NCBI GenBank assembly: GCA_023136735.1
Contig: JAGLQQ010000056.1
Coordinates: forward strand, 1-35,983
Length of the DNA stretch: 35,983 nucleotides
From: Candidatus Omnitrophota bacterium
GTDB lineage: Bacteria; Omnitrophota; Gorgyraeia; B26-G9
Direction of reading: 5' to 3'
In this document: positions 1 to 35,983 of the stretch, in pieces
How the letters are laid out: each line of letters starts with the position of its first letter
How positions within the stretch are numbered: position 1 is the first letter of the stretch
Notes under the pieces: model-generated
What the model was told of the DNA's origin: nothing
The model's input: the letters and a program-made list of their open reading frames with translations, nothing else
The model's database searches: none
Made by a program: the position numbers and the translations under genes

Positions 1-2
1 TC

Positions 3-2198
3 TTTATCGGGTTGTTTTTAGTCAGCGTATTGCAGCCGAACATTCTTTACGCGCAAAATTATTCCGCGCAGCGGTATCTTGGATATACCGAAGAAGAAAA
101 TGAAGAAGAGATAGTAGAGGAACAAGAGGAGGAGGAAAAAGAAATTAAAGATACGGTTGTAAAGGGAAGTTATCGTCTTAATTTCGGTATTAAAGACGAT
201 GAATTTCAATGGAAAGATGCGAATTATCTCTTGCAGGAAGGTTCCTGGAGATATTTTTTTGGAGAGCAGAGACACAATACATATGATGCGGCTATTTACA
301 ATAATTTTAAGCTTTCCGTTGATGCTCATTTAAACGAAAATCTATCTTTTTATACAAAGATTGTTGTTGATCCGTGGTCTTTTGTCGGCAAATCAAAAAC
401 AACTACAATTCCGAGCTGGTATGGACCGAGTAGCACTGATGATCCGGTTGAAATACAGCTAAAGTATTGGTCGAATTCAGGAAGAATTTACCCTCAAATC
501 GTGCGCTCAGCAGAAGGGGATTCATTTGCTTTGCCTGAGACAAAAGTTAAAGATGGTTATAGTCAGCCGGTTAGTGCGTCTACTGAATGGGGTGGCCCCG
601 GATTTTACCACAGGATTGATTTGCCAAGTTTGAAAATAGACCGTGAATTTAAGCCGATGAGAGCTTTATGGTTTGACCTTAAAGAAGATGAATACCGCGC
701 TATAGTTTTTTTGTATGCTGAGGAAACTATTTCTATGTGGACTGATGATCCGCTTTTTCTTGTAAATAATCATATTGTGTGGGAGCCGAGTCCATGGCTG
801 AATATGTACCAGCCTGGGAAGCTCTATAATTCAACAGGATGGGAAAACGGAACCTGGACACTAGACAGCCAGTTGCGAGACAGTGAAAGTAACTGGCTTA
901 CCTTGCTGCGCGCGTTTAGATTTGAGGGAGAAATTGCCTCAATATATACTGATTTTATGATTGCCGCTCCTATGGATCCGTGGGATGATTATGATAAAAT
1001 TAATAATATTCCGTTGGCTGTGCGGTTTAAAAAGGGAATAACAGATTGGCTGATGCTTGGCTCAATATATACAGCGCGATGGGGATATGACATGGATTCA
1101 TCTGATGCTTTTGATCAGGCTATGGGCATTGACAGTCTAGTTGCAATAAATGAATATCATAATTTAAAAATGGAGTATGCTTATTCATTGACTAAACGTA
1201 ATCTTAACGAGGAGATTAGGGAAACAGCAGAAGATGATTCAGCATATAAGATAGTTGTAGAGAGTGATGTTAATCCTTTTGACCTTGAAATAAAATCAGA
1301 CCTTAGCTTTTCACGTATGTGCAGGGAATTTCAAGCGCCTTTGTCCAACTATACATATACGCGTGATGATCTGGGATGGGGAAGACATTTATCATTTTAT
1401 AAACGAAGTAAAGAAGAGGAAATGTATCGCATCGGCAATGGCCTTGATAAAGACAGACAAGTTATTGCCTGGGGTGTTTTCTTCGGAGGATACGATGAAG
1501 TCGATGCTTATTTTAACTATCGCAATGTTAGAAATGCTACAGACAATGGCCTGATAGAAAATGTTTTTCGTAATGAGTTTTCTTACCAATATAGCGATGA
1601 TTTGTTTTATAAATTCTTAGCTCTATATCACCAAAGGGATGAGACAACTGATAATAAAAGCCAGGATACCTCAACGGTATCTGTGGGCTTTCAGTATGAT
1701 TTTTGCCAGTGGATAAGGTTGGAAGAAATTTGGGAAAGAACTAACCAGTATCCGGATTATCCTGATAGAATCTATGACTGGCTGACGATTAATCCGGCAC
1801 CGCCTTATCCGTATTATTACATTTTGTCATCGCGTTTAATAGTTGCTCCTCGAGAATGGGTAGAGATATCTTTAGAAAATACATACAATGAATTTGAGCA
1901 TGCTACAACTCTCGATGATTTTATGAATTATTCAGGGACGACGATCCGTTTTTGGCCTAACCATAGGTTGTCTGCTAATGTAGTCTACCGCTATAGTAAT
2001 GTTGCTGATTATATTAGAAATTATAAGAAAATAGGGCATCATAATGTATATTTTGATTTTACTTACGATATATTCGATGATGCCAGGCTTAAGTTGCAAT
2101 TCAGTGATCTTGGTACTTATGTAGAGGGCATTGGTTGGCAATCATCTGTATTAGATACCCAGCATATTATCCGTCTGATTTACGAAGGAAAATTTTAA
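3..2198 (+). CDS. 5'-partial large secreted protein, putative outer-membrane beta-barrel (family not recognised)
   Basis: The frame is open to the window edge, with no in-frame stop from nt 3. TTG at 12 would leave only a signal-peptide h-region (..LFLVSVLQPNILYA/QN). There is an acidic low-complexity tract (EEENEEEIVEEQEEEEKE). The sequence is aromatic-rich and ends ..IRLIYEGKF; a terminal Phe is typical of BAM-dependent OMPs. The functional call is inference. Confidence 0.6.
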   Translation, partial: FIGLFLVSVLQPNILYAQNYSAQRYLGYTEEENEEEIVEEQEEEEKEIKDTVVKGSYRLNFGIKDDEFQWKDANYLLQEGSWRYFFGEQRHNTYDAAIYNNFKLSVDAHLNENLSFYTKIVVDPWSFVGKSKTTTIPSWYGPSSTDDPVEIQLKYWSNSGRIYPQIVRSAEGDSFALPETKVKDGYSQPVSASTEWGGPGFYHRIDLPSLKIDREFKPMRALWFDLKEDEYRAIVFLYAEETISMWTDDPLFLVNNHIVWEPSPWLNMYQPGKLYNSTGWENGTWTLDSQLRDSESNWLTLLRAFRFEGEIASIYTDFMIAAPMDPWDDYDKINNIPLAVRFKKGITDWLMLGSIYTARWGYDMDSSDAFDQAMGIDSLVAINEYHNLKMEYAYSLTKRNLNEEIRETAEDDSAYKIVVESDVNPFDLEIKSDLSFSRMCREFQAPLSNYTYTRDDLGWGRHLSFYKRSKEEEMYRIGNGLDKDRQVIAWGVFFGGYDEVDAYFNYRNVRNATDNGLIENVFRNEFSYQYSDDLFYKFLALYHQRDETTDNKSQDTSTVSVGFQYDFCQWIRLEEIWERTNQYPDYPDRIYDWLTINPAPPYPYYYILSSRLIVAPREWVEISLENTYNEFEHATTLDDFMNYSGTTIRFWPNHRLSANVVYRYSNVADYIRNYKKIGHHNVYFDFTYDIFDDARLKLQFSDLGTYVEGIGWQSSVLDTQHIIRLIYEGKF

Positions 2199-2890
2199 TG
2201 AAAAAACACTCCGGTGTAACGCTTATCGAACTTATAGTTGCGCTGGGTATCCTCGTGCTTATAGTTTCTATCCTTTATTCAGTTTTTAATGTGTCTCTTC
2301 GCGGCTGGCAAAAGGCTGATAATCTGCTGCAGGTTACTACGGTTGCCCGAGTTGCTCTTGATCAAATGTCTAAAGAGATAGCGAGTGCCAGAATAAAATC
2401 AGGCAGTAATTCCTATTATTGCCTAGGATTTGATAAGAGTGCCGGCAGCGGTTGGAGAACGGATAGTATTGGAGATGAGTTCTACTTTATCGCGCCTTTA
2501 AAACCCGGTAACATAGCCGGAGGATCTGATTTGTGTGAAGTCGGCTACTGGCTTGACGGCAATGGTACTGCGGATATAAGCGATGATTGCCTGAGGCGTT
2601 TTTATGCGACTGATACAAGAGATAATCCTGGATCACTATTTGATTTTGATTTTTCAACACCATCCGGAAAGTCCAATTCTGATGAGTTTGTATTTAATGT
2701 TACCAATCTTGAGTTTGATTATTTTGATGTAAATAATAATTTGTTTAATATTTGGGACTCGCGCGTTACTGGCAGTCCTCCTACCAAGATAAAAATTAGC
2801 ATTTCTGTTGCCTTTGGAAAGGGCACAGCATCAACTAATCCAGATTTTATTAGTAAAGAGTTCAGTACAGTTGTTTCGTTGCCTCAATAG
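2198..2890 (+). CDS. Prepilin-type N-terminal cleavage/methylation domain protein (type II secretion / type IV pilus minor pseudopilin-like)
   Basis: ATG at 2198 overlaps the upstream TAA (TAATG). The N-terminus MKKHSG/VTLIELIVALGILVLIVSILY matches the prepilin peptidase site (G|xTLIE plus a hydrophobic helix). The ORF-track start at 2135 adds 21 residues with no pilin leader logic. Confidence 0.8.
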   Translation: MKKHSGVTLIELIVALGILVLIVSILYSVFNVSLRGWQKADNLLQVTTVARVALDQMSKEIASARIKSGSNSYYCLGFDKSAGSGWRTDSIGDEFYFIAPLKPGNIAGGSDLCEVGYWLDGNGTADISDDCLRRFYATDTRDNPGSLFDFDFSTPSGKSNSDEFVFNVTNLEFDYFDVNNNLFNIWDSRVTGSPPTKIKISISVAFGKGTASTNPDFISKEFSTVVSLPQ

Positions 2891-3179
2891 GTTATATCTT
2901 CAGGCTTGCTATCCTAGCCATTAACCCTCTAACTCCTAAATAGAATTATAGCAGGGAAGCAAGAGGCAGCAATAGCAATCATTTAAAGGCAGAAGTATAA
3001 ACACTTAAAGGGTGAAAAAATCCGTAAATGCAATTCCCCCTATCTGTTTGATGAGCGAAGAAAAAGTGTTTTCTATCTAGGCGTTGGGGTACCCGAATTC
3101 CTCTCGACTTTTTTTTATTTAAGAGGTAAATCGAGACAACGTCCCGGTGAAATTGTACTTACTCCAGCCATAAAGATTG

Positions 3180-3218
3180 GCGGACAGGCATTCTCGGCAG
3201 CCGTTCATGGCTGTCCGC
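3180..3218. other. Stem-loop with alternative pairing (GCGGACAG / CGGCAGCC competing for GGCTGTCCGC)
   Basis: GCGGACAG (3180-3187) and CGGCAGCC (3195-3202) can each pair with GGCTGTCCGC (3209-3218). These pairings were read directly from the sequence. Function unknown. Confidence 0.3.
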
Positions 3219-3227
3219 GAGGTAAGC

Positions 3228-3259
3228 AGTCGATTTTTACACATCCTTGTAAATCGACT
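3228..3259. other. Strong hairpin: 12 bp with a 2-nt bulge and a 6-nt loop
   Basis: AGTCGATTT(TT)ACA catcct TGTAAATCGACT. There is no flanking U-tract on either strand, so it is not a canonical terminator. Confidence 0.35.
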
Positions 3260-3420
3260 AATTAAAATCCGCAAACAAATACAATTTTCTCTATCCCCTA
3301 AAAGGGGTTACTCAAAAGCAGTACTTCACGGAAAAACATGCTCCCGTGTTCCTAATGCTCATTTAACAGTCAGTTTTGCCTTTTTATGAAATGCAGCTTT
3401 GCTTTTTGACGTTTATCTAT

Positions 3421-3464
3421 ATAAAATAAACGGTTCTTTCGTTCAATTTAAATAAGAAAGAACC
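3421..3464 (-). terminator. Intrinsic-terminator-like hairpin (minus-strand orientation), related to the inverted repeats at 28090/28388
   Basis: GGTTCTTTC (3432-3440) pairs with GAAAGAACC (3456-3464) around a 15-nt loop. Read on the minus strand, the stem is followed by GTTTATTTTAT. No minus-strand gene is evident upstream of it, so its role is uncertain. Confidence 0.4.
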
Positions 3465-3611
3465 AAAAAATGTGTATAGTTACATAATTCTTTGATCTTT
3501 TTTTAATTATTCTAACATCTTTGTTTGTAATGAGTTATGTTTGAATGTCGTGCTGGTCAAAAGGCAAGGCTTTTATCTTCTTTTTAAAAGAGCAGATATT
3601 AAGCGATTTGA

Positions 3612-3640
3612 TTGACAAGAAGAGCCTTTTTTGCTATATT
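3612..3640 (+). promoter_or_regulatory. Near-consensus sigma70-type promoter for the glycan operon
   Basis: TTGACA (3612-3617), a 17-nt spacer, then TATATT (3635-3640) preceded by TGc (extended -10-like). It lies about 230 nt upstream of the 3874 start. Confidence 0.5.
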
Positions 3641-3873
3641 ATTTTTAAATCAAAATAATCTAACTATTTATATTTTCAATGTATTGCGTGAAATTTTATA
3701 TTTTTCAATAATGCTTTATTTATATGAAAAATTCGATAAAAAAGAGAGCTATTCTAGTTATATTCGCGGTACTCCCAAGTGCCAATATCTATGGTAGCCC
3801 ATCCTGAATATATTGACCCAGATGTAATCAGAAAAACTAAACAAAATTGTCTAATTTGTAAGGGTTCAAGAAA

Positions 3874-4887
3874 ATGTATAGAGTTATATTTACAGTTTTG
3901 GCTGGTGCTTTCACAGTATGTTTCTGTTTATTGCCTGTTTTGGAGAAGCTGGCTCAAGAAAATGGGCTGCTAACACATCAATATCCTGATAAAATTGACA
4001 AAAGAAGGGTTCCCTATATCGGCGGGATTGGCATGTTTGCAGTCTTTATTCTAGTTTTCATGCTTTCTGTTCGGATTTTTCCTTTGACTATAAGTAAAGG
4101 GCAAGTCTCATTTTACTTATTTTGCTCAGGCCTTATTGTGTTTTTCGGATTTTACGATGACTTAAAGGAGCTTAAGCCGGCAGAAAAACTTATCGGACAA
4201 AGTATTGCAGCTTTTATTTTTGTAATATTTGCAATGCGCACCCAAATTATTTATTTTAATGATTCCTTTAATATTGTCTTAAGCGTATTCTGGATAGTTT
4301 TACTTGCAAATGCTTTTAACCTGCTTGATATCCTTGATGGTTTAGCAGGGGCGATATCAATAATTAATATTTTTACATTTTTTTTGTTTGCAATCCTTAC
4401 TAATAATCATTTTGTTTTAATCTGCTCTGCTTGTTTGCTTGGCGTTCTCTTTGCATTTTTACGCTATAACCTGCCGCCGGCACGTATTTTTATGGGGGAT
4501 GCGGGAAGTCAGTTTTTAGGATTTTCACAGGCAGTTATGGCAATTTCGCTCAGTTTAGCTCCAAGCGGCAAGGAGATAGGATTAATTATACCGCTGGTAA
4601 TTTTAGCTATACCTCTTTTTGACTTCCTTTTTGTTATATTAATGCGAATGAAACAAGGAAAGTCTATTTTTTTAAAAAGCAATGATCATTTTGTATTTAA
4701 AATGCTGGAATTTGGGATAGCACCGCAAACTATAATACGCCTGATGATAATTCTTTCTGTGATTACAAACGCCTGTGCATTTACAGTCTATCTTGTTTCA
4801 AATGCTATTGGATCGATTGTTTTTATATTGGTACTAACTGCTTTAATCGCATTTGGGTTTAAGTTAAGTCGAATGGAAATCAGTTGA
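3874..4887 (+). CDS. Polyprenyl-phosphate sugar-1-phosphate transferase, MraY/WecA/TagO family (Glycos_transf_4), initiating enzyme
   Basis: Multi-TM protein with the family motifs FFGFYDDLKEL, NAFNLLDILDGLAG (NxxNxxDGxDGLA) and FMGDAGSQFLGF. AAGGG lies 9 nt upstream of the ATG. Confidence 0.85.
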   Translation: MYRVIFTVLAGAFTVCFCLLPVLEKLAQENGLLTHQYPDKIDKRRVPYIGGIGMFAVFILVFMLSVRIFPLTISKGQVSFYLFCSGLIVFFGFYDDLKELKPAEKLIGQSIAAFIFVIFAMRTQIIYFNDSFNIVLSVFWIVLLANAFNLLDILDGLAGAISIINIFTFFLFAILTNNHFVLICSACLLGVLFAFLRYNLPPARIFMGDAGSQFLGFSQAVMAISLSLAPSGKEIGLIIPLVILAIPLFDFLFVILMRMKQGKSIFLKSNDHFVFKMLEFGIAPQTIIRLMIILSVITNACAFTVYLVSNAIGSIVFILVLTALIAFGFKLSRMEIS

Positions 4888-6179
4888 TGAACAAAAAAAT
4901 TGTGATATTAGGGGCAGGCCTTTCAGGATTAAGTATCGCTTACCACCTGCAAAATGGATGCTGTGTCTATGAGCAGGAAGGTGAAGTTGGGGGACTTGCT
5001 CGAACTGATGAAATTGACGGGTTTACTTTTGATTATGATGGTCACTTGCTGCATTTTAAAACTGATTATGTGAAAAAGCTTATCAAAAAGCTGCTTCCCG
5101 GATTATTTGTACCTCACAATCGCAATTCTTGGGTTTTTTCGCATAATGTATTCACTAAATATCCTTTTCAGGCAAATACTTATGGTTTGCCGTCTGGGGT
5201 AGTAAAGAAATGTATTTTAGGCATGTTTGATACAGTATCAAAAAAGAAGCCTCCTAAGGAAGTTAATCTGGCGCAATGGATGCAGCATCATTTCGGTGAA
5301 GGGATTACAAAGCATTTTATGTATCCTTATAATCACAAGTTTTGGACACTTGCACCTGAAGAGCTTATTTCTGACTGGACGCAAGGTTTTGTACCGCATG
5401 TTAAATTAAAGACAGTTCTCGATGGGGCGTTTAGCCTGAAAACAAAATCTCTGGGATATAATAGCGAGTTTTGGTATCCGAAAGTGGGCGGAATTGATCA
5501 GATAGCAAAAATTTTGGCTAAAAATATAAATAATATTAAAACTAACTATAAGATGACTGGTCTTGAGTTAGAAAATAAAAAGGTTTTTTTTGAAAATGGA
5601 GAAAGTGCAAAATTCACAGATTTGGTTTTAACTACTCCTCTTAAAGCACTGCAAAAACTTATAAGAGATACTCTTCCTAAAGAGGTAAAGCAGGCTTTTT
5701 TCAGCCTTAAATATGTTTCTATTTTTAATCTTAATCTGGGTGTTCAAAGAGAGAATATAAGTGATAAACATTGGATATATTTTCCCGAGGATAAGTTTTG
5801 TTTCTTCCGGGTAGGCTTTCCGACTAATTTTTCAAAAAATGTCGCGCCTAGGGGGACGAGCTCTCTGTATGTGGAAGTGTCGTATTCAGAGTTTAAGCAA
5901 GTAGATAAAAGAAAAATTGTCTCATTAATTGAAACTGATTTGGTCAAATCAGGCATATTAAATCCTGAGGATGATATTCTGATGAGACATATAAATGACA
6001 TAAAGTATGGCTATGTGATTTATGATAAGCAGTATAAACATAATATAAAGATAATTAATGATTATTTATTGAAGAATAATATTTATAGCGCCGGGAGATT
6101 TGGAAGATGGAAATATATGTCCATGGAGGATGTTATCCTTGATGGCAAACTAATAAGTGATTTGGTAAAGAAAAAATGA
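4887..6179 (+). CDS. FAD/NAD(P)-binding oxidoreductase, UDP-galactopyranose-mutase-like / amine-oxidase superfamily
   Basis: N-terminal Rossmann motif KIVILGAGLSGLSIAY..E.EGEVGG. The C-terminal GRFGRWKYMSMEDVILDG resembles the Glf-type C-terminus. I prefer ATG at 4887 (TGATG overlap) over TTG at 4884. Confidence 0.6.
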   Translation: MNKKIVILGAGLSGLSIAYHLQNGCCVYEQEGEVGGLARTDEIDGFTFDYDGHLLHFKTDYVKKLIKKLLPGLFVPHNRNSWVFSHNVFTKYPFQANTYGLPSGVVKKCILGMFDTVSKKKPPKEVNLAQWMQHHFGEGITKHFMYPYNHKFWTLAPEELISDWTQGFVPHVKLKTVLDGAFSLKTKSLGYNSEFWYPKVGGIDQIAKILAKNINNIKTNYKMTGLELENKKVFFENGESAKFTDLVLTTPLKALQKLIRDTLPKEVKQAFFSLKYVSIFNLNLGVQRENISDKHWIYFPEDKFCFFRVGFPTNFSKNVAPRGTSSLYVEVSYSEFKQVDKRKIVSLIETDLVKSGILNPEDDILMRHINDIKYGYVIYDKQYKHNIKIINDYLLKNNIYSAGRFGRWKYMSMEDVILDGKLISDLVKKK

Positions 6180-6955
6180 AAAATAATTATTTTGTACAAA
6201 TCTATCGTTATAAAGAACTGGTTAGTGCACTGGCTGATAAGGAAGTAAAGATAAAATACAAATCTGCTGTCTTGGGACATCTGTGGGCATTACTTAATCC
6301 ACTGCTTTTGATGCTGGTTTTTTCGTTTGTTTTCAGTGTCATCATGCGGGTTCAGATAAATAATTTTCCGGTTTTTTTGCTCTGTGCTTTATTACCCTGG
6401 TTTTATTTGAGCTTTTCGCTGAACGCTGCGACAACATCGATCGTTGATAACGCGAGTTTGATAAAAAAAGCCTATTTCCCTTATGAAGTTATACCGCTTT
6501 CTATTGTGATAGCTAATCTTTTTAACTTTTTGATATCACTGGTCTTGCTTTTTGCTTTTTTACTCTATTATTCAATTTATCCGAGCTGGTCATGGTTATA
6601 TTTACCAGTGATTGTTGTGCTTCAGAGTGTATTCATCCTAGGGCTTTGTTTATTGAGCTCTGCAATGCATGCGATGTACAGGGATGTGAAATATATAGTG
6701 GAACTGATATTGCTGGTTTGGTTCTACGCGACACCGATATTTTATCCGCTTTCGTTTGTACCTGATAATATTAGGCAATTTTTTCTTTTAAACCCGCTAA
6801 CTGTTTTCGTTAACCTTTATCGGCAGATTCTGCTGCAAGGGACAATGCCGGAACTAGGTTTATTGTTTCTGGCTTTTGTCTTAAGCCTGGCTTTTTATGG
6901 TGTAGGCATGGTAGTTTTTAACTCAAATAAGAAGAGCTTTGCGGATGTAACTTAA
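6176..6955 (+). CDS. wzm: ABC-2 type polysaccharide export permease (Wzm/TagG family)
   Basis: The N-terminus YRYKELVSALADKEVKIKYKSAVLGHLWALLNPLL is typical of Wzm/TagG. About 6 TM segments. ATGA overlap with the upstream gene, directly upstream of the matching ATPase. Confidence 0.85.
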   Translation: MKNNYFVQIYRYKELVSALADKEVKIKYKSAVLGHLWALLNPLLLMLVFSFVFSVIMRVQINNFPVFLLCALLPWFYLSFSLNAATTSIVDNASLIKKAYFPYEVIPLSIVIANLFNFLISLVLLFAFLLYYSIYPSWSWLYLPVIVVLQSVFILGLCLLSSAMHAMYRDVKYIVELILLVWFYATPIFYPLSFVPDNIRQFFLLNPLTVFVNLYRQILLQGTMPELGLLFLAFVLSLAFYGVGMVVFNSNKKSFADVT

Positions 6956-6957
6956 AA

Positions 6958-7000
6958 GCAGCGATTAGAATATAGCGTTTAGCGGTTAGAAAAGTAAAAA
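6958..7000. repeat. Heptad-periodic stop-rich spacer (TAG x4 at exact 7-nt spacing)
   Basis: TAG occurs at 6966, 6973, 6980 and 6987 (atTAGaa/taTAGcg/ttTAGcg/gtTAGaa), followed by TAA at 6995. A 7-nt period places stops in all three frames. Confidence 0.6.
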
Positions 7001-7086
7001 AAATATAAAATGAATGCAGCATTTAGTGAAAATTTTAGAGAAAAAACGAAAAATCCAATACGTAATACTAAACAAAAGGTAACTGG

Positions 7087-10000
7087 ATGTCTGAAATAGT
7101 AGTAAGTTTGAAAAATATAAATAAACAATATTGGTTGAGCTTTGCTAAGCAATCTTTGATAGGCAATTTCCTTTCAATGTTTAGATTTGGTAAAGGCATG
7201 GCGGCTAAAAGACATGTCTGTGCTTTAGAGGGTATAGCACTAAATATAAAAAGAGGAGAGGCCGTTGGAATTATCGGGGAGAATGCCTCTGGTAAGACAA
7301 CGATACTGCGCATAATTAGCAGGATAACTGTACCGACTACGGGGGAATTGGAAGTAAACGGCAAGGTAGCGGGCCTTCTTGATTTAGGGGCTGGCTTTCA
7401 TTCTGAATTGACAGGAAGAGAGAATATTTATCTGGATGCAGCTTTGTATGGCATGAGCCGAAAAGAAATAGATGGGGCTTATGAAAAAATAGTTGAATTT
7501 TCCGGATTAGGGGATTTTATAAACGCGCAGGTTAAGACATATTCTCAAGGTATGCTTGTTCGACTAGGCTTTGCTATAGCCATACACGTTGATCCTGATA
7601 TATTCCTTATTGATGACAGCTTAGCTGTCGGAGATGAAGAATTTCAGCGTAAATGTCTTAAGAAGGTTTTTGAATTAAAAGAACAAGGGAAAACTATTAT
7701 TGTTGTATCCCATGACCTCGATTCCATAAGCAGGATTTGCGAAAGAGGGATTTTGCTTAAATCAGGCAGGATTGTTAAAGATGATTCTATTCATAAAGTA
7801 ATTATGCGTTATATAGAGGCAGTGGGAGATAAAAATTCTATTGCTTCAATTGACAAAGGAAGAATCAGTGTTATTTTTAACAGCGGTAAAATCATTCTTT
7901 TATGGGACGGCAAGCCAATAACAAAGAATTTTGGAGGATATGCTAGCTTACAGTTTCTTGATAAATGGATAATGTCTTGGCAGGGGAAATGGCAGGTTGT
8001 GGAAAATACAGATTATTCCTTGAAAGTTCAAGGACTATTCGATAAATATGGAGTAAAATTGGAACTGGCTTGTTTTCTTCAGGGCGAAAGGCTGATGAAT
8101 TTTAATCTTAAGCTGGAGGTTCCCACACAAACGAGTCTGAAAAAAGCTGGTTTTGGGTTTATGGTAAGTGAAGAATATAACCGCTATTTAAATGGACAAA
8201 ACATTGAACCCATACAAGCTATTGATAAGTCGGCAAAAGAATGGACGGATATTTACCGCACTGACGAATATAATGCGCCGATTATGCTTATCAGCCGGGA
8301 TAGTATGCCTGTATTGAATATAAGGTTTGCTAGCCATGAATGGGCTGGATTCAGTCTAATTCAAAATACGGCAGAAGAATTGAATGCGCGTATTATGCAG
8401 ACTCAAATAAGCCCGCCTCAAGCATTTGCTTTATCAGGTGAAGAGAGTTCTATTGTAGAAAGCAGCTGTAGGCTTGAGCTTATGAGTGAAGAGGATTTTA
8501 AGGGCCTTATACACAAAAGAATAGAAGAAAGCACGATAGCATCCGGCAGGCTTAAAGTGCAATTAAAAGACAACGGTATCCAAATTTTCTTTGATGAAAC
8601 TGAGCTGACAAAGAGTAATGGATTGAGTCTTGGTTTTTATCATAAAAGCAGGTTTTTTGATCTGTTTGCAGGTCTTTGGAGTTTGACTAAAAATGCTTCA
8701 GAAACACTTAGTATATGCTCCAGTTTTCAGGAAATGGGGTTAAAGGCTGAATGTTTGTTGCAATTGGCTGAGGATAGCCTAAGGTGGAATATAGATATTA
8801 AAAGTGAGAAATCAATTGAAGATCACAGGCTTATCACAGGTCTTTATTTAAGCGAAAAATACAGAAAATATTTTACCGGAGTTCACGACTATGAGTTTCC
8901 TGCTTCAGGAGAGCATGTTGAAAAGATTGATTTATTAGCAGGAGAAACGGACTTTATAGGTTTAATGGCAGGAAACGATGAATTGCCTTCACTGGTCTTC
9001 GAATCTCTGCAGCCAGGCATGTTAGAGCTGCAAAACTCAGGGATTGATTCCCCGGGACGCATTTTAATGCAGGAGGTAGTTGACAGGAGTACAAACGGAC
9101 GGATCGTATTCCTTGAGACCCCGGAGCAAAAGAGTGGATTTTTAATCGATAAAAAGAAAAAACATGCTAAGAGTACGGGTTTAAGCAATGATCAGCTTAG
9201 GCTTGAGTTTAATGAAAATAATATTAATATTTACAGTGGAGAAAGTAAAATAACTGGAGGAGAGGGTTTTAGCAGCGGGGTTTACTTTAATGGTCGGTGG
9301 TATGAATCAACTCAGCTTAAAAAACAGATACGCAAAGAAGGAGATACTCTTAAGGTCTTGATTGAAAGACGCTTGCCGCGTTTAAGTGAATTGTGGGAGA
9401 TATCATTGAAAGCTAAGAAAATTCAGTGGATAACGAAAATTCAATCTGAGGAAAAATTGAGCGATGTGCATTATAAGGCCGGCATTGTTTTAAATTCAGA
9501 GTATGGACAATGGGCTCATTCTTTTAGTGAAGGGCAGTTTGATGAACAAACAAGAAATAGCCGGGTTGTTGATTTAGATGACGTGAACAATGCCTTGCTT
9601 GGTGCCAGATCTGAGGATTGTTCCCTGCCTGCAGTATTCTTTAAGAGAATTAACAGTATTACTTCAGGGGTTATTATTCAGAAAGAAGAAGATAAGTGCT
9701 GTTTGCACTTCAAATTAAAAAATGCGGCAGTGATAAACGGTAAGGGCAGGGAAAAACTGTTTTCTGGGACGATAAGTTTGCAGGATGAAAGATGCTGGAG
9801 GAATGATCTGTCAAATCACCGCAAAGAGGAGTTTTCTCTGCAGACAAGTGATGGGCTTCAATTGTTTGCTGCGAATAAGCAGATAAAACTGCAAGCTCAA
9901 GGCATAGAGCTTACACAGGCAAAGGGATTGGCAGTCGCGCTGCTGTGTGAAGATGAAGATATAGATACTAATTTTGCATTATGGACATTGAAGAAGAACA

Positions 10001-11148
10001 GCCCAAGTAAACTAGAGGTCCAAATGGATTGGGCTAACTCAGTCTTGAGACAAAGGTGGCAATTTGAGCTTATTGATGATGCGATACAATGGACAGTATC
10101 GTTTGATGTTAAGAAGCCTATTTTGTATAAAGAATTATTAGTAAATGTGTTTCCTCAAAAGCAATTTAACAGATGGCAAACTATAGCTGATGCTGGTCAA
10201 ATCGATTGTGAAGGATCAGCTGGCAAAGCAGTAACTATTTTCGATAATAGAAGTGAAATTCTTAAGGTGTTTCAGGAGGGGATTTCTCGGGAAAGCCCAG
10301 GTTTGGCGCTTAACCTGCTTGTGGATATGAAGAAATGGTTTTTACATATCTATAATCACGAACGAGGTGATGGAATCGCTTGCGGGGCGCACTACCTGTC
10401 GGATCCTCAAGGAGAGTGCCTTGATCAGGGCACAATTGAAATTTTTAAGGCAAAGATATCATTAGTGAGTGATAGTGGCAGCGAGCAAATTGCAGCCCCT
10501 GGCAATCATGTGGATGCTTATGATCTAGAACTCGTTAAATTGAAGGTCAAAATTGAAAAAGCAAAAATGAGATTATTCTGGGCTGATAAGGAATTGACTA
10601 AAAAACTTGGAATGTTTACCTCTTTTTCCATTAATGGAAACCTGATAGATTCAACCCTGGCTAAATGGGATGTGCAGGCGGCCGTCGATAATAAAATAAA
10701 AGTCCGATTGAACTGGAGCAGTTATTTTGTCTCTCAATTATGGGAGATCAAGCTGATAAGTGAACATGAACTTTGCTGGGATGTTCGTACTGAAATTAAT
10801 CAGGCGGGTATAGATAGACATACAGCAGCTTTAATGCTCTCAGATAATTATGAGAGCTATAAGTCAGATGATAATCAGGGAGGCTGTTTTCCTGATAGGT
10901 TTAAGCTGGATGTTTGGATGAATATGTCAAAGACTAAAGATAGCATAGAAGTTAATTCAAAGCAAAGCAGCTTTCCGGCTTTAATTTTTGATGCCGCTTT
11001 TGAAAAACATGAATTTAGTAATATGTTAGAGAATTCTGATGCTCTTCATTCATCTAGAGTTTTAAGATGCGAAATGCAGAGCCCTGAGCTGGCGGGTAAG
11101 GCAGGATTAGCTTCTAGCATAAAAATAAATATATCAATACAGGAGTAG
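7087..11148 (+). CDS. wzt: Polysaccharide ABC exporter ATP-binding protein (Wzt/TagH family) with a ~1100-aa C-terminal extension of five tandem repeat modules
   Basis: NBD within aa 1-250: Walker A GENASGKTT, signature YSQGMLVRL, Walker B IFLIDDSLAVGD, H-loop VVSHD. Residues ~255-1353 are non-NBD and internally repetitive. Confidence 0.9.
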   Translation: MSEIVVSLKNINKQYWLSFAKQSLIGNFLSMFRFGKGMAAKRHVCALEGIALNIKRGEAVGIIGENASGKTTILRIISRITVPTTGELEVNGKVAGLLDLGAGFHSELTGRENIYLDAALYGMSRKEIDGAYEKIVEFSGLGDFINAQVKTYSQGMLVRLGFAIAIHVDPDIFLIDDSLAVGDEEFQRKCLKKVFELKEQGKTIIVVSHDLDSISRICERGILLKSGRIVKDDSIHKVIMRYIEAVGDKNSIASIDKGRISVIFNSGKIILLWDGKPITKNFGGYASLQFLDKWIMSWQGKWQVVENTDYSLKVQGLFDKYGVKLELACFLQGERLMNFNLKLEVPTQTSLKKAGFGFMVSEEYNRYLNGQNIEPIQAIDKSAKEWTDIYRTDEYNAPIMLISRDSMPVLNIRFASHEWAGFSLIQNTAEELNARIMQTQISPPQAFALSGEESSIVESSCRLELMSEEDFKGLIHKRIEESTIASGRLKVQLKDNGIQIFFDETELTKSNGLSLGFYHKSRFFDLFAGLWSLTKNASETLSICSSFQEMGLKAECLLQLAEDSLRWNIDIKSEKSIEDHRLITGLYLSEKYRKYFTGVHDYEFPASGEHVEKIDLLAGETDFIGLMAGNDELPSLVFESLQPGMLELQNSGIDSPGRILMQEVVDRSTNGRIVFLETPEQKSGFLIDKKKKHAKSTGLSNDQLRLEFNENNINIYSGESKITGGEGFSSGVYFNGRWYESTQLKKQIRKEGDTLKVLIERRLPRLSELWEISLKAKKIQWITKIQSEEKLSDVHYKAGIVLNSEYGQWAHSFSEGQFDEQTRNSRVVDLDDVNNALLGARSEDCSLPAVFFKRINSITSGVIIQKEEDKCCLHFKLKNAAVINGKGREKLFSGTISLQDERCWRNDLSNHRKEEFSLQTSDGLQLFAANKQIKLQAQGIELTQAKGLAVALLCEDEDIDTNFALWTLKKNSPSKLEVQMDWANSVLRQRWQFELIDDAIQWTVSFDVKKPILYKELLVNVFPQKQFNRWQTIADAGQIDCEGSAGKAVTIFDNRSEILKVFQEGISRESPGLALNLLVDMKKWFLHIYNHERGDGIACGAHYLSDPQGECLDQGTIEIFKAKISLVSDSGSEQIAAPGNHVDAYDLELVKLKVKIEKAKMRLFWADKELTKKLGMFTSFSINGNLIDSTLAKWDVQAAVDNKIKVRLNWSSYFVSQLWEIKLISEHELCWDVRTEINQAGIDRHTAALMLSDNYESYKSDDNQGGCFPDRFKLDVWMNMSKTKDSIEVNSKQSSFPALIFDAAFEKHEFSNMLENSDALHSSRVLRCEMQSPELAGKAGLASSIKINISIQE
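7849..11145 (+). other. Five tandem protein-level copies of an unrecognised ~215-230-aa module (approximate starts at aa 255, 485, 701, 921, 1146 of Wzt)
   Basis: Recurrent anchors: GRISVIFNSGKIILLWDGKPITK; GRLKVQLKDNGIQIFFDETELTKSNGL; LRLEFNENNINIYSGESKITGGEGF..GRWYEST; LQLFAANKQIKLQAQGIELTQAKGL; KLKVKIEKAKMRLFWADKELTKKLGM. Distal anchors: YKAGIVLNSEYGQW, LELQNSGIDSPGRILMQ, SLIQNTAEELNARIMQ, MLENSDALHSSRVLR. Boundaries are approximate. Confidence 0.7.
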
Positions 11149-11151
11149 GCT

Positions 11152-12141
11152 TTGATTGAGAATATCCCGGATAATCTTAAAAAAATTAAAATTTGCGATT
11201 TAAGTGCGGCTGCAAACTGTAATTTTAAATGTAAAATGTGTTTTTTTTGGCGCCCTCAAAAAAATGATGGGCAGACTATGAGTATCTCTGATTGGAAAAA
11301 GCTAATTTTGCAATTGGAGGAGTTTTTTGGTCCTGATCTGCTTATTAATATATCAGGTCCGGGAGAGGTGCTTCTTTTAAAGGGGATCGAAGAACTGCTC
11401 TTAGCTGCCGGTCGTAAATTCAGGGTTTCCATTAATTCTAACGGTTATGTAATCGATGATACTGCAGCAAAGATAATCACTGACAATATAGAGTCGATCA
11501 GCATATCGTTGGATGGTGTTTCAGCGCGAACGCATGATTATATACGCGGAATGCCAGGCTCTTATTCTGCAGCGGTTTTAGCTATCGAGAGACTGCGCAA
11601 AAAATCTAAAACGCTTATTATTACGGTAAGTACGGTTATTCTTGATTACAATTTAGATGAAGTTATTGATCTGGTTAACTGGATTGAAAGAAGTGAAGTT
11701 AATGGCATTATCTTTCAAGCTGTTTCTTTACCTAATAATATCGCTTATGATCCTATGTGGTTTAAAAATGAATTCAAATGTCTTTGGCCTCAAGATACAG
11801 AAAAAGTGAGGACCGTAATGGATAAGCTAATAGAATATAAAAGTCAGGGCAGTAAGATCGTTAATCCTGTTAAACAGCTTGAATGTTTCAAAGAGTACTT
11901 TTTAAATCCGCAACTGCATATTAAAAAATTAAGGTGTGAGGTTGATAATGTCTTAAAAATAGGCAGTTGCGGAGACATTAAGATCTGCGACTTTTCTCAG
12001 CCTATAGGAAATGTAAAAATAAGTCCGTTAAAGGAAATACTGGCTTCTGAGCTTGCTCAGGAGGAAAGACTAAAGGCTTATGAATGTAAAAGCCCCTGTC
12101 ATCTTTTGGTGAACTGTTTTCACGATAATGGAGGCGAATAA
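11152..12141 (+). CDS. Radical SAM enzyme with SPASM/twitch-like C-terminal Cys motifs (tandem paralog 1 of 5)
   Basis: TTG start 6 nt after AGGAG. CX3CX2C in AANCNFKCKMC. Other motifs: ISGPGE, NSNGY, SISLDG..HD..RG. Auxiliary motifs: C-X11-G-X4-C (CEVDNVLKIGSCGDIKIC) and CX3CX5C (CKSPCHLLVNC). Confidence 0.85.
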   Translation: MIENIPDNLKKIKICDLSAAANCNFKCKMCFFWRPQKNDGQTMSISDWKKLILQLEEFFGPDLLINISGPGEVLLLKGIEELLLAAGRKFRVSINSNGYVIDDTAAKIITDNIESISISLDGVSARTHDYIRGMPGSYSAAVLAIERLRKKSKTLIITVSTVILDYNLDEVIDLVNWIERSEVNGIIFQAVSLPNNIAYDPMWFKNEFKCLWPQDTEKVRTVMDKLIEYKSQGSKIVNPVKQLECFKEYFLNPQLHIKKLRCEVDNVLKIGSCGDIKICDFSQPIGNVKISPLKEILASELAQEERLKAYECKSPCHLLVNCFHDNGGE

Positions 12142-13158
12142 GTGGAATATACTGAAGAACAAAAAATAAATGCAGATAAAAGTATTTGCCCGGTGCCTAC
12201 TTTTTCCTGCTTTACACTCTGCGATGATTGTATTTTGCGTTGTCGAATGTGCGAAAAATGGAAGCCGGATATACATATTAAACCGGAGAGGAAGCAATTA
12301 GGCCAAGAAGACTGGAAAAGATGCGCAGTTTCATTGAAAAAAATTGCCCCGGAGAATTTTGTTATAAATTTCGGAGGAGGAGAAGTAACAACTGTACCTT
12401 GGCTTTTTGAAATTGTATCTTTTTGCCATGATTTAGGGTTTAAGACAAATATAGCCACTAACGGTTATTTGATGGATGAGGAGAAGGCAAAAAAGATGTC
12501 GGAATCAGGCCTTGATTATGTAAATATTTCTTTAGACAGCATTGATGAGACTTTGCATGATGAACTGCGCGGGGTAAAAGGCACATACGCTAAAGTGATA
12601 AATGCGATAGATCTTATTAATAAATATGCACCTAATACGCAGATAAGCCTTTGCTCGATTATGATGGCTGATACAATAGACGGGATGGTAGAGTTGGTAA
12701 ATTGGGCACAGGATAATGAGAAAGTAGCCATGATATACCTGATGGCCATTATGCAGCCGAATAATACTATGACCGGACTACAATGGTACAAAAATGAGTT
12801 CAGCCATTTATGGCCAAAAGATTATTGTAAAGTTAAAAATACAATTGATGAACTTATTGAGCTAAAGAAAAAGGGTTTCAAGATATCAAATCCCGTAGAA
12901 CACCTTCAGGCTTACAAAACTTATTTTTCTGACCCTCAGACGTATGTTAAAAAGTCAAATTGCAACATAGACCATGCTTTACACATTAGTTCCGTAGGGG
13001 ATGTTTTTATGTGTTACAGTTTTGATAAAATAGGCGATGCAAGAGAAGACTGTGTTGAAAATCTCTGGAAATCTGATAAAGCCGAGGATATCCGTAAACA
13101 GATTAGAGCTTGTAAAGAAAACTGTCATTTTCTTTTGAATTGTAACTTCAAGGATTGA
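12142..13158 (+). CDS. Radical SAM enzyme with SPASM/twitch-like motifs (tandem paralog 2 of 5)
   Basis: GTG start 7 nt after GGAGG, abutting the upstream stop. Motifs: CILRCRMC, NFGGGE, ATNGY, ISLDS..HD..RG, CNIDHALHISSVGDVFMC, CKENCHFLLNC. Confidence 0.85.
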   Translation: MEYTEEQKINADKSICPVPTFSCFTLCDDCILRCRMCEKWKPDIHIKPERKQLGQEDWKRCAVSLKKIAPENFVINFGGGEVTTVPWLFEIVSFCHDLGFKTNIATNGYLMDEEKAKKMSESGLDYVNISLDSIDETLHDELRGVKGTYAKVINAIDLINKYAPNTQISLCSIMMADTIDGMVELVNWAQDNEKVAMIYLMAIMQPNNTMTGLQWYKNEFSHLWPKDYCKVKNTIDELIELKKKGFKISNPVEHLQAYKTYFSDPQTYVKKSNCNIDHALHISSVGDVFMCYSFDKIGDAREDCVENLWKSDKAEDIRKQIRACKENCHFLLNCNFKD

Positions 13159-13162
13159 ATTT

Positions 13163-14200
13163 ATGCGGTATGAATTAGAAAAAAACATTGAGTCGGTGCC
13201 AACGTATTGTTGTATCGCGATATTAGAAAGCTGTTTTATGCATTGTAAAATGTGCTATAAATGGCAGGAAGATGTGCTTATTCGCAAGCCGGATGAGCCG
13301 ACATTAGAGGAGTGGAAGCAGGCGATATCAGATCTTGCGCAATTGTGTAAGGAGCAAAAGCCGCAAATTAATTTTGCCGGAGGAGAGCCGCTTGCTAGAG
13401 AAGAAATTTTTGAGCTTATAGCTTATGCGCAGAACCTGGGGTTTCCGGCGCTCTTAGCAAGTAATGCTTATTTAGTTGATGAGGTAAAAGCTCAAAAAAT
13501 TGCCCAAGCACAGCTTAAGGGTATTTCCATTTCTTTAGATGGCGTAACACCTCAAACTCATGATTTGATGAGAGGAGTTTTCGGTGCACATGAAAAGGTG
13601 CTGCAGTCCATAGATTTGATTAGGCGTTATTCTCCGGGCACTAAAATCACTTTGAATTGCTGTATTTGCGCTTTGAATATACACGAACTTCCGGATCTTG
13701 TTCAGTGGGCGAATAATGATGGTCGCATTGATGGCATATTTTTCCAGGCAGTGACACAACCTTTTAGTACTCCTGAGGAAGAATATTGGTACAAAAATGA
13801 TAAATATTCCGATCTTTGGCCTCTTGATACATTAAAAACGAATGAGATACTAGAGAAAATGTATTTACTAAAGTCAAAAGGTGATTTTAAGGCTCCTTTT
13901 CAGATTTTAAATCCAGCAAGTCAATTTAGAGCCTTTAAGCACTATTTCAGTGATCCTGAGAAGTTTATCAAAAAGGGACGCTGTCATCTTGATAATAGTG
14001 CAATTAATATAACTCCTGCAGGAGAAGTCCATCTTTGTTTTTCTATGCCGGCTATAGGCAATATAAAACATCAAAGTATCCAGACAATGTGGCATTCAAA
14101 ACATGCGGAAGAAGTTAGAAGTCAGATAAAGCAATGCAAAAAAAACTGCCAGGCATTGGTTAATTGTAATTTCGATGATAAACAAGACTATATTGACTAA
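13163..14200 (+). CDS. Radical SAM enzyme with SPASM/twitch-like motifs (tandem paralog 3 of 5)
   Basis: Motifs: CFMHCKMC, NFAGGEP, ASNAY, ISLDG..HD..RG, CHLDNSAINITPAGEVHLC, CKKNCQALVNC. Confidence 0.85.
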   Translation: MRYELEKNIESVPTYCCIAILESCFMHCKMCYKWQEDVLIRKPDEPTLEEWKQAISDLAQLCKEQKPQINFAGGEPLAREEIFELIAYAQNLGFPALLASNAYLVDEVKAQKIAQAQLKGISISLDGVTPQTHDLMRGVFGAHEKVLQSIDLIRRYSPGTKITLNCCICALNIHELPDLVQWANNDGRIDGIFFQAVTQPFSTPEEEYWYKNDKYSDLWPLDTLKTNEILEKMYLLKSKGDFKAPFQILNPASQFRAFKHYFSDPEKFIKKGRCHLDNSAINITPAGEVHLCFSMPAIGNIKHQSIQTMWHSKHAEEVRSQIKQCKKNCQALVNCNFDDKQDYID

Positions 14201-14217
14201 AAAAGGAAAACTAGCTA

Positions 14218-15228
14218 ATGATAAAACCTAGGTTTGGATGTTTAGGTATTACGGATAATTGTATGTTACGCTGTAAAATGTGTCAAAAATGGAAGCCGGA
14301 TATTTTTATAAGCGAGAAAGATGTCAATAAGTTCCCTACAGTCGCACAATATCGGAAGTTTCTTTATGAACTTCGGGAGCTGGTTGACGATGATTTTGTC
14401 GTTAATTTCGGCGGCGGCGAAGCGTTATTGTACCCGGATATATTTGAAGTTATTAAAATTGCCTCAGAATGCGGATTACGCACAAATATCAACTCGAATG
14501 GGTTTTTAATCGATGAAAAGGTAGCCCGCAAATTAGGCGAGGCGGGGATGCAGAATATAAAAATATCTTTAGATAGTGTAGATCCAAAAATCCATGATTA
14601 TATGCGGGGAGTAGAAGGTGTTCACGCGCGGGTGATTCAAGCTATTAATAATTTGCATGAATTTGCTCCCGCAATGAATGTGTCATTAATAAGCGTGATC
14701 TATGAGCAAACTTACAGAGGTTTTATTCCTCTAATAGAATGGATAAACAATAATGAAAAGATCGAGCATGTTTTGATAATGGTTGCCATGCAGCCGAATA
14801 ATACTGAACCTGAAGAACATTGGTGGAGCTCTAAACACGGGTTTCTTTGGCCAAAGGACAAAGCGGCTGTTTCTGTTCTTATGGATAAGCTGATAGACTT
14901 AAAAGCTCAGGGGTATAAAATCAATAATGAAATAGTTCAATTAAAAGCGGCTAAGGAATACTTAAAGCAGCCGGATAAGTTTGTTAAAAGTACTATTTGT
15001 AATATGTATAAGGCGGTGCATGTAAGTGCTATAGGCCAGATATTCATTTGCTTTAACTACGGATTTCTCGGAGATATTCGTAAAGGCGATGATATAAGAA
15101 AAATATGGCAATCTCAGGAAGCAGAAGCTGTCCGGAGGGAAATAAAGAATTGCAAAAAAAACTGTCATTTTTTAATAAATTGTTATTTTGAAGAAGATGA
15201 ATTAACTGAGGAGTTGCAAAACCAATGA
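14218..15228 (+). CDS. Radical SAM enzyme with SPASM/twitch-like motifs (tandem paralog 4 of 5)
   Basis: Motifs: CMLRCKMC, NFGGGE, NSNGF, ISLDS..HD..RG, CNMYKAVHVSAIGQIFIC, CKKNCHFLINC. It shares a 19-nt identical run with paralog 2 (AAAAATGGAAGCCGGATAT at 14285-14303 and 12254-12272). Confidence 0.85.
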   Translation: MIKPRFGCLGITDNCMLRCKMCQKWKPDIFISEKDVNKFPTVAQYRKFLYELRELVDDDFVVNFGGGEALLYPDIFEVIKIASECGLRTNINSNGFLIDEKVARKLGEAGMQNIKISLDSVDPKIHDYMRGVEGVHARVIQAINNLHEFAPAMNVSLISVIYEQTYRGFIPLIEWINNNEKIEHVLIMVAMQPNNTEPEEHWWSSKHGFLWPKDKAAVSVLMDKLIDLKAQGYKINNEIVQLKAAKEYLKQPDKFVKSTICNMYKAVHVSAIGQIFICFNYGFLGDIRKGDDIRKIWQSQEAEAVRREIKNCKKNCHFLINCYFEEDELTEELQNQ

Positions 15229-16250
15229 ATGAAAAAGAAAAAACTACTCAGTTGAAACCGCTTAGTTACTGTGATCTAGGAGTAGGTTATAAATGCAACT
15301 ATAAGTGCTTAATGTGCAAGTTATGGCAAAATAGCCCGCTTTGTGCAGATAATGTCCTGTCTATCGAGCAGTGGAAAAACGTACTGACTCAAATAGTTGA
15401 TCTACCCAAGAAAGACGGGTGCATGATTAATTTCGCAGGTTCAGGAGAAGCTCTTTTGAGAGGGGGAATATTTGAGCTCATAAAACACGGCAGAGAAATG
15501 GGTTTAAAAATACATGTGATCACTAACGGTTTTGCTGTAAACAAAGATGTAGCGCTAAAAATGGATCAATCAGGGCTAGAATCTCTATCGTTTTCGTTAG
15601 ATAGTCTTAATTCACAAACGCACGATTACTTAAGAGGAGCCCCAGGGGCTAAAGATAGAGTACTTAAGGCAATAGAACTTATAGCTTTGCATTCTCCAAA
15701 TACAAAGATGGGTATTAATACTGTTATCAGCGGAGTAAATATCAAAGAGGTTATGGAACTTACCAAATGGGTAGAAGATCATGATAAGCTTGCTTATATA
15801 AACTTTCAGGCAATTACTCAACCCTTTTCTTTTACCGATTCCTCAAAAGAAGATTGGTTTGAAGATGAGAAAAATAAATTTCTCTGGCCGGAGGATAAAA
15901 AGGCTGTAAATCAGACAATTGATGAGTTAATAGAATTGAAACAGAAGCATAACAAGATAGCTGATAGTGCAGAGCAGCTTAATATCTTTCGTGAATATTT
16001 TCTTAATCCCCTGTTGTTTATTAAAAATGGCCGCTGTAATTTGGGTAAGGGAGATATTTTAATAATAGATCCTGCCGGGCATGTATCAATGTGCTCGATA
16101 GTTGGGATAATTGATAATGTAAAAAATGCAAAGCCAATCAGGGACATTATGATGAGTCCAGGGGCTCAAGAGCATAAAGAAAAAATAAATGAATGTAGAC
16201 TGAATTGTCATCTGGTTGTCAGTTGTTATTACCATGAGGAATCTTCGTAG
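15225..16250 (+). CDS. Radical SAM enzyme with SPASM/twitch-like motifs (tandem paralog 5 of 5)
   Basis: ATGA overlap with paralog 4. Motifs: CNYKCLMC, NFAGSGE, ITNGF, FSLDS..HD..RG, CNLGKGDILIIDPAGHVSMC, CRLNCHLVVSC. Confidence 0.85.
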   Translation: MNEKEKTTQLKPLSYCDLGVGYKCNYKCLMCKLWQNSPLCADNVLSIEQWKNVLTQIVDLPKKDGCMINFAGSGEALLRGGIFELIKHGREMGLKIHVITNGFAVNKDVALKMDQSGLESLSFSLDSLNSQTHDYLRGAPGAKDRVLKAIELIALHSPNTKMGINTVISGVNIKEVMELTKWVEDHDKLAYINFQAITQPFSFTDSSKEDWFEDEKNKFLWPEDKKAVNQTIDELIELKQKHNKIADSAEQLNIFREYFLNPLLFIKNGRCNLGKGDILIIDPAGHVSMCSIVGIIDNVKNAKPIRDIMMSPGAQEHKEKINECRLNCHLVVSCYYHEESS

Positions 16251-16271
16251 GATTTTATAGGAGATCATATT

Positions 16272-19200
16272 ATGTTTAAAAAATTGTTTTCAAAAATCAC
16301 CAAATGTGACTTTGCCAGCGGCGTGGCGAAACTAAGGGTAAAAAATAACCGATTAGAACTGGTTTATGCAAATACCAACATCAGCAGTGATATATGCATC
16401 CATACAGCAATGTTGATTGAAGGCCAATGGTTGAGCTCATCTGACGGGCTTTGGAGCAGTGAGAAGAAAAAAGATACCCTGCATATTACTATTGACTGGA
16501 AGGAAATTCCTATACGCCATCTTTGGCAGATCAGAAGGATTGAAAACGGATTTAACTGGATAGTTTATATGGATATAAAATCAGAGGTCAAAATTGAAAA
16601 AATGATTTGCGGGATTATGCTCAAAAGTGATTATGAGAAATGGATAAGCGCTGTGGAAGAAGGGAGCTTTCCTGCTTTTAGTAAATCCTGGGGTAATGTT
16701 TTTCTGCAGGATACCGAAGGTAAATTATTGGGAGTTCGCAATCAGAATGATTTTCCTGGTGTCATATTTGAAAATCTGCAGCACGGGGAGCTTTTACTAC
16801 AGAATTCTCCTGATGACTCGCAAAGCCGGGCTTTGCGGATTGAGCAGGATTTTCATAGCGAAGTATTAAAGGTTAATCGTTACAAACCTTTCAACCTGAA
16901 CCTTTATTTACTGGAAAACATGGGAGAAACTGATGATTTTATAGATAAAAAAAATAAACAGCTGCTTGAGCAAAGGCAGATTATAGAAGGCAAATTAAAG
17001 CTGGAGCTTGAGCATTCCACAATACATCTTTACTGGGATGAGTTAAAGCTGACGGCAAATCAGGGACTGCATTCGGCATTAATGGTGGGTGGGGAGTGGT
17101 TTGATTCTAGTTACGCGCAATGGAAAGTGCAAAGGATAAATGCCCAGTGCATTTATATAGATATTGACTGGCGCCCATTGCCGATAAAGCAGTCATGGCA
17201 ATTGACTATAAATAACGGAACATCATTCGACTGGAAAGTCAAAACGCAGTTAAAAGAAAAAAGAGAGGACTTGATAGGTAAAATGTCATTAGGCCTGGTT
17301 CTTAATCCTGATTATAAAGAGTGGCTGGGTGTATATGAGTCAGGCAGGTTTCCTGTGGATTTCGGTTCTTGGCAGGAAATGATCGAAGATATGCCTGAGG
17401 GGGCTATTGGTTTAAAAAATGCTGCGAAGCTTCCTGGAATAATATTCAAAAATACAGATGGATACAAACCAAAGCTTTTGGTGCAAAACGGAGATAAAGA
17501 CGCTAAAGCCCGTTTTCTGCAATCAGTTAGTGCTGATGAATTTGAATTTCACCAACAGATTAAAATAGTAGAGGATAAAAAGGACATTGAGGAATTTATC
17601 AAGGGAAAAATGGATGAAGAGATCCTGCGTAGTGGAATTTCATTAGGCAGTATGAAACTTGTTTGTAGTAAAGGTAAAGTTCGTTTATTCTGGAAAGACA
17701 AAGAAATTACTACTGATATTGGTTTGCATTCAGCTGTTTGCTCCGGAGGACGCTGGTATGATTCGGGTAAAATGAAATGGGATATCAAAAAAGTAACGGA
17801 TAAAAAGCTTAAGATATGTGTTGATTTTAATCCGTTCCCGGCAATTCAGACCTGGGAGTTAGATTTTAGTTCAAGCAATGTCTTTTCCTGGAAAATATCA
17901 ATGAAATTGTTAAAGCCTGTTGAAATAAGCGAACATAAAGCGGGAATTATCCTCAACGGTGCTTATAAAGAGTGGTTCAATTCTTTTGAGGACGGTAAAT
18001 TTCCGGAAAAATTCAGTTATTGGCACGATATAATTCGCAATAGGGACGCAGAGACATTCGGGGCCTATCCTGCAGGTGATTTGCCAGGAGTAATGCTAAG
18101 CCTTGATGAAAAGCATCTATCTTTGATCCAGAATACGGATGAGAATATAAGCGGCCGTGTTTTTCAAGGCCAGGTTGTAGAAACAGAGGAAACAAAGCTA
18201 TACGAAAAACAAGAATTTGATTGTTTTGCAGCTGTTCTAAAGTTAGTCGAAGACCGCAGCCAGATTGCGGAGTATAAAAAAGAAGCTCAGCCGCTGTCAT
18301 ATGAGAGTGAAACAATATATCTATATGCGGACAATGCCTTTTTACATAATAGAATAGCAGGGGTAGATGATTTTGAGGAAAAGATTAAAAAGATCAAAGC
18401 ATTGATCAATCAAAATAAGAAATTCAAGATTACTATTGGTGTTTCCAGATATAACTTTTTTAAGCTGGAGCAAGTGTTGAAGTTTGTTTTGAGTTTAAAG
18501 GGCAAAAACATTGATTTGCGTTCGTCGAAATTAAATATTTTGCCGCTTAGACGTTTGCGCCGGAATTCTATTGAATATTTTGAGGCGCTTAAAAAAATAG
18601 CTATGCAAGAAGGTGGAGTAAACTTTGCTTTAATTGATCGAGATTTCTTCAAGATGATAACGTCAATTTACGCACAGGCTGATTCCGGGAACGAACGTCA
18701 GCTACTGAGACTTTTGGGAGTTTTATGCGAACATGCCTTTATTGGGCCTGCGATAATAGTCATTGATCCGTATCATCGTTGTAATGCAAATTGTATCCAT
18801 TGTTGGGTGCATACTCCGGGAGTAAGCCATCCTAAAGAATACTATGACATGAAACTTGATGTGAATAAGTTTAAGGCTATTGCGGATGATCTGGGAGACT
18901 TGATGGTTGATCTGATCATTTTTCAGGGAGACGGTGAGCCATTAATGCATGATCGTTTCTTTGATATGGTCAAATATGCTCGGGATAAGGGTATTCAGGT
19001 TTCTTTTTTTACTAATGGTATCCTTTTGAATAAGGGCCATGCAGATACTTCTCTGGAAAATGGAATAAGCGAAATATTCTGCAGTTTACCGGCTGGAACT
19101 GCTAAGACATTTGCAAAGATCAATTCCAAGCAAAGTGAGAAGACCTTTGACGATATTTTGAAAAATTTAAAATATTTATGTGATAAAAAAAAGAGAAAAA

Positions 19201-19811
19201 CGGGGAATAAACCAAGATTGATAATGACTCATGTAATTCATAATCAAAACGCGCATGAGCTTGTTGAAATGGCTAGGAATGATATTGAAATTGGCGCTGA
19301 TGTCATGCGTTTTTATCTGATCCGTTTGGATGAAAATATTGAGTTTTTGAAATTAAAGGCTGAAGATCTTGAAAAAATAAAGACTTCAATGGTACAGATA
19401 AAGCAACTTGCAAAAGGTAAGGATATACAACTCTTAGACACCACTGATTTTCAGCTTGAGAACTTTGAACAAGAAAGCGGCTCTTGGTCGGGAAACGTGT
19501 TTCTTGAAAAGGGTTGTACTCTTGGCTGGAATTTTTGTCTTATTCCGGCATCAGGGGAGGTGAGTTTTTGTTGTCATTTGAGAACAGTCGGGTATTTGGC
19601 AGAAAAAGGGTTTAAGGCTATTTGGAACTCCGACGATTATAAGCGTTTTCGCTACCAGGCTAAATTTTTGAGTAAAAACGCAAAGGAAAAATTCCTGAAC
19701 GGTACATCTCTTTTTGATGAATATTGCCAGCATTGTGATACACATCAGGTGATAAGAGATGTTTGGGATCAATTTAAATTATATAATTTAGAGGAATTTT
19801 TTAGCGGCTGA
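16272..19811 (+). CDS. 1179-aa fusion: three copies of the Wzt-type repeat module, a linker, and a C-terminal radical SAM domain with a twitch/SPASM-like motif
   Basis: AGGAG lies 8 nt upstream. The rSAM CX3CX2C is CNANCIHC at 18780-18803. Other motifs: FQGDGEP, FTNG, and C-X12-G-X4-C (CTLGWNFCLIPASGEVSFC). The N-terminal ~665 aa are repeat modules. Confidence 0.85.
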   Translation: MFKKLFSKITKCDFASGVAKLRVKNNRLELVYANTNISSDICIHTAMLIEGQWLSSSDGLWSSEKKKDTLHITIDWKEIPIRHLWQIRRIENGFNWIVYMDIKSEVKIEKMICGIMLKSDYEKWISAVEEGSFPAFSKSWGNVFLQDTEGKLLGVRNQNDFPGVIFENLQHGELLLQNSPDDSQSRALRIEQDFHSEVLKVNRYKPFNLNLYLLENMGETDDFIDKKNKQLLEQRQIIEGKLKLELEHSTIHLYWDELKLTANQGLHSALMVGGEWFDSSYAQWKVQRINAQCIYIDIDWRPLPIKQSWQLTINNGTSFDWKVKTQLKEKREDLIGKMSLGLVLNPDYKEWLGVYESGRFPVDFGSWQEMIEDMPEGAIGLKNAAKLPGIIFKNTDGYKPKLLVQNGDKDAKARFLQSVSADEFEFHQQIKIVEDKKDIEEFIKGKMDEEILRSGISLGSMKLVCSKGKVRLFWKDKEITTDIGLHSAVCSGGRWYDSGKMKWDIKKVTDKKLKICVDFNPFPAIQTWELDFSSSNVFSWKISMKLLKPVEISEHKAGIILNGAYKEWFNSFEDGKFPEKFSYWHDIIRNRDAETFGAYPAGDLPGVMLSLDEKHLSLIQNTDENISGRVFQGQVVETEETKLYEKQEFDCFAAVLKLVEDRSQIAEYKKEAQPLSYESETIYLYADNAFLHNRIAGVDDFEEKIKKIKALINQNKKFKITIGVSRYNFFKLEQVLKFVLSLKGKNIDLRSSKLNILPLRRLRRNSIEYFEALKKIAMQEGGVNFALIDRDFFKMITSIYAQADSGNERQLLRLLGVLCEHAFIGPAIIVIDPYHRCNANCIHCWVHTPGVSHPKEYYDMKLDVNKFKAIADDLGDLMVDLIIFQGDGEPLMHDRFFDMVKYARDKGIQVSFFTNGILLNKGHADTSLENGISEIFCSLPAGTAKTFAKINSKQSEKTFDDILKNLKYLCDKKKRKTGNKPRLIMTHVIHNQNAHELVEMARNDIEIGADVMRFYLIRLDENIEFLKLKAEDLEKIKTSMVQIKQLAKGKDIQLLDTTDFQLENFEQESGSWSGNVFLEKGCTLGWNFCLIPASGEVSFCCHLRTVGYLAEKGFKAIWNSDDYKRFRYQAKFLSKNAKEKFLNGTSLFDEYCQHCDTHQVIRDVWDQFKLYNLEEFFSG
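16314..18266 (+). other. Three protein-level copies of the repeat module (approximately aa 15-215, 238-435, 455-665)
   Basis: Anchors: KLRVKNNRLELVY..GQWLSSSDGLW; KLKLELEHSTIHLYWDELKLTANQGLHSA..GEWFDSSYAQWKV; MKLVCSKGKVRLFWKDKEITTDIGLHSA..GRWYDSGKMKWDI. Distal anchors: HKAGIILNGAYKEWFNSFEDGKFP, FPGVIFENLQHGELLLQNSPDDSQSRALRIEQ, LPGIIFKN..LLVQNGDKDAKARFLQ, LPGVMLS..LIQNTDENISGRVFQ. Confidence 0.7.
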
Positions 19812-20806
19812 TGAAATTTAGAATCGCATGGTCCGTAAATAGGGGAAATAAAAAGTACAAAGCAACTTTGTGTGGAGGTTTTCTGCTTATTATTTGCGGT
19901 GCCTTGATCTCGGTGATATTGGCTGAGCTGTTTGTGAGATATTTTGTTGATTTGCCGCTTGAAAAGGAGTATCTGCGGTTTGGTTGTAACGATTATGAGA
20001 AGTTTGATCCTGAGAATTATGATAGAGATCTATTTTGGAAACCGACTGAAGAATTTAAAAATGTTGAATACTCGATTAAAAAGCCAGAAAATACGTTCAG
20101 AATTATCTGTATTGGTGATTCTATAACTCAAGGTGACGCGCAGGAAAAAGGTCTTTTGCCCAGAGAGCAAACTTATGTTTATAAATTAGAGCGGCTGTTT
20201 TCAAAGGAATTTAAGGCAAAGAACATTGAAGTTATAAACGCGGGCAGCGGGGGATATAGTTCTTTGCAGGGGCTAAGGTATCTTAAAAGAACATTGTGGA
20301 AATATGAACCTGATTTGGTAGTAAGCTGGTTTGGTATAAACGATTACTATTACTCTTTGTTTTATCCTGACAAAGAGCAGAGATTGCCGGAGGATAAGGC
20401 TCTGAGATCGGGAACAATCCTGTCAAAAAGCAGACTGTTGCTATTTGTTAAAAATTTTACTTTGATAAGAAGATCATTGAAAAAGCCTGTAGTTCGAGTG
20501 CCGCCTGATGATTTCTATGAAAATTGCGAAGAAATGCTTATTTTTTCAAAGGAAAATAGGTTTAAGATAGTTTTTGTCGCTCCTTTTCAGTATGGACAGT
20601 ATAATAATATAGAATATTTTGAGGGCTATATGGAAAAGCTGGCTGATCTTGAAAAAAAGTATGGGTGCCAAATAATATATCTAAAACCATATCTCTCAGG
20701 AATAGACCTGAAAAGTATTTATGTGGATACGTGCCACTTTAATGAAGCCGGGAACATGATCCTGGGCTATGCTCTATCTGAATCTCTTAGAGGATATATA
20801 AAATGA
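19811..20806 (+). CDS. Membrane-anchored SGNH/GDSL-family hydrolase (esterase / acyl-transfer type), paralog 1
   Basis: TGATG overlap with the upstream gene. N-terminal TM segment (LCGGFLLIICGALISVILAELF). SGNH blocks: ICIGDSITQGD (I), NAGSGGYSS (II), WFGINDYY (III), DTCHFNEAGN (V, DxxH). Confidence 0.8.
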   Translation: MKFRIAWSVNRGNKKYKATLCGGFLLIICGALISVILAELFVRYFVDLPLEKEYLRFGCNDYEKFDPENYDRDLFWKPTEEFKNVEYSIKKPENTFRIICIGDSITQGDAQEKGLLPREQTYVYKLERLFSKEFKAKNIEVINAGSGGYSSLQGLRYLKRTLWKYEPDLVVSWFGINDYYYSLFYPDKEQRLPEDKALRSGTILSKSRLLLFVKNFTLIRRSLKKPVVRVPPDDFYENCEEMLIFSKENRFKIVFVAPFQYGQYNNIEYFEGYMEKLADLEKKYGCQIIYLKPYLSGIDLKSIYVDTCHFNEAGNMILGYALSESLRGYIK

Positions 20807-21043
20807 AAAAGTTTAAATAAGAGATGTGAATGAAGTTCATGTAAAATGAAAAGCACTAATTTCATCTTCAGGAAAAATATAATACTCGTGGTTTCTTTTT
20901 AGAAAAGCAATGAAAAAATGATCGATGCTGAACCTTTTAAGTGAGGTTTTAAAATAGAGCAAAGGAAAGAAATGGTTGAAAGTAAGTTTGATAGCTGAAA
21001 TGGGAGCATTGCCCAAAAATAGGCGAATAAATAGGCAGGGATC

Positions 21044-22033
21044 ATGAAGTTGAAATTAATTTTGAAAAAGGGGCGGAAGAACATAAAAATCAGTTTGCCG
21101 GCAGTTGTTTTGATGCTTTGCTTTGGGATTGTGGGGGGATTTTTAGTGGCTGAATTCATGGTCAGGAAGACAATCGTTTTTCCTCTAGATAGGGAGTATG
21201 GCAAATTTCTTCATCTATCCGGGTTCTCGATCCCCAAGGCCAATGTTGATGAAAAATTATTTTGGAAATCTTCGCCAGAGTTTAGAGGTGTCCCGCATTC
21301 AATTGAGAAAAAAAAAAGGGTTTTCAGAGTAGTCTGCCTGGGGGATTCTGTGACGCAGAGCCATGGTGCTGACGGGTATCCTCTGCCGCTTGAGAATACG
21401 TATGTTTTTTACTTGGAAAAAATTCTGGAGAGTAGTTTTGAAACTATGGATTTTGAAGCGATTAATGCTGGAGTAGGGGGATACAGCTCTCTGCAGGGGG
21501 TAAGATATCTACAAAATAAATTGATCAAATATGGTCCTGATTTGGTTGTAGTCTGGTTCGGCGTAAATGATGACTCTGATGCATTGTTTTTCCCCGATAA
21601 GGATCAGAGGATTGGGAAAAAAATTATTTCAGGAAAAAATAAACTTTTAGAAAATAGTAAATTTTATCTTTTTTTAAAAAACGTGATATTCAAGCCGAGA
21701 TTAAGAAGAGTGTCTAAGAAAAATTATTACGAAAATTGCAGGGAAATGCTGCTGCTTGGGGCAGATAATAATTGCGAAGCTGTTTTTGTGGTCCCGGTTG
21801 AGATTGAAAACGGCAGGATAGAATACTATGCGGAATATAAAGAAGCTTTGGAAAGATTGAAAATTGATTATAACTGCGCGATTATTGATATAAGGGATAG
21901 ATTGAATGCGGATAGCCGTATAAGCGAATTTTTTATTGATAATTGCCATGCAACAGCTGAGGGAAATAGGCTGATTGCGGAAGCGATAGTTGAAGAACTT
22001 AGACAAAAGGGAATAATTAAAGAAAAGGACTGA
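21044..22033 (+). CDS. Membrane-anchored SGNH/GDSL-family hydrolase, paralog 2
   Basis: N-terminal TM segment (LPAVVLMLCFGIVGGFLVAEF). SGNH blocks: VCLGDSVTQSHG, NAGVGGYSS, WFGVNDDS, DNCHATAEGN. The SD is weak, so the start is slightly uncertain. Confidence 0.75.
   Translation: MKLKLILKKGRKNIKISLPAVVLMLCFGIVGGFLVAEFMVRKTIVFPLDREYGKFLHLSGFSIPKANVDEKLFWKSSPEFRGVPHSIEKKKRVFRVVCLGDSVTQSHGADGYPLPLENTYVFYLEKILESSFETMDFEAINAGVGGYSSLQGVRYLQNKLIKYGPDLVVVWFGVNDDSDALFFPDKDQRIGKKIISGKNKLLENSKFYLFLKNVIFKPRLRRVSKKNYYENCREMLLLGADNNCEAVFVVPVEIENGRIEYYAEYKEALERLKIDYNCAIIDIRDRLNADSRISEFFIDNCHATAEGNRLIAEAIVEELRQKGIIKEKD
21308..21317 (+). repeat. A10 homopolymer inside the SGNH paralog 2 coding sequence
   Basis: gagAAAAAAAAAAggg encodes E-K-K-K-R, counted directly. 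The tract is less unusual in an AT-rich genome. Confidence 0.9.
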
Positions 22034-22141
22034 TCGTCCATTGCCATACGACAAAAAAATGGAATCTGCTTATAGTAACTCATATTGTTAACCAATTTAA
22101 TGAGAGACTGGAAAAAATAGCATTATAAAGGTGAAAGCTAA

Positions 22142-25100
22142 ATGAAAATATTACTGGTAAATTTACCATGGAAAAGTGGTAGTCGTTGGGGGGTACGTGC
22201 AGGTTCACGTTGGCCGCATATTAAAGATCAGACGGAGGAGAATTATTTGTCGTTTCCTTTTTACCTCGCATATGCTGTTGCCTTGCTGAAAAAACATGGA
22301 TTTGACGCGCATATTATAGATGCTATTGCCCAGAAGACATCTTATGATTCGTTTTATAAAGAAATTATATCTTTAAAACCTGATTTGCTTGTAGTGGAAA
22401 CTTCTACAGTTACGTTAAATCATGATATCAGATTTCTCTCTCGTTTTAATGGTGATTTTCAAATTGCTCTATGCGGTCCTGATGTTCATATCGCAAGAGT
22501 GGATTTCTTAAATAAAAATAAGAACATTGATTATGTTCTATACGGTGAGTATGAAGCAACTCTGCTTGAGCTCACTCAGAAACTAAAAAATAATCAAGCA
22601 CTTGATGCTCTTAACGGTTTACTGCATAGACAAGGAGGTAAAGCTATTAAAAACCCTCCTAGGGAGCTTATCGAAGACCTTGATTGGCTGCCATGGCCTG
22701 AGCGAAAACTGCTTCTAATAAAAAAATACAATGACGCCCCGGGAGATATACCCTTGCCCTGTGCTTCCATGTGGGCAAGCAGGGGATGTCCTTATAAATG
22801 CTCCTTTTGCTTGTGGCCTCAGGTTATGTATGGGGGTAATTCCTACAGGGTCAGAAGTGTTAAGAATGTTGTTGATGAGATGGAGTATTTAGTTAATGAT
22901 CTTGGATTTAAGTCTGTTTATTTTGATGATGATACTTGGAATATCGGCAGAAAGAGAATGCTTGATTTCTGTCAAGAGTTGAAACACAGAGATCTGCAAA
23001 TACCCTGGGCGATTATGGCCAGAGCTGAATTAATGGATGAGGCTCTTCTTGAAGTAATGCGTGATGCAGGGCTTTTTGCCGTTAAATATGGCATTGAGTC
23101 ATCTTCACAAAAGATATTAGATGATACTGGAAAGGGACTTAATCTCAAAAAAGCTGAAGAGATAATAAAGTATACAAAATATTTGGGAATAAGAACACAT
23201 CTTACATTTACCTTCGGCCTAATTGGAGAGACGCGGGAAACAATAAAGAATACTATTGATTATGCGCTTTTGCTTAATCCTACATCAGTTCAGTTTTCAC
23301 TGGCAACACCTTTTCCTGGGACTAAGTTCTATAAACAAATGGATGAAAAGGGATATCTCTTGACTAAGGATCTTGAAAAATTTGACGGCAATCACAGCAG
23401 TGTTATCCGCACGGAAAAACTGACAGCAAAACAGCTTGAAAATGCAAAAAAACAGGCTTATGCAAGATGGCATGAACATTATCAGATAAAACGCAAAAAA
23501 CTTGCTTTTGAACAAAAACCCTTGAGAGCAAAGTTGAAAAGCTCGTTGGTTGAAAAGGGAGTTTTGAAAACAGTGATGAAAGTGCTCAGGTTTTTTATAA
23601 AGAATATATTTTTTATACCAGGACGTATTAGAAATTTTTTAAGCAAAAATCTCTGGATTATAGAGGAAGTAATCTTAAATGGTAGTATTAAGATAAAGTT
23701 TGGTGAAGGGCAGGTGCGTCTTTTTTGGAAGGATAGAGAAATAAGTAAAGGCGTTGGGTTGACTACATCTTTCTATTATGGAGAACGGTGGTATGATTCA
23801 TCTCAGGCAAATTGGAAACTGGAAAAAGAATCTGCTAATGCAATAACAGTAAAATTAAATTGGGATGAGGTCCCTGTAAGGCAATACTGGAAGATTTCCG
23901 TTAATTCAGATCATGACATCCATTGGACTACAGAAATGGATGTAAAAAGAGCTGTGCAGCTTTTGGAATATAAGTCTGGAATTATGCTGCAGCCTGAGTT
24001 TGATATGTGGAAAGATGACCTAGGAGTTGGTAAATTCCCTCAATTGCAGGATTGGGAGGAAATCGAACTTTATAATTCGAAAAGCAAGGTATTAACTGCT
24101 CTGCAATCAGGCTCAGAGCAGGGCAATAGGTTTCCGGTGGTTGAGCTTTCTCTTTTGGGTCAGATGGGAAAAAATACATATCCGCAGATACAAAATACTG
24201 ATTTAAAGACTAAAGCAAGAATTATACAGATGCGTTGTTTAAAAATAGAACAATTCGCTCCAGGTAAGTATGGTTATTTCGATTTAAAATTGAAATTAAA
24301 AGAGAGTCCTGCTCAGCAAACATTGTCTGCTTATAAAAGTAAAGTGCCTTTGAAATTTTTTAAGAATCAATTGAAAAACCAAGGGCTGCTAGAAGTTTTA
24401 AAAAAAATGCGTCCTAAAAAAATTGCCGGGCACTATTTGGATATCCTGGGAGTGCTTGACGGCAGCCATGCTTACAAGGGGCCTTTTTGTGTCCAAATTG
24501 ATTTGACAAATGATTGTAATAATGATTGCATCGGATGCTGGTGTAATTCACCATTATTAAAAGACAAGAAAATTAGTGATAATATTAAAGGGCAGACTCT
24601 ACCGCTGGAAGTGGTAAAAAAAACAATCGATCAGCTTCATGCTATGGGAACGAAAGAAATATACTTTGCTGGCGGTGGAGAACCTTTTATGCACCCTAAT
24701 ATTATGGATATATTAGAGCATGTTAAGTCAAAAGAGCTGCGAGTCTATATAAATACTAATTTTACGCTTGTTAATGAAGATATTGTTAAAAGATTGGTTG
24801 ATCTTAAGGTAGACAACCTAGTTATCAGTGTTTGGGCTGGTGAGCCGGATACATATGTAAAAACTCATCCTAATAAGTCTCCTGAGATGTTTTTTCAAAT
24901 AAAAGGAATGTTAAAGCTTCTTAATTCAATGAAAAAGGACTTACCGCATACGAATATATATAATGTGATTTCAAATGTGAATTATGATGAGCTAGAACTT
25001 ATGGTAGATTTTGCTATAGATACTGGTTCAAATTCATTAGAATTTACAGTTATAGATACAATACCAAAGGCTACTGACTCTTTGATACTAACTGATGTTC

Positions 25101-26326
25101 AAAGGAAGCAGGTGGTTAAAAGTGCAAAAAATATAGATGAGCGTTTAAGAACAAAGGATAAGAATAAGATAAAAGTTCTTGGTTTTGAGCAATTTGTTCG
25201 CAGGGTTAGTAATACGGATGCAAAAAGAGCTAAATATGATAAGGATATTCTCTCTGACATGCCTTGTTATATCGGTTGGCTGTTTGCAAGGATACTTGCT
25301 GATGGCAATGTGAACTTTTGTCTTAAGGCGCATAGGATTCCTGTGGGTAATGTCTATGCGAATAGCTTTCTTGACATATGGAATAATAGGAAACAGCAGG
25401 AATTTAGAAAACGGGCCTTGTGCGCATCAAAAGATGATGTATTCTTCTCTTTTATAGGTAATGATCCTAATGCTTTGGTAGGATGTTATAAAAGTTGTGA
25501 TGACCTGGCTCGCAATGTACATATGCATAAAAAAATCCAGTCTTTAAGTGCTATCGAAATATATTTTCTCAGAGTACTTTTATTTTGTATGAAAATTAAA
25601 AGATGTTTTAAAGATAAAAAAATAAAGCAGACTTTGCGTTCACATGTGCAGTGGAAAACAAAACAGGCGCAAGGTAAAATAGCTCAGGGTAAGCTGCATG
25701 TCGAAATGCATGAGGGGGGTGTGAAACTTTTTTGGAATAAACAGGAATTAACACAGGGGGTTGGATTGAATTCATCTGTTTGTATTTTTGGCCTTTGGTA
25801 TGATTCTTCAAAAGCAATATGGGAGGTGACTAAGCATAGCGATGATGAACTGATTATTAAAAACAACTGGCGCAATATTCCCATAGCTCAGGAATGGCGC
25901 ATTAAGTTTGATGGCCAAAATTTATTATTGTGGCAGATTAGTATGAGTGTTGACTCAAAAATTGAAATAGAGGAGAGTAAAGCGAGTATTATGCTTTCTC
26001 TTGAATATGCCAAATGGAATACAAATGAAGAACGTGGTAAATTCTCGGCAGTTATGTCCTGGAAAGAGGTTAATATAAAAAATTTGCAAGTTAAACAGGT
26101 TGGTGTGCAATGCGTAAAGAATAACGGACACATAATGCCTGATATAAGTTTTGATTTTACTTGCACACCGGGAGGAGTAAAGCCGCAGGTCCAAAATTCC
26201 GATAAGATCATAAATGCCAGGGTGATATCCGCACTGTGTACTGAACAAAATGGTGGTAAGGTTTTCTTGCCTGGCAGCTATGAATGTTTTTCTACGAAAA
26301 TCAATATAGGGGATAATGATGATTAA
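22142..26326 (+). CDS. 1394-aa dual radical SAM protein: B12-binding-type rSAM, repeat module, second rSAM (twitch/SPASM-like), repeat module
   Basis: AGGTGA SD. The N-terminus MKILLVNLPW.. has the layout of a B12-binding domain. rSAM-1 is RGCPYKCSFC (22787-22810) and rSAM-2 is TNDCNNDCIGCW (24515-24538), followed by AGGGEPFMH and C-X12-G-X4-C (CYIGWLFARILADGNVNFC). rSAM-2 is a paralog of the C-terminal domain of the 1179-aa protein. Confidence 0.85.
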   Translation: MKILLVNLPWKSGSRWGVRAGSRWPHIKDQTEENYLSFPFYLAYAVALLKKHGFDAHIIDAIAQKTSYDSFYKEIISLKPDLLVVETSTVTLNHDIRFLSRFNGDFQIALCGPDVHIARVDFLNKNKNIDYVLYGEYEATLLELTQKLKNNQALDALNGLLHRQGGKAIKNPPRELIEDLDWLPWPERKLLLIKKYNDAPGDIPLPCASMWASRGCPYKCSFCLWPQVMYGGNSYRVRSVKNVVDEMEYLVNDLGFKSVYFDDDTWNIGRKRMLDFCQELKHRDLQIPWAIMARAELMDEALLEVMRDAGLFAVKYGIESSSQKILDDTGKGLNLKKAEEIIKYTKYLGIRTHLTFTFGLIGETRETIKNTIDYALLLNPTSVQFSLATPFPGTKFYKQMDEKGYLLTKDLEKFDGNHSSVIRTEKLTAKQLENAKKQAYARWHEHYQIKRKKLAFEQKPLRAKLKSSLVEKGVLKTVMKVLRFFIKNIFFIPGRIRNFLSKNLWIIEEVILNGSIKIKFGEGQVRLFWKDREISKGVGLTTSFYYGERWYDSSQANWKLEKESANAITVKLNWDEVPVRQYWKISVNSDHDIHWTTEMDVKRAVQLLEYKSGIMLQPEFDMWKDDLGVGKFPQLQDWEEIELYNSKSKVLTALQSGSEQGNRFPVVELSLLGQMGKNTYPQIQNTDLKTKARIIQMRCLKIEQFAPGKYGYFDLKLKLKESPAQQTLSAYKSKVPLKFFKNQLKNQGLLEVLKKMRPKKIAGHYLDILGVLDGSHAYKGPFCVQIDLTNDCNNDCIGCWCNSPLLKDKKISDNIKGQTLPLEVVKKTIDQLHAMGTKEIYFAGGGEPFMHPNIMDILEHVKSKELRVYINTNFTLVNEDIVKRLVDLKVDNLVISVWAGEPDTYVKTHPNKSPEMFFQIKGMLKLLNSMKKDLPHTNIYNVISNVNYDELELMVDFAIDTGSNSLEFTVIDTIPKATDSLILTDVQRKQVVKSAKNIDERLRTKDKNKIKVLGFEQFVRRVSNTDAKRAKYDKDILSDMPCYIGWLFARILADGNVNFCLKAHRIPVGNVYANSFLDIWNNRKQQEFRKRALCASKDDVFFSFIGNDPNALVGCYKSCDDLARNVHMHKKIQSLSAIEIYFLRVLLFCMKIKRCFKDKKIKQTLRSHVQWKTKQAQGKIAQGKLHVEMHEGGVKLFWNKQELTQGVGLNSSVCIFGLWYDSSKAIWEVTKHSDDELIIKNNWRNIPIAQEWRIKFDGQNLLLWQISMSVDSKIEIEESKASIMLSLEYAKWNTNEERGKFSAVMSWKEVNIKNLQVKQVGVQCVKNNGHIMPDISFDFTCTPGGVKPQVQNSDKIINARVISALCTEQNGGKVFLPGSYECFSTKINIGDNDD
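23675..24286 (+). other. Repeat module copy (approximately aa 512-715 of the 1394-aa protein)
   Basis: Anchors: IKIKFGEGQVRLFWKDREISKGVGLTTS..ERWYDSSQANWKL..VPVRQYWKI..YKSGIMLQPEFDMWKDDLGVGKFP..PQIQNTDLKTKARIIQ. Confidence 0.7.
25682..26311 (+). other. Repeat module copy (approximately aa 1181-1390 of the 1394-aa protein)
   Basis: Anchors: KLHVEMHEGGVKLFWNKQELTQGVGLNSS..GLWYDSSKAIWEV..IPIAQEWRI..SKASIMLSLEYAKWNTNEERGKFS..PQVQNSDKIINARVIS. Confidence 0.7.
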
Positions 26327-27959
26327 GATAGCGCTGATAAATTGTCCTCCATGGGGTGTGGTTATGCCTCCTTTGGGGATTGCCTATATTTCCGCTTATC
26401 TTAAGTCAAAAGGAAAAGAGATAGATATCCTTGATTTGAACTTGGATTTATATAGAAAAGCTAATGCTGAGCAAAGGCTTTTTTGGGATCTGGATACGAT
26501 TAATAAAATACCTCCTGTTGAGATAGCAAAAAGGCTGTATGAGCATTTCAATAAAGAAATTGATCTTTTTATTGATCAATTAAGCAGGTTTTCTATTGTG
26601 GGGTTTTCTGCCAACAACTTAATAAGCACTACCTTTGCCGGCATAGTTTCCGGACTCATCAAATTGAAATATCCTGAAAAAATTATAGTTTTAGGCGGGC
26701 CGGGATGTTTTCATAGCTGGGATCGTAATTCGGTGCCTAAGGATGCGGTTGATTTTTTTGTTATCGGTGAGGGGGAGGAAGTTTTTGAGCAATTTATAGA
26801 TTATTTTTCTTATACCGAGAATCCATCCATTAGAGAACTTAAAATCCCCGGTCTGCTGCATAATAACGCAGTAAGAAAGCAAAAATTTTATCCCGCTGTT
26901 TTCGTGAAAGACTTAGATTCGATACCTTCCCCTGATTTTAAGAAATTCGATTTAACGCAATATAATTATGGACAGAAGTATCGCCCATTGCCTATGTTGA
27001 TGAGTAGAGGATGCATTAACAGATGTAGTTATTGCATAGACTGGTATATGTGCTCAAATTTCCGGGTGAGGAAGCCGGAGAATATAATGTCTGAGATTGA
27101 ACATCATACAAAGGTCTATGGAATAACCCATGTTGAGTTTAATGATTTGCTTTGTAATGGTAATCTTGTTCATCTTGAGAAATTCTGCGATCTGCTTATT
27201 AGTTCTGACTGTGATATAAGATGGATTAGCTATGCCGCAATAAGAAAAAATATGAGTGATGAATTGCTTAAGAAAATCAAAAAATCAGGATGCAATTCGC
27301 TTTGCTATGGAATAGAAAGCGGTTCTGATGAGATCCTAAAGCGCATGAATAAACATTACACCAGCGCCGATGCGTCCGATTTGATAAGAAGGACATATGT
27401 TGAGGGTATAGAAGTTCGGATGAATATAATAGTAGGATTTCCTGGAGAGACTGAGTCTGATTTTGAGCAAACACTTGATTTCGTGCGCCAAAATAAAAAA
27501 TACATCACTCAGGTAACAAATGTTTCCTCATTTGTTCTTATGCCTGGTTCTGATTTAGCTATTTATCCTCAGCGCTTCGGCATAAAATATTTGGATATTA
27601 CTGATCCTGGGAGTTGGACGGATGCTTTAGGCCTTAGCCAGGATATCCGTAATGCCAGAGTATCGCGTACTTGTGAACTGTTGGAAACTCTTAAGATCAG
27701 GAATCTCATAGTTAATTATCAAAAGAAAACCCGCGAAATTAAAAAAACTACTAATAAGAAACCTGCTTGCCGTGAGATTAGCACTAATCATCCTGGTGTG
27801 ACTCAGCTAGTAGAACATGTGAATTGCTTTAAGCCAGTGAATAAAACGCTTTTCAAAAAAATATTACTTTTATTCCTATTCGGTTTTTCTCTAATAATGG
27901 ATTTATATTTGTTAGTTTTAAAGAGAGTAAGGGGTTCAATAATCTTTCCAGGAAGCTGA
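26316..27959 (+). CDS. B12-binding-domain (class B-like) radical SAM enzyme with a C-terminal hydrophobic anchor
   Basis: 11-nt overlap with the upstream gene. The N-terminus MMIKIALINCPPWGVVMPPLGIAYISAYLKSKG and ..IVLGGPG have a B12-binding-domain layout. rSAM motif SRGCINRCSYC. The C-terminal KKILLLFLFGFSLIMDLYLLVL looks like a TM helix. Confidence 0.8.
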   Translation: MMIKIALINCPPWGVVMPPLGIAYISAYLKSKGKEIDILDLNLDLYRKANAEQRLFWDLDTINKIPPVEIAKRLYEHFNKEIDLFIDQLSRFSIVGFSANNLISTTFAGIVSGLIKLKYPEKIIVLGGPGCFHSWDRNSVPKDAVDFFVIGEGEEVFEQFIDYFSYTENPSIRELKIPGLLHNNAVRKQKFYPAVFVKDLDSIPSPDFKKFDLTQYNYGQKYRPLPMLMSRGCINRCSYCIDWYMCSNFRVRKPENIMSEIEHHTKVYGITHVEFNDLLCNGNLVHLEKFCDLLISSDCDIRWISYAAIRKNMSDELLKKIKKSGCNSLCYGIESGSDEILKRMNKHYTSADASDLIRRTYVEGIEVRMNIIVGFPGETESDFEQTLDFVRQNKKYITQVTNVSSFVLMPGSDLAIYPQRFGIKYLDITDPGSWTDALGLSQDIRNARVSRTCELLETLKIRNLIVNYQKKTREIKKTTNKKPACREISTNHPGVTQLVEHVNCFKPVNKTLFKKILLLFLFGFSLIMDLYLLVLKRVRGSIIFPGS

Positions 27960-27965
27960 AAAAAC

Positions 27966-28035
27966 AGCTCATAGCTTAGCATGAAAAGCATGCTAGCTCG
28001 TAGCTGATGGCTGATAGCATAAAGCATGAAACCGA
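27966..28035. repeat. Degenerate heptad-periodic repeat block containing an imperfect palindrome
   Basis: Heptads: AGCTCAT|AGCTTAG|CATGAAA|AGCATGC|TAGCTCG|TAGCTGA|TGGCTGA|TAGCATA|AAGCATG|AAACCGA. The hairpin AGCTTAGCATG-aaaag-CATGCTAGCT (27973-27998) has a 10-bp stem with 1 bulge and no U-tract. Confidence 0.55.
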
Positions 28036-28098
28036 AGGACGATGGACGACCGCTGCGCTAGGATGAGGGACGCAAATCAAGTAAAAATTGGTTCTTTC

Positions 28099-28356
28099 TT
28101 AAATAAGTTGAACTTTGTGAAAGATGCTGGAAAAATTTTTAAGCGCATTCACAAATTTAGGTAAATCTACGTTATGTTTTTGGGTACCATTGACATCATT
28201 GACATCATTGATGTCAATGGCGCGAGGACTGTCTGAGCTTCTCCTGGCGATAAGCCGAGAGGCGAGTTCCACAGCGCCAAAAACATGGCATGGATTTTCC
28301 GATCCCGCTGTTCTTTTGCGGGAAAATTGGTGCTGAGTGTAAAATTTATCCATCAT
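28099..28356 (-). CDS. Hypothetical 84-85-aa protein, the only credible minus-strand ORF, filling the inverted-repeat-bounded unit
   Basis: AGGTGA (reverse complement of 28361-28366) lies 4 nt from the ATG at 28356 and 7 nt from the ATG at 28353. The stop falls inside the left inverted repeat. No family recognised (MMDKFYTQHQFSRKRTAGSENPCHVFGAVELASRLIARR..). It could still be a chance ORF. Confidence 0.4.
   Translation of the reverse strand: MMDKFYTQHQFSRKRTAGSENPCHVFGAVELASRLIARRSSDSPRAIDINDVNDVNGTQKHNVDLPKFVNALKNFSSIFHKVQLI
28187..28220. repeat. Perfect 12-bp-arm palindrome built from 9-mer repeats
   Basis: CCATTGACATCA-ttgacatcat-TGATGTCAATGG. It contains CATTGACAT twice, then CATTGATGT. 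It lies inside the minus-strand ORF and encodes ..IDINDVNDVNG... Confidence 0.8.
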
Positions 28357-28419
28357 CTTGTCACCTTATCACTTATATAATTTTTATCAACTTATTTACG
28401 AAAGAACCTAAAAAGTAAG

Positions 28420-28557
28420 AAGGTAAAAGTAAAAAGTAGGAATACGTTGTCGAAAAAATAAATTAACCGCAGAAGAACGCAGTTACAAGTAAAAAGTACC
28501 CCTTCGCCTCTGCTCAGGGTCCGGTGTGAAAACTAGGGAAAAGGTAAAAGTAAAAAG
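28420..28557. repeat. 17-nt direct repeat (AAGGTAAAAGTAAAAAG) x2 plus one partial copy, upstream of the GT4 gene
   Basis: Exact copies at 28420-28436 and 28541-28557. A partial copy, AAGTAAAAAGTA, is at 28487-28498. The second full copy runs into the RBS region of the 28566 start. Confidence 0.7.
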
Positions 28558-28565
28558 GAAGGTGC

Positions 28566-29723
28566 ATGAAAATATTAATGGTACACCCACATGATTTGTT
28601 TTCGAGGCAAGAGCCCTGGACTACGCGAATAAAAAATATTGCGGCTGAATTCAGGTTAAAAAATCATAGTGTTAAAGTTGTATATTTCCCTCTTGTTTAC
28701 CGTAAAGGCAATAAAAGATTTTACAAGGGCGGTATAGAATTTATACCTTTATCAAGACAGGTAGGCGAGGGGAATTTTTTAAAAAATATTCGATTTTTCA
28801 TCAAAGAAAGTAAATGGGCGGATATAATTCATTTTCAAAAATGCTTTCACTATGCTGCAATGCCAGCACTGATAGGAGGGTTTCTAAATAAAAAACCAAT
28901 GCATTATGACTGGGATGATTGGGAAATAAAAATATTCCATTATTGCGCTAAACAGCCAAGGCTTGTCGGAATATTTCTTCAGGTATTGGAAAGGTTTATG
29001 CCCTTACTCTGCGATACTGTGTCTGTGTCGAGTTTTAGATTAAAACAGGAATGTCAGCGTTATGGAGTAAAGGAAAACCGTATTTTTATGGCACCTGTGG
29101 GAGCTGATCTTGCGCTATTTCATCCTCAGATTTCCTCTGTTAGAATAAGAGAACGCTATAATATAGAAACACCGATTATAAGCTATATCGGACAGCTGCA
29201 TGGCGGACAGTACGCGGAGCAATTTATAAAGGCGGCAAAAATAGTGCTCAACAGTGTAAATGACCTTACGTTTATGATCGTCGGGGGAGGATATCGCCTT
29301 AATGAGCTGAGGACTTTGGCGAGTGCTTTGGAAATAGAGGAAAATATTATCTTTACAGATTCTGTTTCGCATAAAGAGGTTCCTTTATTTATGGCTGCTG
29401 CGGATATTGCGATTGCCTGTTTTGAAGACAATGATATTACCCGTTGTAAAAGCCCGCTTAAAATAGCCGAATATATGGCTTGCGGAAAGCCTATTGTAGC
29501 CAGCAATGTTGGAGAGGTGAAAAATATGCTTGGCGGAGTGGGTGTTATGACAGAGCCTGATAATCCAGAGGACTTAGCACGGGGAATAATTAAACTGCTT
29601 GAAGATGAGCCTCTGAGAAAACGTTTATCTCAAAAGGCACGTGATAGGGCTGAAGTAATATACAATTGGAGAAATACATCGGATAATTTATTAAGAGCAT
29701 ATAGTGTTGCTTTAGAACAATAA
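28566..29723 (+). CDS. GT-B fold glycosyltransferase, family 4-like (Glycos_transf_1)
   Basis: N-terminus MKILMVHPHD.. and a C-terminal EX7E-type region (PLKIAEYMACGKPIVASNVGEV). The length is typical of GT4. Confidence 0.8.
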   Translation: MKILMVHPHDLFSRQEPWTTRIKNIAAEFRLKNHSVKVVYFPLVYRKGNKRFYKGGIEFIPLSRQVGEGNFLKNIRFFIKESKWADIIHFQKCFHYAAMPALIGGFLNKKPMHYDWDDWEIKIFHYCAKQPRLVGIFLQVLERFMPLLCDTVSVSSFRLKQECQRYGVKENRIFMAPVGADLALFHPQISSVRIRERYNIETPIISYIGQLHGGQYAEQFIKAAKIVLNSVNDLTFMIVGGGYRLNELRTLASALEIEENIIFTDSVSHKEVPLFMAAADIAIACFEDNDITRCKSPLKIAEYMACGKPIVASNVGEVKNMLGGVGVMTEPDNPEDLARGIIKLLEDEPLRKRLSQKARDRAEVIYNWRNTSDNLLRAYSVALEQ

Positions 29724-29792
29724 AAAAACAATAGAAAGTATTAAGGTTCACCTGATTTTATAGTTTTAAATAGCATGAGGGGTATAAATAAT

Positions 29793-30725
29793 ATGAGATT
29801 ATCAATAGTAATACCAGTTTTCAATGAACAAGGCAGCTTGAATGCCTTACATAAAAAGCTTAGTTCTGTTTTAGAGAAGATGGATATGTCCTATGAAGTT
29901 ATTTTTATTGATGACGCTAGCACTGATCAGAGTTCCGCTATTTTAAATGAAATTAAAAAGCAAGATGGCAAAGTCAAAATAATTACATTGATTAGAAATT
30001 ATGGTCAAACTCAGGCGATTTCCGCTGGAGTTGATGAGGCCCTTGGTGAAATAATTGTTACTATGGATGCCGATCTCCAAAATGATCCTGCTGATATTCC
30101 CAGGATTCTGGCTAAGTTAGATGAGGGTTATGACGTTGTAAGCGGCTGGCGTAAAAAGAGAAAAGATGGTTTATGGCTGAGAAAAATTCCTTCGAATATG
30201 GCAAATTTAATAAGTGTCTGGATTACAGGAGTAAAGATTCATGATTTGGGATGCGCGTTAAAGGCCTACAGATACCGGGTTTTGAAGAATATTGAGTTTC
30301 ACGGTGAAATTCATAGATTGCTTCCTTTGTATGCCGCTATTCAGGGGGCTAAAATAACAGAAATATCGGTTAAACATCAGAAAAGAAAATATGGTAAGTC
30401 TAAATATGGGATTTCACGTTTGTTTAAGGTTATTCTTGATTTGTTTGCGGTAATGTTTATGTGGAAATTTCTTCCCAAGCCTATTTATGCTTTTGGAGGG
30501 ATAGGATTGGCTTCAGTAAGTTTTTCCGGGGCTATTGGATTGTTTATAATTTTTAGAAAAATATTTTTAGCAGGTGTTTGGGTAAGTCCACTTCTGTTTA
30601 TTTTTGTTATTTTCTTCTTGATAGGAATTCAGTTTATGCTTATGGGAATTATTGCTGAATTTATCTTGAGGCTTTATTGCGGAGTGAAGGATATTAAGAG
30701 ATATAAAGTAAAACATAAGGAGTAG
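29793..30725 (+). CDS. GT2 polyprenyl-phosphate glycosyltransferase (GtrB / ArnC / DPM1-like)
   Basis: Motifs: MRLSIVIPVFNE, FIDDASTDQS, TMDADLQNDP. Two C-terminal TM helices. GAGGGG lies 10 nt upstream of ATG 29793. The alternative upstream ATG at 29775 has no SD. Confidence 0.8.
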   Translation: MRLSIVIPVFNEQGSLNALHKKLSSVLEKMDMSYEVIFIDDASTDQSSAILNEIKKQDGKVKIITLIRNYGQTQAISAGVDEALGEIIVTMDADLQNDPADIPRILAKLDEGYDVVSGWRKKRKDGLWLRKIPSNMANLISVWITGVKIHDLGCALKAYRYRVLKNIEFHGEIHRLLPLYAAIQGAKITEISVKHQKRKYGKSKYGISRLFKVILDLFAVMFMWKFLPKPIYAFGGIGLASVSFSGAIGLFIIFRKIFLAGVWVSPLLFIFVIFFLIGIQFMLMGIIAEFILRLYCGVKDIKRYKVKHKE

Positions 30726-30735
30726 AATTTTTTAA

Positions 30736-32439
30736 GTGAAAATATTGGGAATTTGTGATAGTCAGGATGCAGGAGCGGTACTATTAGCTACTGAGAGTAA
30801 CGAGTTAACTGCTGTAAATGAGGAGAGGATCTCGCGAGTTAAATTAGCGGGAGGATTTCCTCTGGGCTCTATTAAAGAAGTACTGAGATTGAAAAATACC
30901 AAACCCGAAGAAGTGGGGTTGGTTGCGGTTGCTTCACATATGACGCCATCATTTATTTTTAGAGGTTTGAGTCTTTTACATCGAAAATTAAAGCAAGAGA
31001 ACAAGCAGTTTAGTTTATTGCTGTCTTTATATATTCTTTATCAAGTTATTGCTAAATGCAGTATATTATTGGAGTTTATTGATTCAAGGTTATCCTCCTT
31101 AATTATACAGAGAAAGTTAAAGAAAATTGGCATAAAGGCTGACTTATGTATGGTCGAACACCATCATGCGCACGCGTTTGCTGCTTATGTTACTTCCGGC
31201 ATGGAAAAGTCACTAGTATTTACGATTGATGGATTAGGGGACGGAGTATCTTTCAGCGTGAATATTGGCGAAAATGGCAGCCTTAGGCGTATATATGAGG
31301 GGAAAGCTCTGAATGACATAACGCTTTACTACTCAAGACTAACGGAGTTTCTTGGATTTACTCCGATAAGGGATGAAGGAAAGGTCATGGGGCTTGCTGC
31401 CTATTCCGATGATCAGAGTGTATTAAATGAAGCCCAAAAATTACTGCGCAGTCACAACGGAAGATTCAAAAGAAGAAATATTTTTTATTCTTTTTCAAAA
31501 GACAAAAAAATTTTTCAAAAACTTAGATTAAAGCCTCGAGAAGATATTGCAGCTTCTTTTCAGACCCATGCTGAGAATACGATCTGTGATATTGTACGCT
31601 ATTGGGTGAATAGAACAGGGATTAGGGAGGTAGCACTTGGCGGGGGCTTTTTTGCAAACATTAAAGTCAACCAGCGAATTGCCCAGATGAATGAGGTCTC
31701 CAGTGTCTATGTTTATCCGCATATGGGAGATGGGGGATTGGCTTTGGGAGCTGTTTATGCTTTGTCTAAAACACAACCTTTCAAATTCAAGGATCTCTTC
31801 CTGGGAACTGCTTATTCCGATGAGCAGATTCAAAAAATTTTAAATAAATATGGTTTGCAATATAAAAGGATCAATAATATTGAACAGAAGATTGCTTTTT
31901 TATTGAGTGAGGGCAAAATAGTGGCGCGTTTTAACGGCGCTATGGAATATGGGCCGCGTGCTTTGGGGAACCGTTCTATCCTTGCTCAGGCAACGGATCC
32001 TGGGATTCAGGAGCAACTAAACAAAAAGTTAGGTAGAGATACTTTTATGCCTTTTGCTCCTGCAATGTTGATTGAAAATAAAAATGATTGCTGCGTAGGA
32101 GCGGCTAAGGCGTCTTATTCAGCGGTATTTATGAATATAAGTTTTCCCTGTACAGACTATTTTAAAAAATTATGTCCTGCCGCAGTTCACAGGGATGGAA
32201 CTACTCGGCCGCAGTTTGTTTCTATGGAAAGTAACTTAGGTTTTTATAAGATTTTAAGTGAATACAATGAGCTTACTGGGATTCCGGCATTAATTAACAC
32301 AAGCTTTAATATTCATGAAGAGCCAATAGTGAGAACGCCAGAGGATGCAGTACATGCTTTTAAAACGGGCAATCTGGATTATTTGGCAATCAATAATTTT
32401 CTATTAAAAGGAGGCTCTAATGAAAAAGGAAAAGCGTAA
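30736..32439 (+). CDS. Carbamoyltransferase, NodU/CmcH family
   Basis: Motifs: MKILGICDSQDAGAVLL, VEHHHAHAFAAY, TIDGLGDG, GGGFFANIKVN, YGPRALGNRSIL, NTSFNIHEEPIV. GTG start with AAGGAG 13 nt upstream, so the start is slightly uncertain. Confidence 0.85.
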   Translation: MKILGICDSQDAGAVLLATESNELTAVNEERISRVKLAGGFPLGSIKEVLRLKNTKPEEVGLVAVASHMTPSFIFRGLSLLHRKLKQENKQFSLLLSLYILYQVIAKCSILLEFIDSRLSSLIIQRKLKKIGIKADLCMVEHHHAHAFAAYVTSGMEKSLVFTIDGLGDGVSFSVNIGENGSLRRIYEGKALNDITLYYSRLTEFLGFTPIRDEGKVMGLAAYSDDQSVLNEAQKLLRSHNGRFKRRNIFYSFSKDKKIFQKLRLKPREDIAASFQTHAENTICDIVRYWVNRTGIREVALGGGFFANIKVNQRIAQMNEVSSVYVYPHMGDGGLALGAVYALSKTQPFKFKDLFLGTAYSDEQIQKILNKYGLQYKRINNIEQKIAFLLSEGKIVARFNGAMEYGPRALGNRSILAQATDPGIQEQLNKKLGRDTFMPFAPAMLIENKNDCCVGAAKASYSAVFMNISFPCTDYFKKLCPAAVHRDGTTRPQFVSMESNLGFYKILSEYNELTGIPALINTSFNIHEEPIVRTPEDAVHAFKTGNLDYLAINNFLLKGGSNEKGKA

Positions 32440-33190
32440 AAATTTTTTAGATTGGTTTTTTGAGGAAGATAAATCAGATGGATTAGAAGGGAAAGAAGAT
32501 GAAGTAATTGAAATAAATTTTTTTCAAGCGCTAACGATAATTATTATTACAATGTGTTTTTTGCTTTTAATATCTTATTCGCACTTAAAGACTTACTTTA
32601 AAAAGCCGACATTTAATGTTAGCCAATATATAGATTCTAAAATCGAGAAAAATTTCTTTCTCAATGGAAAAAACCTGGAAAATAGTGATTTCAGCCAAGG
32701 ATTAAAGCATTGGGTGAGCTCTGACGGAGGAGATCTTTTTCCTGGGTCAAAAAGTATCGTTGAACTTGATGCAAAGGAATATTACTCAGCTCCTTACAGT
32801 ATTCAGATTAAGTCAATAAAACCGGCAAACCGTTATCATTACTCTAAAAATAAACACAAATATATAATAAACAATGCTTATGGATATAAGGAGACAGATC
32901 ACTGGCTTGGAGTAATAGCTGGTACAGATATTACGGCCAGCCTTTGGTATAGAGGGGATGTAGTTCTTTTTTCTATCATTGGTTTATTGGAGTATGGGCA
33001 ATGGAAGGGATTAGGAAAGACCACTGGTTTGGCATCAGATGATTGGACTCCATTAAGTTTGAGAATACATGTTCCTTCTGATGTTCGGGCAATTGCATTG
33101 GAGATCACCTTGAATCAGGCCCAGGGCATGCCTTTGCCTATTGTGTGGATAGATGATGTAAAAGTTAAAGTTAAAAACAATGAAAACTAA
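32420..33190 (+). CDS. Membrane-anchored protein with a CBM4_9-like (jelly-roll carbohydrate-binding-like) domain
   Basis: GGAGG lies 5 nt upstream, and the gene has a 20-nt overlap with the upstream gene. One TM segment (ALTIIIITMCFLLLISY). The domain starts ..NLENSDFSQGLKHWVSS.. and ends ..PIVWIDDVKVKV, as in CBM_4_9-type modules. The domain call is tentative. Confidence 0.5.
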   Translation: MKKEKRKNFLDWFFEEDKSDGLEGKEDEVIEINFFQALTIIIITMCFLLLISYSHLKTYFKKPTFNVSQYIDSKIEKNFFLNGKNLENSDFSQGLKHWVSSDGGDLFPGSKSIVELDAKEYYSAPYSIQIKSIKPANRYHYSKNKHKYIINNAYGYKETDHWLGVIAGTDITASLWYRGDVVLFSIIGLLEYGQWKGLGKTTGLASDDWTPLSLRIHVPSDVRAIALEITLNQAQGMPLPIVWIDDVKVKVKNNEN

Positions 33191-34886
33191 AAATACCAAT
33201 AGAACTCACATAATATTGCTGATTTTACTGCTTTCTCTGCACTTTCTGAGCAATGTTGTTTTTTTAAAGGGTAATCCCTTTCCTGAAGGAAAGGATAGTT
33301 ATGCGCATGCAAGCAGTTTTCTTAATTTTGCGCAAATTGCAAGCTCAGGATTAGAACATCCCTTTTATGTGCAAGAGAAAGGCCTTCTATTTAGTCTTGT
33401 GTTCACATCTTTTGATTATCCGCCTTTATTTTACTTTGTATCTTTTCTGCTGAATTTAATTTCACCGTTAATATTTATGAACGGTGCTGTTTTATCCTCA
33501 AGCCTGTTTTTTATGCTTCTTCTCTTAGGTATTTATAAGATTGGTGCCAAAATGAGCAAGGATACAGGTATTTTAGCTGCATTTATCTGCAGTTTTTATC
33601 CTATTATCCATCAAACCTCGAGACATTTTAATTTGGAGCTAGCTACAAGTGCAATGGTTGCTTTAAGTATTTGGCTGCTTGTTGAAACGGAATATTTTGA
33701 GAATAATAGATATTCTATTTTACTTGGCATTATGTTGGGACTGGGGATGCTAACAAAACAAACATTTATTGTTTATATATCAGTTGTGTTTATTTTTTAT
33801 GTTTGGATCTCATTTAAAGTGAAGGCAAAGAATAAAGTAAATCATAAATTAAAGCGTAATAATTTATTAAGAATAATAGGGATAGCAGTAATTATAAGCA
33901 GCATATTTTATTTTAACAAACTGGTTTTTGCCAGTGTAGCTCATAGAGCTTTTTTCCCAGGAGCTGTAATGGGGGGGGGGATATTATCTTTAAAACATCT
34001 ATTGTATTATCCTTTTTCCCTAAAGAATACTATTGGTTTATTTTTCATCCTAGTTTTTCTTATGGGTATTCTGCCGAATAAAAAGATGGATTCATTCTAT
34101 AGACGTTTATTGTTCCTTTGGTTGATCGCGCCTGTTGTGCTGCTTAGCTTTTTTTCTTTAAAATATGCTGAGTATACAATTGCTGTAATTCCGGCAATGG
34201 CGCTGATATCCTCAGCAGGAATATTAGCTTTGCCTAAGCGGGCAAGGAGAATATGTATAGGGAGTGTTTGCCTGGTGAGTCTGATCTTATATGCGCAAAC
34301 TATTTCCGGAAATGCTGGATCTTTTTATGCTCGCTATGATAATGAGAAAAATTACCATGTTTCCATCCTGCAAGTTACCGATGGTAATATCAATCAGTTT
34401 AACTCCGTTCCTGAATTACTAAAGTCAATGCAGGGGGAAAACGTAAAGATTGGCGTTTGCTATGACAGTATTGGCTTATTTTTTCCGACTTTTTTGGTTA
34501 AGAGGATTTTTGCTGTAACTAAAATGCAGTCTGCTGTAGTGGATTTGATGTTTAGGACTACAGTTTTTTTTAATAATCTGGACGATTTTGATTTTTTTAT
34601 ATATGTTTCGCTTAGTCAGAAGCATTGGCCGAGCAAACAATCTTTTGTTGAGTTTATAGAAGAGAATAACGAAAAATGTAATGTAAAAGTTGAATTTACT
34701 GATCAATTTTCTAATGACTATGTGTTTGCCGATAGAAAAAAGATTGTCATTGCCCAATATTTAGTAGATAAACTTATATCTATTAAACGAGAGTATGATC
34801 CTTATTGCTATATTAAATTCGATGATTCTGAGAATTTTTTATCAGAACATGTTTATATTTATAAATTCAGGAATGATGATGATTAA
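33180..34886 (+). CDS. GT-C fold polyprenyl-phosphate-sugar-dependent glycosyltransferase (ArnT / PMT_2-like) with a C-terminal soluble domain
   Basis: About 10-12 TM segments. The first-loop acidic motif is ..PEGKDSYAHA. Also YPPLFYF and ..GLGMLTKQTF.., as in the ArnT/PMT_2 families. It lies close downstream of a GtrB-like GT2 gene. Confidence 0.65.
   Translation: MKTKNTNRTHIILLILLLSLHFLSNVVFLKGNPFPEGKDSYAHASSFLNFAQIASSGLEHPFYVQEKGLLFSLVFTSFDYPPLFYFVSFLLNLISPLIFMNGAVLSSSLFFMLLLLGIYKIGAKMSKDTGILAAFICSFYPIIHQTSRHFNLELATSAMVALSIWLLVETEYFENNRYSILLGIMLGLGMLTKQTFIVYISVVFIFYVWISFKVKAKNKVNHKLKRNNLLRIIGIAVIISSIFYFNKLVFASVAHRAFFPGAVMGGGILSLKHLLYYPFSLKNTIGLFFILVFLMGILPNKKMDSFYRRLLFLWLIAPVVLLSFFSLKYAEYTIAVIPAMALISSAGILALPKRARRICIGSVCLVSLILYAQTISGNAGSFYARYDNEKNYHVSILQVTDGNINQFNSVPELLKSMQGENVKIGVCYDSIGLFFPTFLVKRIFAVTKMQSAVVDLMFRTTVFFNNLDDFDFFIYVSLSQKHWPSKQSFVEFIEENNEKCNVKVEFTDQFSNDYVFADRKKIVIAQYLVDKLISIKREYDPYCYIKFDDSENFLSEHVYIYKFRNDDD
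33971..33980 (+). repeat. G10 homopolymer inside the GT-C coding sequence
   Basis: aatGGGGGGGGGGata encodes M-G-G-G-I. The next-longest G/C runs I saw in the window are G6. This is a striking outlier in AT-rich DNA. Confidence 0.9.
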
Positions 34887-35940
34887 AGATATTTATTCTC
34901 AAATAAACAATTTGCATGTATTTAGTAAACTGTTTTCGTTAAAGCAAATTGTGAGTCGGATTTTTGATTATCCGTTGACGATTAATATTTTAATTACATC
35001 AGATTGTAACTTGAAGTGTAAGATTTGCTCAGCTAAAAAAATGATGGAAGAAAAAAAGCAGCTTAAAACATCTGAAATTACTAATTTTATAAATACGATT
35101 GCGAGATATAACCCTACTATTTTTATCGGTGGTGGGGAGCCTTTTATGCGGGAGGATATCTTAGAAATTTTTAAAACAATAAAGAACAATAAATTGCGTT
35201 TTGGTGCAGTTACTAATGGACTTTTACTTGATCGGAGTAAAGTTGATGCACTTTTAAGCGCTCAGCCGCAGGTAATGATTTTTTCTTTGCATGGCTCAGG
35301 TAAACTTCATGATGATGTTGTTGGGCACAAAGGAGCGTTTGAACTTTTGAATCGAAATATTAAATATTTAAATGCAAAAAGAAAAAATATGCGGCTGATA
35401 TTAAATTGCGTTATAAGCGAAGAGAACTATGAATATCTTGAGGAAATGGTGGCCTTTGGGAAAGAAATCGGTGTGGATTTTGTAAGATTCGAACATCTGA
35501 TTTTTCTTAATCATAAAGAGTATGAAAAACATATAGAAGTTAGTACAAAAACATTCCCACAGGATAAGTGTGAGTTGGCGACTTATATAAAAGATATTAA
35601 CAATGTCAAAATAGGGCAGACACTTGAGAAAGCCATCCCGTATTTACGTCAAAAGTACAGAAACTTTGTTTTTTTTAAACCTTATCTGAATTTACAAGAA
35701 CTTTCTTCTTGGTATAAAAGGGGTTTCTTTCCAAAGCGAAGATGCCTGTTTGTGCAGCATTCGTTGTATATTAAACCAAACGGAGACATAGTGCCGTGCC
35801 AGTTCTTTAACAATTTTGTTCTTGGTAATATTTTAAAAGATGATTTTATACAAGTTTGGAGATCGATGGAGCGGAAATCATTCAGCCAGCTGCTTAATAA
35901 ACGCCTTTTACCGGGGTGTATTCGGTGTTGTAAATTGTAG
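34873..35940 (+). CDS. Radical SAM enzyme with a SPASM/twitch-like C-terminus
   Basis: I prefer the ATGATGATG start (34873), which overlaps the upstream stop region in the same way as the 26316 start. Motifs: ITSDCNLKCKIC (CX3CX2C), IGGGEPFM, VTNG, C-X12-G-X4-C (CLFVQHSLYIKPNGDIVPC), and terminal PGCIRCC. The ORF-track start at 34795 would overlap the GT-C gene by 92 nt. Confidence 0.8.
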   Translation: MMMIKDIYSQINNLHVFSKLFSLKQIVSRIFDYPLTINILITSDCNLKCKICSAKKMMEEKKQLKTSEITNFINTIARYNPTIFIGGGEPFMREDILEIFKTIKNNKLRFGAVTNGLLLDRSKVDALLSAQPQVMIFSLHGSGKLHDDVVGHKGAFELLNRNIKYLNAKRKNMRLILNCVISEENYEYLEEMVAFGKEIGVDFVRFEHLIFLNHKEYEKHIEVSTKTFPQDKCELATYIKDINNVKIGQTLEKAIPYLRQKYRNFVFFKPYLNLQELSSWYKRGFFPKRRCLFVQHSLYIKPNGDIVPCQFFNNFVLGNILKDDFIQVWRSMERKSFSQLLNKRLLPGCIRCCKL

Positions 35941-35951
35941 AGGATAAGACA

Positions 35952-35983
35952 CAGTAACCAGTAATCAGTGGACAGTTACCAGT
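35952..35983. repeat. Imperfect tandem heptanucleotide repeat (CAGTnnn x4.5) running to the window edge
   Basis: CAGTAAC|CAGTAAT|CAGTGGA|CAGTTAC|CAGT begins 12 nt after the stop of the last gene. It is truncated by the window end. Confidence 0.7.

Follow-up and report, generated by a model that had tools for sequence, protein, structure and literature searches.

The described radical SAM (rSAM) enzymes that stand closest, in sequence and structure, to the small rSAM paralogues of the locus presented here fall equally among peptide modifiers (anSME, SkfB, SuiB, CteB), a lipid enzyme (GDGT-MAS) and enzymes of sugars or nucleotides (BlsE, DesII, viperin, MoaA). HpnJ and AprD4, nearest to another of its rSAM domains, both act on amino-sugar rings. 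In Omnitrophota, rSAM lipid genes (Hbs and Mss homologues) have been reported (10.1101/2023.10.20.563219). No description of an rSAM array arranged with a glycan exporter was found in the literature searched, nor a described counterpart to such a density of rSAM enzymes at a glycan locus, for which the original prediction had suspected novelty.

The window, i.e. the whole stretch of DNA analysed, comprises 35,983 nucleotides of contig JAGLQQ010000056.1 from a Candidatus Omnitrophota bacterium. Positions 3874-35940 form one string of genes, all on the + strand. Its core genes encode WecA, a UDP-galactopyranose-mutase (UGM)-like flavoenzyme, Wzm and Wzt; besides these it carries 10 rSAM domains in nine ORFs, two SGNH proteins, a GT4, an ArnC-like GT2, a carbamoyltransferase and a GT-C. 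Families were assigned by Pfam matches above the gathering score and by NCBIfam models against their curated cut-offs. By the Pfam standard, all the genes that had been predicted are present, in place and on the + strand. The arrangement is not due to chance, since E is at most 1e-15 per domain call and it recurs in dozens of other genomes. The features are as follows.

12..2198, + strand: C-terminal 728 aa (terminal residues ...YEGKF) of a conserved protein without Pfam match, full-length form 935-1006 aa
2198..2890, + strand: pseudopilin-like protein, N-terminal methylation motif (PF07963, 26.9 bits)
3874..4887, + strand: WecA/MraY-family polyprenyl-phosphate sugar-1-phosphate transferase, initiating (PF00953 Glycos_transf_4, 120.8 bits)
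4884..6179, + strand: FAD enzyme, UGM-like (PF01593/PF13450)
6176..6955, + strand: Wzm, ABC-2 permease (PF01061 ABC2_membrane, 56.7 bits)
7087..7857, + strand: Wzt nucleotide-binding domain, residues 1-257 of 1353 aa (PF00005 ABC_tran); whole ORF 7087-11148
7858..11148, + strand: Wzt C-terminus, five tandem modules (7858-8544, 8545-9189, 9190-9849, 9850-10533, 10534-11145)
11152..12141, + strand: rSAM paralogue r1, 329 aa (PF04055, 69.7 bits; CX3CX2C and auxiliary-cluster motifs)
12142..13158, + strand: rSAM/SPASM paralogue r2, 338 aa (Pfam and motifs)
13163..14200, + strand: rSAM/SPASM paralogue r3, 345 aa (Pfam and motifs)
14218..15228, + strand: rSAM/SPASM paralogue r4, 336 aa (Pfam and motifs)
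15225..16250, + strand: rSAM paralogue r5, 341 aa (CX13GX4C and CX3CX5C motifs)
16272..19811, + strand: giant fusion big1, 1179 aa; three modules (aa 17-680, nt 16320-18311), linker, rSAM/SPASM (aa ~810-1179, nt 18699-19808)
19811..20806, + strand: SGNH/GDSL hydrolase-type protein 1, N-terminal hydrophobic segment (PF13472, 52.2 bits)
21044..22033, + strand: SGNH/GDSL hydrolase-type protein 2, N-terminal hydrophobic segment (PF13472, 62.5 bits)
22142..26326, + strand: giant fusion big2, 1394 aa; HpnJ/AprD4-like B12-type rSAM (aa 1-470, nt 22142-23551), module (aa 514-745, nt 23681-24376), rSAM/SPASM (aa 766-1130, nt 24437-25531), module (aa 1183-1394, nt 25688-26323)
26316..27959, + strand: B12-binding-type rSAM, 547 aa, hydrophobic C-terminal tail (Pfam/NCBIfam)
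28566..29723, + strand: GT4-family (GT-B) glycosyltransferase (PF00534 Glycos_transf_1, 99.7 bits)
29775..30725, + strand: ArnC/GtrB-like GT2, C-terminal membrane segments (PF00535, 115.9 bits)
30736..32439, + strand: NodU/CmcH-type carbamoyltransferase (PF16861 Carbam_trans_N, 183 bits; PF02543 Carbam_trans_C, 121 bits)
32420..33190, + strand: conserved 256-aa protein, N-terminal hydrophobic segment, between the carbamoyltransferase and GT-C genes
33180..34886, + strand: GT-C-fold membrane glycosyltransferase, PMT_2/ArnT-like (PF13231, 47.8 bits)
34873..35940, + strand: rSAM/SPASM r6, 355 aa from the ATG at 34873 (PF04055, 65.9 bits; SPASM, 43.5 bits)

Upstream of the island, the protein at 12..2198 is a conserved neighbour (L007, L008, L012, L013, L015 and L016). 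So is the pseudopilin-like gene, whose start gives the exact product on record and which is syntenic in relatives; it probably lies outside the pathway. At the other edge, the last rSAM gene ends 43 nt before the window does, and the operon of relatives extends to a class-I methyltransferase and more GT-C genes.

The initiating transferase scores 95 bits against the wecA model TIGR02380, below its cut-off. The flavoenzyme, absent from the original prediction, has its best solved homologues in the eukaryote-type UGMs 4dsg (E 1e-43, residues 2-412) and 3ute and reaches only 30.9 bits against the bacterial Glf model TIGR00031; this likeness predicts a role in nucleotide-sugar furanose supply. The top NCBIfam match of Wzm is a galactan-export Wzm/RfbD model (54 bits, below cut-off), and the best solved homologues of the Wzt ATPase are Aquifex aeolicus Wzt (6amx/7k2t, E 5e-65), then TagH/TarH. 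The GT4 is the only obvious cytoplasmic elongating glycosyltransferase in the window, so that calling the glycan core 'complete-looking' was an overstatement; a single such enzyme is few for a polymer, which counts against reading the product as one. A GT2 had been rightly announced, but it is not an obvious chain elongator: it matches the ArnC model NF007986 with 227 bits (cut-off 529) and is probably a polyprenyl-phosphate sugar synthase of the ArnC/GtrB type, with the GT-C as its presumed periplasmic partner. The two SGNH proteins are 38% identical. The protein at 32420..33190 matches nothing in Pfam or NCBIfam and has positional counterparts of 284 aa in L080 and 241 aa in L081. These two relatives also keep the GT4 after the B12-rSAM gene, the carbamoyltransferase, the GT-C (with more copies downstream) and r6 after the GT-C. 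As had been foreseen, Pfam and NCBIfam detect no Wzy_C/WaaL, WbdD-type, OPX or PCP family among the window's 22 ORFs of at least 200 aa. That neither a ligase nor an outer-membrane export component was found in the window counts against a glycan-export reading.

Wzt ends in five copies of an all-beta module of about 215 aa, which self and cross BLAST and alignment find 10 times in all, with three copies in big1 and two in big2. It has no Pfam match. Its AF2 model (pLDDT 89.8) adopts a galactose-mutarotase-like supersandwich fold, different from the classical Wzt_C domain and nearest to supersandwich domains that handle sugars in GH36/GH129-type hydrolases, aldose 1-epimerase, OpgG and GH2 (E down to 3e-7, TM 0.62-0.66, sequence identity 7-12%). 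The fold is also present in the non-sugar P1 domain of YidC. The module is carried by 638 representative proteins, mostly Wzt ATPases and some rSAM fusions; among the 150 best, 86 start with a Wzt ATPase and about 16 have rSAM domains fused to them. Each of the five Wzt modules has a positional orthologue in relatives, their number and order being retained, and their region is the fastest-evolving (27-36% identity vs 67-80% for the ATPase and big1 rSAM domains, with r1, r3 and r5 intermediate at 48-55%). Such divergence with retained number and order is what a ligand-recognition element would be expected to display. It appears that the module is a previously undescribed, sugar-binding-like domain, its fold class suggesting that it binds glycan. 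The original prediction had the Wzt modules read a cap that one of the radical modifications may create. In that form it finds no support, as the modules are not Wzt_C; their presence on tailoring enzymes as well points to chain recognition or enzyme-transporter docking instead.

Two of the 150 best module proteins combine an ABC ATPase, modules and rSAM/SPASM in one chain, one of them in a WecA-UGM-Wzm context, and a homologue of the B12-rSAM protein (P0308, 38% identical) has a classical Wzt_C carbohydrate-binding domain fused to it. By virtue of these single-chain fusions, the link between rSAM enzymes and exporter is physical. Three Wzt proteins retrieved by way of the module alone have rSAM genes beside them or an rSAM domain in the same chain; downstream of such Wzt proteins lie rSAM arrays with interleaved glycosyltransferases.

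Radical_SAM matches (PF04055) fall in nine ORFs, at 11152, 12142, 13163, 14218, 15225, 16272 (C-terminal), 22142 (two), 26316 and 34795/34873; for the last, the start at 34873 agrees with the recorded product whereas the mechanical ORF start at 34795 does not. A regular-expression scan of these ORFs yields 10 CX3CX2C motifs and exactly eight auxiliary-cluster-like C-X11-13-G-X4-C motifs (r1-r5, the 16272 ORF, the second domain of the 22142 ORF and the 34873 ORF), both numbers as originally counted. The two B12-type N-termini are likewise real, though borderline in Pfam (PF02310, 31.4 and 32.6 bits vs a gathering score of 32.1). Both proteins give strong NCBIfam class-B rSAM matches, yet under every curated cut-off; indeed none of the window's rSAM proteins reaches any NCBIfam cut-off, and no characterised close homologue with a function unrelated to glycans came to light. 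The SPASM match of r1 (20.9 bits) lies just under the gathering score, and r5 has no Pfam SPASM match although CX13GX4C and CX3CX5C occur. Some relatives lack r1. The paralogues r1-r5 have 1:1 positional orthologues at 49-76% identity vs 33-45% to the next paralogue, a gap that assigns each of them a conserved, distinct role. The big1 architecture, modules followed by rSAM, is found again in many loci, and the 26316 protein has 376 homologues.

The N-domain of big2 best matches HpnJ of hopanoid side-chain biosynthesis (TIGR03471, 266.7 bits, cut-off 577.6), with AprD4 (6fd2) at E 6e-28, and GDGT-MAS is the second-best PDB sequence match of the paralogue profile (E 6e-18). Together with the rSAM lipid genes reported in Omnitrophota (10.1101/2023.10.20.563219), this would fit enzymes that remodel the polyprenyl carrier or a membrane lipid by methylation, cyclisation or tail-to-tail coupling, like Tes/GDGT-MAS, Hbs and the hopanoid enzymes, while a type-V ABC transporter flips the lipid. 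We give this very little credence. Scores with the Tes model are 28-64 bits where 450 is the cut-off, HpnJ itself targets the sugar head group rather than the lipid, the fold of the module is one that handles carbohydrates, and the Wzt_C fusion and the UGM, glycosyltransferase, carbamoyltransferase and GT-C context all indicate sugar.

No precursor peptide, RRE or PqqD was found. The gaps within the rSAM array measure 0-22 nt and only 15-30 residues precede the cluster motif. Some 12 loci at a greater distance carry a conserved ORF of 47 aa, basic and Trp-rich, within their rSAM array; it is absent from the window and its closest relatives. ABC-2 transporters are found in RiPP clusters, and SPASM enzymes are classically peptide or protein modifiers, with anSME, SkfB, SuiB and CteB among the top fold and sequence neighbours here. 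Hence the substrate could be a peptide or protein (RiPP-like, or that of a maturase), the transporter exporting the product or giving immunity and the glycan genes being mere neighbours; the small ORF of the distant loci would suit this too. Against these features stand the missing peptide-system components in so tight an array, an ATPase that is specifically Wzt/TagH-like, the co-conservation of WecA, UGM and glycosyltransferases interleaved with the rSAM genes, and the homologue with a glycan-binding Wzt_C domain. They make a peptide substrate very unlikely.

A search seeded with the rSAM paralogues recovered 67 loci in 51 assemblies, mostly Omnitrophota, with a median of 7 and a maximum of 17 rSAM domains per locus. 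Wzt and/or the module occurs in 22 of 23 full-length loci, and 613 of 617 annotated genes share one strand. Thus the claim that the rSAM genes are wired into the Wzm/Wzt pathway is upheld by co-conservation and by the domain fusions; the loss of co-conservation that would have spoken against it is not what the neighbourhoods show. Gene order and shared module couple the rSAM arrays to Wzm/Wzt. The small paralogues, none of r1-r5 bearing a module, number from 0 to more than 14 across genomes, which fits a diversifiable tailoring set. The minimal relative L081 has none and keeps the transporter with five modules, big2, the B12-rSAM and r6, so that the pathway can do without the array.

The module-less small enzymes might act earlier, on soluble nucleotide sugars or the first lipid-linked monosaccharide, making unusual building blocks (deoxy, branched, amino or decarboxylated) in the manner of DesII, BlsE, viperin and AprD4, so that only the module-bearing giants would touch the polymer. 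Consistent with this, BlsE, a 327-aa sugar-nucleoside decarboxylase lacking an RRE, is the top structural match of r2 in either direction (TM 0.69/0.71). DesII, viperin and MoaA are also close to r2 (AF2 model pLDDT 90.8; fold neighbours anSME, SkfB and BlsE), and the operon includes the UGM-like nucleotide-sugar enzyme. However, up to 14 or more paralogues per locus far exceed the need of any known sugar-precursor pathway, Pfam and NCBIfam find in the window no nucleotidyltransferase, dehydratase or aminotransferase of the kind that the usual NDP-sugar pathways employ, and the ATPase-module-rSAM fusions put at least some SPASM enzymes at the transporter. We regard precursors as an unlikely substrate.

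Another possibility is that the rSAM enzymes contribute part of the backbone itself, by iterative radical C-C/C-O couplings on a lipid-linked sugar primer along an exporter-tethered assembly line, the product not being an ordinary glycosidically linked polysaccharide. The lone GT4, the very large and variable arrays of up to 17 domains, the fusion to the transporter ATPase and the ring contraction and C-C bond formation done by HpnJ-like and GDGT-MAS-like relatives all lend it some appeal. But it is without precedent, some other loci have several ordinary GT2 and GT4 genes adjoining wzm, and L081 keeps exporter and five modules without small paralogues. This possibility is distinctly improbable.

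We favour, with moderate confidence, a lipid-linked surface glycan that is radical-tailored on the cytoplasmic face by exporter-tethered enzymes. WecA would prime the lipid carrier, the UGM-like enzyme would supply a furanose nucleotide sugar and GT4 would elongate the chain of a polyprenyl-diphosphate-linked cell-surface glycan destined for the ABC-transporter-dependent route. Five SPASM/twitch-type paralogues of some 330 aa, the two giant fusions, the B12-type enzyme and one further SPASM enzyme would then rewrite it. The module would hold enzymes at substrate and exporter (five copies on Wzt, three and two on the giants), probably by binding the nascent chain, so that enzymes and transporter are co-localised on one polymer, or else by module-module docking. 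Modification is placed before export because the modules lie C-terminal to a cytoplasmic ATPase and rSAM chemistry requires a reduced cytoplasm; in time and place, this agrees with the original prediction of radical modification. After export by Wzm/Wzt, the ArnC-like GT2 with GT-C, and the SGNH proteins, may decorate the glycan outside the cytoplasm. What is established here comprises the genes present, the repeat module with its fold class, the fusions and co-conservation across the phylum, whereas we infer that the module binds glycan, that glycan is what the rSAM enzymes act on, and any particular reaction (C-methylation, oxidation, epimerisation or cross-linking). An rSAM array joined to an O-antigen-type export pump recurs across the phylum, an arrangement absent from the literature searched.

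It is highly probable that the island (window positions 3874-35940, plus strand) is a glycan-export locus to which its radical SAM (rSAM) enzymes are functionally coupled. The link between exporter and rSAM enzymes goes beyond adjacency and consists in a common domain family, ATPase-module-rSAM fusions, a Wzt_C-rSAM fusion and conservation across the candidate phylum. The window has 22 ORFs of 200 aa or more, every one on the plus strand, and the G+C content is even (33-40%). The genes are arranged as follows, with Pfam or NCBIfam support for the families named.

Gene order of the island (window coordinates)
From 3874, plus strand: WecA/MraY-family transferase, then an FAD enzyme, then Wzm
7087-11148, plus strand: Wzt, 1353 aa
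11152-16250, plus strand: r1-r5, five rSAM paralogues of about 335 aa
16272-19811, plus strand: big1, 1179 aa, with a C-terminal rSAM/SPASM domain; then two SGNH proteins
22142-26326, plus strand: big2, 1394 aa, with two rSAM domains
26316-27959, plus strand: B12-type rSAM protein of 547 aa; then a gap of 607 nt
After the gap, plus strand: GT4, ArnC-like GT2, NodU/CmcH-type carbamoyltransferase, a 256-aa protein without family match, PMT_2-type GT-C
34873-35940, plus strand: r6, the last rSAM/SPASM gene; the island ends at 35940

What had been read from the sequence is reproduced in detail by a motif scan: nine ORFs hold ten CX3CX2C motifs between them, and C-X11-13-G-X4-C occurs exactly eight times. 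The start of r6 at 34873 was likewise correctly placed. The mechanical ORF start at 34795 overlaps the GT-C gene by 92 nt and gave no match, whereas the ATG at 34873, with a 14-nt overlap, corresponds to the recorded product. This product was matched on a 1.8-kb contig only, and the sequence downstream of the window was therefore read from relatives.

Rfam and tRNA scans of the window gave no matches, and no intrinsic terminator was found in the gap 2800-4000. At 3612-3640, 234 nt upstream of wecA, there is a sigma-70-like promoter sequence close to consensus (TTGACA, 17 nt, TATATT, upstream TG); promoter-like sites in the gap 2800-4000 are not more numerous than the shuffled expectation. Positions 12-2198 encode the C-terminal part of a protein of 935-1006 aa without family match (compare 7194-10001 in L078, a related locus), ending ...YEGKF, whose homologue, together with a pseudopilin gene, stands directly upstream of wecA in several relatives. 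Genes for an MFS transporter and for GH2_C/GH5-like proteins are found farther upstream. Just ahead of GT4, the non-coding gap of 607 nt (27959-28566) contains a 22-nt inverted repeat (28090-28111 / 28387-28408, 95% complementary), and a third copy of the motif is found in minus orientation at 3443-3464, within the second large gap, the one that precedes wecA. The motif common to the two gaps was not found in relatives with up to 4 mismatches allowed. In at least 2 other assemblies of the same organism, coordinate arithmetic from record ranges places contig ends at about 28030-28170; because of this, the gap 27959-28566 may be a repeat or a strain-variable junction. Alternatively, the 22-nt motif may be a shared operator.

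The backbone of the island is a known kind of system, an ABC-transporter-dependent glycan pathway. The initiator matches PF00953 at 120.8 bits (gathering score 27) and TIGR02380 (wecA) at 95 bits (cut-off 326); to judge from these scores, it is a member of the WecA family and not an equivalog. Wzm and Wzt are encoded together (PF01061, 56.7 bits; PF00005, 59.4 bits), and the nearest solved structures to the Wzt ATPase are Aquifex Wzt (6amx, E 5e-65) and then TagH (7dd0, E 2e-57). The FAD enzyme, which the original prediction did not include, aligns over its full length with eukaryote-type UGM structures (T. cruzi, E 1e-43; A. fumigatus, 4e-40) and scores 30.9 bits against the bacterial Glf model TIGR00031 (cut-off 303.75). 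It is predicted to be UDP-galactopyranose-mutase-like. The NCBIfam scores of the WecA, Wzm/Wzt and ArnC-type proteins all fall below the equivalog cut-offs.

This layout is that of the ABC-transporter-dependent O-antigen pathway (E. coli O9a; Aquifex aeolicus Wzm-Wzt, 6amx/7k2t), with the same WecA-type initiator, Wzm and Wzt ATPase, and a cytoplasmic C-terminal extension behind the ATPase. The extension differs, however. PF14524 (Wzt_C) has no match in the 1353-aa Wzt, where five tandem copies of a different, galactose-mutarotase-like fold take its place (extensions of this kind comprise 2-8 modules), and the same module is also carried by tailoring enzymes. Unlike the O-antigen pathway, the window has neither a WbdD-type terminator nor a WaaL ligase among the 22 ORFs scanned, as predicted, and the rSAM enzymes of the island have no counterpart in that pathway. 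Mycobacterial arabinogalactan synthesis shares the logic of WecA, a UGM/Glf-like enzyme, Wzm/Wzt, a polyprenyl-phosphate-sugar GT2 and at least one GT-C, and for the window Wzm and Wzt the leading NCBIfam matches include galactan-export models. Because all NCBIfam scores are far below cut-off, the window proteins are not orthologues of the mycobacterial system. Moreover, no GlfT-type polymerases were identified in the island, and the mycobacterial system has neither the rSAM array nor the module.

The module came to light in an all-against-all BLAST, which relates about 1100 unannotated residues of Wzt to the first ~680 residues of big1 and to two stretches of big2. There are ten copies of about 215 aa (five in Wzt, three in big1, two in big2), 15-31% identical to one another and without Pfam match. 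From an alignment of all ten copies, AlphaFold2 builds an all-beta model of high confidence (pLDDT 89.8, pTM 0.86). A Foldseek search of the PDB assigns this model to the galactose-mutarotase-like supersandwich folds, with non-catalytic N-terminal domains of GH36/GH129-type enzymes at the head of the list (9ayu/9awt, E 3e-7, TM 0.62-0.66), followed by aldose 1-epimerases, OpgG/OpgD, GH2 and GH38 domains and the YidC P1 domain. The modelled fold is thus of a carbohydrate-handling class and differs from the jelly-roll that classical Wzt C-terminal domains adopt. Each Wzt module has a positional orthologue in relatives. Even so, no other part of the locus evolves as fast as the Wzt module region when the window is compared with two related loci, L007 and L013.

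Amino acid identity of the window proteins to L007 and L013
Wzt module region: 36% to L007, 27% to L013
Wzt ATPase: 73% to L007, 67% to L013
r2: 70% to L007, 62% to L013
big1 rSAM domain: 80% to L007, 72% to L013

Such fast evolution would be expected of an element that tracks a changing ligand; the alternative is relaxed constraint.

An exhaustive profile (HMM) search of 1.84 billion representative proteins finds the module in 638 (531 at E <= 1e-10, 261 at E <= 1e-30). A word-indexed search with the module alignment returned one protein only, a Wzt fragment. Among the best 150 of the 638, whose architecture was classified by local profiles, 86 have a Wzt-type ATPase at the N-terminus with 2-6 modules behind it, and in about 16 the modules are joined to an rSAM/SPASM or B12-rSAM domain. 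Two of the proteins found (P0091 and P0200) carry ATPase, modules and rSAM/SPASM on a single chain, with ABC_tran, Radical_SAM and SPASM confirmed by Pfam in both; in the gene context of P0091, WecA, a UGM-like enzyme and Wzm precede the fusion protein. Independently, a homologue of the window B12-rSAM (P0308, 788 aa, 38% identical to it) joins a B12-binding rSAM to a classical Wzt_C domain (PF14524, 57.7 bits; gathering score 30.4). Its domain content indicates a second, independent route by which a Wzt-type recognition domain has been attached to a radical enzyme. On account of the P0091/P0200 and P0308-type fusions, rSAM enzymes have repeatedly been joined in evolution to the transporter's cytoplasmic substrate-recognition region.

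Since the original prediction had named a loss of co-conservation between the rSAM genes and wzm/wzt as refuting, the search for related loci was seeded on the rSAM family and not on the transporter. An alignment of r1-r5 with 21 homologues, searched in GTDB species-representative genomes, recovered 333 coding stretches, the best 80 of which define 67 loci in 51 assemblies. Omnitrophota is the title of 32 of these loci; the others are mostly 'uncultured Planctomycetia/bacterium', a few having other labels. The number of rSAM domains per locus has a median of 7 and a maximum of 17, with at least 8 in 26 loci, and local annotation detects a module-rSAM fusion in 30 of the 67. A Wzt ATPase and/or the module is present in 22 of the 23 loci for which the full 21 kb is available, so that co-conservation holds; the sole exception is filled end to end by 14 rSAM domains. 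The seed's strand carries 613 of the 617 annotated genes. The reverse direction gives the same picture. Two Wzt proteins found through the module alone are each directly followed by an rSAM array, and GT2 and GT4 genes adjoin or interleave these arrays.

Closer relatives (58-70% identity) are syntenic from the upstream pseudopilin gene through big2. They also keep the downstream block of GT4, GT2, carbamoyltransferase, the protein without family match, GT-C and r6, and continue past the window end with a 180-aa class-I methyltransferase after r6 and then more GT-C genes. A minimal form of the locus, L081 (GCA_024231215.1, on a 708-kb contig), consists of a UGM-like enzyme, Wzm, a Wzt with five modules, big2 and the B12-rSAM, then GT4, GT2, carbamoyltransferase, the same protein without family match, GT-C, r6, methyltransferase and two more GT-C genes. 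It lacks the small rSAM paralogues, big1 and the SGNH genes, and thereby defines a core as opposed to an expandable accessory set. That small paralogues and Wzt modules should be equal in number, as they are here (5 of each), does not hold elsewhere: 5 modules go with 4 paralogues, or 2-3 modules with 9-11 paralogues, in other loci.

The same rSAM arrays occur on contigs titled archaeon, Methanosarcinales, Woesearchaeota, Nanoarchaeota or Patescibacteria (L064-L069, L058, L066; L053, L056, L063, L074), some of the archaeon- or Patescibacteria-titled ones encoding Wzm and a Wzt without modules. These arrays could be mis-binned Omnitrophota or true cross-lineage spread.

Pairwise identities of 31-41% mark r1-r5 as old paralogues, as far as sequence divergence is a guide. 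Each has a positional 1:1 orthologue in eight syntenic genomes, at 49-76% identity versus 33-45% to the next-best paralogue, which argues for distinct, conserved roles. More distant loci have independent expansions of the small paralogues.

PF04055 is matched in all nine rSAM ORFs at 59-139 bits (gathering score 29.5), while no window rSAM protein reaches the curated cut-off of any NCBIfam model. The small paralogues match many SPASM families at 40-105 bits, against cut-offs of 170-650. PF13186 (SPASM) exceeds its gathering score of 21.5 in r2, r3, r4, big1, big2 and r6; r1 scores 20.9 and r5 gives no match. A full SPASM domain has seven cysteines and holds two clusters. Conserved throughout the small-paralogue family are the rSAM cluster, a GGE motif and, towards the C-terminus, five cysteines (CX11-13GX4C and CX3CX5C), which would suffice for one auxiliary cluster, a second being uncertain. 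This auxiliary-cluster region weakly matches the BtrN twitch domain. The AlphaFold2 model of r2 (pLDDT 90.8) overlays BlsE at a TM of ~0.7. By profile and model, r2 is about equally near to peptide enzymes (anSME, SkfB, SuiB, CteB), to the lipid enzyme GDGT-MAS and to sugar or nucleotide enzymes (BlsE, DesII, viperin, MoaA). Comparison of the small paralogues with solved rSAM enzymes thus does not separate peptide, lipid and sugar substrates, and no reaction is assigned.

PF02310, the B12-binding domain (gathering score 32.1), is matched by big2 at 31.4 bits and by the 26316 ORF at 32.6 bits, and many class-B NCBIfam models match these two proteins, all below cut-off. The best matches of the big2 N-domain are HpnJ (hopanoid cyclitol ether; TIGR03471, 266.7 bits, cut-off 577.6) and, among solved structures, AprD4 (apramycin 3'-deoxygenation; E 6e-28). 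AprD4, the closest solved relative of big2, is of the class B (cobalamin-binding) fold class. Both HpnJ and AprD4 act on amino-sugar rings; there are no hopanoid genes in the window. BtrN, DesII, BlsE, GenK, HpnJ and AprD4 occur singly, in small-molecule or lipid pathways, and none of them is fused to a transporter or a glycan-binding repeat; the window proteins reach none of their cut-offs. Omnitrophota appear in the literature on the lipid synthases Tes, Hbs and Mss, and a lipid-synthase reading was for that reason weighed. It was rejected as the primary one in view of very low Tes model scores and the carbohydrate context.

The 26316 ORF has a hydrophobic C-terminal tail (...LVLKRVRGSIIFPGS), which in two other loci is a separate ORF of about 40 aa (L020 12528-12665, L024 12698-12817) ending ...IFPGN/IFPGG. 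This suggests a small membrane-anchoring element, either fused or free.

In concept the island may be likened to polytheonamide-type clusters, where several rSAM epimerases and B12 C-methyltransferases rewrite one polymer, a ribosomal peptide with a leader. Here too, an uncultured bacterium would use many radical enzymes, B12-type ones among them, on a single linear polymer that is then exported. In the island, however, neither a precursor nor an RRE was detected, and the surrounding genes are those of an exporter of lipid-linked glycan. Modification of a ribosomal peptide by the rSAM enzymes was rejected for the window after small-ORF clustering and an RRE search. Gaps within the array measure 0-22 nt and the larger gaps hold no conserved peptide gene; neither linkers nor N-termini give an RRE/PqqD match, and the cluster motif of the small paralogues begins at residue 15-30. 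Clustering of the small intergenic ORFs of the fetched loci and the window, with duplicate copies left out, did yield one conserved ORF of 47 aa, basic and Trp-rich (MAETNWQKF..K.GGLFYAL.RGFKY.AWRN.C...GIDWR.FS), inside the rSAM arrays of about 12 distant, larger loci (e.g., L009 9858-10001, L021 9748-9891); it is absent from the window and its close relatives. Its product may be a peptide substrate or else a small protein with an accessory or anchoring role.

Wzt ATPases lie in the cytoplasm, as does whatever is fused C-terminally to them, and the Fe-S clusters on which rSAM chemistry depends must be reduced; any modification by these enzymes therefore precedes export. In the model that we favour on balance, a lipid-linked glycan undergoes radical tailoring before export by module-tethered enzymes. 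By binding the growing polyprenyl-linked glycan, the modules would gather big1, big2 and the transporter on a single chain. Site-specific radical modifications would be the work of the small paralogues and of the B12-type enzymes, and the carbamoyltransferase would attach carbamoyl groups. Once exported, the polymer may be decorated further by the ArnC-like GT2 together with GT-C, and by the SGNH proteins. A serious variant has the module-less paralogues acting at the precursor level, on nucleotide sugars. It is rather improbable that the rSAM enzymes (up to 17, in some genomes fused to the exporter ATPase) form an assembly line that builds or cross-links the backbone of the lipid-linked polymer through C-C or C-O bonds, instead of merely decorating a conventional polysaccharide, with the supersandwich module conferring processivity and mediating hand-off between these enzymes and the channel formed by Wzm/Wzt. 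The paucity of elongating glycosyltransferases in the window is the one point in its favour, but several glycosyltransferases are present in other loci.

Known targets of tailoring by rSAM enzymes are peptides, cofactors, lipids and small-molecule sugars. Full-text literature searches (rSAM with Wzt, Omnitrophota, SPASM, O-antigen) returned no description of a system such as this one, and in a 2026 preprint on 176 complete Omnitrophota genomes (10.64898/2026.06.07.730766), which reports polysaccharide cassettes that vary between strains, rSAM appears only as a Pfam count. The original prediction had proposed that the rSAM enzymes are wired into the Wzm/Wzt pathway, at a density not known from any described glycan locus; co-conservation and fusions sustain the coupling, and the literature searches the novelty, whereas the specific chemistry that it envisaged, and the 'cap' to be read by the Wzt modules, are not established. 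What is new comprises the module family, which stands where Wzt_C would otherwise be and is also carried by tailoring enzymes, the rSAM arrays with as many as 17 domains, and the ATPase-rSAM fusions.

Omnitrophota are a candidate phylum of ultra-small bacteria that are thought to depend on hosts or prey, and the island offers a concrete genetic handle on their cell envelope. If the proposed model is true, their surface polymers would contain C-methyl, deoxy, epimerised or cross-linked residues that ordinary glycan analysis does not anticipate. It would also provide dozens of uncharacterised rSAM orthologous groups with a defined substrate context, and a new model of coupling between a Wzt-type transporter and tailoring.

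Follow-up and report, generated by a model that had tools for sequence, protein, structure and literature searches.

Ten copies of an all-beta module of about 210 residues are encoded on a contig of Candidatus Omnitrophota (GCA_023136735.1, JAGLQQ010000056.1), five of them in an ABC exporter ATPase (Wzt), three in a radical SAM protein of 1179 aa (rSAM1) and two in another of 1394 aa (rSAM2). The module is a previously uncatalogued domain, predicted to be non-catalytic, and with moderate confidence we propose that it is a new glycan-targeting domain, placed in the substrate-recognition slot of Wzt and common to tailoring enzymes. The whole stretch of 35,983 nucleotides is called the window here, and all features described below are on the + strand.

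Module copies in the window

The Wzt ATPase (7087-11148) starts with a nucleotide-binding domain (NBD; aa 1-250, 7087..7836) matching PF00005 (ABC_tran, E 7.5e-16), whose best NCBIfam matches are the TagH and Wzt/RfbE export ATPases, all under the curated cut-offs. Directly upstream lies the gene for its partner, a Wzm-like ABC-2 permease (6176..6955; PF01061 ABC2_membrane, E 3e-15), and an ABC-2 permease adjoins the module-bearing ATPase in every related locus with the upstream flank present. The first module begins at aa 251, straight after the NBD. HMM searches delimit Wzt_1, of the NBD-proximal 'first' subtype (aa 251-453, 7837..8445), Wzt_2 (aa 478-678, 8518..9120), Wzt_3 (aa 694-905, 9166..9801), Wzt_4, the most diverged copy (aa 917-1128, 9835..10470), and Wzt_5, of the C-terminal 'last' subtype (aa 1144-1353, 10516..11145). 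The linkers between modules have about 15-25 residues and look flexible.

By the same searches, rSAM1 (16272-19811) carries r1_1 (aa 8-215, 16293..16916), r1_2 (aa 232-434, 16965..17573) and r1_3 (aa 450-660, 17619..18251). A conserved region of about 140 aa (aa 661-800, 18252..18671) joins these modules to the radical SAM core; among the homologues, all M(n)-rSAM/SPASM fusions of the same type have it, and no family was assigned to it. The radical SAM/SPASM catalytic region (18747..19694) matches PF04055 (E 3.7e-17) and PF13186 (E 1.3e-9) and stays under every NCBIfam cut-off. In rSAM2 (22142-26326), a B12-binding radical SAM domain (aa 1-460, 22142..23521; PF02310 and PF04055) is followed by module r2_1 (aa 505-721, 23654..24304), a second radical SAM/SPASM domain (24494..25423; PF04055 at aa 788-958, PF13186 at aa 1042-1094) and module r2_2 (aa 1176-1394, 25667..26323).

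These HMM searches confirmed the ten copies (five in Wzt, then three and two) given in the preliminary description. A profile of the five Wzt copies recovers all five enzyme copies (1e-24 to 5e-33), and the maximum score in 300 shuffled Wzt tails was 9.5 bits; the repeats are highly significant and the idea of a module stands. No eleventh copy was found in the window when its six-frame translation was searched with a ten-copy HMM (next best iE 2.5). As had also been described, the Wzt copies are more diverged, being 19-25% identical to each other or not significantly similar, against 25-31% among the enzyme copies. Wzt_4 is detected at iE 3e-4 by single sequence versus 5e-15 by an enzyme-only HMM, and the nearest paralogue of Wzt_2 in the window is r1_1 (29% identity, E 1e-19). 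The repetition is at the protein level only. Since Tandem Repeats Finder was negative for DNA-level repeats across 7087-26326, the duplications are ancient and do not stem from assembly. Seven contigs encode the same 1179-aa rSAM1 protein, the five listed coming from five different sample accessions.

Distribution, partners and module subtypes

The family is rare, with 636 members in 1.84 billion cluster representatives, and almost every named member belongs to Candidatus Omnitrophota. Among the best 150 of the 636 homologues, every recognisable partner is a glycan-pathway protein: the Wzt NBD followed by one to seven modules (88 proteins), rSAM or B12-rSAM fusions, rSAM/SPASM included (14), confirmed GT-C (PMT_2)-module fusions (8) and one GT1-module-rSAM fusion. 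Two proteins fuse Wzt, modules and rSAM directly (P0001 and P0118, of which P0118 stands for a cluster of three members), and proteins of about 470 aa with the NBD and a single module occur in other phyla (L017-L019). The 17 related loci, 15 in genomes and 2 on other contigs, are all of the Wzm/Wzt or glycosyltransferase kind, and radical SAM genes are present in most. The homologues do not lie mostly outside such surroundings: each context found was one of Wzm/Wzt, radical SAM or glycosyltransferase genes.

Wzt proteins contain from 1 to at least 7 modules, with the 'first' and 'last' types kept. The best match of a 'first' module is the 'first' module of another Wzt protein in 89 of 100 cases, and 'last' modules match 'last' modules in 99 of 103. 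The five anchor motifs of the preliminary description recur in the consensus built from 383 modules that come from other metagenomes. Conserved positions across modules are aromatic or polar (W45, S48, W53, Q76, W78, Y115, W118, F127, N176 and R184), and no His, Asp or Glu reaches at least 60% conservation across the 383 modules. This signature is best preserved in 'last' Wzt modules and in rSAM-borne modules, including all three tandem modules of rSAM1, and is eroded in middle modules.

Predicted fold and comparison with known domains

Neither whole proteins, isolated modules nor family profiles matched the module to anything in Pfam, NCBIfam or the PDB sequences, and it was thus not mapped to any characterised family outside glycan biology. 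The AlphaFold models of r1_3 (pLDDT 92.4, pTM 0.89, about 19-20 beta strands) and Wzt_5 (pLDDT 94.0, pTM 0.90) independently predict a galactose-mutarotase-like beta-supersandwich. The best Foldseek match of r1_3 is 9ayu_A (E 1.8e-7, TM 0.71), the beta-supersandwich domain of a GH-type galactosaminidase, and Wzt_5 matches 3nre_A (E 1.1e-6, TM 0.64). Dozens of further members of the superfamily are found for both models, among them aldose 1-epimerases, the N-terminal or accessory supersandwich domains of GH2/15/31/36/38/63/65/94 enzymes, heparinase III, OpgG and cyclic glucan synthase. Matches also include the YidC P1 domain and PBCV-1 minor capsid proteins, for which no role in sugar binding has been shown. 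All these matches are at superfamily level only (identity 7-13%, TM 0.6-0.7). The supersandwich is an accessory fold in many glycoside hydrolases, phosphorylases and lyases.

The module resembles galactose mutarotase-like domains in predicted fold (Foldseek E 1e-6 to 2e-7, probability 1.0, the TM being on the query) and in its tie to carbohydrate-processing proteins, which for those domains are aldose 1-epimerase, GHs, polysaccharide lyases and OpgG. It differs from them in having no profile-level sequence relationship, in being shorter than the epimerases and in not being found on a glycoside hydrolase. Its partners, an ABC ATPase and radical SAM enzymes, are cytoplasmic, whereas galactose mutarotase-like domains occur on secreted CAZymes.

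What is known of ABC-transporter-dependent glycan export comes from a few Proteobacteria and from Aquifex, in which a single jelly-roll carbohydrate-binding domain (CBD) of Wzt reads the terminal cap at the non-reducing end of the polymer. The known CBD is sited C-terminal to the NBD, and its jelly-roll forms dimers in which C-terminal strands are swapped (PMC9445017). Like Wzt_C (PF14524; E. coli O9a, Raoultella terrigena, Aquifex aeolicus), the module is all-beta and fused right after the NBD of a Wzm/Wzt exporter, and we give it the role presumed for Wzt_C in exporters of polyprenol-linked glycans, the selection of the polymer for export. However, the module has about 210 aa and about 19 strands in a predicted supersandwich instead of a jelly-roll, is found in tandem arrays, the longest with at least 7 copies, and is also present on radical SAM, GT-C and GT1 enzymes. 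No match to Wzt_C was found at E up to 1 in the whole proteins or up to 10 in the ten isolated modules, family profiles run against all PDB sequences did not match the solved Wzt CBDs, and no Wzt CBD entry is among the top 50 PDB fold matches of the module models. The likeness to the C-terminal beta-sandwich of E. coli O9a Wzt that had been implied earlier was therefore not borne out.

As a putative non-catalytic module reused on varied catalytic partners, sometimes in several copies, to keep these partners on a polymer, it is comparable to carbohydrate-binding modules (CBMs), which carbohydrate-active enzymes often bear in tandem, although it sits on an exporter and on anaerobic radical enzymes; none of the described CBM families appeared among the Pfam results. 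Mycobacterial GT-C arabinosyltransferases bear C-terminal CBM-like domains, and fusions of a GT-C with a C-terminal module exist in this family too.

A proposed glycan-targeting role

The carbohydrate-associated predicted fold and the position of the known Wzt CBD point, circumstantially, to glycan recognition. We suggest that the module serves recognition and targeting of a polyprenol-linked glycan, the pathway of which depends on an ABC transporter and is typical of Candidatus Omnitrophota. The modules on Wzt would replace the canonical C-terminal CBD; their array has position-specific members, with an NBD-proximal 'first' module, variable 'middle' modules and a strongly conserved C-terminal 'last' type. 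The rSAM tailoring enzymes, and elsewhere GT-C and GT1 transferases, carry modules with the 'last'-type Trp/Tyr/Phe/Gln/Asn/Arg signature. Since 'last' Wzt modules and enzyme modules have this signature in common, exporter and tailoring enzymes would share one nascent polymer, held at the cytoplasmic face much as CBMs target glycoside hydrolases. The ligand is probably a glycan bound through the conserved signature, and the middle modules may be mainly spacers or auxiliary sites.

Some observations argue against the glycan reading. The fold is also that of proteins such as YidC P1 and the PBCV-1 capsid proteins, and its matches are at superfamily level only. The conserved Trp and Tyr may belong to the core and not to a binding surface, the conserved identities of array positions are also what a fixed protein scaffold would show, and the direct Wzt-rSAM fusions suit a protein-complex model equally well.

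In a large uncultured phylum, an apparently unrelated domain family occupies the CBD slot of Wzt, in long arrays and shared with polymer-tailoring enzymes. Should it prove to bind glycans, the family would be CBM-like and new, and evolution would have found a second way to couple tailoring to export. The isolated domain of 210 aa is tractable for expression and binding studies.

Other readings of the module

The strongest competitor, which we consider possible but clearly less probable than glycan targeting, is a protein-protein docking or scaffold function, where Wzt modules bind enzyme modules (homotypically or heterotypically) and form an export-tailoring metabolon without direct glycan contact. 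The presence of one domain type in several enzymes of a single locus as well as in its exporter speaks for it, as do the conserved identities of array positions, the covalent fusions in P0001 and P0118, which indicate proteins working in proximity, and the strand-exchange dimerisation of the known Wzt CBD itself (PMC9445017). In the window, moreover, the five Wzt modules equal the 3+2 enzyme modules. This equality fails elsewhere: the syntenic locus L021 keeps five Wzt modules with only two enzyme-borne ones, and flank-complete loci (L009, L014, L006) have 4 vs 1 or 2 and 3 vs 1. Five loci (L012, L016-L019) have modules on Wzt alone despite the presence of radical SAM genes. The Wzt-only loci and the five to two of L021 therefore indicate that a partner module is not required. 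The C-terminal domain is periplasmic in characterised GT-C relatives such as ArnT; GT-C-borne modules follow a multi-pass membrane domain and, if likewise periplasmic, could not contact cytoplasmic Wzt modules. The Wzt-only loci and L021 weaken the homotypic scaffold of the preliminary description, which keeps some probability.

A more speculative and rather unlikely reading would make the Wzt array a cytoplasmic assembly-line platform, where each position presents the growing lipid-linked glycan to a cognate module-bearing radical SAM, GT-C or GT1 enzyme, or docks that enzyme, with processive tailoring by up to ten rSAM domains and release to the exporter only once complete. The docking-domain logic of PKS/NRPS systems would then operate in the anaerobic, radical-based modification of a glycan of the cell surface.

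Slightly less likely again, the array could be mainly a spacer or molecular ruler, with only the terminal module reading the polymer end and the number of middle modules setting the distance from the membrane and hence the exported chain length. The range of copy number with both end types retained and the erosion of the signature in middle modules fit a ruler. The pathway also offers a precedent, the coiled coil of E. coli O9a WbdD, which acts as a protein ruler; the role of WbdD is noted in PMC3482155. Against this reading, the inter-module linkers look flexible, and the full signature in all three tandem modules of rSAM1 is unexplained by a pure spacer role.

A catalytic domain acting on the glycan, epimerase/mutarotase-like or glycoside-cleaving, is very improbable even with true aldose 1-epimerases (3nre, 1nsx and others) among the best fold matches, since the module has about 210 aa versus about 290-345 aa (TM normalised to the target about 0.4-0.5), has no His, Glu or Asp conserved at the level given above, and reaches 5-7 tandem copies per protein. 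Aldose 1-epimerases have conserved catalytic His/Glu residues, and the module does not qualify as one on conservation or on length. The usual place of this fold in glycoside hydrolases is that of a non-catalytic accessory domain.

Radical SAM-rich loci

The module family marks an undescribed type of locus, in which Wzm/Wzt genes are accompanied by a high density of radical SAM and B12-radical SAM enzymes. Such loci imply uncharacterised polysaccharide chemistry, e.g. C-methylation or other radical transformations, and the module HMM is a simple handle for finding them in metagenomes. The top NCBIfam match of the B12 radical SAM domain of rSAM2 is HpnJ, which scores 267 bits where the cut-off is 578. 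The window has ten radical SAM domains in total, and elsewhere four are fused in a single polypeptide.

Gene content of the locus

All 22 ORFs of 150 aa or longer are encoded on the + strand, and the genes are those of a polyprenol-linked glycan locus that depends on an ABC transporter. An unknown protein of 728 aa (12-2198) and a pilin-like N_methyl protein (2135-2890) are followed by a GT4 polyprenyl-phosphate HexNAc-1-P transferase-like protein (3874-4887), a FAD amine-oxidase-like protein (4884-6179), the ABC-2 permease Wzm (6176-6955) and the 1353-aa ABC ATPase Wzt (7087-11148). Downstream lie five consecutive paralogous rSAM genes of ~335 aa, with SPASM detected in 4 of 5 (11152-16250), the 1179-aa rSAM/SPASM protein rSAM1 (16272-19811), two GDSL proteins (19811-22033), the 1394-aa rSAM2, which has a B12-rSAM and a rSAM/SPASM domain (22142-26326), and a further B12-rSAM (26316-27959). 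In the remainder (28566-35940), genes for GT1 and GT2 are joined by those for a carbamoyltransferase, an unassigned protein of 256 aa, a PMT_2 (GT-C) protein and a final rSAM/SPASM, bringing the rSAM domains to ten. Neither Rfam nor tRNA scanning gave a match in the window.

The top NCBIfam scores of the Wzt nucleotide-binding domain (NBD) were TagH and Wzt/RfbE export ATPases, under the equivalog cut-offs. All rSAM enzymes of the window scored below the NCBIfam cut-offs, and the N-terminal half of rSAM2 came closest to HpnJ (267 bits, cut-off 578). The FAD amine-oxidase-like gene lies between the GT4 initiating transferase and Wzm not only in the window but also in the related loci L006, L008, L014, L021 and L022; in NCBIfam it matches PRK07208 'hypothetical protein' best and UDP-galactopyranose mutase weakly (E 1e-7). 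In the window (12-2890) and in L021 (3726-6733) alike, the glycan locus is preceded by a pilin-like N_methyl/T2SSJ protein and a ~730-aa protein that matches nothing in Pfam or NCBIfam. Mechanically called ORFs for the PMT_2 protein (33180-34886) and the last rSAM/SPASM gene (34795-35940) overlap by 92 bases, and the true start of the latter is probably further downstream.

Copies of the repeated module

The preliminary description proposed a repeat module in ten copies, and iterative and single-sequence searches recovered all of them, five in Wzt, three in rSAM1 and two in rSAM2, each of ~205-215 aa, while a six-frame scan of the window found no eleventh copy. The repetition also stood up statistically: an HMM of the five Wzt copies retrieved all five enzyme copies at 1e-24 to 5e-33, a cross-validation that removes circularity, and 300 shuffles of the Wzt tail reached a maximum of 9.5 bits. 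The greater divergence of the Wzt copies was likewise borne out by pairwise comparison, with identities of 19-25% or undetectable against 25-31% among enzyme copies. A recent DNA duplication or an assembly artefact is ruled out by the absence of DNA-level tandem repetition in the module region of the window, by the 19-31% identity, and by the recovery of one and the same protein on contigs from at least five sample accessions.

Family assignment and predicted fold

Neither Pfam-A nor NCBIfam matched the modules, in full proteins or isolated. Profiles built from 10 and from 34 diverse modules gave chance matches alone against PDB sequences, which excludes sequence relatedness to the solved Wzt C-terminal carbohydrate-binding domains (CBDs). 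A word-index homologue search with the 10-copy alignment returned no matches, which reflects a limit of the index and not absence, since the proteins are in that collection. The literature searched (Omnitrophota or Wzt with radical SAM; Wzt CBD; radical SAM with undecaprenyl or polysaccharide) held no description of the module or of this locus type.

AlphaFold2 models were obtained for rSAM1 copy 3 from an alignment of the ten paralogues (pLDDT 92.4, pTM 0.89) and for Wzt copy 5 with orthologous C-terminal modules added (pLDDT 94.0, pTM 0.90). Both are all-beta, with ~19-20 strands, and the predicted fold is a galactose-mutarotase-like beta-supersandwich. Foldseek against the PDB gave one fold class for both models, including aldose 1-epimerases, the supersandwich domain of a Flavonifractor galactosaminidase (E 1.8e-7, TM 0.71), GH36, GH38, GH2, GH31, GH63, GH65, GH94 and GH15 enzymes, heparinase III, OpgG and cyclic beta-1,2-glucan synthase, as well as PBCV-1 minor capsid proteins and the P1 domain of YidC. 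The 50 best matches of each model include no Wzt CBD entry; the known CBD forms a jelly-roll dimer by strand swapping (PMC9445017). By sequence the module is a new family; its fold is a known one, as is the functional slot it occupies, and its spread over exporter and radical enzymes is an unusual distribution.

Distribution and fusion partners

An exhaustive HMM search against 1.84 billion cluster representatives found 636 proteins at E ≤1e-3 and 260 at E ≤1e-30. The best 150 of the 636 were mapped with HMMs built from the window: 88 have the Wzt NBD followed by 2-7 modules, 14 are fusions to rSAM/SPASM or B12-rSAM domains, one is a GT1-module-rSAM protein, and two (P0001 and P0118, the latter a three-member cluster) are direct NBD-modules-rSAM fusions. 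Module-only proteins also occur among these 150, many ending at a contig edge. Eight of those whose N-terminus had no assignment proved to be PMT_2 (GT-C) glycosyltransferases with 2-4 C-terminal modules (P0016, P0083, P0092, P0100, P0107, P0125, P0128 and P0146), and PMT_2-module fusions are encoded in L009 (4044-6314) and L015 (6890-10591). By a crude hydropathy and positive-inside count, the GT-C-module fusions have 7-12 helices and no clear orientation. The PMT_2 protein of the window (33180-34886) lacks modules, which homologous GT-C proteins in other loci bear at the C-terminus in 1-4 copies.

P0001 (RKY36779.1, 1856 aa) and the P0118 cluster (1212-1219 aa) join Wzt ATPase, modules and rSAM/SPASM in one polypeptide. 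Modules 4 and 5 of P0001 resemble enzyme-type modules, a likeness that suggests an origin by fusion of adjacent Wzt and module-module-rSAM genes.

All named members carry the annotation Candidatus Omnitrophota/Omnitrophica or 'PVC group'. Among the GTDB species genomes scanned, 15 loci were found, 9 in Omnitrophota, 2 in MAGs labelled as Planctomycetes-type, and 1 each in Elusimicrobiota, candidate division B38, Aminicenantes and an unclassified MAG; since the queries were the five closer C-terminal Wzt modules ('last'), this list is biased towards relatives of the 'last' subtype.

Genomic context of related loci

A module-bearing Wzt, complete or cut by the contig end, is present in 14 of the 15 GTDB loci, the fifteenth (L015) being a glycosyltransferase locus with a PMT_2 protein bearing three modules. 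Wzm adjoins this Wzt wherever the upstream flank is present, and B12-rSAM and/or rSAM/SPASM genes follow it in 13 of 14, the Wzt gene standing alone in L020. Often the gene directly downstream is a module-B12-rSAM fusion (L006-L011, L014). Two additional contigs beyond the 15 loci have the same context.

On a 708-kb contig of a PVC-group MAG, L021 and the window are syntenic between the 731-aa unknown protein and the carbamoyltransferase, except that L021 lacks an 11-kb block (11152-22033 of the window) that comprises the five small rSAM genes, rSAM1 and both GDSL genes. The Wzt of L021 keeps five modules, and the enzyme-borne modules drop from five to two. From this comparison, the block behaves like a variable tailoring cassette in a conserved glycan locus, as in serotype variation. 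The five small genes of the window have fused counterparts elsewhere, with four rSAM/SPASM domains in one uninterrupted ORF of ~1410-1430 aa (L006 12980-17266, L009 12892-17148, L010 3790-8028), and in L006 three B12-rSAM domains share one ORF (17239-20622).

Array structure and putative function

Best-hit analysis of 496 modules revealed position-specific orthology independent of array length: NBD-proximal ('first') modules had a 'first' module as best match in 89 of 100 cases, and 'last' modules a 'last' one in 99 of 103. The family signature (T30, G34, W45, S48, W53, Q76, W78, Y115, W118, G125, F127, P157, N176 and R184 in HMM numbering) is kept best by the 'last' modules of Wzt (mostly 0.9-0.98) and by those on rSAM enzymes, with the strongest erosion in the middle Wzt modules. 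In the window, the five enzyme copies retain it nearly in full and Wzt copies 1 to 4 each lack several positions.

We favour a putative role as a non-catalytic domain for glycan recognition and targeting, one of two roles raised in the preliminary description, because of its place after the NBD, its carbohydrate-associated fold, partners that belong exclusively to glycan pathways, and its aromatic and polar signature; glycan binding itself is inferred. The module would substitute for the canonical Wzt CBD and would have been copied onto tailoring enzymes. The other role, a docking or scaffold domain, is possible and compatible with the direct Wzt-modules-rSAM fusions, but is weakened by loci where Wzt alone bears the module (L012, L016-L019) and by the lack of a stoichiometric match between Wzt and enzyme modules. 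Under either recognition or docking, the middle modules could be a ruler or spacer. A catalytic module is unlikely; no His, Asp or Glu reaches 60% conservation in the family.

Transmembrane segments between modules and catalytic domains were discarded, as no strong hydrophobic segment was found, just two borderline stretches in rSAM2 (aa 474-492, 23561-23617; aa 1132-1150, 25535-25591; Kyte-Doolittle 1.4-1.6), ending 12 and 25 residues ahead of its first and second module. They may be amphipathic membrane-association helices and are unlikely to be truly transmembrane, because the Fe-S domain would then sit outside the cell. In rSAM1, a ~140-aa region between modules and rSAM core (aa 661-800, 18252-18671) is conserved in all module-rSAM/SPASM fusions of this type and is also present in a rSAM-linker-rSAM protein of L009 (17152-19920).

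What the first reader, a model, noticed from the sequence alone, without database searches (positions are those of the whole stretch)
7849..11145. The Wzt ATPase has an exceptionally long five-module C-terminal extension
**Seen in the sequence.** A standard ~250-aa NBD with Wzt/TagH-type motifs is followed by ~1100 aa made of five tandem, diverged module copies.

**Established knowledge.** Characterised Wzt proteins either lack a C-terminal domain or have a single carbohydrate-binding domain of roughly 150-200 aa.

**Inference.** Five diverged copies may read different modification states of the polymer, acting as a checkpoint for completion of the multi-step radical tailoring. Alternatively they may dock the module-bearing enzymes.
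Basis: partly seen in the sequence, partly recalled or inferred. Interest (0 to 1): 0.65.

Follow-up and report, generated by a model that had tools for sequence, protein, structure and literature searches.

The report
Five-module sugar-binding tail on Wzt
A glycan-export ATPase from an uncultured Omnitrophota bacterium carries five diverged copies of an uncatalogued beta-sandwich domain where known exporters have one cargo-recognition domain; the same domain sits on radical-SAM enzymes, glycosyltransferases and a sulfatase in related bacteria, so it is probably a new glycan-recognition module linking tailoring to export.

Summary
ORF 7087-11148 (1353 aa) is a Wzt/TagH-type ABC ATPase (aa 1-249) followed by five tandem ~215-aa modules that are 15-19% identical to each other. 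A profile built only from the copies on two neighbouring radical-SAM proteins finds all five (i-E 1e-18 to 1e-33).

The module matches no Pfam, NCBIfam or PDB sequence family and is not the known Wzt carbohydrate-binding domain. AlphaFold (pLDDT 87) with Foldseek places it in the galactose-mutarotase-like beta-supersandwich fold.

The protein is not unique. The module defines 646 protein clusters, and every taxon-labelled member is Omnitrophota. Wzt relatives carry 2 to about 9 modules, most often 3. Their polarity is fixed: type 1 next to the ATPase, types 4-5 at the C-terminus, and a middle that expands.

Radical-SAM genes follow directly in 23 of 24 related loci. Module number does not track radical-SAM number, and many loci have no module-bearing enzyme. 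The module is also fused to GT1 and GT-C glycosyltransferases and to a signal-anchored sulfatase.

Best reading: a new CBM-like cargo-recognition array that replaces the canonical CBD. The "one copy per modification state" checkpoint is possible but unproven, and general docking to module-bearing enzymes is not supported.

The parts
6176..6955 (+). Wzm-type ABC-2 permease, partner of the ATPase
   Evidence: PF01061 at E 3e-15. Best NCBIfam matches are galactan Wzm/RfbD and KpsM. It lies directly upstream of Wzt in most related loci.
7087..11148 (+). Whole Wzt gene (1353 aa plus stop)
   Evidence: The identical product is found on 9 metagenome contigs. Full-length orthologues share 33-67% identity.
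7087..7833 (+). Nucleotide-binding domain, aa 1-249 (Wzt/TagH type)
   Evidence: PF00005. TagH, Wzt and RfbE are the best NCBIfam matches, all below their equivalog cut-offs. A. aeolicus Wzt is the best PDB match at E 5e-65, and the alignment ends at aa 243-247.
7834..8502 (+). Module 1 (aa 250-472), the NBD-proximal 'type 1'
   Evidence: HMM hit at i-E 3.7e-18. Envelope. Type 1 is the first module in nearly all NBD-fused relatives. It lacks the family-wide Trp at profile column 78.
8521..9138 (+). Module 2 (aa 479-684), middle type
   Evidence: i-E 1.4e-25. It lacks conserved W45, S48 and W78 but keeps N176 and R184.
9166..9807 (+). Module 3 (aa 694-907), middle type; this type is duplicated in longer relatives
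   Evidence: i-E 1.9e-26. It has Lys at profile column 53 in place of Trp. Type-3 runs are seen in P0029, and modules 2 and 3 of P0004 are 97.6% identical.
9826..10491 (+). Module 4 (aa 914-1135), the penultimate 'type 4'
   Evidence: i-E 2.8e-18. It has lost W45 and the N-x-D...R motif but has its own conserved W-F-L-H-I-Y stretch. It precedes type 5 in most 3- to 5-module relatives.
10510..11145 (+). Module 5 (aa 1142-1353), the C-terminal 'type 5' canonical module
   Evidence: i-E 3.3e-33. The AF2 model has pLDDT 87.3 and pTM 0.86. Foldseek assigns the supersandwich fold. It keeps all family-conserved residues and the E-N-S-D...R motif.
11152..16250 (+). Five tandem small radical SAM/SPASM genes (329-345 aa each) directly downstream
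   Evidence: PF04055 with or without PF13186. Runs of 4-6 such genes are conserved in all five-module loci.
16314..18251 (+). Three copies of the same module at the N-terminus of the 1179-aa rSAM/SPASM protein (ORF 16272-19811)
   Evidence: Three hits on this ORF (aa 15-216, 239-430, 458-660). These copies were among the five the profile was built from, so the independent evidence is BLASTP between this protein and the Wzt tail, E 1e-43. The rSAM/SPASM domains lie at aa 833-1136.
23678..24307 (+). Module copy between the B12-rSAM and rSAM/SPASM domains of the 1394-aa protein (ORF 22142-26326)
   Evidence: This copy was one of the five the profile was built from. Independent evidence is BLASTP to Wzt module 5, E 5e-20. 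Domain layout.
25682..26317 (+). Second module copy, at the C-terminus of the 1394-aa protein
   Evidence: This copy was one of the five the profile was built from. Independent evidence is BLASTP to Wzt module 5, E 1.5e-15.
3874..6179 (+). GT4 (WecA/MraY-like polyprenyl-phosphate sugar-1-P transferase) and a PF01593 flavoprotein, the conserved upstream partners
   Evidence: PF00953 at E 7e-35 and PF01593 at E 4e-19. The order GT4-AmOx-Wzm-Wzt recurs in related loci.

Best explanation
The gene encodes the ATPase of a Wzm/Wzt-type (type V ABC) exporter for a lipid-linked glycan. Its canonical single carbohydrate-binding domain has been replaced by an array of five beta-supersandwich modules from a previously uncatalogued, apparently Omnitrophota-restricted family.

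The module most likely works as a carbohydrate-binding module. It recognises the lineage's radical-SAM-tailored glycan, and it is appended to whichever protein must hold that glycan: radical-SAM and B12-radical-SAM enzymes, GT1 and GT-C transferases, a sulfatase, and the exporter.

On Wzt, the soluble cytoplasmic array hangs from the end of the NBD, so a dimeric transporter would carry ten modules. It would capture the finished or maturing lipid-linked glycan and raise its local concentration at the channel entrance. That couples tailoring to export, as the single CBD does for capped O-antigens.

The C-terminal type 4-5 pair, and especially the fully canonical module 5, is the likeliest primary binding head. 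Module 1 is the NBD-proximal adaptor. Modules 2 and 3 are an expandable middle that adds binding sites, reach, or both.

**Shown:** the repeat anatomy, the fold class, the family distribution and architectures, positional orthology, the genomic association with radical-SAM arrays, and the absence of TM segments.

**Inferred:** ligand binding, which modules bind, and the gating of export.
For: - **Position.** The array starts exactly where sequence similarity to the full-length, CBD-bearing A. aeolicus Wzt chains stops, at about aa 247. [quoted passage not shown]
- **Fold.** The AF2 model of module 5 has pLDDT 87.3 and pTM 0.86. Its best PDB matches have E about 1e-6 and TM 0.6-0.69. They are galactose-mutarotase-like supersandwich domains: the N-domains of the FpGalNase galactosaminidase, GH94, GH65, GH63 and GH15; the heparinase III C-domain; aldose 1-epimerases; and YidC P1.
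- **Distribution typical of a CBM.** The module is fused to the Wzt NBD, rSAM/SPASM, B12-rSAM, GT1 (P0133), GT-C/PMT_2 (at least 9 clusters) and a signal-anchored PF00884 sulfatase (P0146).
- **Conserved residues.** The family-wide conserved positions are dominated by Trp/Tyr/Phe plus Thr, Ser, Gln, Asn, Asp and Arg. They are complete in terminal and enzyme-linked modules.
- **Genomic link.** Radical-SAM genes directly follow the Wzt in 23 of 24 loci, and NBD-Mn-rSAM fusions exist.
- **Localisation.** The tail has no TM segment, so it is cytoplasmic like the NBD.
- **Differentiation.** The five copies are separately conserved: 28-34% identity at the same position against 14-20% across positions.
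Against: - No binding has been measured, and the glycan is unknown.
- The fold class is not exclusively sugar-binding. YidC P1 and PBCV-1 minor capsid proteins are among the top matches.
- I could not map the conserved residues onto the model surface. Many conserved Trp residues may be core rather than an exposed binding platform.
- Several Wzt modules (2, 3 and especially 4) have lost parts of the conserved motif set, so not all five need bind anything.
- The topology of the GT-C fusions was not determined.
- In some loci few polymerising glycosyltransferases lie within 10 kb, so the cargo may not be a long polymer.
Confidence: 0.55

Rival explanations
1. Protein scaffold. The modules are protein-protein interaction units. 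They dock the soluble radical-SAM enzymes, and each other, onto the transporter. This builds a membrane-associated tailoring-export metabolon without binding the glycan themselves.
For: - Radical-SAM genes are almost always adjacent.
- The module is shared by Wzt and some rSAM enzymes in one operon.
- Rosetta-stone fusions NBD-M5-rSAM and NBD-M2-rSAM exist.
- In this window five modules are followed by five small rSAM genes that have no module of their own.
- YidC P1, a top structural match, is known as a protein-contact domain (the role of P1 is from general knowledge).
Against: - There is no 1:1 relation between modules and rSAM genes. L007 and L011 have 4 small rSAMs with 5 modules. L017 and L020 have 8 to 9 or more rSAMs with 3 modules. 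L012 and L014 have 1 rSAM with 3 or 2 modules.
- Homotypic docking is excluded as a general role, because most 3-module loci have no second module-bearing protein.
- Modules on a signal-anchored sulfatase, and on the C-termini of GT-C enzymes, would not meet cytoplasmic rSAM proteins.
Confidence: 0.2
2. Stalk or ruler. Only the C-terminal head (types 4-5) binds a terminal feature of the glycan. Module 1 is a base, and the middle modules are a length-setting stalk. A glycan would then be exported only once it is long enough for its end to reach the head. This would be an export-side chain-length gauge, analogous in logic to the WbdD coiled-coil ruler.
For: - The ends are conserved and the middle is variable: 1-4-5, 1-(2/3)-4-5, 1-2-3-4-5, and 1-2-3-3-3-3-5.
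- One relative shows a recent internal duplication of middle modules, 97.6% identical.
- Short helical linkers of 14-16 residues join modules 1 to 4.
- The canonical motif is complete in the terminal module across the family.
Against: - Middle modules are as well conserved between orthologues as module 4: 28-31% against 28%. Module 2 keeps N176 and R184 at 100%. Both are more than a spacer needs.
- Inter-module geometry is not confidently predicted (pTM 0.48), so rigidity is unknown.
- Some loci show few polymerising GTs, so cargo length is unclear.
Confidence: 0.15
3. Catalytic modules. Some copies are enzymes that act on the cargo before export, for example mutarotase- or epimerase-like, as in the aldose-1-epimerase branch of the fold.
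For: Aldose 1-epimerases are among the structural matches. The terminal modules have an invariant polar cluster (E, N, S, D, H, R).
Against: - No sequence match to any epimerase family, even at E <= 10.
- Identity to all structural matches is 4-12%.
- The polar motif is degenerate in several copies.
- The tandem, appended distribution is typical of binding modules.
Confidence: 0.05

Closest known systems
Wzt C-terminal carbohydrate-binding domain (E. coli O9a, Raoultella terrigena, Aquifex aeolicus; Pfam Wzt_C PF14524)
   Same: Both are a soluble cytoplasmic extension fused directly after the hinge region of a Wzt NBD in a Wzm/Wzt exporter. The presumed role, recognising the finished lipid-linked glycan so that only certified cargo is exported, is the same (PMC9445017).
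   Different: The known CBD is a single jelly-roll domain that forms a strand-swapped dimer; its size, about 150 aa, is from general knowledge. Here there are five modules of about 215 aa with a supersandwich fold. They give no PF14524 hit and no sequence match to the CBD part of 7k2t/8dku. The same module is also found on tailoring enzymes, which is not known for the Wzt CBD.
Galactose-mutarotase-like beta-supersandwich domains (N-domains of GH65, GH94, GH63, GH15 and FpGalNase; heparinase II/III C-domain; aldose 1-epimerase; YidC P1)
   Same: The predicted fold matches: Foldseek E about 1e-6 to 1e-4, TM 0.55-0.69 over about 250 aligned columns. Most of these domains sit in carbohydrate-active proteins.
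   Different: Identity is only 4-12%. No Pfam or NCBIfam model of that clan is matched. None of the known domains is described as a tandem array on an ABC ATPase or as an appendage of radical-SAM enzymes.
TagH of Bacillus subtilis (teichoic-acid exporter ATPase with a long C-terminal extension; NCBIfam PRK13545, 549 positions)
   Same: The NBD is of the same subfamily and gives the best NCBIfam score, 190 bits over model positions 36-249. Both are exporter ATPases with a non-catalytic C-terminal extension.
   Different: Only the NBD part of the model is matched. The score is far below the cut-off of 538, and the extension is unrelated.
WbdD coiled-coil molecular ruler of the E. coli O9a pathway
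   Same: It offers a possible analogy: a length-variable cytoplasmic protein element that relates glycan length or termination to export (PMC3482155, listed).
   Different: WbdD is a separate kinase/methyltransferase with a coiled coil, not part of the transporter. No ruler function has been shown here.
RiPP recognition elements on radical SAM/SPASM peptide maturases (an analogy from general knowledge)
   Same: A non-catalytic substrate-recognition domain is shared by several tailoring enzymes of one pathway, and recognition is also used at the export step.
   Different: The RRE is a small winged-helix domain that binds a leader peptide. Here the module is an all-beta domain of about 215 aa in a glycan locus that also encodes GT4, GT1, GT2, GT-C, a carbamoyltransferase and SGNH proteins.

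Membership tests
Wzt/TagH-type ABC exporter ATPase (type V ABC, polysaccharide/polyol-phosphate export) | ABC nucleotide-binding domain with closest similarity to Wzt/TagH | tested here: met
   PF00005 at E 7.5e-16. Best NCBIfam matches are TagH (190 and 173 bits) and galactan Wzt/RfbE (154 bits), all below their equivalog cut-offs. Best PDB matches are A. aeolicus Wzt (E 5e-65), TagH and TarH.
Wzt/TagH-type ABC exporter ATPase (type V ABC, polysaccharide/polyol-phosphate export) | Adjacent ABC-2 (Wzm/TagG-type) permease gene | tested here: met
   ORF 6176-6955 matches PF01061, with Wzm/RfbD and KpsM as best NCBIfam matches. The pairing is conserved in most related loci.
Wzt/TagH-type ABC exporter ATPase (type V ABC, polysaccharide/polyol-phosphate export) | Exports a polyprenyl-linked glycan | not testable with these tools
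   Only context is available: a WecA/MraY-like GT4 initiating transferase two genes upstream, and GT1, GT2, GT-C and carbamoyltransferase genes in the cluster.
Wzt C-terminal carbohydrate-binding domain (PF14524, jelly-roll CBD) | Sequence match to the Wzt_C family or to solved CBDs | tested here: not met
   No Pfam hit on the tail at E <= 0.01, and none on any single module at E <= 10. Alignment to the CBD-containing chains 7k2t and 8dku ends at residue 247. A module profile against PDB finds nothing relevant.
Wzt C-terminal carbohydrate-binding domain (PF14524, jelly-roll CBD) | Single jelly-roll domain forming a strand-swapped dimer | tested here: not met
   The module is about 215 aa with a supersandwich fold, and five copies are present. 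No Wzt CBD appears among the 50 best Foldseek matches. Dimerisation could not be tested.
Wzt C-terminal carbohydrate-binding domain (PF14524, jelly-roll CBD) | Binds the terminal cap of the glycan and is needed for export | not testable with these tools
   This needs binding and transport assays.
Galactose-mutarotase-like beta-supersandwich fold | Structural similarity of a confident model to members of the fold | tested here: met
   The model has pLDDT 87.3 and pTM 0.86. 66 PDB matches have E <= 1e-3. The top ones are 9ayu, 3bs6, 8bou, 3k25, 7fe3, 5jmd and 1lur, with TM 0.55-0.69.
Galactose-mutarotase-like beta-supersandwich fold | Sequence membership in a described family of the clan | tested here: not met
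   No Pfam or NCBIfam match for any of the 10 module copies.
Carbohydrate-binding module (CAZy sense) | Non-catalytic domain appended to carbohydrate-active enzymes | tested here: met
   Fusions are found to GT1, GT-C (PMT_2), sulfatase, rSAM and B12-rSAM enzymes of glycan loci, and to the Wzt NBD.
Carbohydrate-binding module (CAZy sense) | Demonstrated carbohydrate binding | not testable with these tools
   No ligand is known, and the organism is uncultured.

The most novel reading that the evidence does not exclude
The array is a graded reading head for a radical-SAM-tailored glycan. The individually conserved module types recognise different chemical features or stages. The expandable middle sets the reach or valency. 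Export is licensed only when the full pattern or length is present. The same module family targets every enzyme of the pathway, on both sides of the membrane, to that glycan. This would be a phylum-specific 'address domain' for a surface polymer of unknown chemistry.
Probability: 0.2. Interest if true: 0.85.

Novelty: new variant of a known kind. Interest (0 to 1): 0.6.

Why it matters
**Export control.** Cargo selection by Wzm/Wzt exporters is understood only for a single jelly-roll CBD that reads a chain-terminating cap. This is a second, unrelated solution. It uses a tandem array of a new supersandwich module, with a fixed base and head and an expandable middle.

**A marker for unknown glycan chemistry.** The array is tied almost without exception to arrays of radical-SAM enzymes. 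It therefore marks an undescribed class of radical-SAM-tailored, lipid-linked glycans in Omnitrophota, a phylum of mostly uncultured bacteria.

**A probable new CBM family.** The module family comprises 646 clusters at 50% identity and is absent from Pfam and NCBIfam. It is probably a new CBM family and a handle for finding every protein that touches this glycan.

**Possible length or valency effects.** If the array length matters, it would give a new way to study how exporters measure their cargo.

Tried and rejected
- **Word-indexed search with the 10-module alignment.** It returned nothing. This was a limit of the method, not absence: the exhaustive HMM search then found 646 clusters.
- **Module profile against PDB sequences.** Only a chance lipocalin-like match at E 0.27.
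- **Pfam and NCBIfam on single modules at lenient thresholds.** Only noise.
- **Genome scan with a 23-sequence diverse alignment.** The narrower alignment found only 3 loci, all Omnitrophota, so taxonomic breadth rests on source names.
- **A hidden, diverged module in the 642-aa B12-rSAM next to the 3-module Wzt of L012.** hhalign probability was 0.4%, so this was rejected.
- **One Wzt module per small radical-SAM gene.** Rejected by counts in L007, L011, L016, L017, L020, L012 and L014.
- **Assembly or gene-fusion artefact.** Rejected by 9 independent contigs and by same-length orthologues.
- **Membrane-spanning or extracytoplasmic tail on this Wzt.** Rejected: no hydrophobic segment in aa 250-1353.
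- **Full-tail AF2 model.** It gave well-folded modules but pTM 0.48, so no conclusion on overall shape. I did not run a fold search on it.
- **Crude hydropathy count of TM helices in the GT-C fusions.** Too ambiguous to fix the side of the membrane.
- **Rfam.** No RNA family in the window.
- **Literature.** Searches for Wzt with radical SAM, Omnitrophota with radical SAM, and radical SAM with ABC-transporter-dependent polysaccharide found no description of this system.

Full report
**1. The observation**

ORF 7087-11148 on the + strand encodes 1353 aa. Residues 1-249 are an ABC nucleotide-binding domain (NBD). It matches PF00005 at E 7.5e-16. The best NCBIfam matches are TagH (190 and 173 bits) and galactan Wzt/RfbE (154 bits), all below their equivalog cut-offs. 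The best solved relatives are Aquifex aeolicus Wzt (E 5e-65), TagH and TarH.

When the whole protein is searched, the alignment to the full-length A. aeolicus chains that include the CBD (7k2t, 8dku; 404 aa) ends at query residue 247. A Wzm-type ABC-2 permease gene lies directly upstream.

The remaining roughly 1100 aa match no Pfam family. BLASTP among the three long proteins of the window showed a shared repeat. A profile built only from the five copies on the two radical-SAM proteins finds exactly five copies in the Wzt, with i-E 3.7e-18 to 3.3e-33. It finds nothing else in the six-frame translation of the window.

The copies span aa 250-472, 479-684, 694-907, 914-1135 and 1142-1353. They are 15-19% identical to each other. 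The finding's coordinates and description are therefore correct.

The gene is not an artefact. The identical protein is found on 9 contigs from several metagenome samples. Orthologues at 33-67% identity are 1351-1403 aa long.

**2. What the module is**

None of the ten copies in the window matches Pfam at E <= 10 or NCBIfam at E <= 1. A module profile finds no PDB sequence.

AlphaFold2 on module 5, using the 10-copy alignment, gives an all-beta model with pLDDT 87.3 and pTM 0.86. Foldseek against the PDB returns 66 matches at E <= 1e-3. Nearly all of the 50 listed are galactose-mutarotase-like beta-supersandwich domains:
- the N-domain of the Flavonifractor plautii galactosaminidase (9ayu, E 1.4e-6, TM 0.69);
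- the YidC periplasmic P1 domain (3bs6);
- the N-domains of GH94, GH65, GH63 and GH15 enzymes;
- the heparinase III C-domain;
- aldose 1-epimerases.

PBCV-1 minor capsid proteins are also among the top matches. None of the 50 listed matches is a Wzt CBD. Known CBDs are single jelly-roll domains that form strand-swapped dimers and read the glycan's terminal cap (PMC9445017). The tail therefore occupies the place of the CBD but is a different, uncatalogued domain.

The full tail, modelled with nine orthologues, folds into five beta modules (mean pLDDT 79.5). Helices of 14-16 residues lie between modules 1/2, 2/3 and 3/4, and a disordered linker lies between modules 4 and 5. The pTM is only 0.48, so the mutual arrangement is not predicted. 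There is no hydrophobic segment in aa 250-1353, so the array is soluble and, being fused to the NBD, cytoplasmic.

**3. The family**

An exhaustive profile search of 1.84 billion representative proteins finds 646 clusters at E <= 1e-3, of which 278 are at <= 1e-30. I classified the best 150 with the module profile and with phmmer queries for the window's other domains. The list is ranked by total score and so is biased towards multi-module proteins.
- 89 begin with a Wzt-type NBD. They carry 2 (19), 3 (43), 4 (14), 5 (12) or 6 or more (1) modules.
- Re-scoring with a looser domain threshold shows relatives of 1825 and 2244 aa with about 7 and about 9 modules.
- One fusion has the layout NBD-M5-rSAM/SPASM (P0002, RKY36779.1).

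The window's protein is therefore a member of a recurrent architecture, not an outlier. It is long only against characterised Wzt/TagH proteins, whose PDB chains are 234-404 aa.

Every member with a taxon label is from Candidatus Omnitrophota. These labels come from protein names and from the contig titles of L009-L011. Sources call them only 'ABC transporter ATP-binding protein', 'ABC-type polysaccharide/polyol phosphate transport system ATPase subunit' or 'hypothetical protein'. Some unlabelled loci have 57% GC (L012, L014), so restriction to one phylum is likely but not proven.

**4. Internal logic of the array**

Among 17 five-module proteins, modules at the same position are 28-34% identical between proteins. 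Modules at different positions are 14-20% identical. The five copies are old and individually maintained.

Position-specific HMMs applied to the rest of the family show a fixed polarity:
- Type 1 follows the NBD and type 5 ends the protein, usually preceded by type 4.
- Three-module proteins are mostly 1-4-5.
- Four-module proteins are 1-(2/3)-4-5.
- Longer proteins repeat middle types, for example 1-2-3-3-3-3-5.
- In one orthologue (P0004), modules 2 and 3 are 97.6% identical, which is a recent internal duplication.

The family-wide conserved residues are T30, G34, W45, S48, W53, W78, W90, Y115, W118, F127, P157 and R184, plus a [QE]-N-[ST]-D motif before R184. All are present in terminal modules (in the terminal modules of 2- to 4-module proteins N 94%, D 77%, R 96%; in the module 5 of five-module orthologues N 94%, D 100%, R 100%) and largely in enzyme-linked modules. 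The other positions deviate as follows:
- Module 2 lacks W45, S48 and W78.
- Module 3 has Lys at column 53.
- Module 1 lacks W78.
- Module 4 has lost W45 and the N/D/R motif, but has its own conserved W-F-L-H-I-Y stretch.

**5. Genomic context**

The window is a one-strand cluster. In order it holds:
- a WecA/MraY-like GT4;
- a PF01593 flavoprotein;
- Wzm;
- Wzt;
- five small rSAM/SPASM genes;
- a three-module rSAM/SPASM protein;
- two SGNH proteins;
- a B12-rSAM/module/rSAM-SPASM/module fusion;
- another B12-rSAM;
- GT1;
- GT2;
- a carbamoyltransferase;
- a GT-C (PMT_2) protein;
- one more rSAM/SPASM.

All five other five-module loci (L007-L011) keep the core order: (GT4)-AmOx-Wzm-Wzt followed by small rSAM genes. 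Four also show a module-bearing rSAM within the sequence held, and L010 ends inside the small-rSAM run.

For shorter Wzts I obtained 3 loci by protein look-up and 16 by a metagenome scan. Of the 24 related loci that continue past the Wzt stop codon, 23 have a radical-SAM gene directly downstream. Some of these loci are near-duplicates. Examples are 6 rSAM genes in L016, 8 in L017 and 9 or more in L020. The exception, L022, has a signal-peptide-bearing 678-aa protein there before the contig ends.

Most three-module loci, and L012 and L014, have no second module-bearing protein. Module number does not follow rSAM number.

**6. Other hosts of the module**

Proteins without an NBD or rSAM domain include several further architectures:
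- at least nine clusters of GT-C (PMT_2) membrane glycosyltransferases with 2-4 C-terminal modules;
- a GT1-module-rSAM/SPASM fusion, P0133;
- a PF00884 sulfatase with an N-terminal hydrophobic signal or anchor and two C-terminal modules, P0146;
- small TM-anchored module proteins.

In characterised GT-C enzymes such as ArnT and PglB the C-terminal soluble domain is periplasmic, and signal-bearing sulfatases are extracytoplasmic. Both statements are general knowledge. My crude TM count could not settle the topology here. If it holds, the module works on both sides of the membrane.

**7. Interpretation**

Four things fit a carbohydrate-binding module that recognises the lineage's radical-SAM-tailored glycan:
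- the place of the array, exactly where the CBD sits;
- a fold that mostly occurs in carbohydrate-active proteins;
- conserved aromatic and polar residues;
- above all, attachment to many unrelated catalytic classes of glycan pathways.

On Wzt, arrayed, such a module would replace the CBD as the cargo-recognition device (confidence 0.55).

The scaffold rival, in which modules dock radical-SAM enzymes, keeps some weight (0.2) because rSAM genes are always adjacent and fusions exist. It is weakened by the lack of stoichiometric relation, by loci without partner modules, and by the sulfatase and GT-C fusions.

The fixed ends and expandable middle suggest a stalk or ruler variant (0.15). A catalytic role is unlikely (0.05).

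- Differentiated copies tied to radical-SAM tailoring is consistent with positional orthology, but 'one copy per modification state' is untested and is not reflected in gene counts.
- Docking of module-bearing enzymes is not a general explanation.

**8. Novelty and score**

A Wzt with a C-terminal cargo-recognition extension is a known kind. Four things are new and undescribed in the searched literature and databases:
- a tandem array of a new supersandwich module;
- its conserved polarity;
- its phylum-level distribution;
- its near-obligate linkage to radical-SAM arrays.

I rate it a new variant of a known kind, interest 0.6. It is solid and surprising for specialists in glycan export and radical-SAM enzymology. 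The function is still inferred and the organisms are uncultured.

Noticed in passing
window 11152-16250: Five tandem paralogous small radical SAM/SPASM genes (329-345 aa) lie directly after Wzt. The window as a whole holds 10 radical-SAM domains in 9 genes and 10 module copies in 3 genes. Orthologous loci have 4-6 small copies, so the 5:5 match with the Wzt modules is probably coincidental.
   Followed up: partly
window 22142-26326: A single 1394-aa ORF fuses a B12-binding radical-SAM domain, a module, a second radical SAM/SPASM domain and a second module. The best NCBIfam match of the B12-rSAM part is HpnJ (267 bits, below the cut-off of 578). An orthologous protein of the same layout exists (P0024, 1403 aa).
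   Followed up: partly
window 2890-3874 (site at 3612-3640): A gene-free, low-GC gap of about 1 kb lies upstream of the GT4 gene. It holds a near-consensus sigma-70-like site (TTGACA, 17 nt, TATATT with a TG extension; 11 of 12 matches). This could be the promoter of the whole one-strand cluster. The total number of promoter-like sites in the scanned region is not above the shuffled expectation.
   Followed up: no
window 4884-6179: A PF01593 (amine-oxidase / CrtI-type) flavoprotein is conserved between the WecA-like GT4 and Wzm in most related loci. Its role is unknown. It might act on the polyprenyl carrier or on an amino sugar.
   Followed up: no
whole window: Every ORF of 200 aa or more is on the + strand, and GC skew is positive in every 1-kb window (0.01 to 0.33).
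   Followed up: no
window 12-2198 and 2135-2890: A 728-aa ORF with an acidic N-terminal stretch and no Pfam match is probably truncated by the window start (the gene at the corresponding position in L001 is 1006 aa). It is followed by a pilin-like protein with an N-terminal methylation motif.
   Followed up: no
related proteins P0015, P0081, P0089, P0107, P0109, P0126, P0128, P0132, P0138, P0146, P0133: The module is also fused to GT-C (PMT_2) glycosyltransferases (2-4 C-terminal copies), to a signal-anchored PF00884 sulfatase, and to a GT1-rSAM/SPASM fusion. The window's own GT-C (33180-34886) has no module.
   Followed up: partly
L014 1961-8837: Upstream of a two-module Wzt in a 57% GC contig lie sulfate-activation genes (ATP sulfurylase, APS kinase) and two PF01663 phosphodiesterase-family genes. 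This hints that some cargos of this exporter family are sulfated, and it fits with the module-bearing sulfatase P0146.
   Followed up: no
related protein P0004 (1370 aa): Modules 2 and 3 of this five-module orthologue are 97.6% identical. This is a recent tandem duplication or conversion inside the array.
   Followed up: no
L016, L017, L019, L020, L021, L026 (first gene after Wzt): In three-module loci the first radical-SAM gene after Wzt is about 640 aa, roughly 300 aa longer than the small rSAM/SPASM proteins. The extra region is not detected by the module profile and was not examined further.
   Followed up: no
window 34795-34886: The listed start of the last rSAM/SPASM ORF (34795) overlaps the end of the GT-C ORF by 92 nt. 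The real start is probably a downstream ATG.
   Followed up: no

Follow-up and report, generated by a model that had tools for sequence, protein, structure and literature searches.

The closest described relatives of the enzymes considered here are found in several quite different systems. In aminoglycoside pathways, twitch-type sugar dehydrogenases and epimerases such as BtrN, NeoN and HygY abstract a hydrogen at a sugar carbon, which is followed by oxidation or by the return of a hydrogen from a cysteine. The cytosylglucuronate decarboxylase BlsE (about 330 aa), whose gene stands single in a nucleoside-antibiotic cluster, belongs to the twitch radical SAM enzymes; it combines a partial TIM barrel with a C-terminal Cys-rich domain, has no peptide-recognition domain and acts on a sugar ring (a nucleoside sugar). 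The SPASM peptide maturases, for example SuiB, CteB, SkfB and anSME, carry CX2CX5CX3C and a final Cys in the second half of the SPASM motif, with 7-8 auxiliary Cys altogether, while in proteusin (polytheonamide) maturation a radical SAM epimerase and B12 radical SAM C-methyltransferases act for many rounds on one polymer. At the level of the operon, the nearest system is ABC-transporter-dependent O-antigen export by Wzm/Wzt, in which Wzt bears a carbohydrate-binding module (PMC9445017).

Here we analysed a stretch of 35,983 nucleotides from an uncultured Candidatus Omnitrophota bacterium (the window), in which the following features were found.

3612..3640, + strand: most promoter-like site (TTGACA-17-TATATT with TG), located 5' of the first gene in the operon (consensus match only)
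3874..4887, + strand: WecA/MraY-family polyprenyl-phosphate sugar-phosphate transferase, the putative initiating enzyme (Pfam Glycos_transf_4 6.9e-35; WecA model 95 bits, under its cut-off)
4884..6179, + strand: FAD/NAD-binding flavoprotein of amine-oxidase fold, PRK07208-like, a conserved cassette member (UDP-galactopyranose mutase: weak match only)
6176..6955, + strand: ABC-2 permease, Wzm-like (Pfam ABC2_membrane 3e-15); adjacency to the ATPase conserved
7087..11148, + strand: Wzt/TagH-like ABC ATPase (ABC_tran match, residues 1-240) with five all-beta repeat domains of ~200 aa (TagH model 5.7e-56 and Wzt model 5e-45, both below cut-off)
11152..12141, + strand: paralog P1, 329 aa, TTG start; a small radical SAM enzyme whose C-terminal domain is twitch-like
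12142..13158, + strand: paralog P2, 338 aa, GTG start immediately after the P1 stop codon
13163..14200, + strand: paralog P3, 345 aa, the copy chosen for structure modelling
14218..15228, + strand: paralog P4, 336 aa
15225..16250, + strand: paralog P5, 341 aa, 4-nt overlap with the P4 stop (ATGA)
16272..19811, + strand: giant protein with three repeat domains, of the same type as in the Wzt-like ATPase, and a radical SAM/SPASM domain
19811..20806, + strand: SGNH/GDSL-family protein (domain match) with an N-terminal hydrophobic anchor, conserved in 13/28 loci
21044..22033, + strand: second SGNH/GDSL-family paralog (domain match)
22142..26326, + strand: giant protein by domain search, in the order HpnJ-like B12-binding radical SAM, repeat, radical SAM/SPASM, repeat (HpnJ model 267 bits vs cut-off 578)
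26316..27959, + strand: B12-binding radical SAM protein, likely of the methyltransferase class (domain search)
28566..29723, + strand: GT-B glycosyltransferase, Glycos_transf_1 (domain search)
29775..30725, + strand: ArnC-like GT2 polyprenyl-phosphate sugar synthase (ArnC model 227 bits, below cut-off)
30736..32439, + strand: NodU/CmcH-type carbamoyltransferase (Carbam_trans_C 3.6e-54, Carbam_trans_N 1e-34)
33180..34886, + strand: GT-C (PMT_2/ArnT-like) membrane glycosyltransferase (domain search)
34795..35940, + strand: radical SAM/SPASM protein of 381 aa, a distant relative of P1-P5 (96.6 bits against the five-paralog profile)

The operon genes lie on a single strand with tiny gaps, and to judge from their predicted functions the array sits within one long glycan-export operon. 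The window contains ten radical SAM domains in total (P1-P5, 16272-19811, two in 22142-26326, 26316-27959 and 34795-35940), a total that does not appear in the initial annotation; we know of no O-antigen cluster with as many.

An ORF scan recovered five back-to-back ORFs of 329-345 aa on the plus strand at 11152-16250, and these are true paralogs, in agreement with the five consecutive ORFs of one architecture described in the initial annotation. The junctions given there (0, 4, 17 and -4 nt between paralogs, and 21 nt before the next gene) are likewise correct, and the boundaries are identical in the public gene calls of six contigs from the same population. Every start codon is preceded by a Shine-Dalgarno-like purine run, and no plus-strand terminator-like site was found inside the array. 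Pfam Radical_SAM matches all five proteins with E values of 1e-16 to 1e-23 (4.5e-19 for P1). As for Pfam SPASM, P2, P3 and P4 exceed the gathering score, P1 with 20.9 bits falls slightly under the required 21.5, and P5 gave no match, although it retains all five C-terminal Cys. Against the family profile P1-P5 score 476-544 bits vs 42-97 bits for the other radical SAM proteins of the window, and their homology is thus far above chance. The homologs of P3 are nearly all from Omnitrophota, and no curated family or literature description of this system was found. P1-P5 represent, as read from their sequences, an uncharacterised radical SAM family of ~335 aa; each has one predicted [4Fe-4S] site for SAM and, at the C-terminus, a twitch-like domain.

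Most of the shared motifs proposed before are invariant in all five paralogs, namely CX3CX2C, G.GE, SLD, HD..RG, LWP.D and Y...P together with the two C-terminal motifs C-X(11-13)-G-X4-C and CX3CX5C, while W-[KQR]-P and FQA[VI][ST].P hold in 3/5 each and N[ST]NG[YF] is approximate. Moreover, when the 123 members of the family at 28 loci are compared, CX3CX2C is conserved in 100% and the five C-terminal Cys in 95-99%, and the same comparison revealed W209, LWP and Y261 as family-specific invariant residues. Since CX3CX2C begins at residues 16-35, P1-P5 have no N-terminal recognition domain; their C-terminal domain is of the twitch or partial-SPASM type with five conserved Cys. With CX3CX2C, the GGE motif and these Cys retained, all five look catalytically competent.

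The AlphaFold2 model of P3 (pLDDT 92.3) gave SuiB as the Foldseek match of lowest E value and BlsE as that of best two-way TM-score (PDB 7VOB, TM 0.69/0.72, RMSD 4.1), with DesII, viperin, MoaA and BtrN also among the matches, and the model fits a sugar-acting enzyme. Size, architecture and the lack of a peptide-recognition domain are common to BlsE and P1-P5; however, the identity is only 19%, the NCBIfam BlsE model gives P1-P5 49-58 bits vs a cut-off of 400, and in place of the single gene several collinear paralogs here form an array within a Wzm/Wzt operon. BtrN-type enzymes likewise have a C-X(n)-G-X4-C beta-hairpin with further Cys downstream of it, and the family profile matches the twitch region of BtrN with E 5e-6, but single-sequence similarity is marginal (E 0.75), those enzymes have four C-terminal Cys instead of five and stand in another genomic context, and BtrN has none of W209, LWP and Y261. 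The SPASM peptide maturases resemble P1-P5 in overall fold and in the first half of the SPASM motif, whereas the second half in P1-P5 is CX3CX5C (three Cys), for a total of five auxiliary Cys, and P1-P5 lack both a precursor peptide and an RRE or any other N-terminal domain. With the proteusin systems the likeness is one of logic only, in that a radical SAM set including B12-dependent enzymes heavily rewrites a simple polymer; in those systems the polymer is a leader-bearing ribosomal peptide while the context here points to a lipid-linked glycan, and homology is at the superfamily level only.

The paralogs are old. Their pairwise amino-acid identity is about 30-40%, and the duplications precede the split of several Omnitrophota species, contrary to the recent duplication suggested earlier. 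That suggestion came from an exact 19-nt match, AAAAATGGAAGCCGGATAT, at 12254 (P2) and 14285 (P4), which is real and coincides with the conserved C.MC.KWKPDI motif; the surrounding 90 nt are just 61% identical, and with P2 and P4 so divergent (41% protein identity, 52% DNA identity) the match does not indicate recent duplication or gene conversion. Other Omnitrophota have orthologs of P1-P5 or P2-P5 in collinear order, with about 48-82% identity: those of P1, the least widespread, in loci L008 and L010 only (53-55%), those of P2 in L007, L008, L010, L013, L020, L021, L024 and L034 (59-82%), with 55-75% for P4 and 44-55% for P5. The dN/dS comparison proposed in the initial annotation gave 0.07-0.18 between orthologs, as low as 0.07 for P2 and its L010 ortholog and 0.15-0.18 for the faster P1 and P5, so each paralog is under purifying selection by this measure. 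Nor is the five-gene array a local expansion, since arrays are normal in this family: the 28 loci hold 1 to 10 genes, and in the large arrays the order is conserved between genomes, those of L012, L015, L018 and L019 matching members 1-7 of L016 one after another. By strict definition only 5 sites are conserved inside each orthogroup and yet different from one orthogroup to another, and the putative divergence in specificity is therefore read from the retention of the paralogs. Altogether P1-P5 are old, diverged and each separately retained, and most likely they are functional and non-redundant.

The surrounding cassette is conserved as well. Within +/-10 kb of a family member, the 28 distinct loci contain a repeat-domain protein in 19, a ~410-aa SPASM radical SAM protein in 19, an HpnJ-like B12 radical SAM protein in 17, a protein of the 1179-aa type in 16 and a Wzt ATPase in 11. 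For example, the initiating transferase keeps its position in L008, L010, L020, L024, L028 and L034, a gene of the 16272..19811 type directly follows the array also in L007, L008, L013, L021, L024, L025 and L034, and the counterpart of 22142..26326 is split into two genes in L009, L011, L012 and L014-L016. As in O-antigen export, an ABC-2 permease and an ATPase with a C-terminal extension lie beside a WecA-like initiator, and in the related cassette L031 the ATPase bears a true Wzt_C carbohydrate-binding domain (76 bits vs cut-off 30.4). In the ATPase of the window, however, a Pfam search detected no Wzt_C; the extension is ~1100 aa with five beta-supersandwich-like domains, and its repeat domain recurs in fusions with radical SAM enzymes. 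The model of this repeat domain is all-beta (pLDDT 87), and its fold matches, weak with E about 4e-4, are mostly beta-supersandwich domains of carbohydrate-active enzymes, so that the domain looks carbohydrate-binding. It is carried by the giant radical SAM proteins, not by P1-P5. Fusion proteins encoded in other genomes combine the family domain with GT2 glycosyltransferases (P0104, P0150, P0212), with the repeat domain (P0082) or with B12 radical SAM domains (P0152, P0174), and two-fold and three-fold fusions of the domain with itself also occur (P0074); these fusions link the family to glycan synthesis.

It is conceivable, though unlikely, that P1-P5 make unusual nucleotide-sugar precursors instead of modifying an assembled lipid-linked glycan, replacing by radical epimerisation, deoxygenation, decarboxylation or dehydration of UDP-, CDP- or GDP-sugars the SDR-type enzymes usual in O-antigen clusters. 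In its favour, the domain search of the window found no Rml-type enzymes, SDR epimerases/dehydratases or aminotransferases, nucleotide-linked substrates are used by BlsE, DesII, viperin and MoaA alike, which are structural neighbours, and these small proteins lack the polymer-binding repeat domain of the giant ones. Against this stand the natural fusions to that domain (P0082) and to polymer-building GT2 modules (P0104 and others), the tandem self-fusions, and conserved collinear arrays of up to 10 members, far beyond the usual need of a precursor pathway. We consider it very improbable that most of the array is redundant or that some of it has degenerated, with one or two catalytic copies and the others as scaffolding subunits of a hetero-oligomer: the missing SPASM signal of P5, the faster evolution of P1 and P5 and the hint of physical association in the self-fused proteins would agree with it, but the SAM motif and every cluster-binding Cys are present in all five, these residues are 95-100% conserved in the family, and every paralog has conserved orthologs of its own.

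Two further readings place the substrate outside sugars. The majority of characterised SPASM and twitch enzymes act on peptides, SuiB, SkfB, CteB and anSME are among the lowest-E-value structural matches of P3 (4e-14 to 5e-12), and RiPP clusters also contain ABC-2 transporters; P1-P5 might then be peptide or protein maturases (RiPP or metalloenzyme maturation), with a precursor elsewhere or the giant repeat proteins themselves as targets. Yet the junctions hold no peptide ORF and the larger gaps of the window no plausible one. Among the 28 related loci, no small ORF is shared by the majority; the sole one conserved between loci occurs in 3/28, is absent here and matches linker segments within larger proteins. 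Moreover the recognition domain is missing, the domain search of the window found no peptidase, the family fusions involve glycosyltransferases and no peptide-processing domains, and every RiPP-maturase NCBIfam model scores far under its cut-off. The earlier view that a RiPP role is unlikely is thus supported, because neither a precursor peptide nor a peptide-recognition domain was found, and we regard maturation as highly unlikely. Action on a lipid is improbable too, whether on the polyprenyl carrier itself or on the tail of a membrane lipid or glycolipid, with the tetraether synthase Tes/GDGT-MAS or hopanoid enzymes as models. The best PDB sequence match is GDGT-MAS (2.8e-22), the adjacent B12 radical SAM protein resembles HpnJ, and Omnitrophota MAGs are reported to carry the radical SAM lipid genes Mss and Hbs (PMC11868695; bioRxiv 10.1101/2023.10.20.563219). 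However, the GDGT-MAS match is confined to the generic radical SAM core, the Tes model gives 44-64 bits vs a cut-off of 450, the domain search of the window found no lipid-synthesis genes, and the context and fusions are of glycosyltransferases, a Wzt exporter and a carbohydrate-type beta-sandwich.

We therefore favour, with a probability of roughly 0.6, the explanation that P1-P5 are non-redundant radical tailoring enzymes of an ABC-exported cell-surface glycan, each paralog most likely making a different radical modification to the polymer. The earlier proposal of five steps or regiospecificities on one repeat unit, read here as that of a glycan, agrees with the presence of separate collinear orthologs for every paralog, under purifying selection, and with the Wzm/Wzt glycan-export operon, and its idea of a hetero-oligomer receives indirect support from the natural two-fold and three-fold fusions. 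In the proposed mechanism the glycan would be started on polyprenyl phosphate by the WecA-like transferase, assembled and modified in the cytoplasm, and then exported via the adjacent Wzm/Wzt-type ABC transporter. Taking the chemistry of BtrN, NeoN and HygY as the model, each paralog would cleave SAM reductively, and the 5'-deoxyadenosyl radical would attack the lipid-linked glycan at one defined sugar carbon and remove a hydrogen there. The radical so formed on the substrate might then accept a hydrogen from a Cys at the opposite face (epimerisation), undergo one-electron oxidation via the auxiliary cluster to give a keto sugar, or undergo beta-elimination (deoxygenation). The paralogs would differ in the residue or position attacked and would act side by side, possibly as a complex, while the putative glycan-binding repeat module, which the Wzt ATPase shares with the giant radical SAM proteins, may couple tailoring to export. 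If this is true, the array represents a kind of sugar chemistry so far undescribed.

The array consists of five consecutive ORFs on the forward strand, arranged as follows.

11152-12141, +, P1, ORF of 329 aa
12142-13158, +, P2, ORF of 338 aa
13163-14200, +, P3, ORF of 345 aa
14218-15228, +, P4, ORF of 336 aa
15225-16250, +, P5, ORF of 341 aa

The junctions measure 0, 4, 17 and -4 nt, with 21 nt before the next gene, and a Shine-Dalgarno-like purine run precedes every start. The same boundaries are found in the public gene calls of six contigs from the same population, so that the five consecutive paralogs and their junctions, as described in the initial annotation, are borne out. All five belong to the radical SAM superfamily: they carry CX3CX2C and G.GE, and they match Pfam Radical_SAM (PF04055) at E-values of 1e-16 to 1e-23, that is 59-82 bits against a gathering cut-off of 29.5. 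CX3CX2C binds the SAM-cleaving [4Fe-4S] cluster, and GGE is the SAM-binding motif. In the alignment of P1-P5, these two motifs are invariant together with SLD, HD..RG, LWP.D and Y...P, as are the C-X(11-13)-G-X4-C hairpin and a terminal CX3CX5C; among the shared motifs proposed earlier this set holds in five of five, while some of the looser ones occur in only three or four.

Among 123 relatives CX3CX2C is kept without exception (123/123), the residues peculiar to the family (W209, W219-P220, Y261) are kept in 96-100%, and the five C-terminal cysteines reach 95-99%, which settles in the affirmative whether the auxiliary cysteines persist across homologs. The Pfam SPASM model scores above threshold in P2, P3 and P4, narrowly below it in P1, and is undetected in P5. 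Canonical SPASM is the seven-Cys motif CX9-15GX4C-gap-CX2CX5CX3C-gap-C with two auxiliary clusters; twitch is a truncated SPASM with one auxiliary cluster, having the beta-hairpin Cys pair and a downstream Cys. P1-P5 are not canonical SPASM proteins (PF13186), for the first half is there as C-X11-13-G-X4-C and the second half reads CX3CX5C, after which no other conserved Cys follows; this makes five auxiliary-region cysteines in total. We infer from this pattern that the five would fit one fully ligated auxiliary cluster and one spare Cys rather than the two clusters of a full SPASM. In a PDB sequence search the C-terminal region of the family matches the BtrN twitch domain by profile (E 5e-6), and the N_Twi_rSAM model gives 45-66 bits on P1-P5 against a cut-off of 170; the other PDB sequence matches cover the core only, with GDGT-MAS, SkfB and BlsE at the top. 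As for the fold, the predicted structure of P3 (pLDDT 92.3) has Foldseek matches led by E-value by SuiB, BlsE, SkfB, CteB, anSME, MoaA, PqqE, DesII and viperin, with identities of 13-19%, and BlsE is the best two-way structural match (TM 0.69/0.72). Assignment to a known curated family was rejected: the NCBIfam models for AhbD/NirJ, GeoRSP, PTO1314, prokaryotic viperin, BlsE, MoaA, PqqE and Tes all stay far below cut-off, as does every other NCBIfam model, the best scores for P1-P5 being 80-105 bits against cut-offs of 180-650, and no model reaches its cut-off on the neighbouring radical SAM proteins either.

The paralogs are old. Their pairwise amino-acid identity is about 30-40%, with P2 and P4 the closest pair, and comparison with related loci of other Omnitrophota genomes finds orthologs of P1-P2-P3-P4-P5 in the same order in L008 (53-71% identity), of P2-P3-P4-P5 in L020, L021, L024 and L034 (48-75%), and of P1 and P2 in L010 (55% and 82%). 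Each paralog is closer to its own orthologs than to its neighbours, and thus the duplications predate these species. The dN/dS test proposed for diversification gave ortholog values of 0.07-0.18, rough because dS is saturated, and selection is clearly purifying. The exact 19-nt run common to P2 and P4 is real; it encodes part of the conserved C.MC.KWKPDI motif and exceeds codon-column shuffles (8 of 2000 contained one as long), a lenient control since shuffling disrupts the conserved motif. Its earlier reading as recent duplication or gene conversion does not hold, since P2 and P4 are only 52% identical in DNA overall (61% in a 90-nt window around the run), the DNA comparison shows no extended conversion tract, the site lies in a conserved motif, and the duplications are old, as the orthologs show. 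Residues constant within orthogroups and differing between them were also considered as a sign of changed specificity; there are only 5 strict sites, which is not decisive.

A profile of P1-P5 was run on 28 distinct related loci, drawn from a species-representative genome scan and from contigs holding homologs, and the tandem arrays were found to have 1 to 10 members.

Family members found with the P1-P5 profile in related loci
L016: 10 members
L012: 8 single-domain genes and a double-length fusion
L015, L027, L029, L030: 8 members each
L018: 7 single-domain genes and a fusion
L007, L008, L013: 5 members each
L020, L021, L024, L034: 4 members each
L028: 1 member

The five copies here are accordingly not an expansion, which answers the question raised initially. 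Moreover, the members of L012, L015, L018 and L019 line up, without change of order, with members 1-7 of L016 (45-75% identity), and identity within one large array is 30-48%; the large arrays are old and ordered. When 1.84 billion representative proteins were searched exhaustively with the profile, 1,907 came out at E <= 1e-30. In the first homolog search, the within-family matches with a named source were all Omnitrophota MAGs, except one labelled Deltaproteobacteria. Several related cassettes lie on contigs with archaeal labels, namely L031 (3506-5683, labelled Methanosarcinales, adjoining an ABC ATPase that carries a genuine Wzt_C domain) and L022, L027, L030 and L032 (labelled archaeon or Woesearchaeota); these could be either a true cross-domain spread or mis-binned epibiont DNA.

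The array lies within a one-strand gene run extending from 3874 to at least 27959. On its 5' side stand, in order, a WecA/MraY-family transferase, an amine-oxidase-fold flavoprotein, an ABC-2 permease and an ABC ATPase of 1353 aa that is similar to TagH and Wzt over residues 1-240; on its 3' side stand a 1179-aa protein with a radical SAM/SPASM domain at its end, two SGNH proteins, a 1394-aa protein combining an HpnJ-like B12 radical SAM domain with a second radical SAM/SPASM domain, and a B12 radical SAM protein. Beyond a 0.6-kb gap follow a GT1, an ArnC-like GT2, a carbamoyltransferase, a GT-C protein and one more radical SAM/SPASM protein; over the whole window ten radical SAM domains are counted. 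The permease-ATPase pair and the polyprenyl-phosphate sugar-phosphate transferase of a Wzm/Wzt ABC-transporter-dependent glycan pathway are present, with ABC2_membrane, ABC_tran and Glycos_transf_4 matches in the window; the order of permease, ATPase and transferase is kept in L008, L010, L020, L024 and L034, and in L028 these genes also occur, with a single small radical SAM gene separating Wzm from Wzt. The best forward-strand promoter-like site is at 3612-3640, in the non-coding stretch 2891-3873, and no forward-strand terminator-like site was seen inside the array. Within the 10-kb flanks of the 28 loci, the recurrent neighbours are a repeat-domain protein and a ~410-aa SPASM radical SAM protein (19/28 each), an HpnJ-like B12 radical SAM protein (17/28), a protein of the 1179-aa type (16/28) and a Wzt-like ATPase (11/28).

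Several other features of the region deserve description.

12-2198, 728-aa protein upstream of the operon, no Pfam match
2135-2890, 251-aa protein beside it, whose N-terminus has a methylation motif like that of type IV pilins
2891-3873, non-coding stretch of 984 nt
19811-20806 and 21044-22033, +, two SGNH/GDSL paralogs in tandem, both with a hydrophobic segment at the N-terminus
22142-26326, +, 1394-aa protein, its HpnJ-like domain at 267 bits, under the cut-off of 578
27960-28565, non-coding stretch of 607 nt
29775-30725, ArnC-like GT2 at the operon's end
33180-34886, GT-C (PMT_2) at the operon's end
34795-35940, tenth radical SAM/SPASM gene, 381 aa, distant relative of P1-P5 (96.6 bits)

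The position of the 728-aa and 251-aa proteins is conserved in L010, and several related loci have one SGNH/GDSL copy only. The two long non-coding stretches stand out in an otherwise tightly packed region; neither has a convincing ORF, and the window has no Rfam match. In L009, L011, L012 and L014-L016 the B12 and SPASM radical SAM domains are two separate genes, so the fusion in the 1394-aa protein is lineage-specific; in hopanoid cyclitol ethers, HpnJ has been linked to contraction of the sugar ring. With its predicted start, the tenth radical SAM gene shares the last 92 nt of the GT-C gene, and its true start may therefore be further downstream. The ArnC-like GT2 and the GT-C protein look like parts of an extracytoplasmic glycosylation system, which would attach a side-branch sugar to the exported product (compare PMC11127046); a flippase was not identified.

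A ~200-aa all-beta repeat domain links the ATPase with two of the radical SAM proteins, in ten copies.

7789-11145, +, five copies on the 1353-aa ATPase
16272-18251, +, three copies on the 1179-aa protein
23624-24301 and 25619-26323, +, two copies on the 1394-aa protein

The domain has no Pfam match, and a homolog search in a word-indexed database gave one uninformative match. Its structural model (pLDDT 87) has weak but consistent matches to beta-supersandwich domains of carbohydrate-active enzymes and to OpgG; the carbohydrate-binding fold of E. coli-type Wzt was rejected, not being among the best 50 structural matches. Wzt_C (PF14524) was not detected in the window's ATPase, which has the five all-beta repeats instead, and the cassette-adjacent ATPase of L031 bears a true Wzt_C carbohydrate-binding domain. 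The L031 ATPase supports a Wzm/Wzt-like assignment of the transporter, in which the repeats would be a functional stand-in for Wzt_C. Among the best representatives of the 1,907-protein profile search, the family domain occurs fused to a GT2 and a coiled coil together with a further radical SAM domain (P0101, P0104, P0126, P0150, P0153, P0156; P0212 has the GT2 fusion in a different domain order), to the beta-sandwich repeat domain (P0082, 126 bits), to B12 radical SAM domains (P0152, P0174), to TPR repeats (P0091, P0107), and, in P0074 and about ten more, to itself in two or three copies. Such fusions tie the family to glycan assembly, and they suggest that the paralogs act side by side on one substrate.

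Considering this setting, we give a probability of about 0.6 to the reading that P1-P5 carry out non-redundant radical tailoring of a polyprenyl-linked glycan, which the adjacent Wzm/Wzt-type transporter would export. Analogy with the twitch sugar enzymes suggests that each would cleave SAM, abstract a hydrogen at a defined sugar carbon, and resolve the radical by hydrogen return from a Cys (epimerisation), by auxiliary-cluster oxidation or by elimination. It is unlikely, though the strongest of the rival roles, that P1-P5 make nucleotide-sugar precursors; the two-way structural match of P3 to BlsE speaks for it, the fusions speak against it. Modification of a lipid seems quite improbable; GDGT-MAS among the top matches to the core speaks for it, the Wzt-type exporter beside the array against it. 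We put very little weight on a partly degenerate hetero-oligomer, as all five members retain CX3CX2C and both C-terminal cysteine motifs.

Just as improbable is that P1-P5 are peptide or protein maturases, although SuiB, SkfB and CteB are among the leading structural matches to P3. No ORF fits the P1-P5 junctions, and the 984-nt, 238-nt and 607-nt gaps of the window hold no plausible peptide ORF. When the intergenic small ORFs were compared all against all across loci, only one family was common to more than two, a basic ORF of ~48 aa just upstream of large arrays.

L015, 9745-9894, ~48-aa basic ORF
L016, 9783-9926, ~48-aa basic ORF
L019, 5592-5735, ~48-aa basic ORF

This ORF is absent from the window and matches linker segments in larger cassette proteins of L009 and L014, hence a helix split off from such a protein is more probable than a precursor peptide. 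Moreover, CX3CX2C begins at residues 16-35 of P1-P5 and the P3 model has one strand only before the core; judged by motif position and model, there is no N-terminal RiPP recognition element or peptide-binding domain. A RiPP system was thus dropped as the leading idea, in line with the initial annotation, which had thought such a role unlikely: no peptide ORF is linked, and no small ORF is conserved in most loci.

The glycan-tailoring role could be carried further, by a tentative analogy, to a glycan counterpart of proteusin-type maturation, in which a simple lipid-linked polysaccharide would, once polymerised, be rewritten by a fixed, collinear set of 5 to more than 10 regiospecific twitch radical SAM enzymes performing epimerisation, deoxygenation, oxidation or C-C chemistry, with B12 radical SAM enzymes alongside. 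The shared beta-supersandwich module would bind the glycan and recruit the enzymes, and the module on the Wzt ATPase would check that tailoring is complete before export.

The radical SAM superfamily and the export pathway are known; the P1-P5 family is uncharacterised and unnamed. Curated models and the searchable literature gave no description of a conserved and ordered radical SAM battery coupled to a Wzt ATPase via a shared beta-sandwich module, and the cassette was not found described in the literature on radical SAM enzymes together with Omnitrophota, O-antigen, Wzt, polysaccharide or carbohydrate epimerases. Radical SAM sugar chemistry is known mainly from single antibiotic-pathway enzymes, and we know of no description in which radical SAM enzymes are the chief means of tailoring a polysaccharide of the cell surface. 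Such clusters risk being annotated as RiPP gene clusters, and for this one there is evidence against that label. The ~1,900 representative clusters (E <= 1e-30) and the conserved, ordered arrays of up to ten genes together point both to unexplored anaerobic carbohydrate chemistry and to unusual surface glycans in Omnitrophota, an uncultured phylum whose cells are very small and often host-attached. The module that the exporter ATPase has in common with the radical SAM enzymes provides a testable model of coupling between modification and export. If the proteusin-like analogy is true, it would mean both a new class of enzymes that modify polysaccharides by radical chemistry and a new checkpoint in export, a system apparently widespread in Omnitrophota and one that may extend to some archaea.
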